DNA from: a virus
Lineage: Duplodnaviria; Caudoviricetes
IMG/VR virus record: IMGVR_UViG_3300028887_000078
Direction: 5' to 3' (one strand)
DNA length: 64,000 nt
In this document: positions 1 to 64,000 of the stretch, in pieces
Position numbering within the stretch: the first letter of the stretch is position 1
Layout: each line of letters starts with the position of its first letter
The notes under the pieces: model-generated
What the model saw: only the letters and a program-made list of their open reading frames with translations
The model's database searches: none
What the model was told of the DNA's origin: nothing
Program-made: the position numbers and the translations under genes

Positions 1-30
1 CTTGACGGGCGGGACTGCCTTATAAACCGA

Positions 31-492
31 TTGTATGTCTATGAGGAGGGTGTTCAAAACCATCCGATGAGGTGGTACGGATGTACAGTTCTCTGCAAAA
101 AGGGAAGCAGGAAAGTGCGTGCGTTAGACAGTGAATACACACTTACCCGCAAGACTGCCTATATGAAAATCGTACTCCACGTCATACCGGAGTTCAGGGA
201 GAACAACCAATCGTATTATAACATTCTGACAAAAGTGATACTTGTGTCCGACACACTGCTTGAACGCTTTGATGAGTTTGCGTTGTCGGAACTGTGCGAT
301 ATGGTCGGGCATCCTATAAAGGTCGGTGACTGTGTTGTTTATTCAAGCGCGATGAACAGTTCGCTTGAAGTCGGTATTGTCAAGAAACTCGGCGATGTGA
401 TGTTCACTGTTGATGGCGGTGTGAGAGTCCATTCGCAGAAATCGTTTGTTGTGCAGTCCGATGATTTTGTAAAAAAGTACCTTGCTTCATAG
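31..492 (+). CDS. hypothetical phage protein (start uncertain, may extend upstream of the window)
   Basis: 153-aa ORF, co-directional with the next gene; no recognisable family. Confidence 0.5.
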   Translation: MYVYEEGVQNHPMRWYGCTVLCKKGSRKVRALDSEYTLTRKTAYMKIVLHVIPEFRENNQSYYNILTKVILVSDTLLERFDEFALSELCDMVGHPIKVGDCVVYSSAMNSSLEVGIVKKLGDVMFTVDGGVRVHSQKSFVVQSDDFVKKYLAS

Positions 493-497
493 GTTTT

Positions 498-514
498 CAT
501 TATATTCAATAAAA
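498..514 (+). promoter_or_regulatory. recurrent phage promoter-like motif CATTATATTCAA(T/G/C)AAAA
   Basis: Near-identical copies at 498, 21847, 24742, 25585, 27761, 31332, 34571 (+) and 2426-2436, 21152-21162 (-), each just upstream of a start codon. Confidence 0.75.
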
Positions 515-522
515 GGAATGTT

Positions 523-1071
523 ATGCAATACTACGATGTGACAAAGAAGGAGTTTGAGGAAAAGTACGCCGACCTGTGTGGTGACGAATGGAACGAGTTC
601 AATGACGAACACCACCGCTCGACTTGCACTGCCTGCGGGAAGGACTACAATTACGCAAAGGAGTCCCCGATAGTCAAGGATGAGGTATGGCGGAAGATTA
701 TAAAAACGCTCAAGTTGGAAGAGTTCGAGCGGGCGTCGGGCGAAAACCACAAACGCTATTGCGCAAGCAAGATGAAGATACTCTCGCAGCGTGTTGTGGA
801 GGATATGGACGCGGCGTTCAAAAACGGGATTGAATGGAAAAGGCGCAGATACAGATACCTATTAAACATTGTGGACTATGAGATGAATACACCAGACGAC
901 TGCCACTGTACGTTGTGCGAGGCGTGTATGGAAAGGGGACTCGGAAGAAAACTCCGTGTCAGTGACATTGAAACCTGTTGCACGCTCGGTATGGACTATG
1001 CAGTCGAGCATTTCGGAAAGGAGGTAGCGGAACGTGAAAGGGAAAAGGAAAAAGAGAAACATCGTGATTGA
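523..1071 (+). CDS. hypothetical protein with CxxC pairs (possible Zn-binding)
   Basis: CTACG and CEAC motifs; preceded by the promoter motif. Confidence 0.6.
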   Translation: MQYYDVTKKEFEEKYADLCGDEWNEFNDEHHRSTCTACGKDYNYAKESPIVKDEVWRKIIKTLKLEEFERASGENHKRYCASKMKILSQRVVEDMDAAFKNGIEWKRRRYRYLLNIVDYEMNTPDDCHCTLCEACMERGLGRKLRVSDIETCCTLGMDYAVEHFGKEVAEREREKEKEKHRD

Positions 1072-1213
1072 TGTCCTGAACGCTGTGAAGGCGAAACAGC
1101 GGGAAGATGAAATATCGGAACACGGAAAGTTGATTTCGCTTGCAAAAGTAGTCAGGTCGAAGAAGGTCTATACGAGGAAAAAGAAACACAAGAAGCAAAA
1201 TGAAAACGGGTGA
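1034..1213 (+). CDS. small basic protein, ArfA-like alternative ribosome-rescue factor candidate (59 aa, not in ORF track)
   Basis: GTG at 1034 to TGA 1211-1213 gives MKGKRKKRNIVIDVLNAVKAKQREDEISEHGKLISLAKVVRSKKVYTRKKKHKKQNENG; the tail SKKVYTRKKKH resembles the ArfA KGSYxRKxKH tail. Confidence 0.5.
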   Translation: MKGKRKKRNIVIDVLNAVKAKQREDEISEHGKLISLAKVVRSKKVYTRKKKHKKQNENG

Positions 1214-1238
1214 TATATCATTGATATATCGCCCGTTT
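1204..1238. terminator. long hairpin containing the TGATATATCA double palindrome and overlapping the stop codon of 1034..1213
   Basis: aaacgggtgatatatca-t-tgatatatcgcccgttt, between convergent transcription units. Confidence 0.6.
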
Positions 1239-1281
1239 CTGTCAAAAAAAAACGGAAATATCCACTTTAGTCTTGTAAAGA

Positions 1282-1310
1282 AAAATGCAGGTGAATTTCA
1301 CCTGCATTTT
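1282..1310. terminator. intrinsic terminator hairpin, GCAGGTGAA..TTCACCTGC family
   Basis: aaaatgcaggtgaa-t-ttcacctgcatttt downstream of gene 1331..1942; related hairpins at 41216 and 48080. Confidence 0.7.
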
Positions 1311-1330
1311 ATCAAAACGCTTTATTTTCA

Positions 1331-1942
1331 TCAAGCAATTTCCAAGTCGTTTTTGAGTTTTTGAATAAACGCGTCAAATTCTTTTCCGAACTCTTTGACA
1401 AGTTCAATGAACTCGTCCCCGCTCATTGTTGCACTCTCGTCCCAATAAATTGCCTTGTCAGTCAAATCCACCATAAGTTCGCCCTTTCCATTATAAGAAG
1501 CGTAATGACATTTGAAAAATTTACTCAAACCGTAGAGAATGTGTTTATCGCTCAAATCATAGTTGAACAAAAGTGTGGAATACAAAGTATGCCCTACCGC
1601 GTAAGAAGGAACTTCAACAGTCAGTGTAATGTATTTGTTTCCATCTTTGGTGTAAACACTAAACAGCACGCGTTTGTCATCGTATTTTTGAAAGTTAATA
1701 TACAAAATTGACTTATTGGACGCAATCTCTATGTCGTTTGTCGAAAATCTTGAAGATTCCGCTCTTGACATATTCGACATTGCTTCTGATATTTTCCAAA
1801 TATCGTCGCTGTGTGCAAGTATGCCATTGCAAATGTCGGCGAGTTTCCCTTCAAATTTATGTTCCTCATAACTTGATTGTGACATCATTGACGATTCATT
1901 TACATTTTTGTGCATTTCGTCAATTCTCTTAATGTGTGTCAT
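1331..1942 (-). CDS. hypothetical protein with capsid-targeting-like N-terminus (cassette passenger)
   Basis: N-terminus MTHIKRIDEMHKNVNES; late promoter TATAAATA at 1965-1972 (-). Confidence 0.7.
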   Translation of the reverse strand: MTHIKRIDEMHKNVNESSMMSQSSYEEHKFEGKLADICNGILAHSDDIWKISEAMSNMSRAESSRFSTNDIEIASNKSILYINFQKYDDKRVLFSVYTKDGNKYITLTVEVPSYAVGHTLYSTLLFNYDLSDKHILYGLSKFFKCHYASYNGKGELMVDLTDKAIYWDESATMSGDEFIELVKEFGKEFDAFIQKLKNDLEIA

Positions 1943-2044
1943 AGTTTCAGATTTATATTTTCAGTATTTATAAAGTCAGTTACAAGACTAAAAGGGATAA
2001 TTCCGAAAAAAAAATGAAAAAAAATATGATAGATTAAAACGCGT

Positions 2045-2401
2045 TCAGTTTTTTGCCACAGTCCACGTCTTTCCTTCTTTCACATACAGACCGTTTTCGA
2101 TTGCCTGTCGTGTGAGTTGACCTGCGTATTTGCCGATTTTCTTGAACAGGATTGCAAGTTGTTTTTCGGACAGTTGGTTTCCTTTCAGGACACGCTTGCA
2201 GAATGAGGTGAGGATTTCCGCGTCGGTTCCTGCAAAACCGACACCGTTCAAGGCGCATACGTCGCCGTTGATTTGCTCGTCGACCGTCTGATACTCATAG
2301 ATGCGGAGCATTGCCTTGACTGCCTGCGATTCTTTTGATGTGATTTGTTCGCGGATTGCGTTTTCGATTTGTTTCTTTGATGTAAATTCTCTCTTTTCCA
2401 T
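2045..2401 (-). CDS. conserved hypothetical phage protein
   Basis: 118 aa; YQTxDEQ..NGVGF..DAEILTSF..LSEKQ pattern; promoter motif at 2426-2436. Confidence 0.7.
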   Translation of the reverse strand: MEKREFTSKKQIENAIREQITSKESQAVKAMLRIYEYQTVDEQINGDVCALNGVGFAGTDAEILTSFCKRVLKGNQLSEKQLAILFKKIGKYAGQLTRQAIENGLYVKEGKTWTVAKN

Positions 2402-2455
2402 ATTGCTTTGTTTTTGTTCCCTTTATTGAATATAATAAAAAATCTCTAATTGCGG

Positions 2456-2902
2456 TCAATCGTCAATCGTGCTTTCGCACCAATCGTCGTCGTGCCATTC
2501 CTGTTCTTTTCGCAAAAGTGCGTCTGTCAGTGAATTGACGTGTCTTTTCCATCCCATTCGGTCAATATAGTAACCGTCGCCCAAGTATTTGAGGCAACCG
2601 CCGTCGAAATTGTAGTTCGGCGCCTGTTGGACTGCGCCTTCGGAGACGCATCCATTCACATAACCTTTGGTATATCCGCGTTCAAGTCGTTCCGGGTGTG
2701 CAATGTTGTATTTGCGGTAATATCCTTTTTTGTGTCTGTCGGATTTTCCGTTCCAAAACGTGTCTTTGCAATGCCCGCAGCAGAATGCCTGCTGCCATTG
2801 TATTTTTGTGAATTGTTTCCCGCAAATAGGGCAGGTGATGGTTTCGCCTACTTTTGCCGCTTTGTTTGCTTCGTATGCGAGTTGTCTTTTTGATTTCTTC
2901 AT
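2456..2902 (-). CDS. hypothetical Zn-finger-like early protein
   Basis: CPICGKQF..FCCGHC; Bacteroidota-type promoter upstream. Confidence 0.65.
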   Translation of the reverse strand: MKKSKRQLAYEANKAAKVGETITCPICGKQFTKIQWQQAFCCGHCKDTFWNGKSDRHKKGYYRKYNIAHPERLERGYTKGYVNGCVSEGAVQQAPNYNFDGGCLKYLGDGYYIDRMGWKRHVNSLTDALLRKEQEWHDDDWCESTIDD

Positions 2903-2924
2903 ATCTTTGTTTTTGATTTCGTTG

Positions 2925-2932
2925 CAAAAATA
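2925..2932 (-). promoter_or_regulatory. Bacteroidota sigma-A -7 element TAnnTTTG
   Basis: TATTTTTG followed by CAAC on the minus strand, about 20 nt upstream of the ATG at 2902. Confidence 0.65.
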
Positions 2933-2995
2933 TATAAAATCACAATATGCTCGGAAAAAATTTTTTGCTTTTTTTCAACAGAGTTATCAACAGCA

Positions 2996-3003
2996 TATAA
3001 ATA
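2996..3003 (+). promoter_or_regulatory. T4-type late promoter TATAAATA (representative copy)
   Basis: Other copies upstream of genes at 6181, 8996, 33133, 37110, 37156, 43134, 45540, 54202, 59842 (+) and 1965, 8974, 26611, 37074, 43090, 54154 (-). Confidence 0.8.
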
Positions 3004-3025
3004 ACCGAAATTGTATGTTGTGTAT

Positions 3026-3601
3026 ATGAAGATACTTTCGATAAATGAGTTTGCGTCTGCTGATAAAAACGGCAGAATTGTCCTGTATCACGGCACGAAG
3101 TCCGCGTTCGACCGTTTCGACAGGCAGTTTGTCAATAGCGGGTGGGGCGAGCAGGCGTACGGCTACGGCTTCTACTTCACGGACGACTACGAGTGCGCGA
3201 GCCAGTACAGCCGCAACGGGAGTGTCATCCGCGTTTCCGTCCCTTCGGGGAAGTACCTTTCGTACAAGGGCATATCCCGCGCGGAGGCGATGGCAATCGC
3301 CCGCAAGTTCTTCAAGTATTACACGGAGGTTGATGACTACGGCAGGGACGCATATCCAGATGCGGAGTCGAGGCACGAGTTCTGGGACGGGGAGTGCAAG
3401 TACCTTGCCGACAGCGAGGACGGTGGTGACATATACGGCACTATCGCTTCTATGGTAGGGAGTGATGAGGAGACGAGTTCGTTTCTCCGTTCGCTTGGCT
3501 ATGTCGGAATAAAATTCCCTGCGTACGACGGAAGCACTGGGCGGAAGTTCACCAACTATGTAATATTCGATGAAAAGGACATTGAGATAATAAATGATTA
3601 G
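3026..3601 (+). CDS. ADP-ribosyltransferase-fold protein (ART-PolyVal-like) with capsid-targeting-like leader
   Basis: LYHGT..FDRFD..GEQAYGYGFYFT..A..Y and TNYVIFD motifs; N-terminus MKILSINEF; start moved to ATG 3026. Confidence 0.7.
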   Translation: MKILSINEFASADKNGRIVLYHGTKSAFDRFDRQFVNSGWGEQAYGYGFYFTDDYECASQYSRNGSVIRVSVPSGKYLSYKGISRAEAMAIARKFFKYYTEVDDYGRDAYPDAESRHEFWDGECKYLADSEDGGDIYGTIASMVGSDEETSSFLRSLGYVGIKFPAYDGSTGRKFTNYVIFDEKDIEIIND

Positions 3602-3605
3602 TTGT

Positions 3606-3890
3606 ATGGTACATATAAGAATGATTGACGAGATGTTCACACAGCACGGAATATGGTTTGGTTTTATAGACATAATATAGGTGTGGGACGCACCGAATCA
3701 AAGCGTGTGGAGATGCGAGAAAAGATTATGAACGCTATAAAGCATTCAAAACAAACAGCAACGTTGAATCACGAAGCCGACACACTTTAGAGTGGCGGTA
3801 GTTCATATCGGTCTCACTTTCAGCAAGGACGGAAAATGTAAAGTGACCAACTACCTGATATTTGACGGCGGTGACATCACGGTTCTTTGA
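3606..3890 (+). pseudogene. remnant of a second ART paralog disrupted by an IS200/IS605 element and a deletion
   Basis: 5' part MVHIRMIDEM (3606-3635); 3' part 3807-3890 IGLTFSKDGKCKVTNYLIFDGGDITVL* matches the C-terminus of 3026..3601 (VGIKF..KFTNYVIFDEKDIEII). Confidence 0.7.
3630..3806 (+). mobile_element. IS200/IS605 right-end relic (tnpB 3' end / omegaRNA scaffold region)
   Basis: Encodes DVHTARNMVWF..GVGRTE, like a TnpB C-terminus; ends with gaagccgacacactttagagtggcggtagttcat, a typical IS605 right end. Confidence 0.7.
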
Positions 3891-3978
3891 TTTGCAGTCA
3901 CGATGAAAAAGCGGACAAAATTTGCCCCCTTTGTTATTTTTCCCGATTTTTTTGTTATATTGAAGAAAGAGGAAAGTA

Positions 3979-4689
3979 ATGGACATTTATTACAAGCAGT
4001 ATCTTGAATATCCTGTCAAAATACCTGGCGACGCATTCATAACCGACAAAGAGGGGTTGGAACCGATAAAGGCGGTTCCCGACTTCCCTGTTTCATATTG
4101 TTGGGAGGTTCAGATTATCCACAAGATTATCGCGAACGAAGAAGGTTTCTTTGATTTCAGCAAAGGAATGGTCGATATAGGTGCTGGGTTCGGTGAATAC
4201 AGTTGGTTGCTGCCGTTCAAATTCTCGCACGCATTTGAACCTTGCAGGCAGGCGTTGTATCTTATGCACACCAATCTCGTCACGCACGAGAGACTGTACC
4301 ATACAACAACCTATGAGTGCGGATTGAGCGACAAGTTTGAAACGGTTATGTTCGACGGGTTCAACGCAGACGCAGGAAATGCAATCGCGTATGATTCCTC
4401 GAAGGCGGTTTCTATGGAAGTGAAAACGCTCGACTCATTCGGGTTCGACAATATCGGTTTCATAAAGATTGACATTGAGGGTATGGAGGAAAAGGCGCTT
4501 CGCGGAGGTGTTGAGACCATAAAGAGGAACGGGTACCCGCCGATATTGTTCGAGTGCTGGCCAGTTGGATACAACACAATGACACAGGAAAAACACGATT
4601 CGTTATATGGGTTTCTAAACGGACTCGGATATTCCATAATTGATAATTGGGGTGACTATGAAACGCACCTCGCAGTTTATACTTGTTGA
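3979..4689 (+). CDS. FkbM-family SAM-dependent methyltransferase
   Basis: VDIGAGFGEYS, AFEP, TLDSF, IKIDIEGMEEKALRG, PPILFE motifs. Confidence 0.85.
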   Translation: MDIYYKQYLEYPVKIPGDAFITDKEGLEPIKAVPDFPVSYCWEVQIIHKIIANEEGFFDFSKGMVDIGAGFGEYSWLLPFKFSHAFEPCRQALYLMHTNLVTHERLYHTTTYECGLSDKFETVMFDGFNADAGNAIAYDSSKAVSMEVKTLDSFGFDNIGFIKIDIEGMEEKALRGGVETIKRNGYPPILFECWPVGYNTMTQEKHDSLYGFLNGLGYSIIDNWGDYETHLAVYTC

Positions 4690-4692
4690 TGT

Positions 4693-5289
4693 ATGGTTCA
4701 GAATAACACACGGGGGATACCAAAACCCTACAGGGATATGGTCTGCATAAAGGTCTGCAAGGCGGAGGAAACCGCTTCCAACGGGATAATCATACCTGTA
4801 ACAGATGAAAATGCTCCGAGAAAGGGCATTGTTGTTTCCGTGGGTACGGGCACGCAGTATCAACCTATGGTTGTATCTGTCGGACAGGTTGTATGGTACG
4901 GCAGGTATTCAGGAAGCGTCGGCGTGGAGATTGAAATCGGAGGTGAGGAATACATACTCATACACGAGAACAACATCTATGCCATAGACGACCCTGACAG
5001 CGAGATTCCGACGCCGATATACGATATGGTTGTCATAAAACCCACCGAGCGCGAGGATGAGGTTACGGAGTGCGGGATAATCATACCCGGCACCGCCCGT
5101 GATGAAGAACTCACCCGTTATGGCGAGATTATGGCGGTCGGTTCAGGACAACTGCACAGACCTATGAGTGTTGAGGTCGGTGAAACCGCGATATACACGA
5201 AGTTCAGGAGCGCGAACGGGGTGGATGTCGTAAAGGGGAAGAACAGATATATAATATGCCGCGAATGTGAAATCTACGCGGTGATGTGA
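4693..5289 (+). CDS. groES: co-chaperonin with two tandem GroES domains
   Basis: Two repeats of PxxDMVxIK..T..GIIIP..G.(I/V).(S/A)VG(T/S)G...PM.V.VG...Y..I....IYA. Confidence 0.85.
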   Translation: MVQNNTRGIPKPYRDMVCIKVCKAEETASNGIIIPVTDENAPRKGIVVSVGTGTQYQPMVVSVGQVVWYGRYSGSVGVEIEIGGEEYILIHENNIYAIDDPDSEIPTPIYDMVVIKPTEREDEVTECGIIIPGTARDEELTRYGEIMAVGSGQLHRPMSVEVGETAIYTKFRSANGVDVVKGKNRYIICRECEIYAVM

Positions 5290-5309
5290 AACAATAAAAA
5301 AATAACATT

Positions 5310-5570
5310 ATGTGGATAGTTGAAATCGGAGCAAAGACGATAACGGCGGTCGATGACAGCGGAAAGGACTACAAACGCACATACGACGTTCAGGAAGGTT
5401 GGATTGGGGATGTGGACAAACGCGACGACGCCTATATAATAGGCGTCAGGAAACCTTCTAAAAATGAAGGCGGTGCAGGACATCGCATAAACTTTATGTC
5501 GCTTCCCGTTTCGGGAACCTCTATTTTTTGGAAAGACATCGACAGGGTGTATAAGGTTCTGTCGCAATAA
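5310..5570 (+). CDS. hypothetical protein
   Basis: 86-aa ORF with A-rich leader, in the same unit as groES. Confidence 0.55.
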   Translation: MWIVEIGAKTITAVDDSGKDYKRTYDVQEGWIGDVDKRDDAYIIGVRKPSKNEGGAGHRINFMSLPVSGTSIFWKDIDRVYKVLSQ

Positions 5571-5635
5571 GATTATGAAACACAGACCTTTGATTTCAAT
5601 TATTACGCCCTGCCACAGGGTTCGGCAGGTGCTTC

Positions 5636-5992
5636 GTGAAGGATTCCGACAACTCCGACATCAACTACAACCGAAAGGTGAAGTTTCTTGGTTTGAGCAG
5701 TCTGAAGCAGGAGGTGGAAAGAATTGCGAGGAAATATGACATTGCTGTTTCCACAGTGCAGGCGAGTTACACAAGCAAGATGTGTCCGATTTGCGGTTGC
5801 ATCGAAGACGAGAACCGACCTAATCAAGAAACATTCGACTGCGTGGAGTGCGGTCATAAAGACAATGCCGATGTGAATGCGGCAATCAACATAAGAAACA
5901 GAGTTCTCGCAACCGTGTTGCGGGATTCGCTCTTAAAACAACTTGGCAACGGTGCTTTTGAACCAAAAAAAAACTTAAACGTGATGAGGTGA
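5636..5992 (+). pseudogene. tnpB: TnpB/Cas12f-like nuclease C-terminal fragment
   Basis: VQASYTSKMCPICG..FDCVECGHKDNADVNAAINI (Zn ribbon plus RuvC-III); N-terminal part absent. Confidence 0.8.
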
Positions 5993-6209
5993 AAAAGACG
6001 CTGTTGTCGTTCCGAAGAAGTCTGATGAACAAATCAGATGGTGAATGTAGTGAAAATATCAACTTGAATACATTTGACTATGTTTAGTTTTTCGGAGTGG
6101 ATTATTCTCGACAACTCGAAGGACGGTTGCGTCAAAAACGGAATCGCACTTTTTTGTGCCTCACACATTTGCTTCACACTTATAAATAATAGAAATATAA
6201 AATTTCCGA

Positions 6210-7982
6210 ATGGGTTTTCTGAACACGGCGAAGATAAAGGCGATTGACCTGCTGAAGCAGTCCTACACATATCTGAACAAGCAGTATGGTATGAACGGTT
6301 CGGTGTTCCAACCGAGCAGTCCGACGGGTCAGATTCTTTCTGTTGTCGCCAATATCTCCGAATTGATATTTCTCTATCTTGAGCACGCAGCATCCGAGTT
6401 GAACATTATGCGTGCACAGACGCCTGAAAGCATACACGGACTTTCGAGACTTACAGGTCACGACCCCTACAGGGGGTGCGCCGCGTCTGGGATTATGCGT
6501 ATCGGAATCAATACCTCCGCGATTGATGATTTCGAGGGTTCTTGGATAAGGATACTCAACAACACATCATTCACGATAGAGGAGACAGGTTTGCAGTATT
6601 TTATGCGTCTTGGTCAGGAATATGTGGTGCTTGCCGTAGGGAGCGACCCGATAAACATCGAGTTTGTTCAGGGGATTTTGAATGAGCAGACATTTGTTTC
6701 CGACGGGAAGAAACTCCAATCGTACAATGTGAACACAAGCGGTATGACAGACCACGACAGGGTGTCGGTTTATGTCGACGGCGAAAAATGGAGGAAGGTC
6801 GACAGTCTGTACGATATGGGTTACAATGAAAAGTGCTTTATGTGCAAGACGTCAATCAATATGGGGTTGAGCATATTCTTCGGAAACGGGGATTTCGGTA
6901 TGATTCCTGAAAGCGGGAAAAACATTGTGGTGTCGTATGTCAACCATCTCGGAACGCAGGGCAACGCGACAGGTTCCGCACTTAACGTGAGTTTCATCAC
7001 AGCGGGTTATGACGAGAATGAGGAAACCGTCGACCTCAACAAACTGTTGACGGTAAGCATAGAGCGTCCGCCGTCAATGGGGGCTATGTATGAACCTGTC
7101 GAACTGACGAGGCGGATTGCCCCGTTTCAGAGCAAGAGTTTTGTTCTCGCAAATCCCGAAAACTATGTTGCATTCCTTTCAAAATACGGACAGTTTGCAT
7201 TTGTGGACGCATACAACACAAAGGACGACGCCTATACGGACGATGACAACGTGGTGTATCTCCGCATACTGCCGAACATAAGGGACAAGGTTACGAAGCA
7301 AAGCGACAGCGTCGACTATTTCACGCTTCCTGAAAATGAGTTCACACTTGACGATGATGAAAAGGCGGGTGTGATACGCACGCTTGACGACAGCGGTTGG
7401 CAACTTATTTCGACCGAAGTCGTCATTGAGGATATGGTCATTAAAAGATATGCCCTTGTTATTGTACTAAAATACTTCGAGCGGGCGGACAAAAACAGGA
7501 TTTGGTCTGACATAAGGAACAAACTCAACACCTACTTCCTCAATATCAACAGAAGCGACATAGTTCCGAAGTCGGACATCGTCGCCCTTGTCGAGGGAAT
7601 AGAGGGTGTGGACAGCGTGAACGTATATTTTGTCAGCGAGGAAAACGAAACCGCTGTCAGGAACGGGTATTACGATGAAGTGTACGAGTGGATTAACCCT
7701 GACACACACCTCCACGAAAAACTCACCCGCCGTGTCGATTTGAACGAAGGTGAAGACCCAAGTCTCGGTCTTGACGGGTTCGGCGACATTGTGATAAAGA
7801 AAAATGAAATAGCGGTGATAAGGGGCGGTTGGACTGACAGGGACGGTCATACGTTCAACAGCAACATCGCGTCCGACACGCTCGGCGGTCTTACAGTCCT
7901 GTTCACGAGTGCAACCGACGACACAATCTACAACACCACACAGCAGTACAATCTCAACAAGATATTGAACGGGGAGATGTAG
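6210..7982 (+). CDS. baseplate wedge subunit (T4 gp6-like)
   Basis: 590 aa; FGNGDFGMIP, VSYV..GTQGN and later baseplate-J-like motifs; late promoter at 6181; next to the gp25-like gene. Confidence 0.75.
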   Translation: MGFLNTAKIKAIDLLKQSYTYLNKQYGMNGSVFQPSSPTGQILSVVANISELIFLYLEHAASELNIMRAQTPESIHGLSRLTGHDPYRGCAASGIMRIGINTSAIDDFEGSWIRILNNTSFTIEETGLQYFMRLGQEYVVLAVGSDPINIEFVQGILNEQTFVSDGKKLQSYNVNTSGMTDHDRVSVYVDGEKWRKVDSLYDMGYNEKCFMCKTSINMGLSIFFGNGDFGMIPESGKNIVVSYVNHLGTQGNATGSALNVSFITAGYDENEETVDLNKLLTVSIERPPSMGAMYEPVELTRRIAPFQSKSFVLANPENYVAFLSKYGQFAFVDAYNTKDDAYTDDDNVVYLRILPNIRDKVTKQSDSVDYFTLPENEFTLDDDEKAGVIRTLDDSGWQLISTEVVIEDMVIKRYALVIVLKYFERADKNRIWSDIRNKLNTYFLNINRSDIVPKSDIVALVEGIEGVDSVNVYFVSEENETAVRNGYYDEVYEWINPDTHLHEKLTRRVDLNEGEDPSLGLDGFGDIVIKKNEIAVIRGGWTDRDGHTFNSNIASDTLGGLTVLFTSATDDTIYNTTQQYNLNKILNGEM

Positions 7983-7983
7983 T

Positions 7984-8574
7984 TCACTTCTTTTTCATAT
8001 CTTCAATGAATTTCGCCTGCGCGTCCTTTATCGTGCCGTTTGTGAACCAATCGTCCTCTGAAATGAGCATATAGTGTATCTTGTTCCAATTCACGCATCG
8101 GCAGTCGGAAATGTATTGGAGTGAATATGCGTGCATACAGGAGGTTATGTTCATATTGAACGGCGACTTTTTGATAAACTCGGTTCCAAGTTCAATGATG
8201 AAAGGTTGTTCAAGCGAGTCCTCATCGTTTGGGAACTTTCCGATTCCGCCTTGTATGGTGTCGGCGAATATATCATAGATATATCGGAATATTTGCAGGC
8301 GTATGGGAAATGGAATCCAGTGCATATCTATGCCGAAGAATTTGTCCTTCTGTTTTTTGGATTGACCGAGCGACATTATGAAAGGTTTTGTGTCGTACAT
8401 TTTCTCACTGTCGGAATTGTAGTCGAACACATACAGTTTGGCAGGGTACAGGATACTTTTTTCAACAGGCATTGTCTTGAGGTTTTCCAAGAAGTCATAG
8501 TTTGCCCGTTTCACGCCTCCGCGACCGCGTTGGAGTTGTTCAACAGATGTGTCTATGTCATAGAATAGTTTCAT
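7984..8574 (-). CDS. DNA end protector-like protein (T4 gp2-like)
   Basis: PAKLYVFDY..YDTKPFI..FFGIDMHWIP..RLQ pattern; structural gene context. Confidence 0.55.
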   Translation of the reverse strand: MKLFYDIDTSVEQLQRGRGGVKRANYDFLENLKTMPVEKSILYPAKLYVFDYNSDSEKMYDTKPFIMSLGQSKKQKDKFFGIDMHWIPFPIRLQIFRYIYDIFADTIQGGIGKFPNDEDSLEQPFIIELGTEFIKKSPFNMNITSCMHAYSLQYISDCRCVNWNKIHYMLISEDDWFTNGTIKDAQAKFIEDMKKK

Positions 8575-8954
8575 CAGAATGCGTATGAAGTCACTTTTGT
8601 CGAATCTATGTATATGTCAACAATGCACATAAACGAAAAGTCGTTGCTCCTTTCATAAAAATTTACATCGCACCACACATTGTATTGGGAGTCCTCCTTT
8701 GACATAACGTATTTCCATATCTGCATAGTTATCTCGTTCTTGATGTATTCCGCACTGATGTTGGTTTCAAATATGTACTTTTCAAGGTTCACCCCGAAAT
8801 CTGGTTGGCATAGCAGTTCACCCTTTCTTGTATAGAGGAGGAGTTCGATTTTCTGTATGATGTTGATGAGTTTGTCGTGTATCTCAAGCGCTCCCTCGAC
8901 ATAGCGCGGGGATTCTTTCGATATTGCGAAAATCTCGTTTATGTTTTGCTGCAT
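8574..8954 (-). CDS. baseplate wedge subunit (gp25-like)
   Basis: IELLLYTRKGELLCQPDFGVNLEKYIFE signature; start reassigned to ATG 8954, downstream of the late promoter at 8974-8981. Confidence 0.8.
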   Translation of the reverse strand: MQQNINEIFAISKESPRYVEGALEIHDKLINIIQKIELLLYTRKGELLCQPDFGVNLEKYIFETNISAEYIKNEITMQIWKYVMSKEDSQYNVWCDVNFYERSNDFSFMCIVDIYIDSTKVTSYAF

Positions 8955-9028
8955 TTCCGTAAGATTTTTTTGGTATTTATAAAGGTGTTCATCCTTATAA
9001 ATAATAGGTATATAAACTTTTGTAAACA

Positions 9029-12000
9029 ATGGATGACAATACCATCAAATTACTTTATGAGCAATATTTTGCGAGCGGTTCCGCGCTTACATTTGCCGAA
9101 TGGGTTGCTGAATGGGAACGCAAGCACGAACACGAAAGCGTTCACGTTGTCATCGACAATGCCGATGAAGTCGGTGTTTGTGATGGTGAGAACCCACACG
9201 GGGACAAAGAGTGCTGTCATCCAAAACAGGAATGTTGTCCGCCGCAACATCATTATACACCGAGAGGAAAAACAGGTATACAGGGTGTTCAAGGCATACA
9301 AGGTCCTGCTGGAATAGGGCAGGGCGGTTTGGGTTACACCGATATTGAAACGTTGCAGGGTTCTACAAATTATATAGATACCGACCATACGATTTATATA
9401 GGAGACACCGACACAGTAAAAGTGTGGGTTTCCTCACAGGGAATCATATATCTTGACGCAGTCGGTGGAGGTGGAAGTGGTTTGCAAGGAGTTCAGGGTA
9501 TTCGTGGTTTACAAGGCAGTCAGGGTGTTCAAGGTATACAAGGGTTTATCGGTATACAAGGTTTTGGTGGTCAGAATGGATTGCAGGGAGTTCAAGGACT
9601 TCAGGGTGTCGCAGGTCGGAGTGGTCTGCAAGGTCTGACAGGCGAACAGGGTCTGCAAGGCATCGCAGGTCAAAACGGTCTGCAAGGTCTGACAGGCGAA
9701 CAGGGTCTGCAAGGTTTGACAGGTTTGCAGGGTGAACAAGGTTTGCAGGGTGAACAAGGTTTGGCAGGTGAACAAGGTTTGCAGGGTGTTCAAGGTCTGC
9801 AAGGTTTGGCAGGTGAACAAGGTCTGCAAGGTTTGACAGGCGAACAAGGTCTGCAAGGTTTGGCAGGTGAACAAGGTCTGCAAGGTTTGACAGGCGAACA
9901 AGGTCTGCAAGGTTTGACAGGCGAACAAGGTCTGCAAGGTTTGGCAGGTGAACAAGGTCTGCAAGGTCTGACAGGCGAACAAGGTCTGCAAGGTTTGGCA
10001 GGTGAACAAGGTCTGCAAGGCATCGCAGGTCAGAGTGGTTTGCAAGGTCTGACAGGTGAACAAGGTTTACAAGGCATCGCAGGTCAGAGTGGTTTGCAAG
10101 GTCTGACAGGCGAACAAGGTCTGCAAGGCGTCGCGGGTGAACAAGGAACTCAAGGCATTCAAGGTATTACTGGTGAGCAAGGTGTACAGGGTACTCAAGG
10201 TTTGCAAGGTGTTCAAGGAAGTCAGGGAGAACAAGGAGTTCAAGGCACACAGGGAATACAAGGTATGCAAGGGTTGCAAGGTGTGCAAGGCACCATCGGT
10301 GAGCAAGGAGTGCAGGGTGTTCAAGGTATTCAAGGAGTTCAAGGCACACAAGGTGAACAAGGAGTTCGGGGACTTCAAGGTTTGCAGGGAACACAAGGTG
10401 AACAGGGTATTCAAGGTTCACAAGGCATTCAAGGACTGCAAGGAACCATCGGTATTCAGGGTGTTCAGGGAACACAAGGTGTTCAAGGGGTACAGGGTAC
10501 ACAAGGTGAACAGGGCATACAAGGACTTCAAGGTACCATTGGTGAACAGGGTGTTCAAGGAACACAAGGTTTGCAAGGAACACAGGGTACACAAGGTTTG
10601 CAGGGAGTTCAAGGTGAACAAGGAGTTCAAGGTCTGCAAGGAACACAAGGCACACAGGGTATTCAAGGCGCCGATGGTTTGCAAGGACTTCAAGGATTAC
10701 AGGGTATTGTCGGATTGCAAGGAGAACAAGGCATAACAGGTGAACAGGGTACGCAAGGTATTCAAGGAATTGAAGGTTTACAGGGTGTACAAGGTATCAC
10801 GGGTATGCAAGGTATTCAAGGTGAGAATGGCGTACAAGGAGTTCAAGGAACTATCGGTGAACAAGGTACACAAGGTATTCAAGGAATTGACGGTTTACAA
10901 GGACTTCAAGGTGAACAAGGTATTACAGGTTTACAAGGAACACAAGGCGTACAAGGTACGCAAGGTATTCAAGGCAATCAAGGTACACAAGGTATTGGAG
11001 GTTTGCAAGGAGTTCAGGGTGAACAAGGAGTACAAGGCATTCAAGGAACCGAGGGATTGCAGGGCATACAAGGTCTGCAAGGTTTGATTGGTGAGCAAGG
11101 TGTGCAGGGATTACAAGGAAATCAAGGAACACAAGGAGAGCAGGGAACACAAGGGTTGCAAGGCATACAAGGTGTTCAGGGACTTCAAGGATTACAAGGA
11201 AATCAAGGAACACAAGGTGTGCAGGGCATTCAAGGACTTGAAGGTTTACAGGGTGTTCGGGGAGTACAGGGTACACAAGGCACGCAAGGCGTTCAAGGCG
11301 AACAAGGAGTTCAAGGTATCACAGGTTTACAGGGCGTTCAAGGCATTCAAGGAACACAGGGAGTTCAAGGCGAACAAGGTGTGCAGGGTGAACAAGGAGT
11401 TCAGGGGACACAAGGTGAGCAGGGATTGCAAGGAGTTCAAGGAACCGATGGTATGCAAGGAGTTCAAGGTATTCAAGGTTTGCAAGGAATCGTCGGTTTG
11501 CAAGGTGAACAAGGTATCACGGGTGAACAAGGTGTTCAAGGTTTGCAAGGCATAACGGGTTTGCAAGGCATACAAGGTGTTCAAGGAACTATTGGTGAAC
11601 AAGGCGTTCAAGGATTGCAAGGTAATCAGGGAACACAAGGCACGCAAGGTCTTCAAGGTTTGCAGGGTATTCAAGGATTTGAAGGTCTGCAAGGGTTACA
11701 AGGAGAACAGGGTGAACAAGGTGTGCAGGGTGAACAAGGTGTGCAGGGCATTCAAGGCGAACAAGGTACGCAAGGAGTTCAAGGACTGCAAGGCGTTCAA
11801 GGTTTGCAAGGAGTTCAAGGTGAACAAGGAGTTCAAGGTGAACAAGGAGTTCAAGGCATACAAGGACTTCAAGGTAATCAAGGTGTGCAGGGAGAACAAG
11901 GCATTCAAGGTTTAAGAGGTTTGCAAGGAGTTCAAGGATTGCGAGGACTTCAAGGTTTACAAGGAGAACAAGGCACACAGGGTATTCAAGGGGTGCAAGG

Positions 12001-15000
12001 AGAACAAGGTGTTCAAGGTGAACAGGGCATACAGGGTGTGCAAGGTTTACAAGGAACTCGTGGATTACAAGGATTGCAAGGTGAACAAGGAGTTCAAGGC
12101 ACACAGGGTGTTCAGGGTGTTCAGGGAACACAAGGCATTCAAGGTTTGCAAGGTGTGCAGGGTACACAAGGCGTGCAAGGCGAACAAGGCACACAAGGTA
12201 TTCAAGGAGTACAAGGTGAACAAGGCACACAAGGTATTCAGGGTGTTCAGGGAACACAAGGCATTCAAGGATTACAGGGTATTCAAGGTGTGCAAGGCAC
12301 GCAGGGAGTTCAAGGTACACAAGGTTTACAAGGTTTACAAGGAGTTCAAGGCACGCAAGGTGTTCAAGGACTTCAGGGAATACAAGGAACCATCGGTGAA
12401 CAAGGAGTTCAAGGAACAACAGGTTTACAGGGCGTTCAAGGAGTTCAAGGAACACAAGGCACAAAAGGTTTACAAGGTATTCAGGGTACACAAGGAACAC
12501 AAGGTCTGCAAGGTGTTCAAGGAACGCAAGGCGCTCAAGGTCTGCAAGGCACAAAAGGATTACAAGGAGTTCAAGGTACGCAGGGCATACAAGGATTGCA
12601 AGGTGTTCAAGGCAGTCAGGGTACGCAGGGATTGCAAGGTGTTCAGGGAACACGAGGTATACAAGGTTTGCAGGGTGTGCAGGGCAGTCAAGGAACGCAA
12701 GGCGTTCAAGGTCATCGCGGACTTCAAGGTGTTCAAGGCACTCAAGGAAGTCAAGGCGCGCAGGGAATACAAGGTTTGCAGGGTGTTCAAGGCACGCAAG
12801 GTACTCAAGGTTTACAGGGTGTTCAAGGTACGCAGGGTACGAAGGGTCTGCAAGGTGTGCAAGGCAGTCGGGGAACACAAGGCATACAAGGTCTGCAAGG
12901 CGTTCAAGGCACACAAGGTTTGCAAGGAGTTCAAGGCGTTCGGGGCAGTCAAGGCACGCAAGGTTTGCAGGGCGTCCAAGGTCATCGCGGACTGCAAGGT
13001 GTTCAAGGTACGCAGGGTATACAAGGATTGCAGGGCGTGCAAGGCACACAAGGAACACAAGGATTGCAAGGTACGCAAGGCACTCAAGGAACACAAGGTC
13101 TGACTGGTTTGCAAGGTGTTCAGGGAACGCAAGGCACGCAGGGAACCAAAGGTTTACAAGGATTGCAAGGCGTTCAAGGCAGTCAGGGAACAAAAGGGAC
13201 GCAAGGTATTCAAGGTTTGCAAGGAGTTCAAGGCACTCAAGGAACACAAGGTCTGACTGGTTTGCAAGGTGTTCAGGGAACGCAAGGCACGCAGGGAACC
13301 AAAGGTTTACAAGGATTGCAAGGCATTCAAGGCGGTCAGGGAATCAAAGGTATGCAAGGTGTTCAGGGAAGTCAAGGCACGAAGGGATTGCAAGGCATTC
13401 AAGGCGGTCAGGGAATCAAAGGTATGCAAGGTGTTCAGGGAAGTCAAGGCACGCAGGGCACTCAAGGACTTCAAGGTGTGCAAGGCAGTCAAGGCAGTCA
13501 AGGAACACAAGGCACACAAGGAACCAAAGGTCTGCAAGGCATTCAAGGCAGTCAGGGAATCAAAGGTATGCAAGGTGTTCAGGGAAGTCAAGGCACGCAG
13601 GGCACTCAAGGACTTCAAGGTGTGCAAGGCACACAAGGAACCAAAGGACTTCAAGGTGTTCAGGGAACGCAGGGTACGCAAGGAACGCAAGGATTGCAGG
13701 GAGTTCAAGGTACACAAGGTACGCAGGGTGTTCAAGGCACGCAGGGAACGCAAGGTTTGCAAGGCGTTCAAGGTGTTCAAGGCACGCAGGGCAGTCAAGG
13801 AACACAAGGATTGCAGGGAATCAAAGGTCTGCAAGGCAGTCAAGGCACTCAAGGTCTGCAAGGTGTTCAGGGCAGTCAAGGCACTCAAGGCACAAAAGGT
13901 TTACAAGGTGTTCAGGGCAGTCAGGGTACACAAGGCACAAAAGGTTTGCAAGGTGTTCAGGGCAGTCAAGGTACACAGGGAACGCAGGGTGTTCAAGGCG
14001 TTCAGGGCAGTCAGGGGACGCAAGGCACGAATGGATTACAAGGTGTTCAAGGAAGTCAAGGTACACAGGGAACGCAGGGTGTTCAAGGCGTTCAGGGCAG
14101 TCAGGGGACGCAAGGCACGAATGGATTACAAGGTGTTCAAGGAAGTCAAGGTACGCAGGGTACTCAAGGATTACAGGGAGTTCAAGGCACTCAAGGTTTG
14201 CAAGGTGTTCAAGGAACGCAAGGAACCAAAGGACTTCAAGGCGTTCAAGGAACACAAGGAGCGAAAGGTCTGCAAGGTGTTCAAGGCACTCAAGGTATAA
14301 AAGGTTTGCAAGGCGTTCAGGGCAGTCAAGGCACGCAGGGATTGCAGGGTGTTCAAGGTGTGCAAGGTACGCAAGGCACCAAAGGTCTGCAAGGTGTTCA
14401 AGGCAGTCAAGGAACACAGGGAACTAAAGGTTTACAAGGTGTTCAGGGCAGTCAGGGAACGCAGGGTACTAAAGGATTGCAAGGTGTTCAAGGTAGTCAG
14501 GGTAGTCAAGGTCTGCAAGGTTTACAAGGTGTTCGGGGAACACAGGGAACACAGGGATTGCAAGGTGTTCAGGGTCTGCAAGGCACTCAAGGTCATCGCG
14601 GAACGCAAGGTGTTCAGGGAAGTCAAGGCGAGCAGGGATTGCAAGGCGTTCAAGGCATACAGGGAACTAAAGGTTTGCAGGGCATTCAGGGCAGTCAAGG
14701 AACACAAGGTACACAAGGCACAAAAGGATTGCAAGGTGTTCAGGGCAGTCAGGGAACGCAAGGTACACAAGGAACCAAAGGATTGCAAGGTGTTCAAGGC
14801 ACACAAGGTATGCAAGGTTTGACAGGTCTGCAAGGTGTTCAGGGTATAATCGGTCTGCAAGGTGTATCTGGCGAAAACGGACTTCAAGGTTTGCAGGGTA
14901 TCACAGGTTTGCAGGGAACCATCGGTGAAAACGGATTGCAGGGAATACAAGGTTCCGCAGGTCTGCAAGGTGTATCTGGCGAAAACGGACTTCAAGGCAT

Positions 15001-18000
15001 ACAAGGCATAGTCGGTCTGCAAGGAGTTCAAGGAGTTCAAGGAATACTCGGTTGTCAAGGCACAAGAGGTTTCCAAGGCATTCAGGGTATTCAGGGACTG
15101 CAAGGCATTCAGGGTATTCAGGGACTGCAAGGCATTCAGGGTATTCAAGGTATTCAGGGTGCTGGTTCTGAATTGATGACACTCATCACCTATGATGAGT
15201 TGGCAACTCTCGTGAACAGTTCCCAACTTGTGAAAGGTATGCAGTATCGCATAATAGACTATGAAACATTGATAGATGAATACTTGGTCTATGATTTGAG
15301 TACCGATTATTATGTCGGAGACGTTAATAGTCATCCAATGAATGATACAAACGATATTGTCACATTCAAGGAATATGACCTCGGACACCACGACTATGAC
15401 ATAATTGTGTTCGCGGACGATGAATCGACGCTCAATGAAAATGCGAGGGCGGTACAAAGGGGTGAAAATATGCTTGAAATATATTATGGCGGTAACTTGT
15501 ATCATATAAGACCTGGTGAAGTTCATATAGACGAAACAGGAACCTATGTCAATCTTGAAGTTCAAGACCCTGACACAGGTGAAACCACAACAATCCGCAT
15601 ACCTATAACAATCACGATTTCTATGATTTGGTATGTTGCCCCTGACAGCACCGCATATCCGTTGTATCAGAATGAGAACGGGGAATGGTATTATATCACA
15701 AACAGCGGTGACAAGAAAACTGTGGAACTCCCAAGCGGGGCAAAGGGGAAGGAAATTGGTGAAGGCGAAGGTGAATCTTCAGGTGTGGCTACTGAAGCGC
15801 AAGTGTTGTATAATGAAAAATTATACACCGTGTATAAATCGGACAAGGGTGAATTGTATTGGATAAATGTAGAAAAGGACGTTGTGTACCTCAACATCAG
15901 GTTCGACATTTCACCTGTGAACAAGTGGTGGTATAATGACAACGACACATATCCTGTCGGACTCTATCCTACATACAAAGATGACAAAGGGTATTATTCC
16001 ATCGCTTTTGATGTAAAGTCCGCAAAGTTTGTCAGAATCGACGTCAAGTATTTTAGTCCGCAAAGTGTATATGACATATATTATGACGGAAAGGTTTATG
16101 TGTTCAAAGACGAGGACATTAAAACGGGAGATGGAAAGCGTTTTGTAATGATAAATGAAGATAAATTTTTCCTAACCGATGATTCGTCACCGCTTTGGTA
16201 TGTTGATGAAAACTACAGAGTGTATCCTATTTTTTCTGATGGAAAAGATTTTGTCTATGTCGCCTCTGACGGGGTATCATATTCTGTGAAAGATTATATC
16301 GGAAAATTGTCAGAACTTGTTGAAACACCGCACGCACTGTATGATGGTGAGTGGTACGAGATACGCACAAAGGACAACTCGTATCTTATAGACACGAAAA
16401 ACAGCGGTGCCATTTATTTGGACTTCAACTTTGATATGTGCCACAGTCATAGATGGTTTTATATTAAAGAAGGTGGTGATTATAATATTGGTGCGTATTG
16501 TGTATATTTGGTTGATGGCAAATACATCATATACCCATTCCTTAAGAAAGAACTCGTTTATAAAAACGTTGACGTCACATCTTATTATAAAAATTCGGAA
16601 TACTATGATTTGGAAAATAAAAATGTGCATTACGAATTTGAATATGAAGATGTGGTCAAGGACGGTGACGGAACTCACGTCAGCATATCACTCAAAAAAG
16701 GAAGTTCGTCTGACGTTTATCTCACGCCTTACATTTCCGAAACTTGGTATGCAGATGAAAATCTGAAAATGTACCCTGTGTATTGGGATGAAGACGAGGA
16801 GTCGTATTATTACATATCGGACGACGGTTCCGTTGAATATGTTTTGTGGGAACTCAACGGCAGCGGTTTGGATGACGCTTTTGCTGTATTGTATGACGGA
16901 AACACATATTATGTTTCCACCACAACAGGATTCGATGAAGGCGCGATGTGGTACATAATGGTTGACGGAGAAAAACAATATCTTGATTTTGACTTTGGAA
17001 TCTCACCGACACATTATTGGCATTTTGACGATGCGACACACACTTACCCTGTTTATAGTTATGATGTCAATGGTGAATTGGGTTACTATTATATCGGCAC
17101 AGACGGAACTGTGGTTGACGTCACCGAAAACTATGTCAATGATAAATCACAAAGGGGTTTGACAAAAGGTGGATTGAATGCGGAAATGATGGAGGATAAC
17201 GCCATCCTGAAAACTTTAACAGGTTCCGCTTCCGCCCGCGATGCAAACGACGACTATTTTGACGGAGCGAACCTCCGCGCTTGGTGGTTGAAGTACACAT
17301 TGTTCAACGACAAGTCGACCTACAGTTGGGCAAGGGTTCCGACTGTCAATATGGGAAAGAAAGTTCCGATATTGTATGAGAATGGAAGCGAGAGGTATTA
17401 TGTGTATACAGGACAGAAATATATAGACGGCGCAAAGACATATCACATTTGGACATTCGGACAAACCGACTATTACATAGTGTATAGTTATGATGATATT
17501 GTAAATAACAGTCCTGTCCTGATTGACGTGCTTGATACGTCGTTCAATGTAGTGTACAGTTTCAAATCCTACAAGGTATGGTCAGGAGCACTTCATTTCT
17601 ACTTCGACGGGACATATAACGACACAACTACAAACACTTGGAACAACGGTCTCGGAACGCATTTCAAAATCGTGAATTACAAGACCGCTATGACGGCATC
17701 CACATCAATCCTAACCATAGAAGGAACCACCGTCGTGACGTTCGAGTGGGTAGAGGATATATATACAGACTTCGGAAAGGGTGTTGTGTTCCGTATGGAG
17801 GATGAACACGCCAATGTTATGCCTTATGATTTCAAGAACATTATGTTCGCGAGAATCGGTATGCGAGGCGCGGTCACTGCATTGCCGAATGGTAATTCAA
17901 GGTATATTGTTGTTGATGGTGGTGACTATCCTTATAACGTTTTTGATGTTATGTCGTATGACGAAAACCAAGGGAGTTGGTCATCGAACAACGGGTATTT

Positions 18001-19177
18001 GAATGGGGAAACAACACCGGGGATGGTTGATGATAGCGGAAAAGCCACAATACAGCACAGGTTCTGTGATGTGTCTTCTTTGTATAAGTTCGGATTTGGT
18101 GTCAGTGTGGGTGCAGTGGGCAACATTCACGAGTATGGTGTGCTTTATTCGGCATTCAAACATTACTTTGTCAAATCTTTCCACTACAGATACACATTCG
18201 ACTGTTCCAGAAGTGTGCTCGATGTGTGGACACCGATTGACACTTCGTTGTATCGCATTGCATATTGCAACACCTGCGACCTCCCGCACAACGCGTTCAG
18301 TGTATTGAACTCAAACTCATATTTCTGCTATAAGGCAAAACATATACTTCCAAATAATGTGTTTTATGGATTGTGTTTGGTGACAAACAATAAAATAACT
18401 GGCAATTCGTTGTGGAACACGTTCTTTGTTGCAAGCACTAAAAAAGGTATGAAGAGCAGCATACAAAACAACATTGTCAATGAAACGCACATAACATACA
18501 TATACAGTCCGTTTGATTCTGAAATCAGGAACTCTATATGCTGCGGTATTGTTAATAATGAAGGCACAGGCAACGCCGCTTCTATGAATGTAAAAATCGA
18601 CGGTTCGCATTCAGTTTTTGCAATAGCGGACACATTCAACACAACAATGATGTCAAATGTGGTTTATAAAAATTGTAGAAATGTGTACACAAATGAAGTC
18701 AACAATTCTGTCTTTGATAATGTTTATTTGGTATTCGGACAAACAATAGCAGATACAAATATAAGGAATGTTGAAGAATCTGTCATAAGTGCCATATATG
18801 GAAGTAAAACCAAAGGTTATACAAGGAAGAGTGATATAACCGATTGCAGTTACATACAGGCGGTATCGTTTTATGACACTGATTTGCGGGATTGCAGCAA
18901 TATATATTTTGGTAAATTCGAGGGACTCTTCATTGTTAGAAACCTTGAAATGAACAATGGTGAGATGGTTCTGTTCAACCTCATCAACGGGAACACTTCA
19001 TATACAAAAGCAATACGCAATGTAAGGGTTATGAGCGGTATCAACAACCTAATCGGAGCACTTCCCCCGTTGCTTATACCCGCGGACACTATGGACAATC
19101 AAACGTATGTCACAATCGTTACGAGAAACTCGCAGAGGATTGTGAAGATTTACAACGACGGCGACCAAATACCGTAG
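9029..19177 (+). CDS. giant collagen-like fibre / receptor-binding protein (3382 aa)
   Basis: About 630 Gly-X-Y triplets, then [41 protein letters not shown] (Bacteroidota phage fibre-type domain) and an Asn-rich, beta-helix-like end; late promoter at 8996. Confidence 0.85.
9479..15160 (+). repeat. 9-nt periodic coding repeat (mostly Gly-X-Gln collagen triplets), about 5.7 kb
   Basis: Continuous CA(A/G)GGNNNN units with nested 18-, 27- and longer duplications. Confidence 0.95.
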
Positions 19178-19190
19178 GAATGTACCATAA

Positions 19191-19211
19191 TGATATATCA
19201 ATGATATATCA
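19191..19211. promoter_or_regulatory. TGATATATCA-N-TGATATATCA double palindrome (representative of six intergenic copies)
   Basis: Copies at 1211, 19191, 24704, 26616, 37085, 54165. Confidence 0.8.
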
Positions 19212-19216
19212 AAAAA

Positions 19217-19244
19217 GGAGTGTGGGGACTACGCCCCACACTCC
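19217..19244 (-). terminator. intrinsic terminator
   Basis: ggagtgtgggg-actacg-ccccacactcc hairpin with an A-run on the left, between convergent genes. Confidence 0.75.
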
Positions 19245-19273
19245 ACAAACAAAATGAAAAATAAACCAACTTG

Positions 19274-20803
19274 TTATTCGTCCCAGTTGATGTTGGACAT
19301 CAGTTTCGGCCACTTGTCTTCCAAGATGTTGCCGATAAGGTCGAATTGGTCGCAGTAGTCATAGAGACCAAGTTCATCGAGGCGTTTCTTGATGCTGTCC
19401 GCCATCATTTTTGATTTTTCCCTTTGGTTTGCGTCTTTGGCGGTGCGGGATTCCTTCATACATTCCGCCATACGCATATAGGTTTGGAACACCTCCTTGA
19501 AGATTCTGAACGAGTCGAGGAAATACTGCAAGGTCATCTGCGCCATAGAAGCGTTGTACAGGGTGAGGTATTTGAAGAGCGATTGAACCTCCTCCATTTT
19601 CGGCAACCACATAGAAATGGTCTTTCTTGCTTCCTCGCGGTTCTGCGGGACGTTGCACGCTCTTGCGTCGATGCACATCTTGATGATGGCACACTCTACC
19701 GCAGTCGTTGCGGAGGAACCGTCCTTGTTTTGGATTTTCATTGCTTTGTCGCCCTTCTTCCAAATTTCCTCCTTGATGGTCTTTACATCGACCACCTGAA
19801 TCATCTTGATGAACTTGATAAATTCGGTGACAGTCTTTGGGTCAAGCGGTGAGAGTTCCTCCCGAAGTTGCGACTCGCTGAACTGTGTGATGTCGAAGTT
19901 CTTGAGTTTGCTCGGTTTGAACGGGTCTGCGTTCATCGCATTGCTTGCGATGGACAGGTTCTTGCAGGCAAGTTCCCACGTTCTCGGTGTAGTAAACTTT
20001 TTATCCTCTGCGCCGGAGTTCTCCTCGGTGTCGCAGGTTGTGTTGAAATAGAAGTGTTCGGGGTTGTCCTTAATCCAATCCAACACAAGGACGTTCATAT
20101 AGGGTTGTTTCACCGCCCATTCGCGCCATTCGTCGTACTTCGGCACGAAGTTGTATTGGAGACCGAAGCGGTTGAAGAATGCGGTACCGATTTCGTGAAC
20201 TCGGTCAGGGTCGTCTTCCAAGCGGTTTCCTGCGGCGACAATGCCCCATCCGCTTCCGATGTGCCAACCGTCACAGAACTTTCTTTCAATGATGTTCTTG
20301 ATGACGTCCTCCGCGTCGGGGTTGCAGCGGTTAATCTCATCGAGGAAGATGAGTCCGCGTCCGAGATTGCGGTCGGCGTTCCAATCGACGGAGTTCTTGC
20401 ACTTCTCCTCATAGTTGGGGTCGTTCGGGTCGGGCATATCTCCGACGGGTTTGTATGCGGGGATGTACCCGAAGGGGCATTGTACTGCACGGCGTCCGCT
20501 TTCGTCCGAAGGACGGTCGTAACCAGGCAACGAGAAGGAACTTCTGTCCATATCCTCCGTACGGAGTACGACGAGGTTGATGCCACCCTCTCTCTTGAAC
20601 TCTCCTTGGTCGATTACACGACCGAAATAATCCTTGATGAACCCGTACACAATCTGTGTCTTGCCGACACCAGGCGCTCCGAGAACGAGACCCATTTGGT
20701 CGGTCGGGTTGGCGATGATACGGGCAAGGATTTCCTTGAACTTGCGGGTTCCGATGTTGTTGTGCTTGAATTGACCTTCAAGCGTCAAGTTGACTTTTTT
20801 CAT
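19274..20803 (-). CDS. MoxR-like AAA+ ATPase
   Basis: Walker A GAPGVGKT, Walker B LIFLDEINR, AAGNR, NRF, TPRTWE. Confidence 0.85.
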   Translation of the reverse strand: MKKVNLTLEGQFKHNNIGTRKFKEILARIIANPTDQMGLVLGAPGVGKTQIVYGFIKDYFGRVIDQGEFKREGGINLVVLRTEDMDRSSFSLPGYDRPSDESGRRAVQCPFGYIPAYKPVGDMPDPNDPNYEEKCKNSVDWNADRNLGRGLIFLDEINRCNPDAEDVIKNIIERKFCDGWHIGSGWGIVAAGNRLEDDPDRVHEIGTAFFNRFGLQYNFVPKYDEWREWAVKQPYMNVLVLDWIKDNPEHFYFNTTCDTEENSGAEDKKFTTPRTWELACKNLSIASNAMNADPFKPSKLKNFDITQFSESQLREELSPLDPKTVTEFIKFIKMIQVVDVKTIKEEIWKKGDKAMKIQNKDGSSATTAVECAIIKMCIDARACNVPQNREEARKTISMWLPKMEEVQSLFKYLTLYNASMAQMTLQYFLDSFRIFKEVFQTYMRMAECMKESRTAKDANQREKSKMMADSIKKRLDELGLYDYCDQFDLIGNILEDKWPKLMSNINWDE

Positions 20804-20849
20804 AATTTTGTTTTTGTTGTTATTGATTGTTTGTTATTGAATTGTTGTT

Positions 20850-21128
20850 CTATGCGAAAAAATCTTCAAGTTCGCAGAATCGGTAGTTTTCAATCACCCA
20901 TTCCTTCGTTTTTTGGTGGAGCGACTTGTATGTCTCAAACAGGTCTTTGTTTTTGTTGTGTGCCCACATTTTTCTGTCGAGAACTTCATAGAGGTCTTTC
21001 ATCGCAGACTTGTCATCCTTTGCATTGTTGAACTCCATTTCATAGATGAGGTTGATTGCGTCCACGCCCTCGCTTTCCGCTACGCTGAAATTCTTTTCTA
21101 TTTTTTTTGTTTCCTTGATGTTTTTCAT
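20850..21128 (-). CDS. hypothetical protein
   Basis: 92 aa; promoter motif at 21152-21162 and AACAAAG leader. Confidence 0.6.
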   Translation of the reverse strand: MKNIKETKKIEKNFSVAESEGVDAINLIYEMEFNNAKDDKSAMKDLYEVLDRKMWAHNKNKDLFETYKSLHQKTKEWVIENYRFCELEDFFA

Positions 21129-21254
21129 ATCTTTGTTGTTTCCTTTCCTATTTGAATATAATACAAAAAAATCATTTTTTCATTTTTTTGAAAAAAAAAG
21201 TTGATTTTTTTCACCTGTTTCCATATATAAATATATTGGTAATATATCTTTGAA

Positions 21255-21638
21255 ATGAAGTGGGAGTTCAATAACAAAACAGCACGGATGGAACCCGTGA
21301 AACGCACAGGAGTTGAAGTGACGGCAAGGATGGGCGGACTTATGGTGGAGGATTTGGACAGGCACATTCAGTTCCTTATCAACTATGGAAACGGTAGAAT
21401 ATCGCATTGCGTAGGATGTAATGCAGGCAACCTCCACATATTCGATGACATCAAGTCAAGGAAAATCGCCGAACGTGTAAAGCGCATCGGTGCAGGAAGG
21501 GGTATTCCTGAATATATGTCTGACTTTAGGTTTTATTCAATCAACCACAAAGATTTTAACGGAAGTACACTTAACGGAAGCACACTCGATGAAAAATGCA
21601 ATGTAAAAGTACACGTCAAGAGGATTGATGAGATGTAA
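21255..21638 (+). CDS. hypothetical protein
   Basis: 127-aa ORF; TATCTTTG immediately upstream, so the true start may be later. Confidence 0.55.
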   Translation: MKWEFNNKTARMEPVKRTGVEVTARMGGLMVEDLDRHIQFLINYGNGRISHCVGCNAGNLHIFDDIKSRKIAERVKRIGAGRGIPEYMSDFRFYSINHKDFNGSTLNGSTLDEKCNVKVHVKRIDEM

Positions 21639-21818
21639 AATAAAAAAAAACAAGTATTATGTCTATGGGTTTGCATTTATGCAGTTTATCGGTGATATTA
21701 AGTTGAAAGATATTATTTTTGCAAATGGTGTGAAAAGAAAACCTGTTTTGAGTATATGGAGCATTTTGTGAGAACATACAGATTCAATTAGATTTTTTAA
21801 CAGATTGTATTTTCTATA

Positions 21819-21845
21819 AAAGGAGGTGCCGAAAACACCTCCTTT
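21819..21845. terminator. intrinsic terminator
   Basis: aaaggaggtg-ccgaaaa-cacctccttt hairpin. Confidence 0.7.
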
Positions 21846-21870
21846 CCATTATATTCAATAAAAAGTCGTT

Positions 21871-22473
21871 ATGGCGAGATTGAGCGATACGAGGATAGTG
21901 AACACAAACGGACAATCGGACGACGTGATTGGTTGTTGGAACATTGATATAGACGTTGTGCGGTATGATTCACCCTTTATTGTCAGATTGCTCCGCTTGC
22001 AATACAAACGCAGTGTGTATTCGTGCTTGAATGCCGCGTGCTATCTGTCGTGGATGAAGACCTATGGTAACGATATATCTGTGATATTGGAATATGAAGC
22101 GGCATTTAACCACAGATTGCCGAAACATCGCGATTTGTATTACAATTCAATCGGAGTCAGTCCTGTGTATACACTCTGCCTCAAACAGGATTTTTTCCAC
22201 AAAATCGTGAACGGGGAATGTGCGAGATTCGGGTTCGACCTTATATTGAAAGAGAGTACGACTGTTCCGTATGTGCATAAATATCCGGGCGGTTCACGTG
22301 TGGCGCTTTATGACTTCTGCGCGAACATCTACGGAAGGGACGCGGTCATACGCTATGTCGATGACGAATACATACCCTATGTGACATCGTGCAAATACAA
22401 ACTCGGCGTCGAGGAGAACACGGACGGCAACACTGTGTTCAGACTCACGCCTCTCAAGCGTCTTGATTTATAA
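21871..22473 (+). CDS. hypothetical protein, paralog of the next gene
   Basis: MARLSDT N-terminus; shares VP(Y/F)(V/I)H.YP.G...Y.FCAN.YGR.AV with 22485..23138. Confidence 0.75.
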   Translation: MARLSDTRIVNTNGQSDDVIGCWNIDIDVVRYDSPFIVRLLRLQYKRSVYSCLNAACYLSWMKTYGNDISVILEYEAAFNHRLPKHRDLYYNSIGVSPVYTLCLKQDFFHKIVNGECARFGFDLILKESTTVPYVHKYPGGSRVALYDFCANIYGRDAVIRYVDDEYIPYVTSCKYKLGVEENTDGNTVFRLTPLKRLDL

Positions 22474-22484
22474 AATGAATGAAT

Positions 22485-23138
22485 ATGGCAAGATTGAGTG
22501 ACACCAACATAGTGGATTTGTCAAGCCGCTCGGACGGAGTGTTCTACAAAAAGAATGTGGAGATAGAGGTCGTGAACTACAAAGCGCCGCTCATAAAGAG
22601 GTTGTTCGGGCGCACGCCTTCCGTGTATGACATCCTTTGGAACGCCTGCTATATAAAGTACAGGAGAGTCCCCACATACGTTGAGTTCGATTCGGTGTTT
22701 GCGTTGAGTGGTTCTATGCCGAGATTTTACTACAGTGAATTGCGGGTGACGCCGATTATGACAGTTCCGTTTGAAAAAAACGTGTTCAAGGACGCGGACA
22801 TCAACGGCGCACAGACGCTTTTGCTTGGGATTGAACTGAAAGACAACACGGTTGTTCCGTTCATACACGTCTATCCCGACGGGCGTGCGGGCATCACATA
22901 CACGTTCTGCGCCAACAACTATGGCAGGGAGGCGGTCGTGCAATATATAGAAAACGAATACATACCCTATTTGACGTCGGTCAAGTATTCGGTGTTGGCG
23001 GAAAACCTGCGGGAATCCGAGAATCCGACACCGGACTGCAAGTTCGACTACGACAGACTTGTGCTCACCCCAAAAAACCAAATAAAGGTGAAAGCAACCA
23101 AAATGTCTTGCAGAACGGACTATCCTGAAACAAATTAA
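22485..23138 (+). CDS. hypothetical protein, tandem paralog
   Basis: MARLSDT N-terminus; clear similarity to 21871..22473. Confidence 0.75.
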   Translation: MARLSDTNIVDLSSRSDGVFYKKNVEIEVVNYKAPLIKRLFGRTPSVYDILWNACYIKYRRVPTYVEFDSVFALSGSMPRFYYSELRVTPIMTVPFEKNVFKDADINGAQTLLLGIELKDNTVVPFIHVYPDGRAGITYTFCANNYGREAVVQYIENEYIPYLTSVKYSVLAENLRESENPTPDCKFDYDRLVLTPKNQIKVKATKMSCRTDYPETN

Positions 23139-23150
23139 ATCGAAAACAAT

Positions 23151-23720
23151 ATGGAAACAACTGACAAAATCTTTTTCACATCGGACATACACTTCTGTCA
23201 CGACAGGGAGTTCCTCTACAAACCGAGGGGTTTCAACTGCATTTCCGAAATGAACGAAGCAATCGTAAGGAGATGGAACAATGTTGTCGGAAAGGAGGAC
23301 ACTGTTTACATACTCGGCGACCTTATGCTGCGTGACAACGAGATGGGGGCGGAACTTCTTTGCGGACTGAACGGGATGAAGCGAATCATACGCGGCAACC
23401 ACGACACAGACAACAGGGTTGAACTCTACAGGTCTCTTCCGAATGTTCTCTCGGTGGAGGACGCCGCGTATTTCAAATGGAACGGATACAAGTTCTTCCT
23501 CACACACTTCCCCTGCCTGACGGGTTCCCTTGAGCACAGCGACGCGAAACACACACTCATCAACCTGTTCGGTCACACGCACTCAAAACTGCTGTTCTAT
23601 GAGGACAGACCCTATATGTACAACGTGGCGATGGACGCCCACGATTCAACGCCTGTCTGCATTTCGGAGATTGTGTCCGACATCGAGAAAAAGGTGGCGG
23701 AGTGCAAGGCGATGCTTTGA
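23151..23720 (+). CDS. calcineurin-like metallophosphoesterase
   Basis: SDIHF, LGDL, GNHD, THFP, GHTH motifs. Confidence 0.9.
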   Translation: METTDKIFFTSDIHFCHDREFLYKPRGFNCISEMNEAIVRRWNNVVGKEDTVYILGDLMLRDNEMGAELLCGLNGMKRIIRGNHDTDNRVELYRSLPNVLSVEDAAYFKWNGYKFFLTHFPCLTGSLEHSDAKHTLINLFGHTHSKLLFYEDRPYMYNVAMDAHDSTPVCISEIVSDIEKKVAECKAML

Positions 23721-23723
23721 CGC

Positions 23724-24656
23724 TCACCAATACATAACGCTGTCAGGGATTTTCTTGCCTGTCCTGTCGCAGTGCTCTCGGATTATGTTCCCGCAGTATT
23801 CTATGTAGTCCTTCTGCGAGAAAGTCATCTGCCTGTAGGTTTCCGCAATGTCGTTTCTCGGTTTTTGGTTCGTTATCAGTTTCACGTTCCAAGCGCTGAA
23901 ATCGTATATGTATGTGCAGAGGTCTCTGAAATACTCCCTTGATGTCGTTTTGTCCCTGTCCCATACAATCACGGGTTTGTTCATACACACATATTCGTAT
24001 ATCCTTGTGCAGTTGCTCGTGCAGGGAGTGTCGTAGTGCGGGGCGTCGAATCCATACCTGCACTCGTTCTTCGCCCTGAACTTTTCTTCGCTTTTGTCCG
24101 TGTTCGTTATGTTGATGGTGAGTCTGCCGCCCATCTTGTAAATTATGTCCCCCTGTATCTTGTAAGGTTCCTGTGTGAGCACATTGGCGACCCACATTCT
24201 CGTATTCGTGTCGAACACACACTCCATTTGGATGTCGTATTTCGGTTCCACTGGCGTCTTGTACTTGTCGAACCAAGTCGTGTACCTCAACGGTCTGAAT
24301 CTGTATTTGCTTTCAAGGTTGTGGTGTCTGAAGTATGCGAAGTTCTCTATTTGGAAGTCCCACACTTCGTCCACCTGCCCGCGAAACATATCGTTGATTA
24401 TATTCGTCCAATATTCGGCGCAATATGTGATGTTTCCGTTTTTGTCTATCGGATGCTTGTGTTCGAGGTTCACATAGACCCTTTTTTTGTTCTGTGTGTT
24501 TTCGTGTATCGTTTGCATATCATCGCGGTTGCTGTTTATGCAGAATACGTTTTCCGACATATCCCCGTAATGCTCGTCGTACATATAGCACACGCTTTCA
24601 ATCCAGTCGCTTGCATAGTATATCGGGGTGCCGCATTTCAGTTTTCTCTCTATCAT
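23724..24656 (-). CDS. hypothetical protein, possibly glycosyltransferase-like
   Basis: YVNLEH..DEVWDF..EN and TRIYEYVCMNKPVI resemble GT-B/CgeB-like C-terminal motifs; weak. Confidence 0.4.
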   Translation of the reverse strand: MIERKLKCGTPIYYASDWIESVCYMYDEHYGDMSENVFCINSNRDDMQTIHENTQNKKRVYVNLEHKHPIDKNGNITYCAEYWTNIINDMFRGQVDEVWDFQIENFAYFRHHNLESKYRFRPLRYTTWFDKYKTPVEPKYDIQMECVFDTNTRMWVANVLTQEPYKIQGDIIYKMGGRLTINITNTDKSEEKFRAKNECRYGFDAPHYDTPCTSNCTRIYEYVCMNKPVIVWDRDKTTSREYFRDLCTYIYDFSAWNVKLITNQKPRNDIAETYRQMTFSQKDYIEYCGNIIREHCDRTGKKIPDSVMYW

Positions 24657-24785
24657 TGCAATTCCGTTTCGTTTAATATAACAAAAAGTGATTGTTTTTT
24701 TAGCGATATATCAATGATATATCAAAGTTTTTCGGAATTTGCATTATATTCAAGAAAAGCATTGTGCAGATAACAACGAAACATT

Positions 24786-25181
24786 ATGAGAATAAGCGAA
24801 AGCGGCATCAAGGGCAGTGTGTCGGCGGTTCGGGTCGAACGCTATGACGGGGAGTTCCTAACCGACGAAACCCCTGACTATGTATTTTCATTCTCGGCGA
24901 AACTGAAGTCGAACAGGACAGGTTCGACAAACCTCTACGACTTCTTTGTGTATGTGAAAGAAAACTGGATGAGCGGTTTGATGAGGTCTATTGTCAGTAT
25001 TTCCAAGTATTGCATAAACCGCCACCTTGAAGGAAAAGTCACCACCCTCTACCCAACCCTCTACAGGGTGTCAAGAAAATACATTGACGCCATAATCAGG
25101 GACACCAATAGCGAGGTGTGTTTGCTGTCTGATATTTGTATCACCGATTGTGAAACGAATGATGTTTTGGTATGCGGATAA
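24786..25181 (+). CDS. hypothetical protein (MRISE-type N-terminus)
   Basis: 131 aa; promoter motif at 24742. Confidence 0.6.
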   Translation: MRISESGIKGSVSAVRVERYDGEFLTDETPDYVFSFSAKLKSNRTGSTNLYDFFVYVKENWMSGLMRSIVSISKYCINRHLEGKVTTLYPTLYRVSRKYIDAIIRDTNSEVCLLSDICITDCETNDVLVCG

Positions 25182-25576
25182 GCGGTTCTGACAACATAAA
25201 GCGGTGTGTGGACGGCGTGTGGGCGCACGACGTCGTCCGTGAATATGAAGACAGTGTCTATTCTTTCGCTGGCGACTACAACAGAAACCTCACTATGGAG
25301 ATTGTCGGCGATATGGTTGACGGGGAGTGCGAAAATAAGCGTGTCCTGTTCAGGATTTCGTTCTCAAGCGAAGAAAGTCTGCGCACCGAAAGAATGGACA
25401 ACCTGTATGAGGAGTATTCAAGGTGCAGGGACGTCTGCGGACGCGGCGAGATAACAGATAAAACTCTGAAGATGTCCCTGTGTTACACTTGGTGGTATCT
25501 TTGCCTTCTCGCGCGTTATTATGTCAGGGAGCACGATTGCTTGCTCATAGACGCCATCCGTGTTTTTGAAAACTGA
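25172..25576 (+). CDS. hypothetical protein (MRISG N-terminus)
   Basis: 134 aa; overlaps the stop of the previous gene. Confidence 0.6.
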   Translation: MRISGSDNIKRCVDGVWAHDVVREYEDSVYSFAGDYNRNLTMEIVGDMVDGECENKRVLFRISFSSEESLRTERMDNLYEEYSRCRDVCGRGEITDKTLKMSLCYTWWYLCLLARYYVREHDCLLIDAIRVFEN

Positions 25577-25609
25577 CGTAATTCCATTATATTCAAGAAA
25601 AACTATGTT

Positions 25610-26197
25610 ATGACTTTTATACAGAAAGTGTCCAAAACGATTGAGCGTTTCGGCGGCGTTTTTGTTTCAAAAAGCGCCGACAGCGACAGTGTTTATTATA
25701 ACCTGTACGGAACCAAAGTGCGGGTGTCAAACCATTTCCGCTGCATTGTGAACAAATGCAACGTGAACATTGTCGGTTCGTCAAACGGCACCTACGCAAT
25801 CGTGTGCGTGAACAACATCCCCATTGTCTATAAAAATGCGAGGGAACTCAACCTTTTCCTGCGTATGTATTCCGATTGCCAAAGGTGCAATATGGGCGGT
25901 GCCGAATATGACCTTGCGAAGGAACTCCGGGAAAAGGAGGAGAAACTGAAAAATATGTGCGACGAGATAAAGGAAAGTAACAGCACCGTCACCAAACTAC
26001 GTGCCGAGATAAAGAAAAAGCAGGACGAGATTCGGAACCTGTGTGACGGGGACACCCTGCTTGTTGATTTTGCAAACCTGAACGTGAAGCAGCAGACGCG
26101 AATCAGGAACGAAATCAAAAGTTATATGAATCAGAACTCGTTTTCAAAGAAAAGTCGTCAGTCGACGTCGTCCTCTATGTCGAACGACGCGGAATAG
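25610..26197 (+). CDS. hypothetical protein with coiled-coil C-terminus
   Basis: SVYY..KVRVSNH N-domain followed by a K/E-rich helix; promoter motif at 25585. Confidence 0.65.
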   Translation: MTFIQKVSKTIERFGGVFVSKSADSDSVYYNLYGTKVRVSNHFRCIVNKCNVNIVGSSNGTYAIVCVNNIPIVYKNARELNLFLRMYSDCQRCNMGGAEYDLAKELREKEEKLKNMCDEIKESNSTVTKLRAEIKKKQDEIRNLCDGDTLLVDFANLNVKQQTRIRNEIKSYMNQNSFSKKSRQSTSSSMSNDAE

Positions 26198-26580
26198 GTG
26201 ATGCAACCTGTCTGCGTCAGGTACGACAATCTTACCGTGAACACCCTGTCGTCGGTTATTGACAACTCGGCGCCGTCCGCATAGCATACGAAACTTCCGT
26301 CTGTGTGTCCGTCGGTGAGTCCGATGAACCACAGGGTTTCGTAGATTCCGTCACAACCGTCCGTCGGCAACGCAATCGCAAACTCATAGGTGTCGGGGAA
26401 GAACATCACGATGGCGTATTCCATACGGAGGGTGTCGGTTGTCGGGCAACCGATGCACTCCTGTCTTGTAACCCACCAATCACCCTCGAAAAAAGCGTTT
26501 GGTTCATTTACCTCCCGTGCCTGTGAAAAGCATTGCAGGCAGGCGAACAGCAGGGCGATTGTCAAGATTGTTCTTTTCAT
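26158..26580 (-). CDS. exported protein with signal peptide
   Basis: MKRTILTIALLFACLQCFSQ signal peptide; late promoter at 26611-26618. Confidence 0.65.
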   Translation of the reverse strand: MKRTILTIALLFACLQCFSQAREVNEPNAFFEGDWWVTRQECIGCPTTDTLRMEYAIVMFFPDTYEFAIALPTDGCDGIYETLWFIGLTDGHTDGSFVCYADGAELSITDDRVFTVRLSYLTQTGCITYSASFDIEDDVD

Positions 26581-26689
26581 AATGCGTTTTGTTTCTGTAT
26601 ATCCGTTCCGTATTTATATATCAATGATATATCAATGTCATTTTTCATTGTTTTTTTGTTATATATACATAAGAATAAAATTTATCATT

Positions 26690-27352
26690 ATGGGTTACAG
26701 CAAGTATTTTGAACCGACAAAGGAAGCGATTGAGGAGGTTCGCAAGTACGCATACCGAACAAACGACAATGTTATGCTGAAGTATCAGACGGAACTGTGC
26801 GTGTACTGTATGCTCGACCATTCTTCCGAAAGCATATCAGGCGTAATCAACAAAATCCTCGGATACCTTTCCCTCCTCAACTATGCGATGCGCGGCGTGT
26901 GCTACAAGATTGTTGCAGATGAATGCGAACGCGAAGGGAACTGTGAATTTTGCGGTTGGGTGTATTCCAAAAACACCCCTGAAACAACGGTTGAGGACGC
27001 AACCGAATATACATTGCAGTCACTGGTGGCATTCGCTATGGTGGTAAAGACACCTGATTTTTTCGGACATTCGGAGGACTTCTATGAAAAGAAAAGCGAG
27101 ATTATGTCAGCAATAGAGGATTACTGCGAAGTATGCTCCGTATGTGCGGACTTCGAGATAATCGGCATTTTCGATAAGATGTGTCCGTACAAAGACGAAG
27201 ATGAAAATGAAGATGAGGTTGTCACAGAAGCGCACTCGGACGGTTGCGGGGAGTGTGAAACGTGTTGCGGGGAGAATTTGCACGGTGCCGATTATGACAG
27301 CGATGTGACAAATTCCTGTGTTGAATGGAATGAAACTTCAAGAACCGAATAG
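26690..27352 (+). CDS. hypothetical acidic, Cys-rich protein
   Basis: Start reassigned to ATG 26690 (MGYSKYF) after an AT-rich intergenic region. Confidence 0.6.
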   Translation: MGYSKYFEPTKEAIEEVRKYAYRTNDNVMLKYQTELCVYCMLDHSSESISGVINKILGYLSLLNYAMRGVCYKIVADECEREGNCEFCGWVYSKNTPETTVEDATEYTLQSLVAFAMVVKTPDFFGHSEDFYEKKSEIMSAIEDYCEVCSVCADFEIIGIFDKMCPYKDEDENEDEVVTEAHSDGCGECETCCGENLHGADYDSDVTNSCVEWNETSRTE

Positions 27353-27355
27353 TCT

Positions 27356-27757
27356 ATGTCATTCACAGGAAGTGGAGGTGCATTGGTCGGCAATGTAGGA
27401 TTGCGCAACTATGGGTATGACTGTATAATCTACGGAAAGGTTCCCAATATGTTCAAGGACAAAAACAAGTATTGGAAGCAACTCTGCGACGACTATGTCG
27501 CAAGGTGCGAAACGTCCGAACTATACAATGTCATCCGCAGCGGCAGCGAAATCGTGTCGTATTTCAGTGTCTTGTTCATAGAGTGCATCGGAAATGAATA
27601 CGGAATCGCAATCAAATTCCAAAGACAGTTGTGCACTGAACAGTCTGAAAACTATGCCGCGTCCAAACTGCAAACTTCGGATGTGGTCATCGTCCCCTAT
27701 GTCGTACACGCAGGAAACGGTTATGAAATAGAATACTTTGTAGTAAATGCCAAATGA
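27356..27757 (+). CDS. hypothetical protein
   Basis: 133-aa ORF in an operon-like run. Confidence 0.55.
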   Translation: MSFTGSGGALVGNVGLRNYGYDCIIYGKVPNMFKDKNKYWKQLCDDYVARCETSELYNVIRSGSEIVSYFSVLFIECIGNEYGIAIKFQRQLCTEQSENYAASKLQTSDVVIVPYVVHAGNGYEIEYFVVNAK

Positions 27758-27785
27758 TTCCATTATATTCAACAAAACATAAACT

Positions 27786-29177
27786 GTGAATTGGAAAAAA
27801 CAACTTACGAAACTCGGAGTGACCGACAACGTGGCGAGAAGCAGACTCCTTGCGTTCATTGAAAAGGGGTGCAGGCGTATGGGGGACGATGAAATCACAT
27901 CCCTTGTATGCGACCTGATTGGGTTTCCTGAAAAATATGCCGAGTGCAACGACGTTCAGTTGGCGTCGCTTGCGGCGCTTTTCAGCAAGGAACCTTGCTT
28001 GGCGGAACATCCCATACTTGACAAACCGAAACCGTACAGGTCGTTCTGTTCATCCGATGCAGACCCGCTTGCGGTGTCGCAGATGGATATGGCGATGAGA
28101 CTTCCTGTTTCCGTTGCGGGTGCGCTTATGCCAGACGCCCACGCAGGGTACGGACTTCCGATAGGCGGAGTCCTTGCCACTGACGGTGTGGTAATTCCCT
28201 ATGCCGTAGGACTTGACATAGGTTGCGGTATGGGACTTTCGCTCTATGAGTGCGACCCATCCTATATAGAAAAAAACAGGGAAACCATCGTGAATTGCCT
28301 TCGCGACAACACCGCGTTCGGGATGGACGGCGTGCTTCGCTCCAAGCATTACGACAAACTTTTCGACAGAAAGGAGTTTTCCGAAATACCGATACTGAAA
28401 AAACTCCGTGACAAGGCGGTTCGTCAACTTGGCACAAGCGGGGGCGGAAATCATTTCGTTGACGTTTGTATTGCGAACCTCAACGAAGGAAACCCGTTCG
28501 GGAAGCAGGGAGAGTTTGCGGCAATTCTTTCCCATTCTGGAAGCAGGGGGTTCGGCGCCGCAATCGCGGAGCACTTCACGAATATTGCGAAGGAAACCTG
28601 CCGACTTCCTAAAGCGGCGGGGATGTTCGCTTGGTTGGATATGGGTTCGGAGGACGGTATCTTGTATTGGACTTGTATGAACATCGCCGCCGAGTATGCC
28701 TCACTGTGCCACGAGATAATCCACAACAACGTCGGTTCCTGTATGCGTTCAAAACCGTTTGCTTATGTCCACACACATCACAACCTCGCTTGGTTGGAGG
28801 AAGTTGACGGGTGCCGTTTGGTTGTGCACAGGAAAGGCGCGTCGCAAGCGCACAAAGGTCAGTGCGTCGTGATACCTTCGAGTATGTGCGACTATGGCGT
28901 CATAGGCGTGGGACTCGGTTGCAGGGATTCCCTTGCATCGGCAAGTCACGGCACGGGGAGGGTTATGTCGAGACAGGACGCGAGAAACACAGTCAGCAGG
29001 CATTTCCTCAAAAAACACCTTGCCGAGAACAGGGTGACGCTTGTCGGCGGTAGCGTGGAAGAGGCGCCGCAGGCATACAGGAAAATGGACGATGTTCTCC
29101 CTATGCTCAAGGAGTGTGTCGAGGTTGTCGGAAAAATAGAACCTAAAATCTGTATAATGAGTGAAAGCGATGAATAA
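27786..29177 (+). CDS. rtcB: RtcB-family RNA ligase (PrfH-associated)
   Basis: MPDAHAGYG.PIG, DIGCG, LGTSGGGNHF, HSGSRG, HHN, HRKGA, SHGTGR, EEAP.AY motifs. Confidence 0.95.
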   Translation: MNWKKQLTKLGVTDNVARSRLLAFIEKGCRRMGDDEITSLVCDLIGFPEKYAECNDVQLASLAALFSKEPCLAEHPILDKPKPYRSFCSSDADPLAVSQMDMAMRLPVSVAGALMPDAHAGYGLPIGGVLATDGVVIPYAVGLDIGCGMGLSLYECDPSYIEKNRETIVNCLRDNTAFGMDGVLRSKHYDKLFDRKEFSEIPILKKLRDKAVRQLGTSGGGNHFVDVCIANLNEGNPFGKQGEFAAILSHSGSRGFGAAIAEHFTNIAKETCRLPKAAGMFAWLDMGSEDGILYWTCMNIAAEYASLCHEIIHNNVGSCMRSKPFAYVHTHHNLAWLEEVDGCRLVVHRKGASQAHKGQCVVIPSSMCDYGVIGVGLGCRDSLASASHGTGRVMSRQDARNTVSRHFLKKHLAENRVTLVGGSVEEAPQAYRKMDDVLPMLKECVEVVGKIEPKICIMSESDE

Positions 29178-29799
29178 CGACGCAAACTATTATGTTCTCT
29201 TGACTTCGGGTAGGGGTCCAGTCGAATGCACACGCGTGGTTAACCTTGTCACCAAAGAGTTCGTCTGTTCCGCAAAACTGCACGGCGTTGCCTGCGGCGT
29301 GATTGACAACGAACCTGCGGGGGGCGGGCGCAACTATTCCATCAGGTTCGCGGTCAGCGGCGACGGAAAGTCGCTTTCGGATTTCAGAAACGAATGGGAG
29401 GGGAGCATCCTTTGGGTGGCAAAACGAAATCCGTTCAGACCTCATCACAAAAGAAAGAATTGGTTTGTCGGAATCCGTTTTTTCAAACCACTTGAACGGA
29501 ATGAAGTGAAAGACGCGGACATTGTGTACGACACGATGCGTTCGGGCGGGCACGGCGGTCAGAACGTGAACAAGGTCGAAACGTCGGTCAGGGCGACTCA
29601 CGTTCCGAGCGGGTTGAGCGTGGTTGCGTCGGACGAAAGGTCGCAGTACAGGAACAAGGAAATCGCAAGGGAAAGACTTCTTGCCAAACTCTCCGAACTT
29701 CGGGAAATCGAGGAACTCGGAGAGGAGCGCTGTATGTGGATGTCCCACAACACGCTTGAGCGCGGAAACCCGGTCAAGAAATTCACAGGAGACCTTTGA
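29161..29799 (+). CDS. prfH: peptide chain release factor H (ribosome rescue)
   Basis: LTSGRGPVEC N-terminal motif, NPFRPHHKRKNWFVG, SGGHGGQNVNK (GGQ), ERSQYRNK; overlaps the end of rtcB. Confidence 0.92.
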   Translation: MKAMNNDANYYVLLTSGRGPVECTRVVNLVTKEFVCSAKLHGVACGVIDNEPAGGGRNYSIRFAVSGDGKSLSDFRNEWEGSILWVAKRNPFRPHHKRKNWFVGIRFFKPLERNEVKDADIVYDTMRSGGHGGQNVNKVETSVRATHVPSGLSVVASDERSQYRNKEIARERLLAKLSELREIEELGEERCMWMSHNTLERGNPVKKFTGDL

Positions 29800-29800
29800 T

Positions 29801-30295
29801 ATGAGAATAACACAGAGCGAAAACATCAGGAATACGGTCGCTGGCGACAACCTTTCCGTCCCGCTTGACATAAGCGTGGAACTCGGAACGAAGGGAATTT
29901 GGAAGCATTGCATATACGACGTGCTCAACGGAGAACTTCTGTTTGCCAAAGGTCACACACGCATTTGCGTCACGAGTGTTTGCTATAATTATGACTTGGC
30001 CCGTTTGGGGTGTGAAACGGAGACCAATTACGTTTCCATATTTTATGTCATCGAGGGTGCGAAGTACAGACCCGACGGGTATGCGGTTCTGACGGGCAGA
30101 CTTGTGAGCGTCACAGACAGTTCGGGAAAGCCCTATGAAAGGGACAGTATGTTCCGCTTTGTCTATGAAAACCTCCTGTGCGGAAACTTTTTATTCAACG
30201 CAGAACTGAAGATACCCACGTTCGAGATTGTCGGCGCGGTCTATGACATCTTGAAGGAGGAGAACATCCCGCCCATAAACCCGATATGCCTGTAG
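29801..30295 (+). CDS. hypothetical protein, paralog of the next gene
   Basis: Start reassigned to ATG 29801 (MRITQSE); shares PLDI, TNYV, RFVY.NLL.GNF, IPT.EI..AVYD with 30298..30798. Confidence 0.7.
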   Translation: MRITQSENIRNTVAGDNLSVPLDISVELGTKGIWKHCIYDVLNGELLFAKGHTRICVTSVCYNYDLARLGCETETNYVSIFYVIEGAKYRPDGYAVLTGRLVSVTDSSGKPYERDSMFRFVYENLLCGNFLFNAELKIPTFEIVGAVYDILKEENIPPINPICL

Positions 30296-30297
30296 TT

Positions 30298-30798
30298 ATG
30301 AGAATATGCGACTGCAACAACCTTTCTGAAAAAATTACGGACGGCGAAGTTCCGCTTCCGCTCGACATAGTCGTCCCGTCTTGGGACAAGGACGGAAAGG
30401 GTATTGTCGAACGCGTGGTTTCAAACAGCACATACTTGGGGGAATCTGGTATGCAGGTTGCTGTCAAGAGAATGAAGAACCATTACCGTAACATCGGCAG
30501 TGGTGTAGAACAATTCCGTTACACGTCGACGAACTACGTCCTTGTGTTCTACAGGATTGAGCGCCGTGTGTTCAACGACGACGGCAGCGTAACGATGAAG
30601 GGCGTCCTGTACAGGGGCGATGGACTTCGGATGATTCGTGAACCATACAGTCTTTACAGGTTCGTTTACACCAACCTGCTCGAAGGGAACTTCAAGTTGT
30701 CCATTGTGCTTGGAATCCCCACCATTGAAATAACAAATGCCGTATATGACGCCTCCGCCGAGGAGGACGCCTGTGCAGACAAAAATATGCAGTTATGA
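30298..30798 (+). CDS. hypothetical protein, tandem paralog
   Basis: MRICDC start; similar to 29801..30295. Confidence 0.7.
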   Translation: MRICDCNNLSEKITDGEVPLPLDIVVPSWDKDGKGIVERVVSNSTYLGESGMQVAVKRMKNHYRNIGSGVEQFRYTSTNYVLVFYRIERRVFNDDGSVTMKGVLYRGDGLRMIREPYSLYRFVYTNLLEGNFKLSIVLGIPTIEITNAVYDASAEEDACADKNMQL

Positions 30799-31346
30799 GA
30801 ATATCGGAAAGTCAAATTGGAAACGACGCAGAGAACCCCAATGTCATACGGATTGTCGGGAACATTCCGTCCGCTTCGTCGGAGGAACTTGAAAGGTACT
30901 TTTCTGAAAGGTGCGCTACCTGTTCCAACATCTTCACCGTGCTTGACAATACGTCTTGCGTCGGTTACCCGTTTGACGCACACATTGTTTTTGCAGTCCA
31001 TTCATACGAGGTTGTCAATGAAGGCGGGTTTTACGCCGTTTGGGGCGAGTTTGCCAATTTCGGCAATATCACACCGCAGGCAAGGAAATATGCCGAATAT
31101 CTCAAGAAAAAGGTGCTTGACGGGTGCTATTGGTTGGACATCCACGTTGTGTACATCTATGACGCGGACGCGCCTGACAAGTTCATCAAGGAAATAGAGT
31201 GTGTCGACCTGATTGTCACGCAGACCAAGACGACCGACAATACGCACGAGACTTCCTGTATGAGATTTTCCGAACGAACTGTTGACAATCTGACACAATA
31301 TATCGGCGATATATCTGAAATGTTCGGTTTCCATTATATTCAATAA
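30795..31346 (+). CDS. hypothetical protein (MRISES N-terminus)
   Basis: ATGA overlap with the previous gene. Confidence 0.6.
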   Translation: MRISESQIGNDAENPNVIRIVGNIPSASSEELERYFSERCATCSNIFTVLDNTSCVGYPFDAHIVFAVHSYEVVNEGGFYAVWGEFANFGNITPQARKYAEYLKKKVLDGCYWLDIHVVYIYDADAPDKFIKEIECVDLIVTQTKTTDNTHETSCMRFSERTVDNLTQYIGDISEMFGFHYIQ

Positions 31347-31357
31347 AAAGTGAAATT

Positions 31358-32638
31358 ATGACGGAAGAACGCTTCATTGAAATAACAGGCAGACTTGCCG
31401 AACTCCTGAAAGGAACGAAGTATGAGTCGCACGTCTTTGCGGTCGGCGGAAGTGTGAGGGACTATGTGATGCACACGGAAATCAAGGACATCGACCTTGT
31501 GGTGGACATTGAGAACGGGGGTATCGGACTTGCGCAGTATCTTTCAAACAAGAACCTTCTTGCATACCCCCCTGTGATTTATCCGACCTACGGAACTTGT
31601 ATGTTCAGACTGTCCGATTTCCCTGATGTCGAACTTGAGGCGGTTCACACGAGAGGCGAGGAGTACAGGGACAGAAAGTCAAGAAACCCGCAGACGCACT
31701 TTGCCTGTATTGGCGAGGACGCCGTCCGCAGGGACTTGACCATCAACGCCCTTTATTACGACATTTTCAACAGGAATGTTCTTGACCCGACAGGTCGTGG
31801 ACTTTCCGACATAGAGAACCGTGTCATCCGCACGAGCAACGAGAACCCGAATGCGGTTTTCGACGACGACCCCTTGCGGATACTCCGTGTAATCCGTTTT
31901 TCGGCGAAGTATGGGTGGAGGATTGAGGAGACCACCTATGCCGCTATATCCCGTTACAAGGACAGACTTTCAATCATCTCCCGTGAAAGAATCACACAGG
32001 AGTATGTGAATATGCTCAACACCAAGAACCCGCATTTCGCTATGGGGAATGTCTCATCGCTCGGTCTGTGGGATGTTGTGACGGGAGCGGAGATGACCGA
32101 CCGTATGAAGAAGAACGTGACGAAGGCGTTGTTTGAGTGCGCGAAGGATGACCGTCCCCTATACACGAAACTCGCCGTCATTTACAACGAGTTTGACGAG
32201 CGGTGCGTGTATGACATCCTGCACAAGTTGAAGTTTTCAAACACTGACGCGAAGAATATCTCCAAACTCATCGGACACCTCCACGACTTTGACACTGATT
32301 GCAGCGACAAGAACATAAGACTGACACAGGTCAGGTTCCGCAGGGCAAGGTTCTATGAACTTGTGTGGACGATGCAGGCGCTCGGTATGGAGAATGCGAA
32401 CATCGTATTCCGCAAGACAAATACGAGCGTCTGTGATATGTTCGGGTACAAACTCCCGCTTGACGGCAATGACATCATCAGGGAACTTGGAATCGGCAGC
32501 GGTGCTATGGTCGGTGCGATACTTGATGAGATGCTGCACGTCGTGTGTGAAAACCCGCTTGTCACGAGAGATGAACTGCTCGGTTTGTTCAGGGGGCGCG
32601 TAACCAATCTTGAAAGTATTGACAAAAATTGTGAATAG
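31358..32638 (+). CDS. cca: class II tRNA nucleotidyltransferase (CCA-adding enzyme family)
   Basis: VGGSVRD, DIDLV, RRDLTINAL, DDPLRILRVIRF, ISRERI; no evident HD domain. Confidence 0.9.
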   Translation: MTEERFIEITGRLAELLKGTKYESHVFAVGGSVRDYVMHTEIKDIDLVVDIENGGIGLAQYLSNKNLLAYPPVIYPTYGTCMFRLSDFPDVELEAVHTRGEEYRDRKSRNPQTHFACIGEDAVRRDLTINALYYDIFNRNVLDPTGRGLSDIENRVIRTSNENPNAVFDDDPLRILRVIRFSAKYGWRIEETTYAAISRYKDRLSIISRERITQEYVNMLNTKNPHFAMGNVSSLGLWDVVTGAEMTDRMKKNVTKALFECAKDDRPLYTKLAVIYNEFDERCVYDILHKLKFSNTDAKNISKLIGHLHDFDTDCSDKNIRLTQVRFRRARFYELVWTMQALGMENANIVFRKTNTSVCDMFGYKLPLDGNDIIRELGIGSGAMVGAILDEMLHVVCENPLVTRDELLGLFRGRVTNLESIDKNCE

Positions 32639-32640
32639 GT

Positions 32641-33051
32641 ATGGGCAGGTTTAGTGATATATTGCCTGAAATAGAGTCGTTTGAGGTTGGGAAGGAAAAG
32701 GACTCTGACAATTATTTCGTTGAATGGAAGTTCAATATGTTGAGTAATTACGACGAGGAGGTCTGTAAGTGCATTTCAGAAGGCGCACCCATAACCGTGT
32801 GGTTTGATGAAGTCCGTTGCATCACGTTCAATGGAAACGAGAGTGATGTCGTGAAGGAAAAGAGCAGGGTTGTTGTCACGTTCCGCAACATATTTGCGAC
32901 GCCAAAGGACGTGGTGTGCGGTATGTGGATTGAAAACGATATTTTCTGCGACCTTTTCAATGAGAATACGGCATTTTCCTCGATTGATTTGTATATTGGG
33001 GAATATGCAAAAAAAATCGCGGAGTTTTATGGCATTGCGTTGGGTTCGTAA
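32641..33051 (+). CDS. hypothetical protein (MGRFSD N-terminus)
   Basis: 136-aa ORF following cca. Confidence 0.6.
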   Translation: MGRFSDILPEIESFEVGKEKDSDNYFVEWKFNMLSNYDEEVCKCISEGAPITVWFDEVRCITFNGNESDVVKEKSRVVVTFRNIFATPKDVVCGMWIENDIFCDLFNENTAFSSIDLYIGEYAKKIAEFYGIALGS

Positions 33052-33056
33052 CAGTT

Positions 33057-34529
33057 CCTTGAAAATCTAATAAAATCTACGAAAAACTTGTAAAAACTAA
33101 CTGATATAAATATATTATAGTTTCAGACTATTTATAAATATAATGAACGGAAGTAGCAAGACGTTCAAATTATTCAAAAGAAGATATATAGGGATAACTC
33201 CATCTCGGTTCTTGCTACGTTTTATTTACCGAGCGGATGCGTCCCTTTTTTATTGACTATGTTGCGAGGAATCAAGGTAAGGTTATATCCCAACAAGGAA
33301 CAGCAGGCAAGACTGAATCAAGTTCTTGGTTGCTATAGATTTGTGTATAACAAGACACTTGAACTCAAACGCAATGTCTATGACGAGGACAAGACCAACC
33401 TCAAACTAACCGACATTTCAAAGTGGTTTCACGGAACGCTGTTAAAAGATGAAAACTATGCTTGGTTGCAGGAACAGAACACAAAGGTGATGAAACAGTC
33501 AATCCGTCAGATGCTTGACGCTTATTCAAACTTCTTCAAACAGCACAAGGGATTCCCGAAGTTCAAGTCAAAGAAGGACAACCAATCGGCATTGTTTCCA
33601 TACGAGGCGATTTCCAAACGCAACACATTCAACGAAAGAAAAATAACTCTCACTAAAGACCTGAAGAACATCCGTTTCAGATGTTCCGACTTGTATTTCA
33701 AGAGACTTCAAGACTACAAAGATTGTATAAGGAGTGCAACCGTTTCGAGAACCAAGAGCGGCAACTACTTCCTTTCAATCCTTGTTGACATCCCGAAGGA
33801 AGAACTTATCAAGTTCAAGCATACCAAGCAGTGTGTCGGAATAGACCTCGGAGTCAAGGATTTTGTAATCACAAGTGACGGCGAGGTCTTTGAAAACAAA
33901 CACTTTTTCAAAAAGCAAGAAAAGAAAGTCAAGCGATTGCAGAAGCAACTGTCAAAGAAAGTAAAAGGTTCACACAACCGAGAGAAACAGCGTGTCAGAA
34001 TTGCAAAGGCGTTTGAACGACTTACCAACCAAAAGGATGCTTATATTCATTCGGTTGTGAATGCTTTGTTGTCTTTGTACGACTTGGTTTGTATAGAGGA
34101 TTTGAATGTGCAGGGAATGGTGAAAAACCACAAATTAGCAAAAGCAATTCAAGAGGTCGGTTTCTACAAGTTCAAGCAGATTTTGCTTGACAAAGCAAGT
34201 GTCAACGGCAAGCAGGTTGTCTTGGTTGACCGTTTCTATCCGAGCAGCAAGACCTGCCACAAGTGCGGATATGTGAAGAAAGATTTGACTTTGAGTGACC
34301 GTGAATGGGTCTGCCCTATTTGCGGTGAGCATCTTGAAAGGGACATAAATGCTGCAATCAACATATTGATTGAAGGATTAAGAATAATAGGTGTCCGTAG
34401 CACCGAATTTACGCTTGCGGAGAACCCAACCGTGGATGACCGTCTGGCAACAGACCTAAAAAGCGGTGGTTCGTTGAAACAAGAAAGAAGGACTAATAAT
34501 TCCAATTTTTATTAAATTTTTCTATACGG
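33057..34529 (+). mobile_element. tnpB-only IS200/IS605/IS607-type element (ends approximate)
   Basis: Intact tnpB with no tnpA; AT-rich ends ccttgaaaatctaataaaat.. and ..atttttattaaatttttctatacgg are imperfectly inverted. Confidence 0.6.
33259..34515 (+). CDS. tnpB: TnpB RNA-guided endonuclease
   Basis: HTH KVRLYPNKEQ; RuvC GIDLG, IEDL, RDINAAINI; Zn ribbon CHKCG..CPICG. Confidence 0.95.
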   Translation: MLRGIKVRLYPNKEQQARLNQVLGCYRFVYNKTLELKRNVYDEDKTNLKLTDISKWFHGTLLKDENYAWLQEQNTKVMKQSIRQMLDAYSNFFKQHKGFPKFKSKKDNQSALFPYEAISKRNTFNERKITLTKDLKNIRFRCSDLYFKRLQDYKDCIRSATVSRTKSGNYFLSILVDIPKEELIKFKHTKQCVGIDLGVKDFVITSDGEVFENKHFFKKQEKKVKRLQKQLSKKVKGSHNREKQRVRIAKAFERLTNQKDAYIHSVVNALLSLYDLVCIEDLNVQGMVKNHKLAKAIQEVGFYKFKQILLDKASVNGKQVVLVDRFYPSSKTCHKCGYVKKDLTLSDREWVCPICGEHLERDINAAINILIEGLRIIGVRSTEFTLAENPTVDDRLATDLKSGGSLKQERRTNNSNFY

Positions 34530-34597
34530 TTTGGGTGGTTGAATGATTGTTGCGCAGATTTGATTTTTTCCATTATATTCAATAAAAACAAACTGCT

Positions 34598-35140
34598 ATG
34601 ACAATAATTTGGGGTGATTGGTACGACAGCGACACAAAAATGCTGAAACTTCTTTGGGAGGGAATCCCGAATGTGAACCTTGTCCATCTCACGAAAAAAT
34701 GGAACAGTGTTATGGAGAAGGCGGTAGACCTTGCGATTTCAAACGAGAAGGACACATTGCTGATTTGCGGTCACGGGACGCAGTACGGACTTCTTGTCCC
34801 GCAGTCGTTAACGGAGTATGCCGTGCATCGGATGAACGTTGGACTGATACAGGCGAAAAGGGTTGTCGGGATTATGTGCTACGGGGCGGAGTTTGCAAAG
34901 AGTGTCGGTCTGCACGGTCTGTTCTCGTCTATGTTCATCAGCAACGTGAACGAAGCGGTTGACAATTCCATTTTTACCACCCGTGAAACCATACACGAAA
35001 CCAATGCTGTCATTTTGGGCATCATAAACGAATATCTTGCGAACAGAATCACTTTGGATGAATGCCTGCAAAAACTGCAATGCGAGACTCCCGCCAATGC
35101 AGTTGCGGAGTTCAATGCAAGCGGTGTGCAGGTGGTTTAG
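34598..35140 (+). CDS. hypothetical protein
   Basis: 180 aa; CGHGT and MCYGAEF motifs; promoter motif at 34571. Confidence 0.65.
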   Translation: MTIIWGDWYDSDTKMLKLLWEGIPNVNLVHLTKKWNSVMEKAVDLAISNEKDTLLICGHGTQYGLLVPQSLTEYAVHRMNVGLIQAKRVVGIMCYGAEFAKSVGLHGLFSSMFISNVNEAVDNSIFTTRETIHETNAVILGIINEYLANRITLDECLQKLQCETPANAVAEFNASGVQVV

Positions 35141-35343
35141 AGTCTGACTTTCAGTTTTACAGGGTCGTCGCTTGGTTTCAGGTCTGCGAGCATTTCGTCG
35201 AACGGTGTGTTGTCTACGTTTATCATACTTGTATAGGGGAACGACTGCCAATGCAGACCGCTTATGTTGTTTTTGACGGGTTCCGAAAAGTGGAGGTGGA
35301 GTCTTCCGTCACAGTCCCTTGCAAACCAAACTTCCATTGTCAT
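35137..35343 (-). CDS. small hypothetical phage protein
   Basis: WFARDCDGRLHL..P pattern; last gene of a minus-strand operon. Confidence 0.6.
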   Translation of the reverse strand: MTMEVWFARDCDGRLHLHFSEPVKNNISGLHWQSFPYTSMINVDNTPFDEMLADLKPSDDPVKLKVRL

Positions 35344-35352
35344 TCCATATCA

Positions 35353-35568
35353 TCACCATTCTTCCGCGGGGCAGGTCTCTGTTGACCATTTCGCTTTCTT
35401 CACGAGATAGCACCCGCATATCCCGCAAGTCCATTTCTCCTCGTTGAGGTATCTGCACTCCGCGCATTTGTCAAGGCGTCTTGAGTATTCCTCGAACGAG
35501 GTTTTTTTGAAGTGTCCGTATATTGCGTATCTGAAAATCGCACGGATGAACCTGAATAGCGTTTTCAT
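35353..35568 (-). CDS. small Cys-rich protein
   Basis: RLDKCAEC..CGICGC..KAK..TCP..W. Confidence 0.7.
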   Translation of the reverse strand: MKTLFRFIRAIFRYAIYGHFKKTSFEEYSRRLDKCAECRYLNEEKWTCGICGCYLVKKAKWSTETCPAEEW

Positions 35569-37052
35569 CAGAAGTTGTTTATGATATAGTATGCGATTTC
35601 GTGGAGTTCTTCATCTGTGAGTTCCACGATGTTGTCTGTTCCGTATTCTCCGTTGTAGAACACAGGTTCGCCGTTGTCGTCGAGTTTCACGAATGTCACC
35701 ATTCCGTTCTTGAACTTGTGCGGTGTGCCGAGGTTGAGTTGGTAGTCGTAGTCGGAAAGCACGTCGGCAATCATCATTTTGTCCTCAAGTTTCTCCTTTT
35801 CGCCATTGAGCACCTGTTCCGCTATGAACTGCTCTGAAGTGTAAACACTCCCTGCGTTTTCAAGTACGGCGTTTTCCTTTGAAAGCATCGAGAGATAAAG
35901 GTATGCGCATTTGTGGGTGTAGTCCGCTTTCACATATTTGTCTTCGCCGAGCGCCTCTCCTGCGTTTATGTCGACTTTGAAGTCTTCAATCTTTATGCCG
36001 CCGATTGGTTCCCTCACTTGTTCCGCGACGGACTTCATAACACTTTCGTTGTTCACGGTCGCTATCATAACGTCGATTGGGGACGGGAGTGACTTCTTGT
36101 TGTTTATTCCGTCGTATTGCTCGACCATATATGTTGCGAACCTGAAATTCTTGACTTTGTTGTCGTCACCCTCGTTTGCAAATTTGACTGCGTCTTCAAC
36201 GGTTTGTTCAGCACCCGTTTTTTTGTAGAACTCCATCCTTCTTTTGTTGAGTTCGTTTGACACGTCAAGGTTCCCCTCGTCGTCCGCAAGCGCTTTTTCA
36301 AGTTCTCCCTTTCCGATTCCTTCAAGCATTTTCTTTATCGCTTTCGCGGTCAGACCTGCGTCTTTTATGAGTTCGGTCGGTTCCCCGTAGTCGCTTGCAA
36401 GCGCACTGTTTGTTTTTTGCGCCGCTTCGCGTTCCTTTTCCATCGCTTCGAGTCTTTCCTGTTCCTTTTTGTGTTTTTCCTCGTTTTTCTTTTCCTGCTC
36501 TTTTTTTAATTTTTCCTCTTTCAGGAGTTTTGTTGTCTCCTTTCTGATTATTTCGTTGGCAATTATCTTCGACTGTGTAATCATAAGACTTGCCCATTCC
36601 ATAAGCATATTGCTTTTCTTTGCACGGAGGTTTATTTTTTCAATGATGGCGTTGATTTTGTCCATCAGTGCCTTGTCGCCTGTGAGGAACAGCACACCTT
36701 CCTTGTTCGACGCGTTCTTTTTCTCGCCGTTTGTGCTTGCGCCGACTTTTGCGAAGTCCACGTCTTTTGCAAGTGTGTCCTTGTTTTGTTCGTCCACGAT
36801 TCTGACGTCGTCCATATTCTTTGCGACATTGAGTGCGCTTTCAACATAGGTGTTGATGTATTCCACGCACATTTTCTTTATGTCTTTGACGCGTTTCATA
36901 TAACGGACTGATATGAATTTGAAGTAACCTTTCACTTTCGGGGCGTCTTTCACATAGGTCGCAGTCCCGTTGTCGTTCTTCGCTTCCATAAGAAGTTCCT
37001 GCGGCATAAGTTTGTTGAGGCTTTCCTCGATATAGTTTGTGTAATCTGTCAT
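35568..37052 (-). CDS. late K/E-rich protein, possible internal head protein
   Basis: 494 aa, coiled-coil; IEE and LLMEA possible prohead-protease sites near the N-terminus; late promoter at 37074. Confidence 0.55.
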   Translation of the reverse strand: MTDYTNYIEESLNKLMPQELLMEAKNDNGTATYVKDAPKVKGYFKFISVRYMKRVKDIKKMCVEYINTYVESALNVAKNMDDVRIVDEQNKDTLAKDVDFAKVGASTNGEKKNASNKEGVLFLTGDKALMDKINAIIEKINLRAKKSNMLMEWASLMITQSKIIANEIIRKETTKLLKEEKLKKEQEKKNEEKHKKEQERLEAMEKEREAAQKTNSALASDYGEPTELIKDAGLTAKAIKKMLEGIGKGELEKALADDEGNLDVSNELNKRRMEFYKKTGAEQTVEDAVKFANEGDDNKVKNFRFATYMVEQYDGINNKKSLPSPIDVMIATVNNESVMKSVAEQVREPIGGIKIEDFKVDINAGEALGEDKYVKADYTHKCAYLYLSMLSKENAVLENAGSVYTSEQFIAEQVLNGEKEKLEDKMMIADVLSDYDYQLNLGTPHKFKNGMVTFVKLDDNGEPVFYNGEYGTDNIVELTDEELHEIAYYIINNF

Positions 37053-37119
37053 ATTGGATAAATTTATTCAATATATTTATATGAATATATCATTGATATA
37101 TCGCTTTGCTATAAATAAT

Positions 37120-38403
37120 CGGAATTATCCCTTTAGTCTTGTAAAATGTGAGTAATATAAATATAGTATAGTATTTCAATCAGATGGAGAGGACGTACAC
37201 ATATAAGTTCAGGTTATATCCGAACAAAGAACAAGAGATTTATCTCGTCAATGTGTTTGGATGTTGCAGGCTTGTATATAACCATTTCCTCAATGAAAAG
37301 AAAACCCAATACAATGAATCCAAAACAAGTGATTCGTACAATGTTCAATCAGGTAAATTAACTGAACTTCGTAAAACGAATGAATTTGAGTTCTTGAATG
37401 CTGTTCCTTTGCAGGTATTACAATGCAGTTTGAGGAATATGCACAATGCTTATGACAACTTCTACAAACACAAAAGTTCCTATCCGAAGTTCAAGAACAG
37501 AAGGAACAAACAGTCGTTTAAGTTACCACAAGAACAGTGTTTTAGAATAAAAGATAACAAACTTTACATTCCTAAACTAAAAAGCGGAATTGACATTGTA
37601 ATGGAACGTAAGATTATAGGCAAAATATGCTTTGCCACAATCTCAAAGAATAAGGCGGGCAAATACCACATAGCAATTACTGTTAAACAGGATTACATAC
37701 CTTATGGAAAGACCAACCGTTCTGTCGGTCTTGACCTCGGCATAAAGGATTTCGTCATCACAAGTGACGGGGTTAAATACAAGAACCATAGAAGTATAAT
37801 AAGGACATTAAAACGTAAACTAAAACATAACCAAAGACATCTGTCAAGGAAAGTTTATGGTAGCAAGCGATACGAAAACCAAGTGTTGAAATGCAACCGA
37901 ATCTATCAGAAGATAACAGATGCCAAAACTGACTACATTCATAAGATAACCACAGAACTTGTCAGACACTACGATGTGATAAAGGTTGAAGACCTAAACA
38001 TTAAAGGGATGATGAAGAACCACAAGTTGGCAGAGGCAATATCAGAATGTAATTGGTATCAGTTCATTCAAACTCTTGAATATAAGTGTTTGTGGAATGA
38101 AAAAGAACTTATAAAGATTGACCGTTTCTATCCGTCAAGTCAGATGTGCAGTGAATGTGGTTATGTTGAAAAAAAAGTCAGAAACCTAAATGTGAGGGAA
38201 TGGACTTGCTGTAACTGCGGTTGTCATCACGACCGTGATGTAAATGCAGCAAGAAACATTTTGAAATATAATTCGGCAAGGAATGTCGAAAACAGTCGTG
38301 GAGTTGTATGCAAACTGAATGAAAGAACCAAATCAGTTGGTGATTGTTCGGACAACTGTGAAGCGATTATTGAACTTTTACAAGACTAAAAGGGATAATT
38401 CCG
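37120..38403 (+). mobile_element. non-autonomous TIR cassette carrying tnpB
   Basis: TIRs 37120-37144 and 38378-38403 (differ by one T indel); flanking direct repeats taaataat (37112-37119) and taaataaa (38404-38411); same TIR as 1253..2005. Confidence 0.85.
37184..38389 (+). CDS. tnpB: TnpB RNA-guided endonuclease
   Basis: YKFRLYPNKEQ, GLDLG, VEDL, CSECG..CCNCG, DRDVNAARNI; stop codon lies inside the right TIR. Confidence 0.95.
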   Translation: MERTYTYKFRLYPNKEQEIYLVNVFGCCRLVYNHFLNEKKTQYNESKTSDSYNVQSGKLTELRKTNEFEFLNAVPLQVLQCSLRNMHNAYDNFYKHKSSYPKFKNRRNKQSFKLPQEQCFRIKDNKLYIPKLKSGIDIVMERKIIGKICFATISKNKAGKYHIAITVKQDYIPYGKTNRSVGLDLGIKDFVITSDGVKYKNHRSIIRTLKRKLKHNQRHLSRKVYGSKRYENQVLKCNRIYQKITDAKTDYIHKITTELVRHYDVIKVEDLNIKGMMKNHKLAEAISECNWYQFIQTLEYKCLWNEKELIKIDRFYPSSQMCSECGYVEKKVRNLNVREWTCCNCGCHHDRDVNAARNILKYNSARNVENSRGVVCKLNERTKSVGDCSDNCEAIIELLQD

Positions 38404-38429
38404 TAAATAAATATAGCAAAGATTTGATT

Positions 38430-40010
38430 ATGCAACCGACGAAACCTACAGAGAACGGGGTCAAGTACCTTCAATTAACGGACAGCATATTGATGGAATA
38501 TGTGTATGTCTGTGACAGATATGTGTCCAACAGCGGAACGGATTTGGACGGAGACACGCTTGCCGTCGATGAAAACGGCGACTTTATGAACACCTATGGA
38601 CACAGTCCTGTTTCCACATACCGAATCGCAAAGAACGAGTATGTGGACGAATTGTACTTTATGAACGATGAGTTGTCATCGGCACTTACAAACAACAGTA
38701 TGCGGAACACAGTCCTGCCTGTGAGGAAAGACCAAACCAAATGGGTCGCCACCAACAGGGTGAACGGGAAGTATTATTCCAAATACGACACGAAATGGGC
38801 GGACATAGACCCAATTTCAGGTGAAATGAGCATCAACAGGATACCTACCGCGCCGTACGGCGAGTATGTCCCGTATGACATAGTGAGATTCTATTTCCAA
38901 AGTGGGTACCATTCCGAATACGACGGGTTCATATTCAACTTGTACACGAGAAACAGGAACAACGAGTATGTTAACCTTCTCTGTGCTATGCACGAGAACT
39001 ATGGGAACTTCAGGATGCTGTCCGAACCGTTTTGGTTTGCCGACAAACTTTATACAAACTACATAGAGTACAGGGTTCCTTCCACTGCATATCTGTCGTC
39101 CGACGCAATCGGTGGCAACACGCCTTCTATGGAAATGAACAGATGGGGCGGAAGCGGAAATTACGACAAGACGAACCCCGACCCTGAAACACTGCCGTAT
39201 TTTCTTACACACAGCATAGGGTTCTACAACAACCCTGCAATAGGAATTGACCTGCACGCGGTCACAGGTTATGAGATGGACAGGGGGTTCAGGGTTTACA
39301 AGTCTCTTATGCTGACCTCGACGCTGTTTCCCAACAAGGACTCCTATGAAAGACTGATGGCGGTTGCAAGACCCGCGTCCGACGGGGACTACTACAAACT
39401 CTATGCCTATTATGAGAACGACCTGTCGAATCCTATTTACGATGAAATGTCCCTTTATGAATATCTGAAACAATACAGGAACACCTTCACGGTCGTGCAT
39501 ATCATAACTGTCAGCGAAACCTACACGGATGACGCTAACAACACCGTGACCGACACCCAGCCGCCTATGACGTACATACAGTCTTGGGAAAACCTTGAGA
39601 GTATGTACGAGGCGAATGAATCGCCTGAAATCCTTTTCCGACCTGTCCTGAAACACACTTCAAGGATGCTCTCCGACGGGGACGGTGCAAGGATAAGGTA
39701 TGTGGTGCGAATAACCAACGACAGGGACAACACCACGATTATCAAGAACACATCCTGTTCAATCATAAGACCAAGAAGGTTCGGTTTGAATATGGTTAAC
39801 GCAAACATAAACTCTATGAATGATGTGCGGGTTTACAACCGTGTGGAAAGCGGTCCAGTCCTGAACGTGACCACAGTCACCCGCCCGCTCGGTTCTGTTT
39901 CGTCGGAACAGGCGCCTGTGCAGGTGAACACCTATGTGACATCTTCGTTCATAGACAGGAGAAACATAAAAATACGGGTGTCCCCCGTTAGAATAGAGGA
40001 GGTTGAATAA
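38430..40010 (+). CDS. putative virion structural protein
   Basis: Start reassigned to ATG 38430; Tyr/Asn-rich; late-promoter context. Confidence 0.55.
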   Translation: MQPTKPTENGVKYLQLTDSILMEYVYVCDRYVSNSGTDLDGDTLAVDENGDFMNTYGHSPVSTYRIAKNEYVDELYFMNDELSSALTNNSMRNTVLPVRKDQTKWVATNRVNGKYYSKYDTKWADIDPISGEMSINRIPTAPYGEYVPYDIVRFYFQSGYHSEYDGFIFNLYTRNRNNEYVNLLCAMHENYGNFRMLSEPFWFADKLYTNYIEYRVPSTAYLSSDAIGGNTPSMEMNRWGGSGNYDKTNPDPETLPYFLTHSIGFYNNPAIGIDLHAVTGYEMDRGFRVYKSLMLTSTLFPNKDSYERLMAVARPASDGDYYKLYAYYENDLSNPIYDEMSLYEYLKQYRNTFTVVHIITVSETYTDDANNTVTDTQPPMTYIQSWENLESMYEANESPEILFRPVLKHTSRMLSDGDGARIRYVVRITNDRDNTTIIKNTSCSIIRPRRFGLNMVNANINSMNDVRVYNRVESGPVLNVTTVTRPLGSVSSEQAPVQVNTYVTSSFIDRRNIKIRVSPVRIEEVE

Positions 40011-40011
40011 T

Positions 40012-41211
40012 ATGAACGCATCGAAATACAGTGTGCTTTCAAGCACGAGAATATCTTTCAGGTTGCATTTCAACCTGAACAAGGAATGCTCGGAACCGAA
40101 AGAGCCGTTTGAACTTTCAAGTGACGATTTCTGCGACTGCATAACCACGCCTTTCGCAAATTATGCGAATGCCAAAATAATGCTCGCGGAGGCGCTGAAA
40201 TACATAAAGGGCAACGGGAGTACGGACACGAACTGTTCTGCCGAAATTCGCCTCGAAATGGAGCGGAAATTGTGCCCTGTCTACAGGATGAACGTCTGCA
40301 AGTTTATACTTTCATTCGATGAGGATTGTGCATACAGACTTTTTCCTGAACGCAAGGGTGTTGTCGGTGCGATGAGCATCAGGCGTGCGCTCGATGTGTG
40401 CGATGTCCCCGACGGTATGAGTTTCTATGACAGGTGCTGCGACAAGAATGTCCTTTCAGGAAACCTGTACGGGATTGACCTTTCCGATATGGATGAAAAC
40501 ACCATATCAATACGTTATTGCGGAGGAAGGGGTTATGAGGACAAATATATGGAGTTGTCCGCATTTATAGACCACTGTATAACGAATGTCTATGCAATCG
40601 TTTCGGAACCCGCGTACAGTGTGGGTGAGATTGACGAACTGCGTGACATAACCGAACGGAGAAAATCGTTCTCCGAAGCGTTTGTTGAGTATGACGCTTT
40701 CAAAAAGATGTTCCCGAAGGTGAATGTGCTTGTCGACCTTTACGACATAAAGGGTATGGAGAGCGTGTATTGGTCTCTGATAAGGGACAGAGTCCGCGAC
40801 ATTATGGTTCAGATACAGGCGGACAAAAAGACTTCCCTCACCATCAACTACGACACGGATTGCAGTGTGCTCCAACTGAAGAACTGTGAAGTGAAATATG
40901 CCGCAGGACTCATCGGCGTCGATATGATTGACTGCGAGGTTTCCGGACTTGTTTCGAGTTGCTCTATGTATACTTGCGACGTGAAGGACGCGGTGCTCAA
41001 TTTCTGCACCTGTTTCAGTAACACCCACATAGAGGGGAGTTATGTTTCCGACACCTATCTGTCGGACGGCACGAAATGCACCGATTGCAGGATATTCGGC
41101 GATTCGACGATAAGCGGCACATACGAGAAATGCAAACTTGGAGACGGTGTGAAGTATATGAAGCACACAAAGTTCAAGCATACACCGAAAGGAAATGCGG
41201 TTGAAATATAA
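40012..41211 (+). CDS. degenerate amidoligase-like protein with beta-helix-like C-terminus
   Basis: CITTP..Y..AK..L..I..NG.TD.NCS and IRYCGG.GYEDK resemble phage amidoligase-2 motifs with catalytic positions altered. Confidence 0.45.
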   Translation: MNASKYSVLSSTRISFRLHFNLNKECSEPKEPFELSSDDFCDCITTPFANYANAKIMLAEALKYIKGNGSTDTNCSAEIRLEMERKLCPVYRMNVCKFILSFDEDCAYRLFPERKGVVGAMSIRRALDVCDVPDGMSFYDRCCDKNVLSGNLYGIDLSDMDENTISIRYCGGRGYEDKYMELSAFIDHCITNVYAIVSEPAYSVGEIDELRDITERRKSFSEAFVEYDAFKKMFPKVNVLVDLYDIKGMESVYWSLIRDRVRDIMVQIQADKKTSLTINYDTDCSVLQLKNCEVKYAAGLIGVDMIDCEVSGLVSSCSMYTCDVKDAVLNFCTCFSNTHIEGSYVSDTYLSDGTKCTDCRIFGDSTISGTYEKCKLGDGVKYMKHTKFKHTPKGNAVEI

Positions 41212-41215
41212 GAAA

Positions 41216-41242
41216 AAAACGCAGGTCATTCGCCTGCGTTTT
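41216..41242. terminator. bidirectional terminator hairpin overlapping the phoH stop
   Basis: aaaacgcaggt-cattc-gcctgcgtttt. Confidence 0.7.
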
Positions 41243-41918
41243 CCTTTTTTGTCTTTTTCTCTTTTGTCTCCTTGTGTCGTTTGGCGTATTCGTCAATCAG
41301 GGAGTCCACTATTTTGTGCCTGTGGTTCTCTTTGAGTTCTATTGAGACCATCCCGTCAACTCTTTCCGCACAAGAGGCAATGAACGCGAACCCGCTATCG
41401 TTCTTGTGCTTCAGGTCGATTTGTGATATGTCCCCGCAGATTATCATTCTTGAGCCGATACCGAGTCGTGTTACAATCATCTCCATCTGTTCGTCGGTGA
41501 TGTTCTGTGCCTCGTCAACGATGACACAGGCGTCCAAAAATGTTATGCCCCTCATAAACGACACGGGGACGATTTCAAGCGTGCCGTCGTTCAACCATTG
41601 TTCCACCAAAAACCTTCTGTTCTTCCCAAGCAGTGTATAGAAGTTTTGGTAGATGGGTTGAATCCACGGGTCGAGTTTGTCCCTTATGTCGCCTGGCAGG
41701 AAACCGATGTCCTCCTTCGACACCGTTGGTCTCGTGACCACGATTTTGGAAAACTCCTTTTTCATAAGTCCGTCGAGGGCGACCTGACAGGCAAGCAGGG
41801 TTTTCCCCGAACCCGCCTTTCCGTGAAGTACGGTGATTGCATTGGACAGCAACACCTTTTTCGCCGACTTCTGTTCCTCGTTCAGCGAAATGTCGAATTT
41901 GACGTTTTTTTCTGTCAT
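41226..41918 (-). CDS. phoH: PhoH-family ATPase
   Basis: GKAGSGKT, GFLPGD, FMRG.TF, IVDEAQN, TRLG, GD.SQ.D, NHRH. Confidence 0.95.
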   Translation of the reverse strand: MTEKNVKFDISLNEEQKSAKKVLLSNAITVLHGKAGSGKTLLACQVALDGLMKKEFSKIVVTRPTVSKEDIGFLPGDIRDKLDPWIQPIYQNFYTLLGKNRRFLVEQWLNDGTLEIVPVSFMRGITFLDACVIVDEAQNITDEQMEMIVTRLGIGSRMIICGDISQIDLKHKNDSGFAFIASCAERVDGMVSIELKENHRHKIVDSLIDEYAKRHKETKEKKTKKENAGE

Positions 41919-41937
41919 AGAATGAAATATTGTTCGG

Positions 41938-42876
41938 TTAGTGCAGCATTGCGATATTGGTGCAGGGTATCACATACTCGGCGCCCATCTCCTCCGCATC
42001 AGTTTCCAAGAATTTCAGTCTGAAAACGGCATACAACGCTGTTTTCGGTATTTCGGAGAGTTTGTCGCCCACATAGCATATCCTGACTTTCCCTTGGTCT
42101 GTTATGCCTTTCGTGCAGGTTATCTCAATCCTTGATATTTCCGCCACGCTGCTTTCATTGTATGGCGTGGTGGAAGCTATCTTCAAAACCGCCTCCCCTT
42201 TGTCTATGACGTCTATCAACGGCGTGGTCTGACCTATTAGGGTTGCGTTCGGCATACCGTTCACCTCGCATACGCAGTCCGCTTCCTTTCCCTCGACAGG
42301 GGTTATCTTTATGGCAAGGTCGGAGGTGTATTTGATTGGGTTGAAAAGTATGTACCCGAACTGCGTGCATTCCCCGTTGTCCTTTCCTATGACGATTGCG
42401 TCGTAATCGTCGGGACACACCTCGCTGTCCGAATCGGTGACCGTGGTGTTGAATGTTTCAAAGAACGTGTTGTCGTCATAGTGTTCCCAAAAGTTCTTCG
42501 GTGTTATGTCGAAGAGGTTTCCGTCGTATTTCTTTTGCAGGAATGTTATGATTCCGTCGCTCCTCACCCCGCCCTGTGTCGTCATAAACATAACAGGACA
42601 GTCGTATTCGTTGTTGAACGTGATGTCGAGGTAATCAAGTCTTGAGGTGTCGAGCGGTTGTCCGTCCTTTCCGAGAATGAATATGTCTTGGCAGTAGCGG
42701 AGTCCGCCATACAGGTCGGGTATGCAAGGCACATATACGGAAAACCCCTTGCATTTTGAAGTTCCGCCGCACCCCTTGTCGTTATATACATTCGGCAGGA
42801 CTGTCTTTACAGTCTGCACGGTCGTTGTCGTGCCGTATCCGTTTGATGTCACGGTTGTTGTCGTCGTAGTGCTCAT
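41938..42876 (-). CDS. hypothetical late protein
   Basis: 312 aa, Thr-rich N-terminus; in the operon downstream of late promoter 43090. Confidence 0.6.
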   Translation of the reverse strand: MSTTTTTTVTSNGYGTTTTVQTVKTVLPNVYNDKGCGGTSKCKGFSVYVPCIPDLYGGLRYCQDIFILGKDGQPLDTSRLDYLDITFNNEYDCPVMFMTTQGGVRSDGIITFLQKKYDGNLFDITPKNFWEHYDDNTFFETFNTTVTDSDSEVCPDDYDAIVIGKDNGECTQFGYILFNPIKYTSDLAIKITPVEGKEADCVCEVNGMPNATLIGQTTPLIDVIDKGEAVLKIASTTPYNESSVAEISRIEITCTKGITDQGKVRICYVGDKLSEIPKTALYAVFRLKFLETDAEEMGAEYVIPCTNIAMLH

Positions 42877-43076
42877 TGCTGTGGTGTAATATGCAGTATG
42901 GAAGTCGTAAGTTCTGGCATTTCAGCGTATATGGTGTATTTGTCGGAAATTGAGTGTATTATGTACTTTCCCGACTCTCTCCTGTAGTCGGCGTTTTTGA
43001 AAACTTTCACGCAGGTGAAGTTTTGGTTGTATAGTTCTATGTCGGTGCCGTTTTTCCTTATGAACATTTCCATCAT
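42873..43076 (-). CDS. small hypothetical protein
   Basis: First gene after TATAAATA 43090-43097; ATGA overlap with the next gene. Confidence 0.55.
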   Translation of the reverse strand: MMEMFIRKNGTDIELYNQNFTCVKVFKNADYRRESGKYIIHSISDKYTIYAEMPELTTSILHITPQQ

Positions 43077-43166
43077 TATTCCTTTCACTTATTTATAGGG
43101 CGCGCGGAGAGCAGACCACGATGAATGCACCCATATAAATAATGGGTGAATATTTACAAATGAACT

Positions 43167-43991
43167 ATGACAAAGATATTGAGAATCGACGAATTTGTCT
43201 CATCACACATAAATGAAATGGTGGTGAAACCGTATGATGGCAACCTCCGTCCGAAAACGACAGATGAATTGAAACACATCATAGAAGACAGAATCAATCA
43301 GATGGGCGAAAACTGCGACCTGAATGACATTGATGTCAGCGCGCTTACCGATATGAGTTATTTGTTCTATGGTTCCAAATTCAACGGCGACATCTCACAA
43401 TGGGATGTGTCTAACGTGATAAATATGAATGATATGTTTAGATTCTCCAAATTCAACGGGGACATATCAAAATGGAATGTTTCAAAGGTGGAATATATGG
43501 AAAGTATGTTCGATAAGTCCGATTTCAACGGGGACATATCAAAATGGGACGTTTCAAACGTGACGGATATGAACAATATGTTTTACCATTCCAAATTTAA
43601 TGGGGACATATCAAAATGGAATGTTTCAAAGGTGGAATATATGTTTTATATGTTTGAAAATTCCGATTTCAACGGGGACATTTCCAAATGGGATGTGTCA
43701 AATGTGAAAGATATGGAAGGTATGTTTACCGATTCCAATTTCAACGGAGACATTTCCAAATGGAATGTCTCAAAGGTGAAAAATATGTATGGTATGTTTT
43801 GGGGTTCCAAGTTCAACGGGGACATATCAAAATGGAATGTTTCAAAGGTGAGAGATATGTATGGTATGTTTTATGGTTCCAAGTTCAACGGCGACATTTC
43901 CAAATGGAATGTTTCAAAGGTGACAAAAAAGAAAGATATGTTCAAAAATTCCCCATTGGAAAGTAATCCGCCCGCTTGGTATAGGCAATAG
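43167..43991 (+). CDS. BspA-like / DUF285 repeat protein with capsid-targeting-like leader
   Basis: Eight 24-aa (72-nt) repeats FNGDIS(K/Q)W(N/D)VS(K/N)V..M..MF; N-terminus MTKILRIDEF..HINEM; late promoter at 43134. Confidence 0.85.
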   Translation: MTKILRIDEFVSSHINEMVVKPYDGNLRPKTTDELKHIIEDRINQMGENCDLNDIDVSALTDMSYLFYGSKFNGDISQWDVSNVINMNDMFRFSKFNGDISKWNVSKVEYMESMFDKSDFNGDISKWDVSNVTDMNNMFYHSKFNGDISKWNVSKVEYMFYMFENSDFNGDISKWDVSNVKDMEGMFTDSNFNGDISKWNVSKVKNMYGMFWGSKFNGDISKWNVSKVRDMYGMFYGSKFNGDISKWNVSKVTKKKDMFKNSPLESNPPAWYRQ

Positions 43992-44025
43992 TACAATCGA
44001 AGAAAAATACCAATATGCAGCGATA

Positions 44026-44607
44026 ATGAAAATCTTGACATACGAAAGTTTTTCCGCAATCAATGAATCAATCCGCTCGAAGATATTCAAGAACGGAATG
44101 TCCGTAGTGTATTCAAATGACGGCAGCGAGGGTGGTTACAGGCATTATCTCTGCATTACGGAAAAGGACGACATTCTTAAAGTCATAGACGATTTGAAAT
44201 GGGATTCCGATGTCGACGACACGAGAAAACTTGAAATGAAAGATGAAAAATACGGAGTGCTTGTCCATTCGTTTGAAAATGGCGCGGACTGCGTTCTTAT
44301 AAGCGAGGTCATTGTGAACAACATCCTCTACATCTACGACACGAAACTGAAAGTGTCCGACTGCATAAAGGACGGATATATCAAAGATATATCGGACAAA
44401 TGCAACATCGACAACCTTGTCTATGAAAAGGATGTGGACTATTCAAAGATAGTGACTGCGGAACCTGAAGCGCCGTACTTCAACTATGGTTACAGATTCA
44501 ACGATTGGAGCGGAATATCAAGAGGCGACGACACCTATGACATAAACCTCCCGTACGGGGTAAGACGTGGCGTTTCTATGCGTATGCCGAATCCATTGTT
44601 CACATAG
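44026..44607 (+). CDS. hypothetical protein with capsid-targeting-like leader
   Basis: MKILTYESFSAINES. Confidence 0.65.
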   Translation: MKILTYESFSAINESIRSKIFKNGMSVVYSNDGSEGGYRHYLCITEKDDILKVIDDLKWDSDVDDTRKLEMKDEKYGVLVHSFENGADCVLISEVIVNNILYIYDTKLKVSDCIKDGYIKDISDKCNIDNLVYEKDVDYSKIVTAEPEAPYFNYGYRFNDWSGISRGDDTYDINLPYGVRRGVSMRMPNPLFT

Positions 44608-44628
44608 AATATAAATGAAATCGGAATT

Positions 44629-45519
44629 ATGAAGGTTTTGAACATTGAGCAATATGACAATATGATTAACGAGAAGTTAATCACCTTCAACGGGAAGGCG
44701 TATCCGAAATACAACCAAATTGTGATTGTGTGCGGAGGCGGTGGAAGCGGCAAGGGATTCGTGGTCAAGAATGTTCTTGGAATCGACGCGAAGGTTCTGA
44801 ATGTTGACGACATAAAGGACGTTCTTGTAAAGATGAAATCCGACGGGGAATTGTCAAAGAAGTTTGAAGACAAATATGGAAAACCGCTCGACAAGGTTGA
44901 TATGACTGTCCCGAAGGACGTTTCAGACCTCCACGAATTTGTCGGTGACAACAGATACGCGGAAAGAATGCACGACATTGTGTTCCAACAGCAGGTTGGC
45001 AAAAAGGACAAGGACAACATCCTCTTCGACGTCACGTTGAAAAACTACCCGAAGGTGGAGGACATCGCCAGACTTGCTGGCATCGGAGGTTATGACATCA
45101 ACAATATACATCTTGTTTGGGTTCTGAATAATTTTGACACGGCAGTCAAACAGAATGACAGCAGGGCAAGGAAGGTAGACCCGTCAATACTGAAAAAGAC
45201 GCATATCGGTTGTGCAAACCAAATGCACAGGATTTTGAGATACAGTGACGGACACAATCTTGTCGGCGGTGACGTGTGGATTTATTTCGGGAGCACGAAC
45301 ACAGGTGACGCAAAAATGGCGAACTCGCAGAATGGCGGCAAATACATAACCGATTTCTGCGCAGTGAAGTGCAAGTCCGCAGGCAAGGACTTCGAGGACT
45401 ATGACGAACTTATGTCGAAGAAAGTGAAAGTCTATGACAAGGACGGCAACGAGGTAGGTGAGGTGACGTTGAAGGACAAGATAAACAAGTACATCCCACT
45501 TGAAAGCGAGAGGTTTTAG
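44629..45519 (+). CDS. P-loop kinase (zeta-toxin/AAA_33-like) with capsid-targeting-like leader
   Basis: CGGGGSGKGFV, LNVDD, ILFDVT, NDSRARKV; N-terminus MKVLNIEQY..INEK. Confidence 0.75.
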   Translation: MKVLNIEQYDNMINEKLITFNGKAYPKYNQIVIVCGGGGSGKGFVVKNVLGIDAKVLNVDDIKDVLVKMKSDGELSKKFEDKYGKPLDKVDMTVPKDVSDLHEFVGDNRYAERMHDIVFQQQVGKKDKDNILFDVTLKNYPKVEDIARLAGIGGYDINNIHLVWVLNNFDTAVKQNDSRARKVDPSILKKTHIGCANQMHRILRYSDGHNLVGGDVWIYFGSTNTGDAKMANSQNGGKYITDFCAVKCKSAGKDFEDYDELMSKKVKVYDKDGNEVGEVTLKDKINKYIPLESERF

Positions 45520-45598
45520 ACATTGCGTTTTTCAAAACATATAAATATAATCACGGGGCAGTTCCCGTGATTTTTGTTTAACTTAAAACACATTCTAT

Positions 45599-45916
45599 AT
45601 GAAAAAAGTAATGGATTTTCTGAACAGGTGGGGTGTTGTCATCATTATGTCCTTCCTGTTTTTGATTTTAATCAAAGACTGCTCGAACGGAAACAGAATC
45701 AAGCGTTTTGAAAAAAAGCAGACAGAAGCGGTTTCCAAAATAGAAACCCGTGTGGACAGTCTGTCGAAACACCAAGTCACGTATACAGACCTCCGCATAG
45801 AGGGGTTGAAATCGGAAAAGCGTATGATACAGTCCTGTGACAGGAAGAAGTTCGACCTTGACAGGGAGAACCAAATTGACAGGGAAATCGCCGCACTTGA
45901 AGAAAAAAGAAAATAA
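45599..45916 (+). CDS. small membrane-anchored late protein
   Basis: N-terminal hydrophobic helix then a charged coil; late promoter at 45540. Confidence 0.6.
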   Translation: MKKVMDFLNRWGVVIIMSFLFLILIKDCSNGNRIKRFEKKQTEAVSKIETRVDSLSKHQVTYTDLRIEGLKSEKRMIQSCDRKKFDLDRENQIDREIAALEEKRK

Positions 45917-45918
45917 CA

Positions 45919-46698
45919 ATGGCAACGAGGATAGAGCAACTCGCTTCAAATTCAACGATGTATTACAGAGGGGACGTCTGTCTTGAGATAAGTCCGTTCA
46001 CCAACTATTATATGTTCACCATATACAGGGAGAGCAGTGACAGCAGCGTGGACGATTCGGTTCCGCTCGACCTTACCAATCTCGGACGTGTGTATCTGTC
46101 GTTCATAAACGGAGGGGAGAAAATCCGCATACCCAACTACACGCTTGCCGAAAATGTGGATATGGCGAACGGCGAGGTTGCGTTCAGAATATCCTCGGAA
46201 GAGGCGGAACGCATATTGAATTTTTCAAACCGCACGTTCTATATAAGCACCGCAATAGGGGACGGTTCGGCGTCGTCTGATGAAACAGTGCTCTACAGCG
46301 GTCAGTGGAACGATTATGCAAGTGCTATGCAAAGTTCGCTCACGGACACGATAACCTCTTTGAACGGAACCATAACCGAATTGAACACGAGGATTTCGGA
46401 AATAACCGACTCCTATGAATTGAGGATTTCCGAACTTGAGAACGAACTGCTTGCCAAGCAGTCGGAAATCGACGCGCTGAACGCAAGTGTTTCCGAACTT
46501 GAGGGGCGGCTTGAACAATATGGCGGGGAATATATTGAAGCGACAATCGTCAATGAAAACCAAAACACAAACAGAATCGCCATAAGCAAGGAAAAGTTCA
46601 ATGTGGCACAGGACATAAATATAAGTGCAAGTGCGCTTGAACAGACGGACATCAAGTCCTATTTTTCAAAAACAGATTTGACCAAGAAAAAATTATGA
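45919..46698 (+). CDS. putative structural protein with coiled-coil
   Basis: Beta-rich N-domain followed by heptad repeats. Confidence 0.55.
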   Translation: MATRIEQLASNSTMYYRGDVCLEISPFTNYYMFTIYRESSDSSVDDSVPLDLTNLGRVYLSFINGGEKIRIPNYTLAENVDMANGEVAFRISSEEAERILNFSNRTFYISTAIGDGSASSDETVLYSGQWNDYASAMQSSLTDTITSLNGTITELNTRISEITDSYELRISELENELLAKQSEIDALNASVSELEGRLEQYGGEYIEATIVNENQNTNRIAISKEKFNVAQDINISASALEQTDIKSYFSKTDLTKKKL

Positions 46699-47339
46699 CA
46701 TTCGTAGGAATAGACTTTTCATTAAATTCGCCCGGTATGTGCATCGAATATAACGAGCGCATCCGCTTTTTCTCGTTTTTCAACACAGAGGGTTGTGAAT
46801 GGGACAGACCAAACCCGTTGAAGAAATTTGCACACCACAACGCGATAAAGGATTTTGTTACAATGGTTCCATACACAAGGACAAAGACGGACAAGAACAC
46901 TCCCTATGCGGAAGAACAGTCTGCAAAAATGAAGGACGCCGTTATGATTGCGGACATCATCACTTCCACGATACAGAACAACGTCATAGGAGAGGTGATG
47001 TTTTCGCTTGAGGGGTTTGCCTATCAGAGTTCAGGCGCGTCGTTCATTGACCTCATCCTGTTCAATTCATTTCTCCGAAAGGAGATTGTGCAGCAATGGG
47101 GGTATGACAGGTTGGTCATAGTGGCGCCGTCCGCGGCAAAGAAACTTGCAGGAAAGGGAAATGCAGACAAGGAATATATGATTGGGGCGTTCAAGAACAA
47201 CAAACTGAACGACGCAAAACTTTCGGACACAGGACTGTTCCGATATATTCAAGATATATCGGACTTCAAAAATGTGAAACCGATTGACGACATCGTTGAC
47301 AGTTATTTCATTATGAAAGCACAAAACATACAGAGATGA
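46695..47339 (+). CDS. RuvC-like Holliday junction resolvase
   Basis: VGIDFSLNSPG, LEGFAY, PSAAKKLAGKGNADK, DDIVDSYF. Confidence 0.8.
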   Translation: MTFVGIDFSLNSPGMCIEYNERIRFFSFFNTEGCEWDRPNPLKKFAHHNAIKDFVTMVPYTRTKTDKNTPYAEEQSAKMKDAVMIADIITSTIQNNVIGEVMFSLEGFAYQSSGASFIDLILFNSFLRKEIVQQWGYDRLVIVAPSAAKKLAGKGNADKEYMIGAFKNNKLNDAKLSDTGLFRYIQDISDFKNVKPIDDIVDSYFIMKAQNIQR

Positions 47340-48052
47340 TAGGTATAGTCGAAGATAACCTCGACCCTGAATGTCAGGGCAGGATTAAGGTCAGGATTTA
47401 TGGCAGAACCGACCAAAAGGAAGATGACGGCAGTTATGTGATTCCTACCGAAATGCTTCCGTGGGCGCTGCCTTCAGGTTGCACAGGCGGCGGCAGTACA
47501 AGCGGGGGATTCATCAGTGCAATTCCGAAAATAGGTTCAATCGTCAGGGTAGAGGGTACATTGAACGTTCCTGTTTACACAGGAAATGTCTATGTTTCGG
47601 ACGAGGTGGTTTCGGAGATACAGGGCAACGGTTACCCAAATTCCCACATACTTGTATATGACACCAATTTGGGGAATGACACAGACAACGTGAGAACAGG
47701 GGAGCACATAAAGGTCTATTTCACGGAAGGGAGCGGTTTTGTCATAGACTATAAGACAGGCGGCGGCAACTCAAGGGTTGAAGTTTCGCCTGAAGGTTCC
47801 ATACAACTGACAGATTCGTCAGGAGGAAAGATAATTATGCACAACGGGGACATAGTCATACAGTCGGACAAGTGCATAACACTCGACGCCCCTGAAATAA
47901 AACTCGGAAAGAACGCGGACGACTATGTTCCGAAAGGGAGGAAGTTCTACGATATGGTGAAGTCGCACGTCCACGAACAGGGTTCGGCAGAGACAAGCGA
48001 ACCCCTACAACTTGTTCCGACGGACATCTATAATACAAAGGTGAAGATATAA
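47336..48052 (+). CDS. baseplate hub/central spike protein (gp5/gpV-like OB fold)
   Basis: GIVEDNLDP..GRIKVRI..LPWA, IPKIGS.V.V; beta repeats and HVH apex motif. Confidence 0.8.
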   Translation: MIGIVEDNLDPECQGRIKVRIYGRTDQKEDDGSYVIPTEMLPWALPSGCTGGGSTSGGFISAIPKIGSIVRVEGTLNVPVYTGNVYVSDEVVSEIQGNGYPNSHILVYDTNLGNDTDNVRTGEHIKVYFTEGSGFVIDYKTGGGNSRVEVSPEGSIQLTDSSGGKIIMHNGDIVIQSDKCITLDAPEIKLGKNADDYVPKGRKFYDMVKSHVHEQGSAETSEPLQLVPTDIYNTKVKI

Positions 48053-48079
48053 AACTGAATTTCACTCTGTCTTGTGAAG

Positions 48080-48113
48080 CAGAAACGCAGGTGAAATTTC
48101 ACCTGCGTTTCTG
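48080..48113. terminator. perfect 34-bp palindrome / bidirectional terminator
   Basis: cagaaacgcaggtgaaa-tttcacctgcgtttctg between convergent genes; second hairpin at about 48135-48156. Confidence 0.75.
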
Positions 48114-48191
48114 TATGAAATAATTCTGAACAAAAAAACCTGCTATTAGCAGGTTTTGTTTTGTATCGGATTTTTTTCTACGGTTGTCCGT

Positions 48192-51100
48192 TTATGATTT
48201 TAATTTGAGATTTCTTATTGCTTCAGCAAACTCATTCACCGCTTTTTGGAACGCATTGGCGTCGAGTTCCGCTTTCACAGTTTGTGGTCTTTGCGGTTGC
48301 GGTGTAGGAGTCGGTGTGTTCTGTTTTCCAAATAGACCTGTTTTACCGCTTCCGTTTCCGCCTGTTTTACCGCTTCCGTTTCCGCCTGTTCCACCGCTTC
48401 CTCCGCCATTTCCGTTGCTGTTGATGGTTTCAACGATTTCCTCTATGGTTTTCTTTATGTCTTCAAGTGCCTTCGTTGTCTTTGCATTGTCAGCGCTCAC
48501 GAGTTCCCCGAACCCAGCAATCATATCCGCATAGGGTTTCATTATGTCGTTGTTGATGCTGTTGATTGCGTTTGCTATCTTCTGCGTGTTGGAACTGATG
48601 TTGTCGAACACCTTTTCCTTGACTGCGTTCCTCAACGAATCCACGAACTTCTGCGACTTGTCGATATTGTTTCCTGCGCCTGCGAGTTTGTTCATACCTG
48701 TCACGAGTTGGTTCGTGAAGTCGGTGAAGTTCCTGCCGTTGGCGCTTTTTATGTTTGCCGCGGTGTCCGACATATTCTTCACTTTCGTAAGTACCGATGC
48801 GTATTTGTCGGCGATTCCCTTTGACTTGTCGAGGTCGCTTGTCTTGAATGATTTCAGTGTGTATTCAATAGGTTTACTTTTGCTGTAGAAGGTGTACTTG
48901 GTGTCATTTTCCCTTTCAACGAATGTCGTCGCCATTGTCATAATGTTGACTACGGGCTCGAACACGTTCGTCGGGTTTTTTGCAATGTAGTTGAGCGATG
49001 ACTGCTCGGCTGCGAGAGACTTGACGGATTCGCTCACCCCCTTCGCCGCTTTTTTGACGCCTTCCATAACCTTGTCCCATTGCGGTTCGTCGCTGTTTGG
49101 CCAATAAAGCAAACGTCGCAACTGTCCCACTTTTCCGAACTTCGCGGTTGCTTCAGGATAACCGAGTTCTGCTGGTATGAGGTCGAATGATTTTTGCGTA
49201 CCGTCGCTTGTCACGGATGCACCTATCTGTGCGAATGCCGTGAGGGACAACGCTATGGACTGCACGAGTTTCGCGGTGACGTCTATGATTTTGTCGGGTT
49301 TCGCTATTTTGCCCAATGCCTCGAACCCTTCCGCGATGCCTGAAATGATGTCGCCTATTCCCGTCGCCGCGTCGACCGCCATACCGAAATAGGTCTTGCT
49401 CGGCGTTTTCTTCGTCGAGGAACTCGTCGACACACCCGCTCCCCAAAGTTTGACTTCCGCCTTTGACTCGGACTTGGTTTCAATGTCGTACAGCACGCCG
49501 CCGTTCTTTAGCGATTCGCCGAGTTGCCAAAATACAGAGATTGCGCCGCAGGTGAGCATCTGCATATTCCTGACCATTCCGCTTCCGCCGTCCACACCCC
49601 AATCCTTGTTGATTTTGCCTGGTTCCCCTATGTTCTCGATTATTTTCTTGTCGGAAAGCGCCTTCACAATCGCCGCCATACCCTCCATCATCTTGCCGAT
49701 GTTGCCCACGCTTTCAAGCGCTCTCGCCACATCTGTCTTGTGGGTGTTGTAGTTTACGGTTTGTTCAGACGCTTCGTGGACTGCGACCATACCTGCGCCG
49801 ATTTTGCTCGCCCGTGTTTTCGCCTGACCGAGTTTTACATCTATGGACTCGTCGACCGTTCCGAATTTTATAAGCGGTTCCTGTATGCCCGTCAGCAATG
49901 TCGCGACGCCGTTGGCGACGTCGGTAATCCAAGTGTTGTCCTTTGAGTTCACCAAATCCTTGAACTCCTTCATACCGCTCGCTATGTCCTTCAGTGCGTT
50001 GCCGATTCCCTTCACGCTCTTTATTCCCTCCTGAACCGCGTTTTTGCCGCCGACGAAGAATTTGAACAGGTCGCTGTATTTTCTCCCAGATTCCGTTTCA
50101 AGTTTTTCAATCTCCTTGCCCAGCCAAGCGTCGCCAATCATCTTGAACGCGCTTGACACGGAAGTGACGGTTTCCACGACGGCATCCGTGAACTCCTTCA
50201 TATAGGTCGTGCTCTTGAACTTCGTCCCGTAGGTGTCGTAGAACTCCGTAAGACCTTTTGCGATTTCCTTCAGGGCGGTTCCCATTTTCCTCGCTTCAAC
50301 AGCGCCTTTCGCCGCGTCGCTCGGAGTGTATGCCGCCATCGTTCTTCCAAACCATCCTTTCTCAACATCTTCCTTGCCCTTGTTGTTTCCGCCGAGTATG
50401 GAGAATATGTCCCTGACAGCGATGAGGACGGTCGATATTTCGGTTATTTTCGTTATGTCTATGTCGCTGTTCGTCCATTCCTGCATACCTTTCGCGAGGC
50501 GCTTGATTGTTATGCCCGCGGTGGTCATAGCGGACGCGGTCACCTGCATCTGCGCCAAGTTGAACGGGGCGAACATAGACGACGTCATTTTTCCCGCGAA
50601 GCGTTTCAGGAACCCTTTGGTTTCGGTTTCGTCTCCTTTCGGTGTGCCTTGGAAGGCAAGTTTTATCCTGTCTATGGAAAGGCAGAGTATGTCGAGTTTC
50701 TTTTCGTCGATGTTCACGCCGTTCCAATTCTGCAACGCGCGTCCAAGAGACGACAGCGCTCCGCTTATTATCGCTATCGCGGTCGCGGAAGTCGTTATCG
50801 GCGCGAGCTCGAATGCCCCCGTGATTGCTCCGGAGATGGCGCTTCCTATCTTTTTGAAAAACCCCTTTACCCCGCCTCCGCTGTCATCGCCTTTCGGTTT
50901 GCCCATAAACGCGAGTTTCAGTCTGTCTATCGAGATGCAGATGAGGTCGAGTTGGTTTTTGTCGATGTTCGCTTTCGACCATTCTTGCAATGCGAGTCCG
51001 AGTCTTTTCAATGCTCCCGCTATCGTGAAGATTGCCACCGCTCCTATTCCTATTGGAATTGCAAGCGGTGCGAGCAGGGAGAACTCAAGTCCGAATATGC

Positions 51101-54100
51101 CGATTATCCCTGCCATCTTGCCGATGTCCTTCCAATTCATTTTCTGTATCGGTTCCACAAACTTTCCGACGCCATATCCGAACGGGATAAGCGCCGCGCC
51201 CATCACCGCAAATGCGACATCCGCCATCACGATTGCGGGGGCAAGCGGTCCGAGCAATGCGAACTCCGCCCCGAATATGCCAATCAACGCCGCCATCATT
51301 CCGACTTTTTTCCAAGAACCGACCTTGTCAATCTCGGTTGCGTATTTTCCGACGCCGAAACCGAATGAAATGAGTCCAACTCCCATTGCCGCGACCGCAG
51401 CGGAACCAAGTGCGACAAACATCGCCACGGCAGGTATACCGAGCAATGCGAACTCAACTCCGAAAATACCAATCAATGCCGCCATCATACCCACCTGTTT
51501 CCAACCGATGTCCTTTATGGCGTCCACATAGAACTTGACGCCGAACCCGAATATGCCGAGTCCGACCGCCATAGCAGCGATGACAACTGTTCCCTTCAGG
51601 ATGTCCATAGTAAATTTTCCTGCGATAACGAACTCAAGCACGAATATGCCGAGCAACACGGGCATCATAATCAGCGTCCCGGTCTTTACTCCGTCAATCG
51701 CCTTCGTGTAGAAACCGAGTCCAAAACCGAACAATCCGAGTGCAACCGCCATACCTGCGACCGCGCCTGAACCTTTCAGGATGTTCTTCGGATTGTCGCC
51801 TTTTCCCGCCTTGTTGAATATGAACAGAAGCGATGCGAGCAGCAGAGGCATTCCGATAAGTGATTTTGCACTTGCCCCCTCAACGGTCTTGAGCGGGGGT
51901 ATCAATGCGAAACCGAATATCGCGAGCGCAGCGGACATACCGACAACAGCGCCTGCACCTTTCAGTATCTTTTTCATATTGTCGTTCTCGCCGCCCTTCT
52001 TGAATATCCACATACTTCCGTACAGGAGTCCGAACACGGCGACGGTCTTTATCAGACCCATCCAGTCCATCTTCCCGTCCTTCGTCTTCCACATTGTGCC
52101 TACGATGGCGTTTGAAATCCACAATGCGGCGGAGAATATGACGAGTCCGAGCGACATAGCGGCAATCGCGCCGAAACCTGCGAACGCCTTTCTCACATTC
52201 TCCTGTGTCCCTATTCTCTTGTAAACCCAAAGGCTTCCGAGCATAAGTCCGAACACCGCCAAGTCCATAACCGCCGCTTTTACGTCGACACCGCTTTTCC
52301 AATTTCCGACGATATTCTTCATAATTTGGTGGGTAATCCACAGGGCGCCGGAAAATGCGACAAGTCCGAGTGACATAACCAATATGGACATACCCGCGCC
52401 CATAACCTTGCGCACGTTGTCTTCCTTTCCGATTCTTCTGAACAGGTAGTATGAACCGAGCATAAGTCCGAACACCGCGACGTCGCCGACTATCGCCCAC
52501 GGGTCTGCACCGCCTTTCCAATTCTGTACAATCTGTTTGGTCAGTATGTGCGTCACGAAGAGCGCAACGCTGAACGAAAGTATGGCGGCGCTCATAAGCA
52601 GCGTCGAAACAGCGCCCCTGCGCACCTTGTCGCTTGAACGTTTGTCTCCGAGTTTGCCGAAGAACTTGTACGAACCGTACATCAATGCGAACACCCCGAC
52701 CGAAGCGGCGATTGAGGCGATGTTAGTCCAATCTATCTTGTCGGTGCCGCCCGTGATGATGTATCTTGTTATCATCGTGGTGGCGAGTATCGTCAGGGTG
52801 AACGTGATTATGGAGGTGGAAATCAGGAGGATGTTGTACACCCCGCTTCTGATGTCAATGGAGTTTTTCTTGTTTCCGATGTTCTTGAACAGCATATTCG
52901 CCCCTTTCAGGACAATCGCGGTCAGTCCCATTCCCACAAGAGCGGGAACGGCGAGTATTGAGTTCAATGCCATAGCAGCGTTGAACCAAAGCATAGATTT
53001 TCCAATCAGTTCAAGGTTGAGCGCCGCGGTGACGTATTTTTTGGTAGCGGTCATTTTCGACAGCGGTTTCAATGCCCATCTCGCCTCCCTTATGACGAGG
53101 GCGGACAGAAGCATACCCACCATAGCGACGGGCGCGACTACGGCGACGAGCGCCATTCTCGCCGTGAACTTGAGAAGCGAGGTCGCTATCTTGTCGAGCG
53201 TCTGCACGGCAATCAATGTCTTTGCGATGTTCTTCGCATTTTCAAGCGGTTTTATCGCGTCGAGCGTCCCCTTGATTATCTTCTTCGCCGCTTTCGCTCC
53301 GAGTTTCGCGGGGAGTGCAAACATAGCGACACCTGCAAGCGATTCCGACAAGTCGAATATATCCCGCGATATTTTCTCCATCGACTTGACGCCAACCTCA
53401 TATTTTTTCATTTTGGCGGGCGTCATAGATTTTTCGTGCTTGTTCACCGTGTTGAAGAACGCGTCGAATATGCCGCCGATTTTCACTTGCAGCAACAGGG
53501 ACTTCGCAAGGGATATTTTGTCCATCTTGACGGCGGCGTCCGCCATCGCGCTCACTATCTCGCCGACGTTCTTTCCGCCTTTGACTTCAGGTATCTTGAC
53601 TTTCTTCGCCGCTTTCTCCTCTTTCGACTCGAAGAGTTTGCGCATAAGCGACCCTCCGCTTTCCTTGCCTTTGATTCCTTTCTTCGCGAGTTTTTTCGTG
53701 TTGGAAGCAATCTTTATCAGTTCGAGGTTTGATAGTTTTAGGGCGGAGCGTATTGAAGCGGTGACCTTTGTGAGATTGATGATGCTTGCACCGACATTCG
53801 AGAGTCCCGCACCTACGGAACCTCCAAGACCGACTGTCGAGGCGGTGGATTGGGACATACTGTCCTTTATCGTGTCCGACATCTTGTCAATCGACTTGTT
53901 GAGGTCTTTTACCGAATTGACCGTGGCGTCCTTCACCTCCGTGGTGGCGTTGCTGATTATGCTCGCGGCGTCGGACAACGACGAAGCGCAACCGATAATC
54001 GCGTTGTTTATTGAAACGAGATTTCCGTTGATTGCATTGCCTTGCGATTCCATACAGGTCTGTATGGACTGCATCGGTGTGAACAAATCTCCTATTGTCG

Positions 54101-54113
54101 CTGGTTTTCCCAA
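48192..54113 (-). CDS. tape-measure-like protein with multiple hydrophobic repeats
   Basis: 1973 aa, Ala/Gly/Lys-rich helical with repeated hydrophobic segments; late promoter at 54154; TTG start uncertain. Confidence 0.7.
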   Translation of the reverse strand: MGKPATIGDLFTPMQSIQTCMESQGNAINGNLVSINNAIIGCASSLSDAASIISNATTEVKDATVNSVKDLNKSIDKMSDTIKDSMSQSTASTVGLGGSVGAGLSNVGASIINLTKVTASIRSALKLSNLELIKIASNTKKLAKKGIKGKESGGSLMRKLFESKEEKAAKKVKIPEVKGGKNVGEIVSAMADAAVKMDKISLAKSLLLQVKIGGIFDAFFNTVNKHEKSMTPAKMKKYEVGVKSMEKISRDIFDLSESLAGVAMFALPAKLGAKAAKKIIKGTLDAIKPLENAKNIAKTLIAVQTLDKIATSLLKFTARMALVAVVAPVAMVGMLLSALVIREARWALKPLSKMTATKKYVTAALNLELIGKSMLWFNAAMALNSILAVPALVGMGLTAIVLKGANMLFKNIGNKKNSIDIRSGVYNILLISTSIITFTLTILATTMITRYIITGGTDKIDWTNIASIAASVGVFALMYGSYKFFGKLGDKRSSDKVRRGAVSTLLMSAAILSFSVALFVTHILTKQIVQNWKGGADPWAIVGDVAVFGLMLGSYYLFRRIGKEDNVRKVMGAGMSILVMSLGLVAFSGALWITHQIMKNIVGNWKSGVDVKAAVMDLAVFGLMLGSLWVYKRIGTQENVRKAFAGFGAIAAMSLGLVIFSAALWISNAIVGTMWKTKDGKMDWMGLIKTVAVFGLLYGSMWIFKKGGENDNMKKILKGAGAVVGMSAALAIFGFALIPPLKTVEGASAKSLIGMPLLLASLLFIFNKAGKGDNPKNILKGSGAVAGMAVALGLFGFGLGFYTKAIDGVKTGTLIMMPVLLGIFVLEFVIAGKFTMDILKGTVVIAAMAVGLGIFGFGVKFYVDAIKDIGWKQVGMMAALIGIFGVEFALLGIPAVAMFVALGSAAVAAMGVGLISFGFGVGKYATEIDKVGSWKKVGMMAALIGIFGAEFALLGPLAPAIVMADVAFAVMGAALIPFGYGVGKFVEPIQKMNWKDIGKMAGIIGIFGLEFSLLAPLAIPIGIGAVAIFTIAGALKRLGLALQEWSKANIDKNQLDLICISIDRLKLAFMGKPKGDDSGGGVKGFFKKIGSAISGAITGAFELAPITTSATAIAIISGALSSLGRALQNWNGVNIDEKKLDILCLSIDRIKLAFQGTPKGDETETKGFLKRFAGKMTSSMFAPFNLAQMQVTASAMTTAGITIKRLAKGMQEWTNSDIDITKITEISTVLIAVRDIFSILGGNNKGKEDVEKGWFGRTMAAYTPSDAAKGAVEARKMGTALKEIAKGLTEFYDTYGTKFKSTTYMKEFTDAVVETVTSVSSAFKMIGDAWLGKEIEKLETESGRKYSDLFKFFVGGKNAVQEGIKSVKGIGNALKDIASGMKEFKDLVNSKDNTWITDVANGVATLLTGIQEPLIKFGTVDESIDVKLGQAKTRASKIGAGMVAVHEASEQTVNYNTHKTDVARALESVGNIGKMMEGMAAIVKALSDKKIIENIGEPGKINKDWGVDGGSGMVRNMQMLTCGAISVFWQLGESLKNGGVLYDIETKSESKAEVKLWGAGVSTSSSTKKTPSKTYFGMAVDAATGIGDIISGIAEGFEALGKIAKPDKIIDVTAKLVQSIALSLTAFAQIGASVTSDGTQKSFDLIPAELGYPEATAKFGKVGQLRRLLYWPNSDEPQWDKVMEGVKKAAKGVSESVKSLAAEQSSLNYIAKNPTNVFEPVVNIMTMATTFVERENDTKYTFYSKSKPIEYTLKSFKTSDLDKSKGIADKYASVLTKVKNMSDTAANIKSANGRNFTDFTNQLVTGMNKLAGAGNNIDKSQKFVDSLRNAVKEKVFDNISSNTQKIANAINSINNDIMKPYADMIAGFGELVSADNAKTTKALEDIKKTIEEIVETINSNGNGGGSGGTGGNGSGKTGGNGSGKTGLFGKQNTPTPTPQPQRPQTVKAELDANAFQKAVNEFAEAIRNLKLKS

Positions 54114-54243
54114 AACTCAAAAAACGGACGTGCCGTGAGAATATTCTTCCTATTATTTATAACTTGATATATCAATGATATATTATGAAAAACAGACTTC
54201 GTATAAATAATGAACTAAACCAATTTTCAAATCTGTTACACAA

Positions 54244-55935
54244 ATGGCAGGATTCCTAACAACAAGAAAAGACCCAAGAACATTCAGTCAGACGAACAGT
54301 GTGTCGAAACTTCTGCGTAAGATTTCCAATCTCGGTATGGATTTCGACGGCAAGATATTCAAGAACTCGCAGGCAATCGGTCTGTATGACCCAGACCCGA
54401 ACGCCCCGCAGACAAACGAATTTCAGTTCGGGGACAGCGTGTATGACATATTCAACGGTTTCAGTCTGACCGACCCGTCTATGCACAAGAACGTATCCCT
54501 GTACGACAGGCGGTACGACGACGCGAAAAGAAACGAACTTCGCAGACTTGCTATGCAGGACGAAATCGAAGACATACTCGACATCATCACAGACGAGTGT
54601 ATCTGCTACAACGAGAACGGTATGTTCTGCGAACTCCTGTATAACAGGACACTGCTTGCGGACGACCTCCACGAGGAAATAGACGAAATCTTCAACAACA
54701 TATATTCCTGCTTCGGATTTTGGGACCAGAATATGGCGTGGGGATATTTCCGCAAATTTTTGATTGAAGGGTTCCTTGCGTTTGAAATAATCTATGACGG
54801 CGACCAACAGAAACGTGAAACACAGAAACACATTATATCCTTCAAGGAACTTGACGTCCTGTCCCTCGTTCCCGCCGTCGACCACAAGAGTGGCGAAAAG
54901 ATTTGGATTCAATATCCAAACGACCCGTCAAGGCAGAGGGTGCTTTACGACTCGCAGATTATCTATATCTCATACGGGCAGTTCGACTCCGCTTCGAGGG
55001 TGTCCTATGTGGAGCGTCTTTCAAGGAGTTTCAACCTTTTGAGGATTATGGAGAGCACGAGGATTATGTGGGCGGTCACCAACTCAAGTTTCAAGACGAT
55101 GTTCACAATCCCTGTGGAAAACAATTCCAACAGGGGAAAGCAGACGCTCGCGGAGACGATGCACTCATACAGGGAAATCATAGACTTCAACAACGAAAGC
55201 GGCGAACTGATGGTGAACGGTCGTCCGATGATGCCGTTCAACAAAGAGTATTGGTTTCCGAGCGTGAACGGTGAAAGTCCGCAGATGCAGACTTTGGGCG
55301 GAGACGGGCCAGATTTGTCGGACACGGAGGCGATGAACTACTTCAAGCAGAAACTGTGGCAGGCGTCAAAAGTCCCGTTCACCCGTTTCGACAATATGCA
55401 GGGACGAGGAAGTTATGCCCTCAACACGGAGTCTATGATGCGTGAGGAGGTGAAGTTCGCGCACTTCGTAGACCGCCTGCGTGCAATCTACAAGGAACTC
55501 ATTGTGAAACCTGTGTATATCCAATTATGTCTCAACCACAAGGAGTTTGCAACCGACATAAAATTCAGGAACTCGCTTACGCTCGACTATGTGTCCGACA
55601 ACGTGTTCACTGAAATGCGTGAAATCGAGGTCATTCAGAAAAAGTCGGACTTCATAGGTTCCCTTATGCAGACGTTTGTGACGCAGGACTCGGAGGGCAA
55701 CGACGTCCCGTATTTCGATATGGACTTCCTTGTGCAGAGGTTCAGCGGTCTTTCACAGGAGGACATCGAGATGAACGCCCGCGTGAAAAAGAAAAAGGAA
55801 CTTGAAAAGGAAGGGTATAAACCCGATGACATAGAAAAAATACTTGACGGTGAACCGAAGTCCCACTTCAAGGCGGAAAAGAAAAAGGAGGAAAAGAAGG
55901 AGAAAGAGGATGAAGGCGGTGGTCTCGCATTGTAA
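54244..55935 (+). CDS. portal vertex protein (T4 gp20-like)
   Basis: EIEDI.D.I.DE, SYVERL...N.LRIME, EYWFP, L.G..LSD, VPFTRF, REEVKF..FVDRLR. Confidence 0.9.
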   Translation: MAGFLTTRKDPRTFSQTNSVSKLLRKISNLGMDFDGKIFKNSQAIGLYDPDPNAPQTNEFQFGDSVYDIFNGFSLTDPSMHKNVSLYDRRYDDAKRNELRRLAMQDEIEDILDIITDECICYNENGMFCELLYNRTLLADDLHEEIDEIFNNIYSCFGFWDQNMAWGYFRKFLIEGFLAFEIIYDGDQQKRETQKHIISFKELDVLSLVPAVDHKSGEKIWIQYPNDPSRQRVLYDSQIIYISYGQFDSASRVSYVERLSRSFNLLRIMESTRIMWAVTNSSFKTMFTIPVENNSNRGKQTLAETMHSYREIIDFNNESGELMVNGRPMMPFNKEYWFPSVNGESPQMQTLGGDGPDLSDTEAMNYFKQKLWQASKVPFTRFDNMQGRGSYALNTESMMREEVKFAHFVDRLRAIYKELIVKPVYIQLCLNHKEFATDIKFRNSLTLDYVSDNVFTEMREIEVIQKKSDFIGSLMQTFVTQDSEGNDVPYFDMDFLVQRFSGLSQEDIEMNARVKKKKELEKEGYKPDDIEKILDGEPKSHFKAEKKKEEKKEKEDEGGGLAL

Positions 55936-56008
55936 ACTTGAAATTTTTTCAAAAGAAAATTAAAAAAACAGGATTTTTTTGTTATTTTCAAAAAAAAAGA
56001 GACCGAGT

Positions 56009-56476
56009 ATGCTAAAATACGACAACTATCAGATTGTGTTCAGGGAATTTCCCGACGAGGTCACTCTCGCAATAAATCTAACTATGTGTCCGAACCGTTG
56101 CAGGGATTGCCACAGTCCGCAACTTCGGGAAGACTATGGCACTGTCCTCACACGGGATGAAATAGACAGACTTGTCGCCGAAAACAAAGGCATAACCTGC
56201 ATAGGGTTTATGGGGGGCGACAACGATGTCGACAGTGTTCTCAACCTTTCGGTTTACATACACGGAGAGCACGGACTCGCTACAGGGTGGTATTCAGGAA
56301 AGGACGCAATTCCTGACAGTGTTCTCTACTGCAACACACTTGACTATGTGAAAATCGGTCACTATGACCCCGACTTCGGAAGCATAGACAAAAGAAGTAC
56401 AAATCAAAGAATGTATCATATAATCGGCGGCGTATATGAGGATGTGACACACAGGTTTTGGAAAGATGTGAAATAG
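56009..56476 (+). CDS. nrdG: anaerobic ribonucleotide reductase activase
   Basis: CPNRCRDCHS radical-SAM motif, FMGGD, STNQRMY; adjacent to nrdD. Confidence 0.92.
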   Translation: MLKYDNYQIVFREFPDEVTLAINLTMCPNRCRDCHSPQLREDYGTVLTRDEIDRLVAENKGITCIGFMGGDNDVDSVLNLSVYIHGEHGLATGWYSGKDAIPDSVLYCNTLDYVKIGHYDPDFGSIDKRSTNQRMYHIIGGVYEDVTHRFWKDVK

Positions 56477-56513
56477 CATCCAGCCGTCAAACCACTATAA
56501 TAAACGACATACT

Positions 56514-59500
56514 ATGAAAGTAATCAAACGAGACGGAAGCATTGAGAAATTCTCAAAAATGAAAATCAGGAAGTCCCTGATGAAAACATTCAAGGCGTCG
56601 AAGGTGAAATTCTGTCAGGAATGCTACGACGACATCATAAAGAACCTCATCGAGGCGTACAGTGTGATTGAGAGTGAAATCCTTGACATAAACCAAATTC
56701 AGGACATCATCGAAAGCACGCTCGTGAACTGCGACCTTCCTGATGTGGCGAAGTCCTACATTCTATACAGGCACGAACGCGACAGAATCAGGGAGTTTGC
56801 CAAACAGAAACAGAATTACATCGAGAGTTACAAGAAGGCGTACAACACCGCCGACAATACCATCGACGACAACAGCAATGTGGCAAACAAGAACATCGGC
56901 GTCCTCAACGCAGAAATCCACAAGAAGGACAACATCCAAATCAACAGGATGACCGTCACGAGCAAATTGCACGAACTCTACCCTGATTTCGACGCAAAAC
57001 AGTACTGTCGCGACCTTGAAGACCACATCATCTATAAGAACGACGAGAGTTCGTTCGCCTGTATCAGTCCGTACTGCGTGGCAATCACGATGTACCCGTT
57101 CCTCCTCAATGGAATGAAGGATTTGGGCGGTCTGTCGGCAAAACCGAAAAACCTCGACAGTTACTGCGGTATGCTCGTGAACCTTGTGTTCGCCCTCTCA
57201 TCGCAGTTCGCGGGTGCCGTCGCCCTTCCTGAAGCATTGCTGTGCTTCGACTATTTTGCACGCAAGGAATGGGGAGACTCCTATACAGACCATATAGACG
57301 AACCCTGCAAAAGCGACTTTTGTGCGACAAAGAGAACTGTCAAGGAACAGATTCACCAATACTTCCAACAGATTATCTATTCAATCAACCAACCTGCAAG
57401 CGCAAGGGGTATGCAGTCCGCATTCGTCAATTTCTCATATTTCGACGAACCTTTCTTCCACGGGATGTTTGACGACTTCGTTTTTCCTGACGGCACAAGA
57501 CCTATTTGGAAAACCCTGAATTGGTTGCAGAAGGAGTTTATGACGTGGTTCAACGCCGAGCGCCTGAAATGCGTCCTCACGTTCCCTGTGGAGAGTTTCG
57601 CGCTCATCTACAAGGACGGTGAGTTTGTGGACAAGGAAAACTATCAGTTCGTGTGTGACGAATATGCGCGCGGACACAGTTTCTTCACCTACATCAGCGA
57701 CACGGTGGATTCATTGAGTTCGTGTTGTTTTGACAAAGACCAAAAGGTTCTTTGGAAAAGTTCAACAAGCGGTGTTCATCTTACAACATTGGAAGAACTC
57801 CATAACACAAAATGGGAACCTGAAAAGAAGAACCTTACAATCTACCATAATGGCAGTTGGGTGAAAGGCAAGAGTGTTATGCTGCCGAACAGAAAAATGT
57901 ACAAGGTTGTCACGGAGAATAACAAGGGGTTCATTATGACGGACAACCATATCAACGTGACGCTTGACGGTGAAAAACAAACTTCCGAACTTACTACCGA
58001 TGACTATCTGATGTTCAATACGATGGTTCTTAACCCTGTCGCGGAAAATGATGAACACCTCACCTATGAACAAGGTTTTGCCGTTGGCGCATTTTTGGGT
58101 GACGGGTCATTTGGTTCTGTGAACAAAGGTGTCATTTATGACATAAATTTCTCATTAAATTCCGAAAAATACCAAAGGACTGTTGAAATGGTCAATGCTG
58201 CAAACAGACAGGTCGGAGGTAGCAGCAATGCCGTTTTGAATGAAGTTTATAACAATGTGTATCCTGTCCGTTTGTCCTCAAAAAACCTCGCCGCATTCAT
58301 AATGAGGTGGACAAATTGGGAACGCGGGACATATTCCTATAACAAGGAACTTAATATGAACTGTCTGCTCCAATCCGTTGAGTTCAGAAAAGGTATTCTT
58401 GACGGATGGCACCATACTGACGGAAGCAACAGCAACAGGTGCTACACCACAAGCAAAAAACTTGTTGAGTGTATGGAAGCATTGGTTATGTCGCTTGGTA
58501 TGCAATCAAGGATTGATGTCTCCGACAGAATTGATGAAACTGCTATCATAAGGGGTAATGAGTTCAACCATAATTATCCGTTGTATTGTTTGAGATGGTA
58601 TGAACCGACAAACAGCAGGGCAAACCGTGACGTCAATCATACTTGGGTCAAGAAACTCAATTCAATCTACTTCAAGATAAAATCAATAGAGGAAGTTGCC
58701 TATGACGGTAATGTGTATTGTATTGAGTGCAAGAATGAACAAGAACCTTTCTTCACTTTGCCGAACGGTCTCATCACCCACAACTGCCGTTTGAGAAACA
58801 ACCTGACCACCCACGAGTTCAACTTCACCAACGGAAACCTTTCCGTGCAGACGGGTTCCAAGTCCGTCATCTCGCTCAACCTTTCAAGAATTGTGCAGAA
58901 CGCTGTGAAAGATTTTGACAATCCGCAGGACAGACTTGAGAAGGACGCCATCTACGAGGCAATCAAAAAATACCTCATCGAGGTGCTCGACCGCGTTTAC
59001 AAATACCACAACGCATACAACCAACTCCTTTGGGATATGTACGAGGCAAGACTTATGCCCGCCTATGACGCAGGGTTCATCAACCTCGACAAACAATATC
59101 TCACCATCGGTCTGAACGGACTCAACCAAGCGGCGGAGTTCCTCGGTCTGAAATGCACGAAGAACAAGGAGTATGGAGAGTTCTGCCATTACATTTTCGG
59201 AACCGTCAAGGAACAGAACGCACTCCACAAGACACCGCACACGATGTTCAACACAGAGCAGGTGCCCGCCGAGTCCCTCGCAGTCAAGAACTATAATTGG
59301 GACAAGGAGGACGGATATTGGGTTCCTGACGATACCAACCTGTACGCTTCCTACATTTTCAAACCGAATGACAAGAACATTTCCGTGCTTGACAAAATCG
59401 CAATGCACGGTCGGGACTATATCGGGGACTATCTTGACGGTGGCGCCGCTGCACATATCAACCTTGAGGAACACCTTACCTCAAAGCAGTATGACAGGTT

Positions 59501-59747
59501 GTTGAGGCACGCTGCGGAGAACGGTTGTCAATATCTCACCTTCAACATTCCAATCAGTCAGTGTGACGACTGCGGTCATATTGTGAACGCTCCTGTCGAC
59601 AAATGCCCGAAATGCGGTTCGGAGAAAATCACGACGATAACAAGAATCATCGGGTATCTTACCGCAGTGAAGAATTGGTCTGACGGACGCCGAAAGGAGT
59701 TCAAGACAAGGGTGTTCAACACGTCGATTGACAAAGGCGAGGAATAG
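56514..59747 (+). CDS. nrdD: anaerobic (class III) ribonucleoside-triphosphate reductase with ATP cone and intein
   Basis: VIKRDG ATP cone, LTFPV, split SLSSC/CRLRN active site, CDDCG..CPKCG, TRIIGYL glycyl-radical motif. Confidence 0.95.
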   Translation: MKVIKRDGSIEKFSKMKIRKSLMKTFKASKVKFCQECYDDIIKNLIEAYSVIESEILDINQIQDIIESTLVNCDLPDVAKSYILYRHERDRIREFAKQKQNYIESYKKAYNTADNTIDDNSNVANKNIGVLNAEIHKKDNIQINRMTVTSKLHELYPDFDAKQYCRDLEDHIIYKNDESSFACISPYCVAITMYPFLLNGMKDLGGLSAKPKNLDSYCGMLVNLVFALSSQFAGAVALPEALLCFDYFARKEWGDSYTDHIDEPCKSDFCATKRTVKEQIHQYFQQIIYSINQPASARGMQSAFVNFSYFDEPFFHGMFDDFVFPDGTRPIWKTLNWLQKEFMTWFNAERLKCVLTFPVESFALIYKDGEFVDKENYQFVCDEYARGHSFFTYISDTVDSLSSCCFDKDQKVLWKSSTSGVHLTTLEELHNTKWEPEKKNLTIYHNGSWVKGKSVMLPNRKMYKVVTENNKGFIMTDNHINVTLDGEKQTSELTTDDYLMFNTMVLNPVAENDEHLTYEQGFAVGAFLGDGSFGSVNKGVIYDINFSLNSEKYQRTVEMVNAANRQVGGSSNAVLNEVYNNVYPVRLSSKNLAAFIMRWTNWERGTYSYNKELNMNCLLQSVEFRKGILDGWHHTDGSNSNRCYTTSKKLVECMEALVMSLGMQSRIDVSDRIDETAIIRGNEFNHNYPLYCLRWYEPTNSRANRDVNHTWVKKLNSIYFKIKSIEEVAYDGNVYCIECKNEQEPFFTLPNGLITHNCRLRNNLTTHEFNFTNGNLSVQTGSKSVISLNLSRIVQNAVKDFDNPQDRLEKDAIYEAIKKYLIEVLDRVYKYHNAYNQLLWDMYEARLMPAYDAGFINLDKQYLTIGLNGLNQAAEFLGLKCTKNKEYGEFCHYIFGTVKEQNALHKTPHTMFNTEQVPAESLAVKNYNWDKEDGYWVPDDTNLYASYIFKPNDKNISVLDKIAMHGRDYIGDYLDGGAAAHINLEEHLTSKQYDRLLRHAAENGCQYLTFNIPISQCDDCGHIVNAPVDKCPKCGSEKITTITRIIGYLTAVKNWSDGRRKEFKTRVFNTSIDKGEE
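57726..58784 (+). mobile_element. intein with LAGLIDADG homing endonuclease (353 aa)
   Basis: Starts CFDKDQKV, TDNH block B, GAFLGDGS and GWHHTDGS motifs, ends ITHN followed by Cys. Confidence 0.92.
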
Positions 59748-59868
59748 TCTATCGGTAAGACAACCGATAAACGGCATTTATAGGTCAATCAACCGATAGT
59801 GTCAATCGACAGGTTGCTTGACCTATAATCATTATACGAATTATAAATATAGGAAATATTGGGTTTGT

Positions 59869-60399
59869 ATGAAAAGTTTTACACAGATTATGAAGAACAC
59901 GGCGGTGAACGAGGCTGTTTCTGACAGGATTGACACACAAACGGTACTCGTCGTGCTTTACAAGAGATATGCGGAGGAGGTTCTCCAATGGTACACCTAC
60001 CATATAGTTTCAAACTTTATGGTCGGAAAGGAACGTCCCAACATAGAAAAAACATTCGCTGAAATGGCGGATGACGAACTGAACGACCACGCGGAGAAAA
60101 TTCTCAAGCGAATTGCCGAACTCGGCGGGGACGTTGAATATCTGAAAGACATCAGCACCTTGAAGAATTTGAGCGACTGTGACTATTCGCTTCCGAGCAA
60201 ACCATACGACACCCTCCAACTTGTCGTGAAGAACATCGAGCACGAGAAGTGTGCAATCAACGGTTATCAGGAACTCTGCGACCTCACAAGGGACAAGGAT
60301 ATGACCACTTATGATATGGCGGTTGAAATCCTGAAGGACGAGGAAGAACATTTGCAGACGCTCAACGATTTTCTTGCGGACATCCAATTTCAAAAGTAA
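59869..60399 (+). CDS. ferritin-like / DpsL-type protein with N-terminal extension
   Basis: YAEE...WY.Y, DELNDHA..I.KRI.ELGG, EKCAI..Y, D.TTY....ILKDEEEH; leader MKSFTQI..VNEA; late promoter at 59842. Confidence 0.85.
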   Translation: MKSFTQIMKNTAVNEAVSDRIDTQTVLVVLYKRYAEEVLQWYTYHIVSNFMVGKERPNIEKTFAEMADDELNDHAEKILKRIAELGGDVEYLKDISTLKNLSDCDYSLPSKPYDTLQLVVKNIEHEKCAINGYQELCDLTRDKDMTTYDMAVEILKDEEEHLQTLNDFLADIQFQK

Positions 60400-60415
60400 T
60401 CAAAAACGGAAATAG

Positions 60416-60835
60416 ATGGAGCATACCTATGACTATGTGACAGGAGGCATAAAATCCCTGTTCTATGTGAGAATGCCAAGTGATATGGAATTTTCCGATT
60501 TAATAGGGGATTCTGTGATTTCCATTGATTTCATACGTTTCGGTGAAATCATTATGCGGTGCAAGAACCCCTATATAGCAAACGGAAACCCGTTAGGTGA
60601 CAAAGGTGTTCGGAAACATATTTATGAAATGGTGTGGAAGTCCTTTGACGCAAATGCCGTATGCGGTTCGTACAAGCAACCGTTTGTTGTTGTGTCGCTG
60701 AAAAGAAATGGCGACACCGACAGCGTGCAGACGTTTGAACTCCCTGTGTTCAAACGAATTTTCGACGTTTATGACAAGGAAAGCGACGCCGTGTACCTTA
60801 TTACCTATGCCTCAAGGGAAGTGAAGTTTAATTAA
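60416..60835 (+). CDS. hypothetical protein
   Basis: 139-aa ORF in a plus-strand run. Confidence 0.55.
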   Translation: MEHTYDYVTGGIKSLFYVRMPSDMEFSDLIGDSVISIDFIRFGEIIMRCKNPYIANGNPLGDKGVRKHIYEMVWKSFDANAVCGSYKQPFVVVSLKRNGDTDSVQTFELPVFKRIFDVYDKESDAVYLITYASREVKFN

Positions 60836-60859
60836 AAGGATTATGAAACATACACTCCG

Positions 60860-61828
60860 ATGGGAGTTAATGATATGGGAGAGCGCAATTTAGTAAAAAG
60901 TCCACTCAACTACACCGGCGGCAAATACAGACTTCTTCCGCAGATTCGGCGTTTGTTTCCGAAAGGCATAAGCACATTCATAGACCTTTTTTGCGGAGGC
61001 GGGGATGTTGCCATAAACACAGATTCGAGACGGGTTGTTGCCAATGACATAAACGAAAGTGTATTCGGATTGCTTTCTATGTTTTATGAAACTGAAACAG
61101 ACTATGTGTTCTTAAAAACACAACAACTGATAAGACAATACGGTCTGTCCGATGTGTCCGAAAACGGATATGCTTATTATGGATGTGAAAGCGGTTCGGG
61201 ACTTGGCAAATACAACAGCGAGCGTTATAACAAGATGAGGTCTGACTTCAATAGCACGGACAATAAGGACACCGATTATTGGATTATGCTATACGTCATC
61301 ATACTTTTCTCGTTTAACAACCAAATAAGGTTTAACAGTGACGGGCATTTCAATATGCCTGTCGGAAAGCGCGATTTCAACAAAAATGCAAAAGACAAAC
61401 TTTTCGCTTTTATGAACCGTATAAAAGCGATAGACCTGACCTTGACAAACAAGGACTTCCGAATGTTTGATATGAGTTCGCTTTGTTCTGACGATTTTGT
61501 GTATTGCGACCCGCCGTACCTCATAACCTGTGCGACATACAATGAGAATGGCGGATGGACGCAGAAAGATGATGACGACCTCTATGATATTCTCGACACA
61601 CTCGACAGGAAAGGGATACGGTTCGCTATGTCGAATGTCTTTGAAAACAAAGGCAAGGTCAACCAAACACTAATCAAATGGTCTGCCAAATACAATGTGG
61701 CACATCTTGGCAAAAGTTACCATAATTGCAATTACCATTCTCTTGACAAATCGGAGAACTCCACCGATGAAGTTATGATAATGAATTACAGTATTGAAGA
61801 CAAACCAAAAAAATTTGAACTTTTCTGA
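60860..61828 (+). CDS. DNA adenine methyltransferase (D12/Dam class), orphan
   Basis: SPLNYTGGK, DLFCGG, NDIN, DPPY; no adjacent endonuclease. Confidence 0.9.
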   Translation: MGVNDMGERNLVKSPLNYTGGKYRLLPQIRRLFPKGISTFIDLFCGGGDVAINTDSRRVVANDINESVFGLLSMFYETETDYVFLKTQQLIRQYGLSDVSENGYAYYGCESGSGLGKYNSERYNKMRSDFNSTDNKDTDYWIMLYVIILFSFNNQIRFNSDGHFNMPVGKRDFNKNAKDKLFAFMNRIKAIDLTLTNKDFRMFDMSSLCSDDFVYCDPPYLITCATYNENGGWTQKDDDDLYDILDTLDRKGIRFAMSNVFENKGKVNQTLIKWSAKYNVAHLGKSYHNCNYHSLDKSENSTDEVMIMNYSIEDKPKKFELF

Positions 61829-61847
61829 AATGCAGGGGGTATGACGA

Positions 61848-61903
61848 TTTATAAGTCAAATAACTTATAAACTGCATTTATAAGTCGATTCGCTTATAAA
61901 TGC
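61848..61903. terminator. two tandem related hairpins between convergent genes
   Basis: tttataagt..acttataaa and gcatttataag..cttataaatgc. Confidence 0.55.
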
Positions 61904-61930
61904 CGTTTGCTTTATCCGATTTGGTGTGTT

Positions 61931-62293
61931 TCAGTATGGAAACAAGGAACCCCCGTACAGCGTCTGCCCTGTGTTCAGTTCGCGGTATCTGCTCCCTGAC
62001 ACCGTTGTCTCGCCGTTGTACCATACCAGATTGTTTTTGTTGTCAGGGCGGTTTGTCAGGCGATACCTGTACACGACGTGGTATTTGGACTCTGATGCAC
62101 GACCGCCAACCAAATGCCAAGTACTGCCAATGTCTTCATACTTATCCGTGATAACATATTCGTATCTTGGTGTGCCGTACTTTTTGTCAAGCATCTTGTC
62201 GTGGATGAGCGCATAGATGAATCCTGCGATAAGTGCAAATGTACCAACGATATATGCTGCTTTAGTTATAATGTCTTTGATTTTTCCGCTCAT
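61931..62293 (-). CDS. small membrane protein
   Basis: N-terminal TM helix. Confidence 0.6.
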   Translation of the reverse strand: MSGKIKDIITKAAYIVGTFALIAGFIYALIHDKMLDKKYGTPRYEYVITDKYEDIGSTWHLVGGRASESKYHVVYRYRLTNRPDNKNNLVWYNGETTVSGSRYRELNTGQTLYGGSLFPY

Positions 62294-62320
62294 TGTATTT
62301 GTTTTTTGTTGTTGGAGAAT

Positions 62321-62659
62321 TTATTTCACTGTGTCTTTGTCTGCGTGACAGGGGCAGTCGGGGTCGTGGACAACGCCGCTGTTGCCTCCGTGTGTCGCCC
62401 AGATTTTGAATTGGATGTACTTGTGACCGCCGTACTCGAAGTGTCTGACTGCATTTACCTGTCCGCGTTCACCCGATATGTAGTGCGTTTTTGTATAGAC
62501 ACACTGTGATTCATCTTTCGATACGGTTTCGGAGTTCACAGCGTTGCTTTCACAAGATTGCGAACAGGACGAACGGGGAGAAAAGACAATTACGATTACT
62601 GTTCCAATGACCGTAATCAACATTAAAAATCCAACTAAACCGAAAACTAACTTTTTCAT
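62321..62659 (-). CDS. small membrane protein
   Basis: N-terminal TM helix; FEYGGHKYI..GVVHDPDCPC C-terminal motif. Confidence 0.7.
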   Translation of the reverse strand: MKKLVFGLVGFLMLITVIGTVIVIVFSPRSSCSQSCESNAVNSETVSKDESQCVYTKTHYISGERGQVNAVRHFEYGGHKYIQFKIWATHGGNSGVVHDPDCPCHADKDTVK

Positions 62660-62688
62660 AATACTTTGTTTTTTAATTATTGTTGTTT

Positions 62689-63159
62689 TTAATCGAATAT
62701 TTTAACGTATTCAAACGATTTTCTTATGGTTTCAAGCAGCAACTTGTCGGTTAAAACGAGCATATCGTTTGTGAACGGGATGCTGTAATTGTTTCCTTGA
62801 CCGCAATTATATCCATAATTGCCTCCCATATTACAAGCATTCAGTTGATTATAAAAACGTATAATAGGGTAATAAATGCCATTTGTTTTACACCCATTAT
62901 CTGACTCGAAGACGCCAAGTTCCACGCCGTTGTATCCGAATACGCCAACGCGTGCTCTTTCTGGTTTCCACCAAGATTCGCCCATTCTCGGTGGACAAAT
63001 ATATATGTATGTTCCACATAATTGTATCCTGCCGAGATTGTTGGCGTAGCCATTGAAACATTGAACCCAATTACTTTTGAAGTCTTCGATTTCATTTGTG
63101 TTCATTTCTTTTTTGAAACTTCCAAATGAAGTGATTATATCGTTTTCTATGTTTTCCAT
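62689..63159 (-). CDS. hypothetical protein
   Basis: 156 aa, AACAAAG leader. Confidence 0.6.
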   Translation of the reverse strand: MENIENDIITSFGSFKKEMNTNEIEDFKSNWVQCFNGYANNLGRIQLCGTYIYICPPRMGESWWKPERARVGVFGYNGVELGVFESDNGCKTNGIYYPIIRFYNQLNACNMGGNYGYNCGQGNNYSIPFTNDMLVLTDKLLLETIRKSFEYVKIFD

Positions 63160-63305
63160 AATGCTTTGTTTTTAATGGTTAATGATTCTTCTTTTTTACC
63201 GTACGACCAATTTGACGATTGTTGCGATTGTCGTGAATGTTGCCAAAACTAACTTTTTCATATCTCTTTGTTTTTTGTGGTTATTGTTACTTTGTTTTTA
63301 CGCAG

Positions 63306-63313
63306 CAAAGATA
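63306..63313 (-). promoter_or_regulatory. Bacteroidota sigma-A -7 element TATCTTTG
   Basis: TATCTTTGCTGCG on the minus strand at the head of an early operon. Confidence 0.65.
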
Positions 63314-63457
63314 TACACAATAACAATACAAATGACAAAAAAGTTGAAATTTTTTCCTACTATAAATCAATTACTTATGAAAAAAGTTTCAAAAAACAAC
63401 AAAAAATTCCCCGATTTTTCGGAGCATTTTTCATATTTCTGCAAATTTCCGCATTCT

Positions 63458-64000
63458 TCACTTGTTCTGCGGTTCGTTGTAACCGGGCGTTTTTATCACA
63501 TAGTCCACGTCCTTGTCCGTGTTGGACATAATGTTCGTGTTCGGCATATCGTGTGTCGGTTCGACATTTCCTCCGATGCCGCCGTCGGGGGTTTCCTCCG
63601 CAACTTTGTCGATGTCGGTGTTGTAGTCCACCTCCCCTATGTGGAATTTTGTTATCAGACCGTTCGGGTACAGACCCACGTTTCCGTACTCGTCGGAGCG
63701 CAGGGTCATAACGGTGCCTTTCGTTCCCTTGACCATATCGGCGATTTCATCGTAGAGTATGCCGTGCTCGAACACGGGCATAAAACTCTTGACCTCTATG
63801 TTGAATGTGATTTTGTATTCTTTCTGCGCATCCATTTGGAAGTCTATCGGTCTTTCCTGACTGTAGTCCGTAGGCAGGGTGTATGACGATTGGACGTGCA
63901 TCATACCCAAGTCCACATAAAAGATGTTCACCGAATACAGTTTGGACATAATGGATTCCGTCACCTTCAGCATTTCGAGTTGCGACGAACAGACCATCGT
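63458..64000 (-). CDS. tail completion / sheath stabiliser-like protein (gp15-like), 5' part outside the window
   Basis: LP.DY..E...F......ITFNIEVKSFMPVF pattern; frame open to the window edge. Confidence 0.5.
   Translation of the reverse strand, partial: TMVCSSQLEMLKVTESIMSKLYSVNIFYVDLGMMHVQSSYTLPTDYSQERPIDFQMDAQKEYKITFNIEVKSFMPVFEHGILYDEIADMVKGTKGTVMTLRSDEYGNVGLYPNGLITKFHIGEVDYNTDIDKVAEETPDGGIGGNVEPTHDMPNTNIMSNTDKDVDYVIKTPGYNEPQNK

Follow-up and report, generated by a model that had tools for sequence, protein, structure and literature searches.

A 19-base palindrome recurring about once per 6 kb in a huge gut/rumen phage, and its possible role as a protein docking array

The palindrome in the window and its relatives

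The window, by which we mean the whole 64-kb stretch of DNA that was analysed, comes from a phage whose relatives are T4-like phages and huge uncultured ones. By our own gene calls its genes change orientation at 17 switch points, and the original prediction had drawn attention to six intergenic copies of a palindrome at such switches. All six are present, two in convergent and four in divergent gaps. They are not, however, the full set, since Table 1 shows four more copies inside genes that had been missed, so that just six of the ten copies in the window lie at strand switches. Shuffling of the window gives an expectation of 0.00 copies of the 21-mer and 0.09 copies of the 17-bp core; the motif is genuine and well beyond chance.

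Table 1. Copies of the palindrome in the window, with their settings and neighbouring features. G003 and G004 are relatives without the array.
Position	Copy	Setting	Remarks
1211..1231	TGATATATCATTGATATATCG copy	Convergent gap, 1034-1213(+) / 1331-1942(-)	GC flanks clamp a long stem; folds at -22.8 kcal/mol when flanks are included
8266..8286, centre 8276	Exact core	Within gene 7984-8574(-)	Encodes R-Y-I-Y-D-I-F; G003 orthologue reads GYIYDLY
19191..19211	Perfect copy	Convergent gap after 3382-aa collagen-repeat tail-fibre gene	Followed by a distinct GC-rich hairpin terminator, about 19217-19244; motif also present at the matching junction of metagenome locus L294
21231..21247	Possible variant, ATATATT-GGT-AATATAT	Divergent junction	Symmetric change in both arms, two mismatches; status as a copy uncertain
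24704..24724	Copy	Divergent gap, 23724-24656(-) / 24786-25181(+)	TTATATT-type box about 20 nt away on either side
26614..26634	Copy	Divergent gap, 26158-26580(-) / 26690-27352(+)	Motif kept at the orthologous junction of metagenome locus L225, where flanking proteins are just 32-45% identical
31296..31316, centre 31306	Exact core	3' end of gene 30795-31346(+)	Encodes Q-Y-I-G-D-I-S; CCATTATATTCAA box of the next gene about 24 nt downstream
37083..37103	Copy	Divergent gap, 35568-37052(-) / TnpB cassette gene 37184-38389(+)	Flanked on both sides by TATAAATA late-promoter boxes at 1-6 nt
44374..44394, centre 44384	Exact core	Within gene 44026-44607(+)	Encodes G-Y-I-K-D-I-S; G003 orthologue reads NTLKDLR
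47241..47261, centre 47251	One mismatch (C to T, left arm)	Within gene 46737-47339(+)	Encodes R-Y-I-Q-D-I-S; peptide not conserved in G003 or G004
54165..54185	Copy	Divergent gap, 1960-aa gene 48192-54074(-) / portal gene 54244-55935(+)	TATAAATA boxes at 3 and 16 nt

A logo of 71 unique sites gives the consensus G-ATATATC-A-W-T-GATATAT-C, a 19-base exact palindrome that recurs about once per 6 kb, mostly between genes, in a huge gut/rumen phage. Its invariant part is ATATATC-N3-GATATAT: 7-bp inverted arms around a 3-bp centre are found unchanged in 49 exact copies, alongside six one-mismatch and nine two-mismatch sites, these counts covering a subset of the logo sequences. Positions left free by the search were also conserved across the 71 sites (89% at ±9, 80% at ±1 and 88% A/T at the centre), as were A/T-rich flanks at ±15-17. 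The outer G and C turn each half into an 8-bp palindrome, with a period of 11 bp. Lone GATATATC units were not enriched, indicating that the functional unit is the pair. Among the nine two-mismatch sites a single one, the uncertain variant of Table 1, carries a compensatory change.

The same array is carried by the IMG/VR contig G001, with about 20 sites, and 10 copies were counted over 64 kb and 21 over 124 kb; these figures describe the part of the motif-bearing genome that was examined. The array was absent from G003, G005, G010 and LR756500, and G004 and G009 hold 0-2 copies. Across 185,579 GTDB species we found no array in bacterial or archaeal genomes, only 31 scattered single matches, none of them phage-related, and on these grounds we rejected a host factor for which the host genome would itself carry sites. 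Many matches in metagenomes, for example in the Ga0126342 contigs, were unrelated microsatellite-like GATATATCATT runs.

Placement, spacing and conservation

In the window taken alone, the location of all six intergenic copies at switches is significant given the share of gap length that switches provide (p = 0.0017). The accompanying claim that co-directional gaps hold none is correct for the window but fails in G001, where, of 17 intergenic copies, 14 sit between genes of like orientation and three at switches. When the window and G001 were pooled in the proposed test of enrichment by orientation class, 9 of 23 copies fell at switches, which account for 39% of gap length (p = 0.58). We conclude that the link to strand switches is local to the window and is not a general rule; it would mirror where roomy non-coding gaps happen to occur there. 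The suggestion that the element insulates opposed transcription units finds no support, since relatives carry the motif mostly in co-directional gaps and inside genes.

The copies do strongly favour non-coding DNA: with coding sequence making up 90% of the DNA, 42 of 52 pooled sites still fall in junctions, the other 10 being intragenic or unassigned. About one fifth lie in genes, where they use two tolerated reading frames, and in two of the three cases with orthologues the intragenic copy has altered the protein. At 44374..44394 the different G003 peptide (Table 1) indicates that the protein was changed to accommodate the site. Spacing is much more even than chance, with a coefficient of variation of about 0.43. 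For the window the value is 0.45 (p = 0.009 against uniform placement and 0.0002 against random choice of gaps), and for G001 it is 0.42 (p < 1e-4). In G001 the longer intervals are taken up by one-mismatch copies.

At all five testable positions the motif is kept in diverged lineages, and it is exact at orthologous junctions even though the flanking proteins are 32-49% identical. At one of two aligned junctions the adjacent terminator stem has changed wholly while the motif has remained exact. The array is thus position-conserved across diverged lineages, evenly spaced and imposed on protein sequences.

Transcription signals, recombination and mobility

Gaps that contain the motif were no richer than other gaps in terminators, late promoters, TTATATT boxes or any promoter box, and the distance and order of the motif relative to promoter boxes vary between copies. 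For want of such enrichment a role as part of late promoters or terminators was rejected, and the array does not resemble a component of single promoters or terminators. A double 11-bp repeat upstream of the portal gene in G003, GTTGATAAC-N3-GTTGATAAC, was considered as a homologue of the palindrome with another specificity, and was rejected because it forms the upstream segment of a conserved, transcription-oriented early promoter of about 85 nt and of Bacteroidetes type; the window has its own copy of this promoter on the minus strand at about 2903-3010.

The motif does fold, into a stem of 8-9 bp with a 3-nt loop, and an RNA hairpin might punctuate transcripts through processing, 3'-end stability or weak termination. 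Many copies directly follow a stop codon, and copies per kb are roughly twice as numerous in convergent gaps. Three of six one-mismatch sites are C-to-T changes that would give G-U pairs on one strand, as would the outer-position change at 54175, although in one case the strand with the wobble is the wrong one for the genes there. The stem is nevertheless weak (-3.1 to -7.7 kcal/mol) and has neither the stable GC-rich stem and U-tract of an intrinsic terminator nor any T-run, whereas separate GC hairpins of about -24 kcal/mol sit beside several copies, one of them, a real terminator, at -23.7 kcal/mol. Several copies lie between outward-facing late promoters and are therefore probably untranscribed. 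It is also the sequence, and not the pairing, that has been conserved, as the rarity of compensatory change indicates; one adjacent terminator changed in ways that preserved its structure, and the motif did not. Even spacing, finally, has no rationale at the RNA level, and we regard this explanation as unlikely.

Recombination is in our view similarly improbable. On this view the palindrome would be a site of recombination or cruciform formation, and cutting or exchange at its copies would invert modules, rearrange them or initiate recombination-dependent replication. It is perfect and AT-rich, deletions between copies of the Cluster O repeat have been reported (PMC4351075), and T4-type genomes are shuffled by PeSL repeats (PMC4122927, PMC2839356). 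Moreover, synteny with G003 is broken at every one of the 10 motif junctions whose two flanks both have orthologues. However, roomy junctions without the motif are also breaks in 84% of cases (0 of 10 motif gaps conserved against 4 of 25 others, p = 0.30), and G003 and G004, both without the array, are equally shuffled, with 17% of adjacencies kept. Since the link to breakpoints is non-significant once gap size is controlled, the motif as a driver of genome shuffling was rejected. Junctions with sites are, furthermore, conserved among motif-bearing lineages. Two assemblies made independently, G001 and G002, match at 100% identity and with full collinearity across the parts of G002 that were retrieved, a comparison that takes in six sites.

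The spacer of the motif, at 3 bp, does not suit the core sites of either serine or tyrosine recombinases, the crossover spacers of hix/gix or tyrosine-recombinase cores being 2 bp or 6-8 bp. No recombinase was seen in the window except two TnpB genes, and tests that were themselves weak found no inversion at the sites. Spacer, collinearity and synteny lend no support to the idea of an inversion site. Two copies do lie 18-22 bp from the inverted repeat of a cassette, as had been noted, and the same TIR cassettes occur in the motif-less G003 and G004; a link between motif and cassettes was rejected, two of seven cassette ends in the window and G001 being near a site, by rough estimate no more than an intergenic preference gives.

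It is very unlikely that a phage endonuclease or DNA-modifying enzyme, for instance one of the multi-copy DUF7487-HNH-Mom-like homing endonucleases, has the palindrome as its target. Four such paralogues occur in G001, some of them adjoining sites, and G003 and G004 have none, but G005 possesses the family without having the array, four genes face about 20 sites in G001, and the phage genome would have to be shielded from an enzyme of its own that cut it at about 50 exact sites. Equally remote is the idea that a REP-type mini-palindrome, selfish and mobile, has spread by copy and paste and has no function for the phage. The lineage-specific distribution would suit such an element, and very small gaps are often filled by the motif, as with insertion. 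Against it stand the even spacing, the exact sequence at orthologous sites between diverged proteins, the origin of in-frame copies by codon or residue changes and not by insertions, and a 71-site logo in which no conserved flanks were seen. REP/BIME elements are imperfect, about 35 bp long, strictly extragenic, not found between divergent genes and associated with a RAYT transposase, whereas the phage motif is 19 bp and exact, about one fifth of its copies are in genes and five are in divergent gaps; no Y1 transposase or other mobilising enzyme was seen among the families reported for the Pfam-scanned window and G001 proteins.

A putative docking array and its described counterparts

The symmetry of the motif, its exactness at orthologous junctions and the single compensatory change in nine fit that part of the original prediction which saw a binding site for a protein, while the proposed tie to opposed transcription units has found no support. 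We put at about an even chance the reading that the copies are docking sites for one putative sequence-specific, two-fold symmetric DNA-binding protein, probably phage-encoded. The binder may be a dimer on the 7-3-7 inverted repeat or, alternatively, two dimers on the two GATATATC palindromes, 11 bp apart and on the same helix face. What the data show is a genome-wide, evenly spaced array whose sites sit in non-coding DNA where this is free of cost and are otherwise written into genes. We infer that the array would work at the scale of the whole chromosome, where it could mark domain boundaries, be a symmetric roadblock or load a spreading protein. A structural role is also possible because the motif sequence can form a hairpin or cruciform. 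More tentatively, and with some doubt, we suggest that a putative phage protein reads an even palindrome lattice that partitions a genome over 300 kb in size into units some 6 kb long, be they topological, transcriptional or coating units, and that this would be an undescribed form of viral chromosome organisation of recent origin in one sub-lineage of huge gut/rumen phages. Should the reader protein organise the chromosome, the array would represent a new principle for managing very large phage genomes.

Pfam scans for the binder took in 104 window and G001 proteins altogether. Ten proteins adjoining sites had no match at all, 46 further window proteins showed no DNA-binding domain among the best-represented 25 of 38 families, and none was found in 48 lineage-specific G001 proteins. 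ParB_N (PF02195) was absent from the sampled parts of G001, G002, G003, G004 and G005 and from the best-represented 25 families of the window proteins scanned. The best candidate by guilt by association, 26158-26580, is lineage-specific and adjoins a conserved site but was rejected as acidic and bearing a signal peptide; 26690-27352 gave no usable match, and the DUF7487/HNH/Mom endonucleases were set aside as a family also found in the motif-less G005. A search for the reader protein can draw on the natural contrast with close relatives that have no array.

A few phages have been described with dispersed dyad repeats, none of which has a known function or binding protein. The original prediction held that no described element matches the motif, but a repeat of the same 7-3-7 design exists in Cluster O mycobacteriophages (Corndog and others), the 17-bp dyad TGTTCGG-N3-CCGAACA, for which its authors inferred a dimeric DNA-binding protein and reported no function or binder (PMC4351075). 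This repeat is the closest published analogue, and not a relative. The two share 7-bp arms inverted about a 3-bp centre, and each occurs genome-wide in tens of copies, about two thirds or more of them intergenic and the rest in genes. In both the centre has no orientation relative to transcription; in co-directional gaps of the present phage the central triplet points in no consistent direction. They differ in that the arm sequences are unrelated, in that the one occurs in a mycobacterial siphovirus of about 70 kb and the other in a huge T4-related gut/rumen phage, and in that Cluster O copies are denser toward one genome end whereas the motif described here is evenly spaced.

PeSL elements are likewise repeated intergenic elements of T4-related phages that contain a stem-loop and lie at module borders of shuffling genomes, but they are composites of a variable stem-loop and an early promoter (PMC4122927, PMC2839356), whereas the present motif is exact, has no fixed partner promoter and is also intragenic. 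The true counterpart of PeSLs in this phage group is the early-promoter repeat, some 85 nt long, seen in G003. Short palindromes dispersed over a replicon are also known from KorB-OB of plasmid RK2 and from ParB-parS/Noc, and the protein loaded at the RK2 sites exerts its effect remotely, on promoters as far as 1.5 kb away (PMC11790492); the phage array has far more sites, and these are evenly spaced.

Lastly, the stoperators of Cluster A phages, as presented in the relevant part of PMC4351075, resemble the array in being short protein-binding sites in many copies, mainly in short intergenic gaps. They are described there as asymmetric and oriented with transcription, which is relevant to their proposed role in stopping it, whereas the motif here is fully symmetric and nothing suggests a temperate life style. 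Should the reader protein of the array act as a global regulator, the stoperator idea would reach to virulent phages related to T4.

Sequence, conservation and spacing of the motif

The repeated motif is a real, conserved and evenly spaced 19-bp symmetric site. The 10-mer TGATATATCA occurs six times in the window against 0.02 expected, and the 21-mer, with up to 3 mismatches allowed, seven times against 0.00 expected. Its invariant portion is ATATATC-N3-GATATAT, of which the window holds nine exact, one one-mismatch and three two-mismatch copies (0.09 expected altogether), while isolated GATATATC units are not enriched (1 versus 1.3 expected, and 1 versus 2.6 expected). The window, the 124-kb IMG/VR contig G001 (18 exact and 3 one-mismatch copies) and 14 related metagenome loci together contain 49 exact, 6 one-mismatch and 9 two-mismatch copies, and only one of these nine carries a compensatory change. 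In a logo built from 71 unique sites, positions that the search left free are conserved as well: G/C at ±9 (89%), A/T at ±1 (80%), A/T at the centre (88%) and A/T-rich flanks at ±15–17. Matches to the 19-mer of the Ga0126342 type were rejected as a chance effect of repeat structure; unrelated, probably eukaryotic contigs from Ga0126342 and others (loci L224–L300) contain tandem GATATATCATT microsatellite runs.

Several orthologous junctions have kept the site in diverged lineages (see table). At junction 19201 the motif is letter-perfect, whereas the adjacent terminator stem has an entirely different sequence. The four intragenic copies of the window all lie in frame and spell Y-I-x-D-I-(S/F). 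Three of them have orthologues, and in two of these three cases the related phages G003 and G004 do not share the peptide; the protein was therefore altered to hold the site.

The spacing of the copies has a CV of 0.45 for the window (p = 0.009 versus uniform placement; p = 0.0002 versus a random draw from gaps of 17 bp or longer) and of 0.42 for G001 (p < 1e-4). Any two copies are at least 1.9 kb apart, and the longest gaps are filled by one-mismatch copies.

Coordinates of motif copies and associated features
Feature	Location	Remarks
Intragenic motif copies	window, centres 8276, 31306, 44384, 47251	
Junction keeping site	window 19201 = L294	
Junction keeping site	window 26624 = L225	flanking proteins 32–45% identical
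Junction keeping site	G001 71207 = L313	
Junctions keeping site	G001 241 and 6744 = L317	proteins flanking 6744 42–49% identical
CCATTATATTCAA(T/G)AAAA box	window 493–522, 21845–21870, 24745–24785, 25577–25609, 27758–27785, 31320–31357, 34570–34597	
Early-promoter cassette, ~85 nt	window ~2903–3010, minus strand; G003, L180–L200	22 places in G003
Cassettes bounded by inverted repeat GGAATTATCCCTTTAGTCTTGTAA	window 1253–2005, 37121–38400	also in G003, G004, G001
DUF7487 family	G001 33016–34998, 37967–39910, 39922–41655, 91619–93514; L272 4474–6156	
Large terminase subunit of related phage	L272 2051–4492	813 aa; weak, below-threshold Pfam match to intein splicing domain
Paralogue array	G001 114–124 kb; L319, L324	~20 tandem genes, ~150 aa, several starting M-R-I-S; G001 array has one motif copy inside and no counterpart in G003 or G004
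Region with no protein genes called	G001 ~47–55 kb	on visual inspection, flank of motif copy 48573 resembles a tRNA gene; a tRNA cluster is suggested

Placement relative to genes and transcription signals

A simple gene caller, trained on codon use in the window itself, gave 67 genes and 17 strand-switch junctions. These calls bear out the original prediction for the window: the approximately 17 switch points are there, six copies occupy two convergent and four divergent gaps, and the co-directional gaps are free of copies. As a general rule the association fails in G001, where 14 copies are in co-directional gaps, one is divergent, two are convergent and three are intragenic. Scaled by gap length, enrichment at switches is seen in the window alone (p = 0.0017) and neither in G001 (p = 0.99) nor in the pooled set, in which 9/23 copies lie at switches versus a 39% share of gap length (p = 0.58). 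When the 14 related loci were included (52 sites), a site was present at 11/33 convergent, 5/27 divergent and 26/316 co-directional junctions, or 2.7, 1.0 and 1.25 sites per kb of gap, respectively. On this per-kb occupancy, the apparent preference for switch points arises mostly because their gaps are larger. We conclude that the tie to strand switches is a by-product local to the window, and that the robust rule of placement is a preference for non-coding DNA, since 42 of the 52 sites are at junctions while 90% of the sequence is coding.

Neither promoters nor terminators appear to include the motif as a part. Its placement varies relative to two boxes, the late TATAAATA box and the recurrent CCATTATATTCAA box (upstream, overlapping, or between box and start codon), and motif-bearing gaps have no excess of strong hairpins, late boxes or TTATATT boxes over the remaining gaps of their class. 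By itself the motif has a folding energy of just −3 to −8 kcal/mol, compared with −23.7 kcal/mol for the true terminator beside copy 19201. Several divergent copies are probably untranscribed, because they are flanked by two outward-facing late promoters only 1–16 nt away. Conserved sequence, a variable neighbouring stem and probably untranscribed copies together make a symmetric protein that recognises double-stranded DNA a better explanation than a hairpin of RNA or DNA.

The CCATTATATTCAA(T/G)AAAA box, 12–25 nt ahead of many window start codons, differs from the late box and may represent a further, second class of phage promoter.

Gene order around the sites

It had also been proposed that the motif is an inversion site. 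Gene order differs strongly between the window or G001 and G003, and synteny is broken at all 10 motif junctions that have an orthologue on each side, and likewise at 21 of 25 roomy junctions lacking the motif (p = 0.30). G003 and G004, both without the array, keep 17% of adjacencies. G001 and a second array-bearing contig from a different sample, G002, are collinear and 100% identical across the four stretches of G002 fetched, which span six sites. These synteny and collinearity comparisons, which are weak tests, gave no evidence for inversion at the motif. Across the phage group, as judged from the window and G001 against G003 and G004, shuffling is extreme, unlike in classical T4-like phages, with 17–37% of neighbouring orthologue pairs still adjacent even at 79% portal identity. 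The GGAATTATCCCTTTAGTCTTGTAA cassettes occur in motif-bearing and motif-less relatives alike and are therefore independent of the palindrome.

Distribution, candidate binders and known systems

The phage to which the window belongs is very large and is a relative of T4-like phages; the closest GenBank records are uncultured huge phages of 462–735 kb. The window encodes a baseplate wedge protein, portal, NrdD, RtcB, CCA-adding enzyme, two TnpB genes and a 3382-aa collagen-repeat fibre; Pfam matches among 46 scanned proteins include a D12-class (Dam/EcoRV-type) adenine methyltransferase, PhoH, Cpn10, ferritin/rubrerythrin, an RF-1 domain (PrfH) and an ADP-ribosyltransferase domain. At the DNA level G001 shares only a TnpB cassette with the window. 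The array is present in a lower-GC lineage (JAEEGL contigs) and in Ga0247609 contigs. Among relatives, no copy was found in G003 (413 kb, complete, 79% portal identity), G005 (192 kb) or G010 (100 kb), one in G004 (388 kb) and two in G009 (79 kb); LR756500 (462 kb) has no exact copy and two one-mismatch matches. A search for another repeated exact palindrome (7-bp arms, spacer 0–7 bp) found none with more than five copies in G003 and just a weak AT-rich one in G004.

Bacterial and archaeal genomes have at most a single copy each, which makes a phage protein a likelier reader of the site than a host protein. Within the available parts of the motif-bearing genomes, gene neighbours of the sites offered no convincing binder, no DNA-binding domain was found among the Pfam families reported for the scanned window and G001 proteins, and ParB_N was not found in the scanned proteins of G001, G002 or the window. 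The homing endonucleases of G001 were rejected, since the family is also in motif-less G005. This multi-copy family of ~600-aa proteins, with repeated DUF7487 domains, HNH/homing-endonuclease PHROG matches and a Mom-like C-terminal domain, is absent from G003 and G004.

The binding-site part of the original prediction fits these results, without its tie to strand switches: the motif is most likely a protein docking site. It differs from PeSLs, which are composite promoter–terminator cassettes (PMC4122927, PMC2839356). Their counterpart in this phage group is instead the conserved early-promoter repeat of G003, which combines GTTGATAAC-N3-GTTGATAAC, T6-CAG-A6, a TTG box and TATTTTTGCAGCG (a Bacteroidetes-type −7 box), is always oriented with the downstream gene, and is a candidate substrate for the shuffling. 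In mechanism KorB/OB is analogous (PMC11790492), although no ParB-type protein was found among the genomes and proteins scanned here. Stoperators are asymmetric and oriented with transcription, unlike the symmetric motif (PMC4351075). No matching element had been recognised in the original prediction; the nearest precedent in the literature is the repeat TGTTCGG-N3-CCGAACA of Cluster O mycobacteriophages, with more than 30 copies, about a third of them in genes, for which its authors inferred a dimeric binder (PMC4351075).

Follow-up and report, generated by a model that had tools for sequence, protein, structure and literature searches.

A phage-borne PrfH-RtcB gene pair of Bacteroidales ancestry as a candidate unit of ribosome rescue and repair

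Here, we propose that a large uncultured phage of Bacteroidales bacteria encodes a functional PrfH-RtcB rescue-and-repair unit, which was captured whole from Bacteroidales by an ancestor of the phage and now stands under a promoter class shared with cca, the gene for a CCA-adding enzyme. We give this reading a probability of about 0.55. An intact pair under phage regulation suggests that the host translation machinery may be repaired during infection; that such rescue and repair serves as counter-defence we infer only, as we do the substrate, the timing of expression and whether a host defence or an incoming toxin is the source of the cut. RtcB, CCA enzymes and ribosome rescue genes have already been described in phages. 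The relevant features of the window (the whole stretch of DNA analysed, 64 kb) are as follows:

23151..23720, + strand: calcineurin-like metallophosphoesterase, 189 aa (PF12850 and PF00149)
27760..27772, + strand: motif CCATTATATTCAA (13 nt; extended form TTCCATTATATTCAAnAAAA), 14 nt 5' of the rtcB GTG
27786..29177, + strand: rtcB, GTG start, 463 aa; predicted 3'-phosphate/5'-OH RNA ligase of the long-form Bacteroidota lineage linked to prfH
29170..29799, + strand: prfH, peptide chain release factor H, ATG start, 209 aa (212 aa if read from the GTG at 29161)
29801..30295, + strand: ORFan, 164 aa, beginning 1 nt past the prfH stop
30286..30798, + strand: ORFan, 170 aa, paralogue of the preceding ORF and overlapping it by 10 nt
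30795..31346, + strand: ORFan, 183 aa, with a 4-nt overlap with the preceding ORF
31331..31343, + strand: second copy of CCATTATATTCAA, 15 nt 5' of the CCA-enzyme gene
31358..32638, + strand: CCA-adding tRNA nucleotidyltransferase-like enzyme, 426 aa (phrog_2244 at 1e-48)

A sequence-only reading of this stretch had described an overlapping rtcB and prfH with intact catalytic motifs at 27786-29799, and both the coordinates and the description are borne out by profile searches (PF01139, TIGR03072) and residue alignments. The prfH product scores 194.8 bits against the curated NCBI profile for the PrfH equivalog (TIGR03072, cut-off 166.65), and the RF1 and RF2 models score it far under their cut-offs. 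Translation probably begins at the ATG at 29170 and not at the GTG at 29161, the resulting 209 aa matching the closest relatives; the overlap with rtcB is then 8 nt (ATGAATAA), or 17 nt with the GTG start. Alignment to RF2 is limited to RF2 residues ~120-325, so that RF domain 1 is absent and the equivalent of RF2 domains 2-4 is present, and the closest PrfH matches in the PDB are 9mor (3e-45) and 7sa4 (8e-37). The GGQ peptidyl-hydrolase motif (residues 132-134 in the 212-aa reading) is invariant in the PrfH alignment and pairs with Q122 of Escherichia coli PrfH (EcPrfH).

The residues with which PrfH would contact the ribosome are also largely in place. In a pairwise alignment to 7sa4 chain 8, we compared 14 EcPrfH positions, namely 13 ribosome-contact residues (PMC9304027) and the catalytic Q122, of which the phage protein retains 12 (G11, P12, R52, R83, H85, H86, R88, K89, N90, Q122, H184, R189). 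The retained set includes every EcPrfH residue that binds the 3'-phosphate and ribose of A1493, the end of the cut 16S rRNA; thus the A1493 3'-phosphate pocket is kept along with the h18/S12 and C1054 contacts (G10-P12, R83, H85, H86, R88, K89, N90, R189). The two changed positions, S53 to F and R181 to W, both belong to the C1914 pocket. EcPrfH itself is active solely on ribosomes with the A1493/G1494 lesion (PMC9304027).

The rtcB product matches PF01139 (E=3e-70) and lacks none of the catalytic residues of RtcB, which are invariant across a 31-sequence alignment. Aligned to the Pyrococcus horikoshii enzyme (1uc2), its D117, D144, C147, N222/H223, H250, H332 and H388 correspond to D65, D95, C98, N202/H203, H234, H329 and H404, with H388 being the counterpart of the GMP-accepting H404. 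Its AlphaFold2 model (pLDDT 90) retrieves 8odp, 4dwq and 1uc2 from the PDB by Foldseek (E ~1e-28 to 1e-30, TM ~0.7), and the alignments of the 463-residue model to archaeal and human RtcB cover ~445-453 columns. As in RtcB2-type operons, the gene immediately precedes prfH and forms a two-gene unit with it, the ends overlapping by 8 nt. The protein scores 122.7 bits against TIGR03073 (release_rtcB, the curated RtcB2 model), under the cut-off of 271.8, a cut-off also missed by every other PrfH-linked RtcB tested, both bacterial (L175, L004) and viral (L088, L084). Because of this score and of the very long branch that separates the phage RtcB from the short PrfH-linked RtcBs in our tree, the 30S specificity of E. 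coli RtcB2 is not transferable to it, and a 30S specificity of the phage enzyme is here an assumption made from its linkage to prfH.

The pair is embedded in phage DNA. Within the window are found phage hallmarks (baseplate, portal and NrdD), and the portal is closest to those of huge phages and Prevotella Lak phages; positions 27000-31000 have no blastn match among GenBank phages. The phage-type promoter motif that the sequence-only reading had seen ahead of the pair stands up as a recurrent element: with up to 1 mismatch, CCATTATATTCAA occurs in 7 copies in the 64-kb window against 0.15 expected by chance, all of them on the + strand and 13-33 nt ahead of a start codon. From this position it is presumed to be a phage promoter of a non-late class, the time of firing being read from the same placement.

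One of these copies precedes the gene for the CCA-like enzyme, 1.5 kb downstream of rtcB-prfH. The enzyme combines a PolyA_pol head (PF01743, 1e-21) with an RNA-binding domain (PF12627, 6e-8); it matches NF009814 at 4e-42 but under the cut-off and reaches none of the NCBIfam equivalog cut-offs, so that its specificity could be CCA, A-adding or poly(A). Between prfH and this gene lie the three ORFans, none of which has a family match in Pfam, PHROG or NCBIfam (nor, for the first, a usable Atlas match). The first, at 29801..30295, is probably co-transcribed with prfH, given its spacing, and is 34% identical to its paralogue at 30286-30798 and 39% identical to a homologue 3' of prfH in the related phage contig L177. 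Further upstream, the metallophosphoesterase is possibly an RNA end-healing enzyme, with its membership in the module uncertain.

What might the pair do during infection? If it works as the RtcB2-PrfH system of E. coli does, a nuclease would cut 16S rRNA between A1493 and G1494, and translating ribosomes would stall. The GGQ of PrfH would then hydrolyse the peptidyl-tRNA, leaving the subunits able to separate, and RtcB, with GTP and Mn2+, would reseal the 16S rRNA once the 30S subunit is free. The downstream CCA enzyme may mend tRNA 3' ends in parallel.

One alternative, which we consider unlikely, is that the locus is a kit for tRNA repair and general rescue, in which RtcB rejoins the tRNAs that anticodon nucleases have cut, the CCA enzyme restores their 3' ends and PrfH only releases ribosomes stuck on broken tRNA or mRNA, 16S rRNA not being a substrate. 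RtcB is indeed widespread in phages that have been cultured, with 703 GenBank phage records; in mycobacteriophage Estes (the sole such locus inspected) its gene adjoins a tRNA array, and phage RtcB is usually interpreted as a tRNA repair enzyme (PMC7824862). The promoter motif shared with the CCA-adding enzyme gene and the position of the phage RtcB outside the curated RtcB2 family (TIGR03073) fit this account as well, and the role that Burroughs and Aravind first proposed for PrfH was to act generally on ribosomes blocked by cleaved RNAs (PMC6514570). However, the phage PrfH has retained all pocket residues for the cut 16S end, the one lesion on which EcPrfH acts (PMC9304027). Moreover, the bacterial donor-type locus L175 has an extra 404-aa RtcB adjoining its PrfH-linked long form, and it is the PrfH-linked type that the phage holds. 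Nor are there tRNA genes in the window by tRNA scan; an Rfam scan of the window was likewise empty.

Somewhat less probable still is that rescue and repair by the pair protects against toxins from outside, such as bacteriocins and contact-dependent or type VI effectors from rival bacteria, or the ribotoxins of rival phages, rather than against abortive infection by the host. The known attackers reversed by RtcB2-PrfH (PMC9304027; see also PMC9223846) are colicin E3, CdiA-CT(ECL) and E3-like toxins only, all of them inter-bacterial weapons, and bacterial homologues of the pair sit in variable, integrase-flanked regions. Against this, a lytic infection is short, so that protection from the toxins of neighbours would seem a weak selective force for a pair held at a dN/dS of ~0.1, and lysogeny genes were not seen near the locus. 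The present data do not discriminate between protection from outside toxins and the counter-defence reading.

Returning to the proposed rescue-and-repair unit, where did it come from? The phage RtcB falls within a lineage of ~465-aa, long-form Bacteroidota RtcBs, and at each of the 16 bacterial loci examined prfH is immediately preceded by long-form rtcB (loci from Sphingobacteriaceae, Chitinophagaceae, one Bacteroidaceae MAG, genomes of that MAG's order, and the metagenome contigs L002, L175 and L178), an adjacency that indicates functional coupling. In both gene trees the phage clade is sister to the bacterial group L002/L178 (support 100/99 for RtcB and 93/89 for PrfH), and together they nest in a Bacteroidales clade with 100% support. 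The congruence of the two trees, in which the phylogeny against Bacteroidota suggested by the sequence-only reading is now supplied, points to the pair having been acquired from Bacteroidales once. Long stems precede the phage clade (0.72 and 0.59 substitutions per site) and mark the capture as old. PrfH was found in 12 of 401 sampled genomes of the order, a rarity that leaves the selective agent obscure.

Since its capture, the pair has been kept. The gene order from the metallophosphoesterase through rtcB-prfH and the ORFans to cca is preserved in contigs of two other samples at 75-78% amino-acid identity, with the metallophosphoesterase gene upstream of rtcB and the cca gene in the same position; taken over three other samples, the contigs with this order span 75-88% identity. 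Synteny is retained in two diverged relatives and the CCATTATATTCAA motif in one; in L177 this motif again precedes the rtcB GTG. In that contig rtcB and prfH hold 86-88% identity while a neighbouring ORFan is down to 39%. Both genes are under strong purifying selection, with dN/dS of 0.156 for rtcB (dS 0.59) and 0.086 for prfH (dS 0.93), and their GC3 of 0.59-0.63 is inside the range of other phage genes. The locus is genuine phage DNA, and domestication by the phage, as claimed from the sequence at the outset, is upheld by the phage-specific motif, the synteny in diverged relatives, the selection and the phage-like GC3. A passenger with no role in infection, whether from recent capture of host DNA, an assembly chimera or contamination, is therefore highly improbable: the G+C of the two genes (52-53%) exceeds the window mean of 45.7% and their nearest relatives beyond the phage clade are bacterial, but the synteny, the motif 14 nt upstream that L177 also has, the low dN/dS and the matching GC3 reject contamination and a recent passenger, and the long stems make the capture old.

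How widespread is PrfH among phages? PrfH-type genes with GGQ were found at 15 IMG/VR loci, some of them duplicates, and in 11 of the 15 an RtcB gene adjoins prfH or lies ~1 kb upstream. Some phages have prfH and no rtcB, for instance L001 across all 217.7 kb of its contig; religation is thus not always part of the phage strategy. The portal from our window has no match in ten PrfH-bearing IMG/VR contigs, those phages being unrelated or too distant, a result that has no bearing on their nature. Among 50,697 GenBank phage records, PrfH-like matches of at least 38% identity comprise only two small, unannotated and possibly bacterial fragments. MT838156.1 is an unverified 5.6-kb fragment, possibly bacterial, with a partial rtcB plus prfH. 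A match in Pseudomonas phage Y1 was rejected as PrfH: it has an SPF motif, is an ordinary RF2 and lies in GC-rich DNA beside a GGDEF-like gene. Literature searches, Burroughs and Aravind (2016) apart, found no paper describing a phage PrfH, in agreement with the initial impression that the pair had not been characterised in phages.

We draw a distinction between the phage pair and the systems that it resembles. With the RtcB2-PrfH operon of the E. coli ATCC 25922 type (PMC9304027 and PMC9223846, the former by Tian et al. 2022) it has in common the order rtcB-prfH with overlapping ends, the GGQ, the pocket residues R83/H86/R88/R189, the h18/S12 patch K89/N90, an equivalent of H85 and a complete RtcB active site. 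It differs in being phage-encoded behind a phage motif, in being followed by three ORFans and a CCA enzyme in the same block, in being known here from its genes alone, and in an RtcB that is a 463-aa long form, fails the RtcB2 model and stands far apart from the short PrfH-linked RtcBs. The long-form pairs of Bacteroidota (Pedobacter, Mucilaginibacter, Chitinophaga, Sphingobacterium and Bacteroidales MAGs; L003-L008, L175, L178) are full-length homologues of 41-56% identity with the same order and overlap, and the phage clade is nested within them in both trees. Unlike the phage pair, they lie on bacterial chromosomes, often close to integrases or to a second RtcB gene. The phage copies stand on long stems, and their PrfH reads RPHHKRKNW, like RPHHGRKNW in E. 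coli, whereas the bacterial Bacteroidales loci L003 and L175 read RPWHRRKNW.

The pair follows the same logic as other phage RNA repair genes (T4 Pnkp/Rnl1, phage RtcB, CCA enzymes and the PTH2 of jumbo phages), namely the mending or recycling of the host translation apparatus. Large phages are known to carry RtcB and CCA enzymes (Iyer et al. 2021, PMC7824862), and the peptidyl-tRNA hydrolase named in that survey of jumbo phages is PTH2, not PrfH. Mycobacteriophages of the Wildcat type have short RF-1 domain proteins, such as the 113-aa RF-1 protein of EniyanLRS near tRNAs and a phosphoesterase, which are not PrfH.

We put forward one further idea, as a tentative possibility that we would not favour at present: that some Bacteroidales cut their own 16S decoding centre against large phages, which reply with a PrfH-led kit kept in a "translation repair" expression class with the CCA enzyme. 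If so, the several unrelated phages that have prfH and no rtcB would imply that freeing the stalled ribosome, and not religation, is the step that phages supply. We know of no decoding-centre nuclease that acts as an anti-phage defence; the cytotoxic domain of colicin E3 (PF09000) had no match in 401 genomes of the order, a search in which the control genomes were equally silent, so that it weighs neither for nor against.

To our knowledge, the one role so far described for ribosome repair by PrfH-RtcB2 is in the defence of bacteria against bacteriocin-type ribotoxins. The capture of such a pair by a phage, its rewiring and the strong selection on it imply that decoding-centre cuts to ribosomes occur during phage infection of Bacteroidales. 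If true, this would point to a class of anti-phage defence, or of exposure to toxins, that is yet to be described in the abundant bacteria of gut and rumen, and would widen the RNA-repair repertoire of phages from tRNA to rRNA.

The rtcB-prfH gene pair of this uncultured large phage is a genuine phage representative of an already known system; it is well conserved, traces clearly to one bacterial origin and has a predicted function. The two genes, coding for an RNA ligase and release factor H, are:

27786-29177, + strand: rtcB, GTG start, 463 aa
29170-29799, + strand: prfH, ATG start at 29170, 209 aa, as in close relatives

Because close relatives start at the ATG at 29170, the overlap is taken as 8 nt (ATGAATAA). 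The prfH product scores 194.8 bits on NCBIfam TIGR03072 (cut-off 166.65) and far under the cut-offs of the RF1, RF2 and ArfB models, and it matches both solved PrfH sequences (PDB 9mor, 3e-45; 7sa4, 8e-37). The rtcB product is an RtcB RNA ligase (Pfam PF01139, E=3e-70), in which HMMER aligns D117, D144 and C147 with D65, D95 and C98 of Pyrococcus horikoshii RtcB, N222/H223, H250 and H332 with N202/H203, H234 and H329, and H388 with the GMP-accepting H404. These positions (D117 to H388) show zero variation across a 31-sequence alignment, which was also the input for an AlphaFold2 model (mean pLDDT 90) that Foldseek aligns to human and archaeal RtcB structures over ~445-453 columns (E ~1e-28 to 1e-30, TM ~0.7). 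Thus, the overlapping genes, the identity of prfH and the intact rtcB catalytic motifs described in the sequence-only reading are all borne out.

The window is phage DNA, with genes for a baseplate wedge protein, a portal (phrog_213, 9e-64), NrdD and two TnpB proteins. The portal has its closest counterparts in huge uncultured phages (47.5% identity to LR756500.1, 32-37% to others), and identity to those of Prevotella Lak phages is 34%. The TnpB-like genes (phrog_506, E ~1e-118 to 1e-124) lie just 3' of the repair block:

33253-34515: TnpB-like gene
37184-38389: TnpB-like gene

On contigs of two further samples, RtcB and PrfH are 75-78% identical at the amino-acid level and the gene order is unchanged (metallophosphoesterase, ORFans, rtcB, prfH, two ORFans, CCA enzyme). 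A third related contig, L177, shares with the window the upstream ORF (83% identity), the CCATTATATTCAA motif, the GTG, rtcB (86%) and prfH (88%); for the first ORFan downstream of prfH, identity is only 39%. Between the window and L177, dN/dS (Nei-Gojobori) is 0.156 for rtcB (dS 0.59) and 0.086 for prfH (dS 0.93); the pair is under purifying selection and is conserved in diverged relatives. Its total G+C is 52-53% vs 45.7% for the window, and its GC3 (0.59, 0.63) lies within the 0.51-0.69 of other phage genes. Host contamination, which the sequence-only reading had itself raised, is therefore rejected, along with chimeric assembly and a recent passenger, on the conserved order and identity in relatives, the low dN/dS and the phage-range GC3.

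Thousands of metagenomic proteins match both RtcB and PrfH full-length at 52-58% identity, and two of these loci are clearly bacterial: L178 (UvrC and cytidylate kinase close by) and L175 (LRR proteins, a second RtcB of 404 aa, NADAR, integrase). On L175 (6732-10618), the 404-aa RtcB gene is followed by a 464-aa PrfH-linked form, and since the neighbours include NADAR, an AAA_14/DUF4143 ATPase and an integrase, this donor-type locus is probably set in a mobile island. Among reference genomes, this same long RtcB form is found directly 5' of prfH in Pedobacter, Mucilaginibacter, Sphingobacterium, Chitinophaga, Edaphocola and a Bacteroidaceae MAG, in whose order PrfH is sporadic (12/401 sampled genomes). 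RtcB and PrfH trees, each of 18 paired loci, are congruent, and the phylogeny called for by the sequence-only reading gives one origin. Both trees join the phage clade (window, L177, P0005/P0124) to the bacterial L002/L178 group as its sister (support 100/99 for RtcB, 93/89 for PrfH). Together with L003 and L175 these form a clade (100/100 and 100/99) that falls among further genomes of the order, the outgroup being Sphingobacteriia and Chitinophagia. Hence the pair was captured once, as one unit, from a Bacteroidales donor, and the phage stems are long (0.72 and 0.59 substitutions per site), which places this capture far back in time.

By the curated model TIGR03073, the phage RtcB is not an RtcB2 (122.7 bits, below the cut-off of 271.8). 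Among bacterial PrfH-linked RtcBs, those of L175 and Pedobacter likewise fail, as do short PrfH-linked RtcBs from other viral contigs, and a very long branch separates these short proteins from the long form. Membership as a PrfH partner thus rests on conserved prfH linkage, not on sequence family, and the 30S specificity of E. coli RtcB2 cannot simply be carried over.

The motif CCATTATATTCAA (extended form TTCCATTATATTCAAnAAAA), 14 nt 5' of the rtcB GTG, occurs seven times in the window with at most one mismatch (0.15 expected), and every copy lies 13-33 nt ahead of a non-structural gene's start codon:

497-509, + strand: CCATTATATTCAA copy
21846-21858, + strand: CCATTATATTCAA copy
24741-24753, + strand: CCATTATATTCAA copy
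25584-25596, + strand: CCATTATATTCAA copy
27760-27772, + strand: CCATTATATTCAA copy
31331-31343, + strand: CCATTATATTCAA copy
34570-34582, + strand: CCATTATATTCAA copy

The motif noted earlier as a phage-type promoter is thus strongly over-represented, and its position suggests the promoter role. Downstream of prfH come three ORFans (1-nt spacing or 4-10-nt overlaps), a second CCATTATATTCAA copy and the CCA-enzyme gene at 31358. A different box stands 30-45 nt ahead of baseplate, collagen-like fibre, portal, DUF285 and tnpB genes and is probably a late promoter class:

6181, 8996, 54202 and others (12 on +, 7 on -): TATAAATA box

Since this box, and not CCATTATATTCAA, precedes the structural genes, the rtcB motif marks a non-structural expression class. 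Two tandem pairs of ORFan paralogues were also seen (29801-30295/30286-30798, 34% identity; 21871-22473/22479-23138, 37.5%), and several ORFans of this block share an M-R-I-S/T start.

In E. coli PrfH, the A1493 base is held between G10-P12 and R189, R88 stacks on the ribose at the cut 16S rRNA end, R83, H86 and R88 contact the 3'-phosphate, K89 and N90 contact h18, H85 stacks on C1054, and R52, S53, R181 and H184 hold C1914 (PMC9304027, Tian et al.). Pairwise alignment to 7sa4 chain 8 indicates that the phage protein conserves this lesion-recognition surface: it reads RPHHKRKNW for RPHHGRKNW and retains G11, P12, R52, R83, H85, H86, R88, K89, N90, Q122, H184 and R189 (E. coli numbering), the sole differences among positions compared being S53 to F and R181 to W.

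What might the pair do? [quoted passage not shown] A cut between A1493 and G1494 would stall ribosomes, PrfH would free them, and RtcB would reseal the 16S rRNA within the released 30S subunit. The CCA enzyme, of the same expression class, would mend tRNA 3' ends. The leading alternative is a repair kit centred on tRNA, in which PrfH would act as a general rescue factor. As a second rival, the attacker could be outside the cell (bacteriocins or competitors) and not a host abortive-infection system. The colicin E3 cytotoxic domain (PF09000) gave no match in 401 genomes of the host order, and the control genomes gave none either.

Beyond the window, a PrfH-type gene with GGQ occurs at 15 IMG/VR loci (some duplicates), most with the RxxHxRKNW signature; all three scored pass the TIGR03072 cut-off. 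An RtcB gene adjoins prfH or lies ~1 kb upstream at 11 loci, with 4 lacking it. One of these four, the unrelated large viral contig L001 (IMGVR_UViG_3300010167_000012, 217.7 kb, CheckV completeness 75%), has no RtcB along its length; at 10004-15387, its PrfH (243 bits, TIGR03072) forms a cluster with a CCA-type enzyme and a metallophosphoesterase (phrog_1649). The metallophosphoesterase of the window (23151-23720) has homologues on five other viral contigs (L131:6768-7361, L151:1145-1636, L095:10599-10919, L114:5860-6255, L117:9499-9666), each only a few kb from release-factor-like genes; this may be a recurrent association. The RtcB partner can be swapped: in viral contig L084 (2125-4079) and in L166, a Bacteroidota-clade PrfH sharing 51% identity with that of the window goes with an RtcB of another lineage (29% identical).

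RtcB is common among GenBank phages (703 records), and PrfH was found in no verified complete phage genome there. A release-factor match in the unverified 'Pseudomonas phage Y1' (OQ572403.1) was rejected as an ordinary RF2 with the SPF motif; it adjoins a GGDEF-like gene in GC-rich DNA that looks like bacterial chromosome. In Mycobacterium phage EniyanLRS (KY385381.1, 64634-66489), an annotated 113-aa RF-1 domain protein has a phosphoesterase, a tRNA array and an RNA-binding protein as neighbours, so ArfB-like hydrolases occur in similar surroundings in cultured actinophages. In the papers searched, PrfH-RtcB is presented as a bacterial counter-conflict unit spread horizontally (PMC6514570; PMC9304027), and a survey of jumbo phages names RtcB, CCA enzymes and PTH2, but not PrfH, as phage repair/rescue genes (PMC7824862). 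In agreement with the initial impression that the pair was uncharacterised in phages, its phage occurrence is apparently unpublished, and it is of interest for the rRNA-directed conflict that it implies in Bacteroidales.

Follow-up and report, generated by a model that had tools for sequence, protein, structure and literature searches.

The element at positions 37120-38403 of the window, by which we mean the whole 64-kb stretch of viral DNA that was analysed, is a non-autonomous member of an IS1595-family "transporter IS" lineage of rumen Bacteroidales and giant phages, and it carries a tnpB gene between terminal inverted repeats (TIRs) and the two copies of a target-site duplication (TSD). 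We consider it probable that this is an IS1595 element moved in trans with an OMEGA module as its passenger, that the omegaRNA of the module ends in the TIR, and that the element is a candidate for homing. In this IS1595/TnpB lineage the end of a DDE transposon and the scaffold of a guide RNA are predicted to occupy the same nucleotides, and the TnpB element appears to be a rare bacterial-virus counterpart of the eukaryotic Fanzor transposons, with a right end that would double as the last part of the guide RNA.

TnpB and its IS1595-type ends

The tnpB gene (37184-38389, plus strand) encodes a 401 amino acid protein that is recognized both by Pfam, with the domains HTH_OrfB_IS605, OrfB_IS605, and Cas12f1-like TNB, and by its match to the ISDra2 TnpB structures 8bf8 and 8exa, with an E-value of 5.6e-74. 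The original prediction of an intact gene with three RuvC acidic residues was confirmed, the triad being D184, E270, and D352, and both CxxC pairs of the zinc finger are kept, at 322 and 342, which together with the domain set gives the protein the features of a TnpB/OMEGA nuclease. When the window gene is compared with 13 other copies (14 distinct intact ORFs, with dS saturated), dN/dS is 0.05-0.09, and the TnpB clade with these TIRs is under strong purifying selection. The E and second-D RuvC motifs are found in 14 of 14 copies, and two copies, L020 and L082, are without a match to the first-D pattern.

The 1284-bp unit described around tnpB was recovered at 37120-38403. Its ends are TIRs of the IS1595-family type, as predicted, though not of the 25 and 26 bp first given: the left TIR (37120-37146, plus strand) has 27 nt, one T short of the family consensus, and the right TIR (38376-38403, minus strand) has 28 nt, the two differing by one indel. 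The ends of the ISNha5 group read CGGnnTT in ISfinder. The stop codon of tnpB, TAA at 38387-38389, does lie inside the right TIR, and the 8-bp near-duplication reported at the element borders was found as TAAATAAT (37112-37119) and TAAATAAA (38404-38411), which match at 7/8 positions, whereas matches of at least 7/8 occur at 0.86% of control offsets. Neither tnpA nor any other transposase was found in the 64-kb window, in keeping with the claim that the element has no tnpA, and no Y1 gene is present among the window ORFs scanned. A further claim, that IS605-type ends are absent, holds for the extremities but not for the interior of the 3' end, which has its homologue in the omegaRNA/right-end region of canonical relatives. 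Assignment to the IS200/IS605 family (IS1341 group, solo tnpB) was rejected, TIRs and a TSD being present.

The same TIRs recur at other sites, which had been proposed as a check. When viral contigs were scanned for it, the TIR turned up at 12 loci; viral, metagenome, and genome loci together hold 40 unique TIR-bounded elements, found in Bacteroidales MAGs and in related rumen phages of 120-413 kb. A perfect 8/8 TSD stands at the boundary of 19/40 elements, as compared with 0.08% at control offsets, and the elements lie in AT-rich sequence biased towards YA|N8|TR. Autonomous copies of 2.4-4.2 kb have identical TIRs and encode an IS1595-family DDE transposase. One of these, in a 387-kb phage that also carries a TnpB copy (L018, 2862-6249), has a perfect TSD, ATTTTAAA, identical TIRs within inverted repeats that extend about 75 bp, passenger ORFs, and a 310 amino acid transposase that matches PF12762 (DDE_Tnp_IS1595) with E-values of 1.7e-34 and 4.6e-33; its score for PF12760 (Zn_ribbon_IS1595), at 24.6 bits, is just below the 25.4-bit cut-off. 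Transposases of rumen Bacteroidales MAGs, at 85-97% identity, are found in elements of 2.4-4.0 kb with the same TIRs and perfect 8-bp TSDs, and the TIR is identical over 25-28 nt in the transposase-bearing L018, L095, L099, and L100. The transposase that shares these TIRs, which was to be identified, is thus the IS1595-family DDE transposase of the L018 phage and the Bacteroidales MAGs, and since identical TIRs and TSDs bound elements with PF12762, the proposal that an IS1595-like DDE element captured TnpB stands.

None of the fetched loci has a transposase and tnpB within one TIR pair. With no transposase in the window or in any TnpB-bearing copy, the TnpB element is non-autonomous, and its mobilisation would be in trans. 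An 8-bp TSD is a trait of the IS1595 family (PMC8101967), within which passenger-carrying "transporter IS" are known (PMC11891212); the window copy has the shared TIRs and the 8-bp TSD (7/8), and lacks an internally encoded zinc-ribbon DDE transposase.

A second element of the TIR family lies in the window at 1253-2005 (753 bp), with A8/A8 flanks. Its cargo is a 203 amino acid ORF (1331-1942, minus strand) that is not a TnpB, has no Pfam match, and is driven by a TIR-proximal TATAAATA. The cargo ORFs of many family members, which differ in length, all begin with M[TI]HIKRI[ND]EM and have a TIR-proximal TATAAATA.

Portal, baseplate wedge, and NrdD genes among the window ORFs identify the window as phage, and the window is related to 363-413 kb rumen viral contigs, with 45-56% identity at the flanking gene; a DNA search of a phage database gave no match. 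The promoter-like box TATAAATA occurs 19 times in the 64-kb window against 1.1 expected, and a 19-bp double palindrome, GATATATCATTGATATATC, has 9 sites against 0.01 expected, including 1212-1230, 19192-19210, 24705-24723, 37084-37102, and 54166-54184. One copy of this palindrome precedes the TnpB element by 17 nt on its left side, and the element at 1253 also has one to its left; as a genome-wide motif with 9 sites it was ruled out as part of the transposon. The window also contains two very long ORFs, of 3382 amino acids (9029-19177, plus strand) and 1973 amino acids (48192-54113, minus strand).

The predicted omegaRNA scaffold and its proposed guide boundary

The 3' 132 nt of the element (38272-38403, plus strand) form a covarying omegaRNA, which we take as the predicted scaffold. 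The fold obtained with RNAalifold, from 19 and then 22 sequences, begins with hairpin H1 (38272-38290), which has the loop GGAA at 38280-38283, and continues with nested long-range stems to a terminal hairpin, CUUUU/AAAAG, that is built from the TIR. Alignment cells are paired at 98.4%, compared with 26-50% in slid controls, and 0/500 shuffles reach the observed value. Compensatory pairs number 8/31 in alignment A2 (8/32 with the pseudoknot helix) and 14/32 in A3, the latter in an alignment with TnpB-less mini-elements included. In the last 50 codons of tnpB dS falls to 0.12-0.68, compared with 0.8-3.4 elsewhere, and dN/dS nears 1, a drop in dS that is the signature of an overlapping functional RNA, so that covariation and reduced tail dS together give the element the RNA structure of the TnpB/OMEGA class. 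Canonical relatives have recognisable counterparts of its blocks in their own omegaRNA regions; a search of Rfam gave no match.

The ISDra2 TnpB-omegaRNA complex of the IS200/IS605 family (PMC10097598) is a useful comparator, because it has the same domain set and catalytic residues, although the element described here is without a Y1 TnpA and without asymmetric hairpin ends and has TIRs and TSDs instead. In ISDra2 nucleotides -5U to -3C pair with the stem-1 loop region to form a pseudoknot, -1 being the position that precedes the guide (PMC10097598), and UUC is found at -5 to -3 in ISDra2, in the canonical relatives, and in the TIR clade alike. The canonical relatives have the end GTTCAT| and the H1 loop GGAAC, and the TIR clade has the end ATTCCG| and the H1 loop AGGAA. 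As in ISDra2, a terminal hairpin is predicted before the UUC strand, and UUC at -5 to -3, ahead of the guide, is able to pair with the first hairpin's loop. The proposed partner of the H1 loop is the strand UUCC at 38399-38402, giving a GGAA/UUCC helix of 4 bp (38280-38283 with 38399-38402) that is 98.7% paired in the alignment. Two observations count against this pseudoknot, namely that it shows only single changes compatible with G-U pairing and no double compensation, and that it is mismatched in 2/22 sequences.

The stretch between ATTGAACT and the TIR core differs among copies by 2-21 nt, and in every linker variant one hairpin closed by CUU/AAG is kept or extended, the insertions either pairing with TIR bases (AGUCU/AGACU vs AAUUU/AGAUU) or enlarging the loop. 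From the UUC register and these hairpin-preserving indels we infer that the scaffold spans 38272-38403 and that the guide starts at 38404; by this boundary register a guide segment would lie at 38404-38423 (plus strand), made up of the right duplication copy and the adjoining flank. The suggestion that the TIR may form the 3' boundary of the omegaRNA therefore has the support of covariation, of the hairpin-preserving indels, and of a pseudoknot strand placed as in ISDra2. The scaffold lacks two distal hairpins that the canonical relatives have, and in their absence the RNA could be impaired; at its 3' side it is about 30 nt shorter than theirs.

Three TnpB-less mini-elements of 322-329 bp (L007:6894-7220, L081:8989-9310, and L093:6179-6507) retain the entire scaffold together with the TIRs and a TATAAATA box, and are without tnpB. 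A complete 413-kb phage (G002) has four omegaRNA matches and no cognate TnpB, only a 42%-identical one, which counts against the preferred explanation. The target-adjacent motif (TAM) of ISDra2 is TTGAT (PMC10097598). For the TIR clade the flanks of the TnpB copies yield no consistent TAM, which also counts against it: TA stands 5' of the TSD in all TnpB copies with a clean TSD, and also in 11/19 perfect-TSD elements with any cargo, and L138 has TT at this place instead of TA. The TA is thus part of the general YA|N8|TR preference of the transposase and is not specific to TnpB.

Insertion site, candidate homing, and alternatives

The left flank of the element (37104-37119, plus strand) is composed of an outer palindrome arm, CTTTGCTATA at 37104-37113, a promoter-like TATAAATA at 37110-37117, and the left duplication copy, and the 10-nt arm is perfectly complementary to the outer right arm at 38412-38421. 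In the reconstructed empty site TATAAATA is 21 nt before the ATG of the downstream phage gene 38430 (38430-40010, plus strand), and in the orthologues of this gene in related phages the box is 30-45 nt upstream of the ATG. The insertion has split the box, so that the right copy now reads CGTAAATA, and gene 38430 probably relies on read-through for its expression. The element has a promoter-like box of its own, as the original prediction stated, with TATAAATA at 37156-37163 (plus strand), 21 nt 5' of the tnpB ATG, and this position is conserved in other element copies. The label "late" for the putative TATAAATA promoter comes only from identity with the T4 late consensus. Outward-facing TATAAATA boxes are also seen in the terminal-hairpin loop of L024, L080, L084, and L085 and of the three mini-elements, and such boxes in right ends could give the gene beyond the insertion a promoter again. 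No empty allele came up, which counts against the preferred explanation, either when viral contigs were scanned with the protein of the flanking gene or with exact patterns of the empty site at the window and L002 positions. The gene 38430 orthologues in G001, G002, and G005 have different upstream neighbours.

In the mechanism that we propose, an IS1595 transposase supplied in trans would move the element by cut-and-paste or copy-and-paste into AT-rich YA|N8|TR sites, and a phage-type TATAAATA promoter would drive tnpB, the last ~132 nt of the transcript folding as the omegaRNA. By structural homology with ISDra2, the last hairpin (stem 4) would come from the inner right TIR and the UUCC of the outer TIR would pair with the loop of the first hairpin as a pseudoknot; with the TIR supplying both, the scaffold would end exactly at the TIR tip. 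Read-through RNA would then carry the TSD and the right flank as a guide of 16-20 nt, and every fresh insertion by the DDE transposase would automatically direct TnpB at the site newly occupied. In the empty allele the guide target is contiguous with the left flank, which would allow it to be cut and repaired from the occupied copy, while the occupied allele would match the guide over only 8 nt. The putative use would be the cutting by TnpB of the unoccupied allele of a co-infecting phage, after which recombinational repair may copy the element in, or the competitor may simply be damaged. Such homing into empty alleles is plausible, and the model, which is that of the original prediction, fits the view of DDE-linked TnpB and Fanzor given in the main texts of PMC10691335 and PMC13565253. 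A more far-reaching possibility, about which we are tentative and somewhat short of evenly persuaded, is that the IS1595 TIR has been co-opted as a repeat-like 3' module of the omegaRNA that re-arms TnpB with each insertion, giving a phage-borne, prokaryotic equivalent of the Fanzor/TIR transposons, with homing between co-infecting giant phages and with mini-elements that hitch-hike on the nuclease in trans.

One important consideration is where the scaffold ends. If it ended at ATTGAAC, the variable linker and the TIR would form a fixed guide with a job other than homing, directed at sibling TIRs or acting in regulation or as a weapon. The stretch that varies most in length is indeed the linker after ATTGAACT, the scaffold is about 30 nt shorter at its 3' side than in canonical relatives, and omegaRNA copies persist in a genome without cognate TnpB, all of which would suit a fixed guide. 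We nevertheless regard it as unlikely, given that a single CUU/AAG-closed hairpin persists in all linker variants, with insertions that pair with the TIR, that the position of UUC agrees with ISDra2 when counted from the TIR tip and not from ATTGAAC, and that a guide directed at the TIR would cut every family member in its own genome, itself included. The element could also be a passive or decaying passenger, TnpB having been captured once and carried since by a DDE transposon without a working guide RNA. In the window copy the left TIR has a 1-nt deletion and the TSD one mismatch, which would be consistent with decay, as would the loss of the left TIR in several relatives (L021/L077 and L094), but those copies keep a perfect right end, and the 14 distinct intact ORFs with dN/dS of 0.05-0.09 at saturated dS, the catalytic triad kept in the window copy with the E and second-D motifs in 14/14, and compensatory RNA changes that extend to the ORF-less mini-elements make decay quite improbable.

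T4-type phages shuffle genes by means of promoter/stem-loop cassettes, and the inverted repeats could in principle be regulatory or recombination borders of such T4-type-like cassettes, with the 8-mer match arising by chance in AT-rich DNA. Phage-type TATAAATA promoters do adjoin a TIR, and diverse cargo ORFs have their first ten codons in common, as cassettes might. This reading has already been refuted by the TSD statistics, with 19/40 perfect 8-bp duplications against 0.08% at control offsets, and by transposase linkage, the same ends flanking an IS1595-family transposase in phage and bacterial contigs, and we give it almost no credence. The preferred reading, of an IS1595 element whose TIR ends the omegaRNA, must also accommodate the 1316-1327-bp subgroup, which is mostly without clean TSDs and counts against it. 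Flank swapping among three copies in a 192-kb contig, compared manually, does not explain the TSD-less copies.

Known DDE-linked systems and the spread of the clade

Prokaryotic TnpBs nearly always accompany "scarless" Y1 or serine transposases; pairing with cut-and-paste DDE elements is considered rare, and the hallmark of the eukaryotic Fanzors. The original prediction, which took prokaryotic TnpBs usually to travel with Y1 or serine transposases that lack TIRs, overlooked DDE-transposase-associated prokaryotic TnpBs that are described in the main texts of Altae-Tran et al. 2023 (PMC10691335) and a review (PMC13565253), so that DDE-linked prokaryotic TnpBs with inverted repeats and trans-mobilised solo copies are already published. 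The families named there are IS630 and the IS5-type ISL2 and IS1031, and IS1595 and phages are not named among the DDE-TnpB pairings in the main texts of these two sources. The published systems are similar to the one described here in having a prokaryotic or viral TnpB inside symmetric inverted repeats, a TnpB 3' end close to the transposon end, and solo copies that share ends with transposase-bearing ones, implying mobilisation in trans. In contrast, the hosts here are giant phages of rumen Bacteroidales, the TIR maps onto specific elements of the predicted omegaRNA, and omegaRNA-only mini-elements accompany the TnpB copies.

Fanzor1 and Fanzor2 (PMC3627910, PMC13565253) are likewise TnpB-type nucleases carried as passengers of cut-and-paste DDE transposons with TIRs and TSDs, and in both cases the guide RNA would run to the transposon end. 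The protein in the phage is, in contrast, a compact 401 amino acid, bacterial-type TnpB, closest to that of ISDra2, and the elongation of Fanzors relative to prokaryotic TnpBs (PMC13565253) is absent; identity as a Fanzor was rejected on the phage genome, the Bacteroidales MAG relatives of the transposase, and the protein being nearest to bacterial TnpB. Merlin is the eukaryotic relative of IS1595 (PMC8101967), and the original Fanzor survey makes no mention of it (PMC3627910). Among bacterial elements, the IS1595 transporter IS such as ISNha5 (Siguier et al. 2009, as cited in PMC11891212 and PMC8101967) share 8-bp TSDs, TIRs, and passenger genes inside the ends with the window element, and share a transposase with an N-terminal zinc ribbon and DDE_Tnp_IS1595 with its autonomous relatives. 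They differ from the window copy in that it has lost the transposase and its passenger is an RNA-guided nuclease whose RNA is predicted to use the TIR.

The autonomous transposon, the cargo cassettes, TnpB with omegaRNA, and the omegaRNA-only mini-elements form a natural multi-copy series, which lets one ask how an OMEGA module becomes adapted when it acquires a new transposase partner, how a TAM squares with a non-specific 8-bp TSD, and whether RNA-guided homing works between co-infecting phages. The predicted nuclease, compact at 401 amino acids and with a scaffold of roughly 130 nt, is available for characterisation.

A junction-specific metagenome scan returned 25 loci, among which at least 20 right flanks are distinct, and a search by protein added about 90 clusters, 64-90% identical and in many cases on 130-405 kb contigs. 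Within the TnpB clade that goes with these TIRs, identity ranges over 57-90%: the TIRs are kept at 65-66% TnpB identity in L137 and L138, the latter with a perfect TSD, AAACTTAT, and L139, at 57%, has a co-diverged TIR subtype. Relatives at or below 55% (L140 and L025-L064) are without TIRs and have canonical GTTCAT or GGTTCAC ends. The concern that this might be a one-off capture, with all homologues having IS605/IS607 ends, is answered by the retention of TIRs down to 57% identity. The outer 14-16 nt of the L139 TIR (AAAGTGGATGATTCCG, 3690-3717) resemble the right-end tip of L140 (ATAGTGGTGGTTCAC, 3697-3712) at about 11/14 positions, which is either chance or a clue to the route of capture.

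A second tnpB in the window (33253-34515) encodes 420 amino acids that are 40% identical to the product of the tnpB at 37184-38389, and it has a tail typical of omegaRNA overlap. Its 3' end (...AATAATTCCA) and an upstream motif at 33198-33210 (AGGGATAACTCCA) resemble the TIR tip in direct orientation. From the sequence, this gene seems to have canonical IS605/IS1341-type ends, and the likeness of these ends to the TIR tip may have eased capture by an IS1595 transposase. Among the copies elsewhere that have lost the left TIR, the one at L094:617-1845 has a perfect right TIR and is followed directly, outside the copy, by a TATAAATA box and an MTHIKRIDEM-type gene. Finally, at L073:3400-3600 (minus strand) the omegaRNA tail and right TIR form a tandem partial duplication directly after a complete TnpB element, leaving two right ends 88 bp apart.
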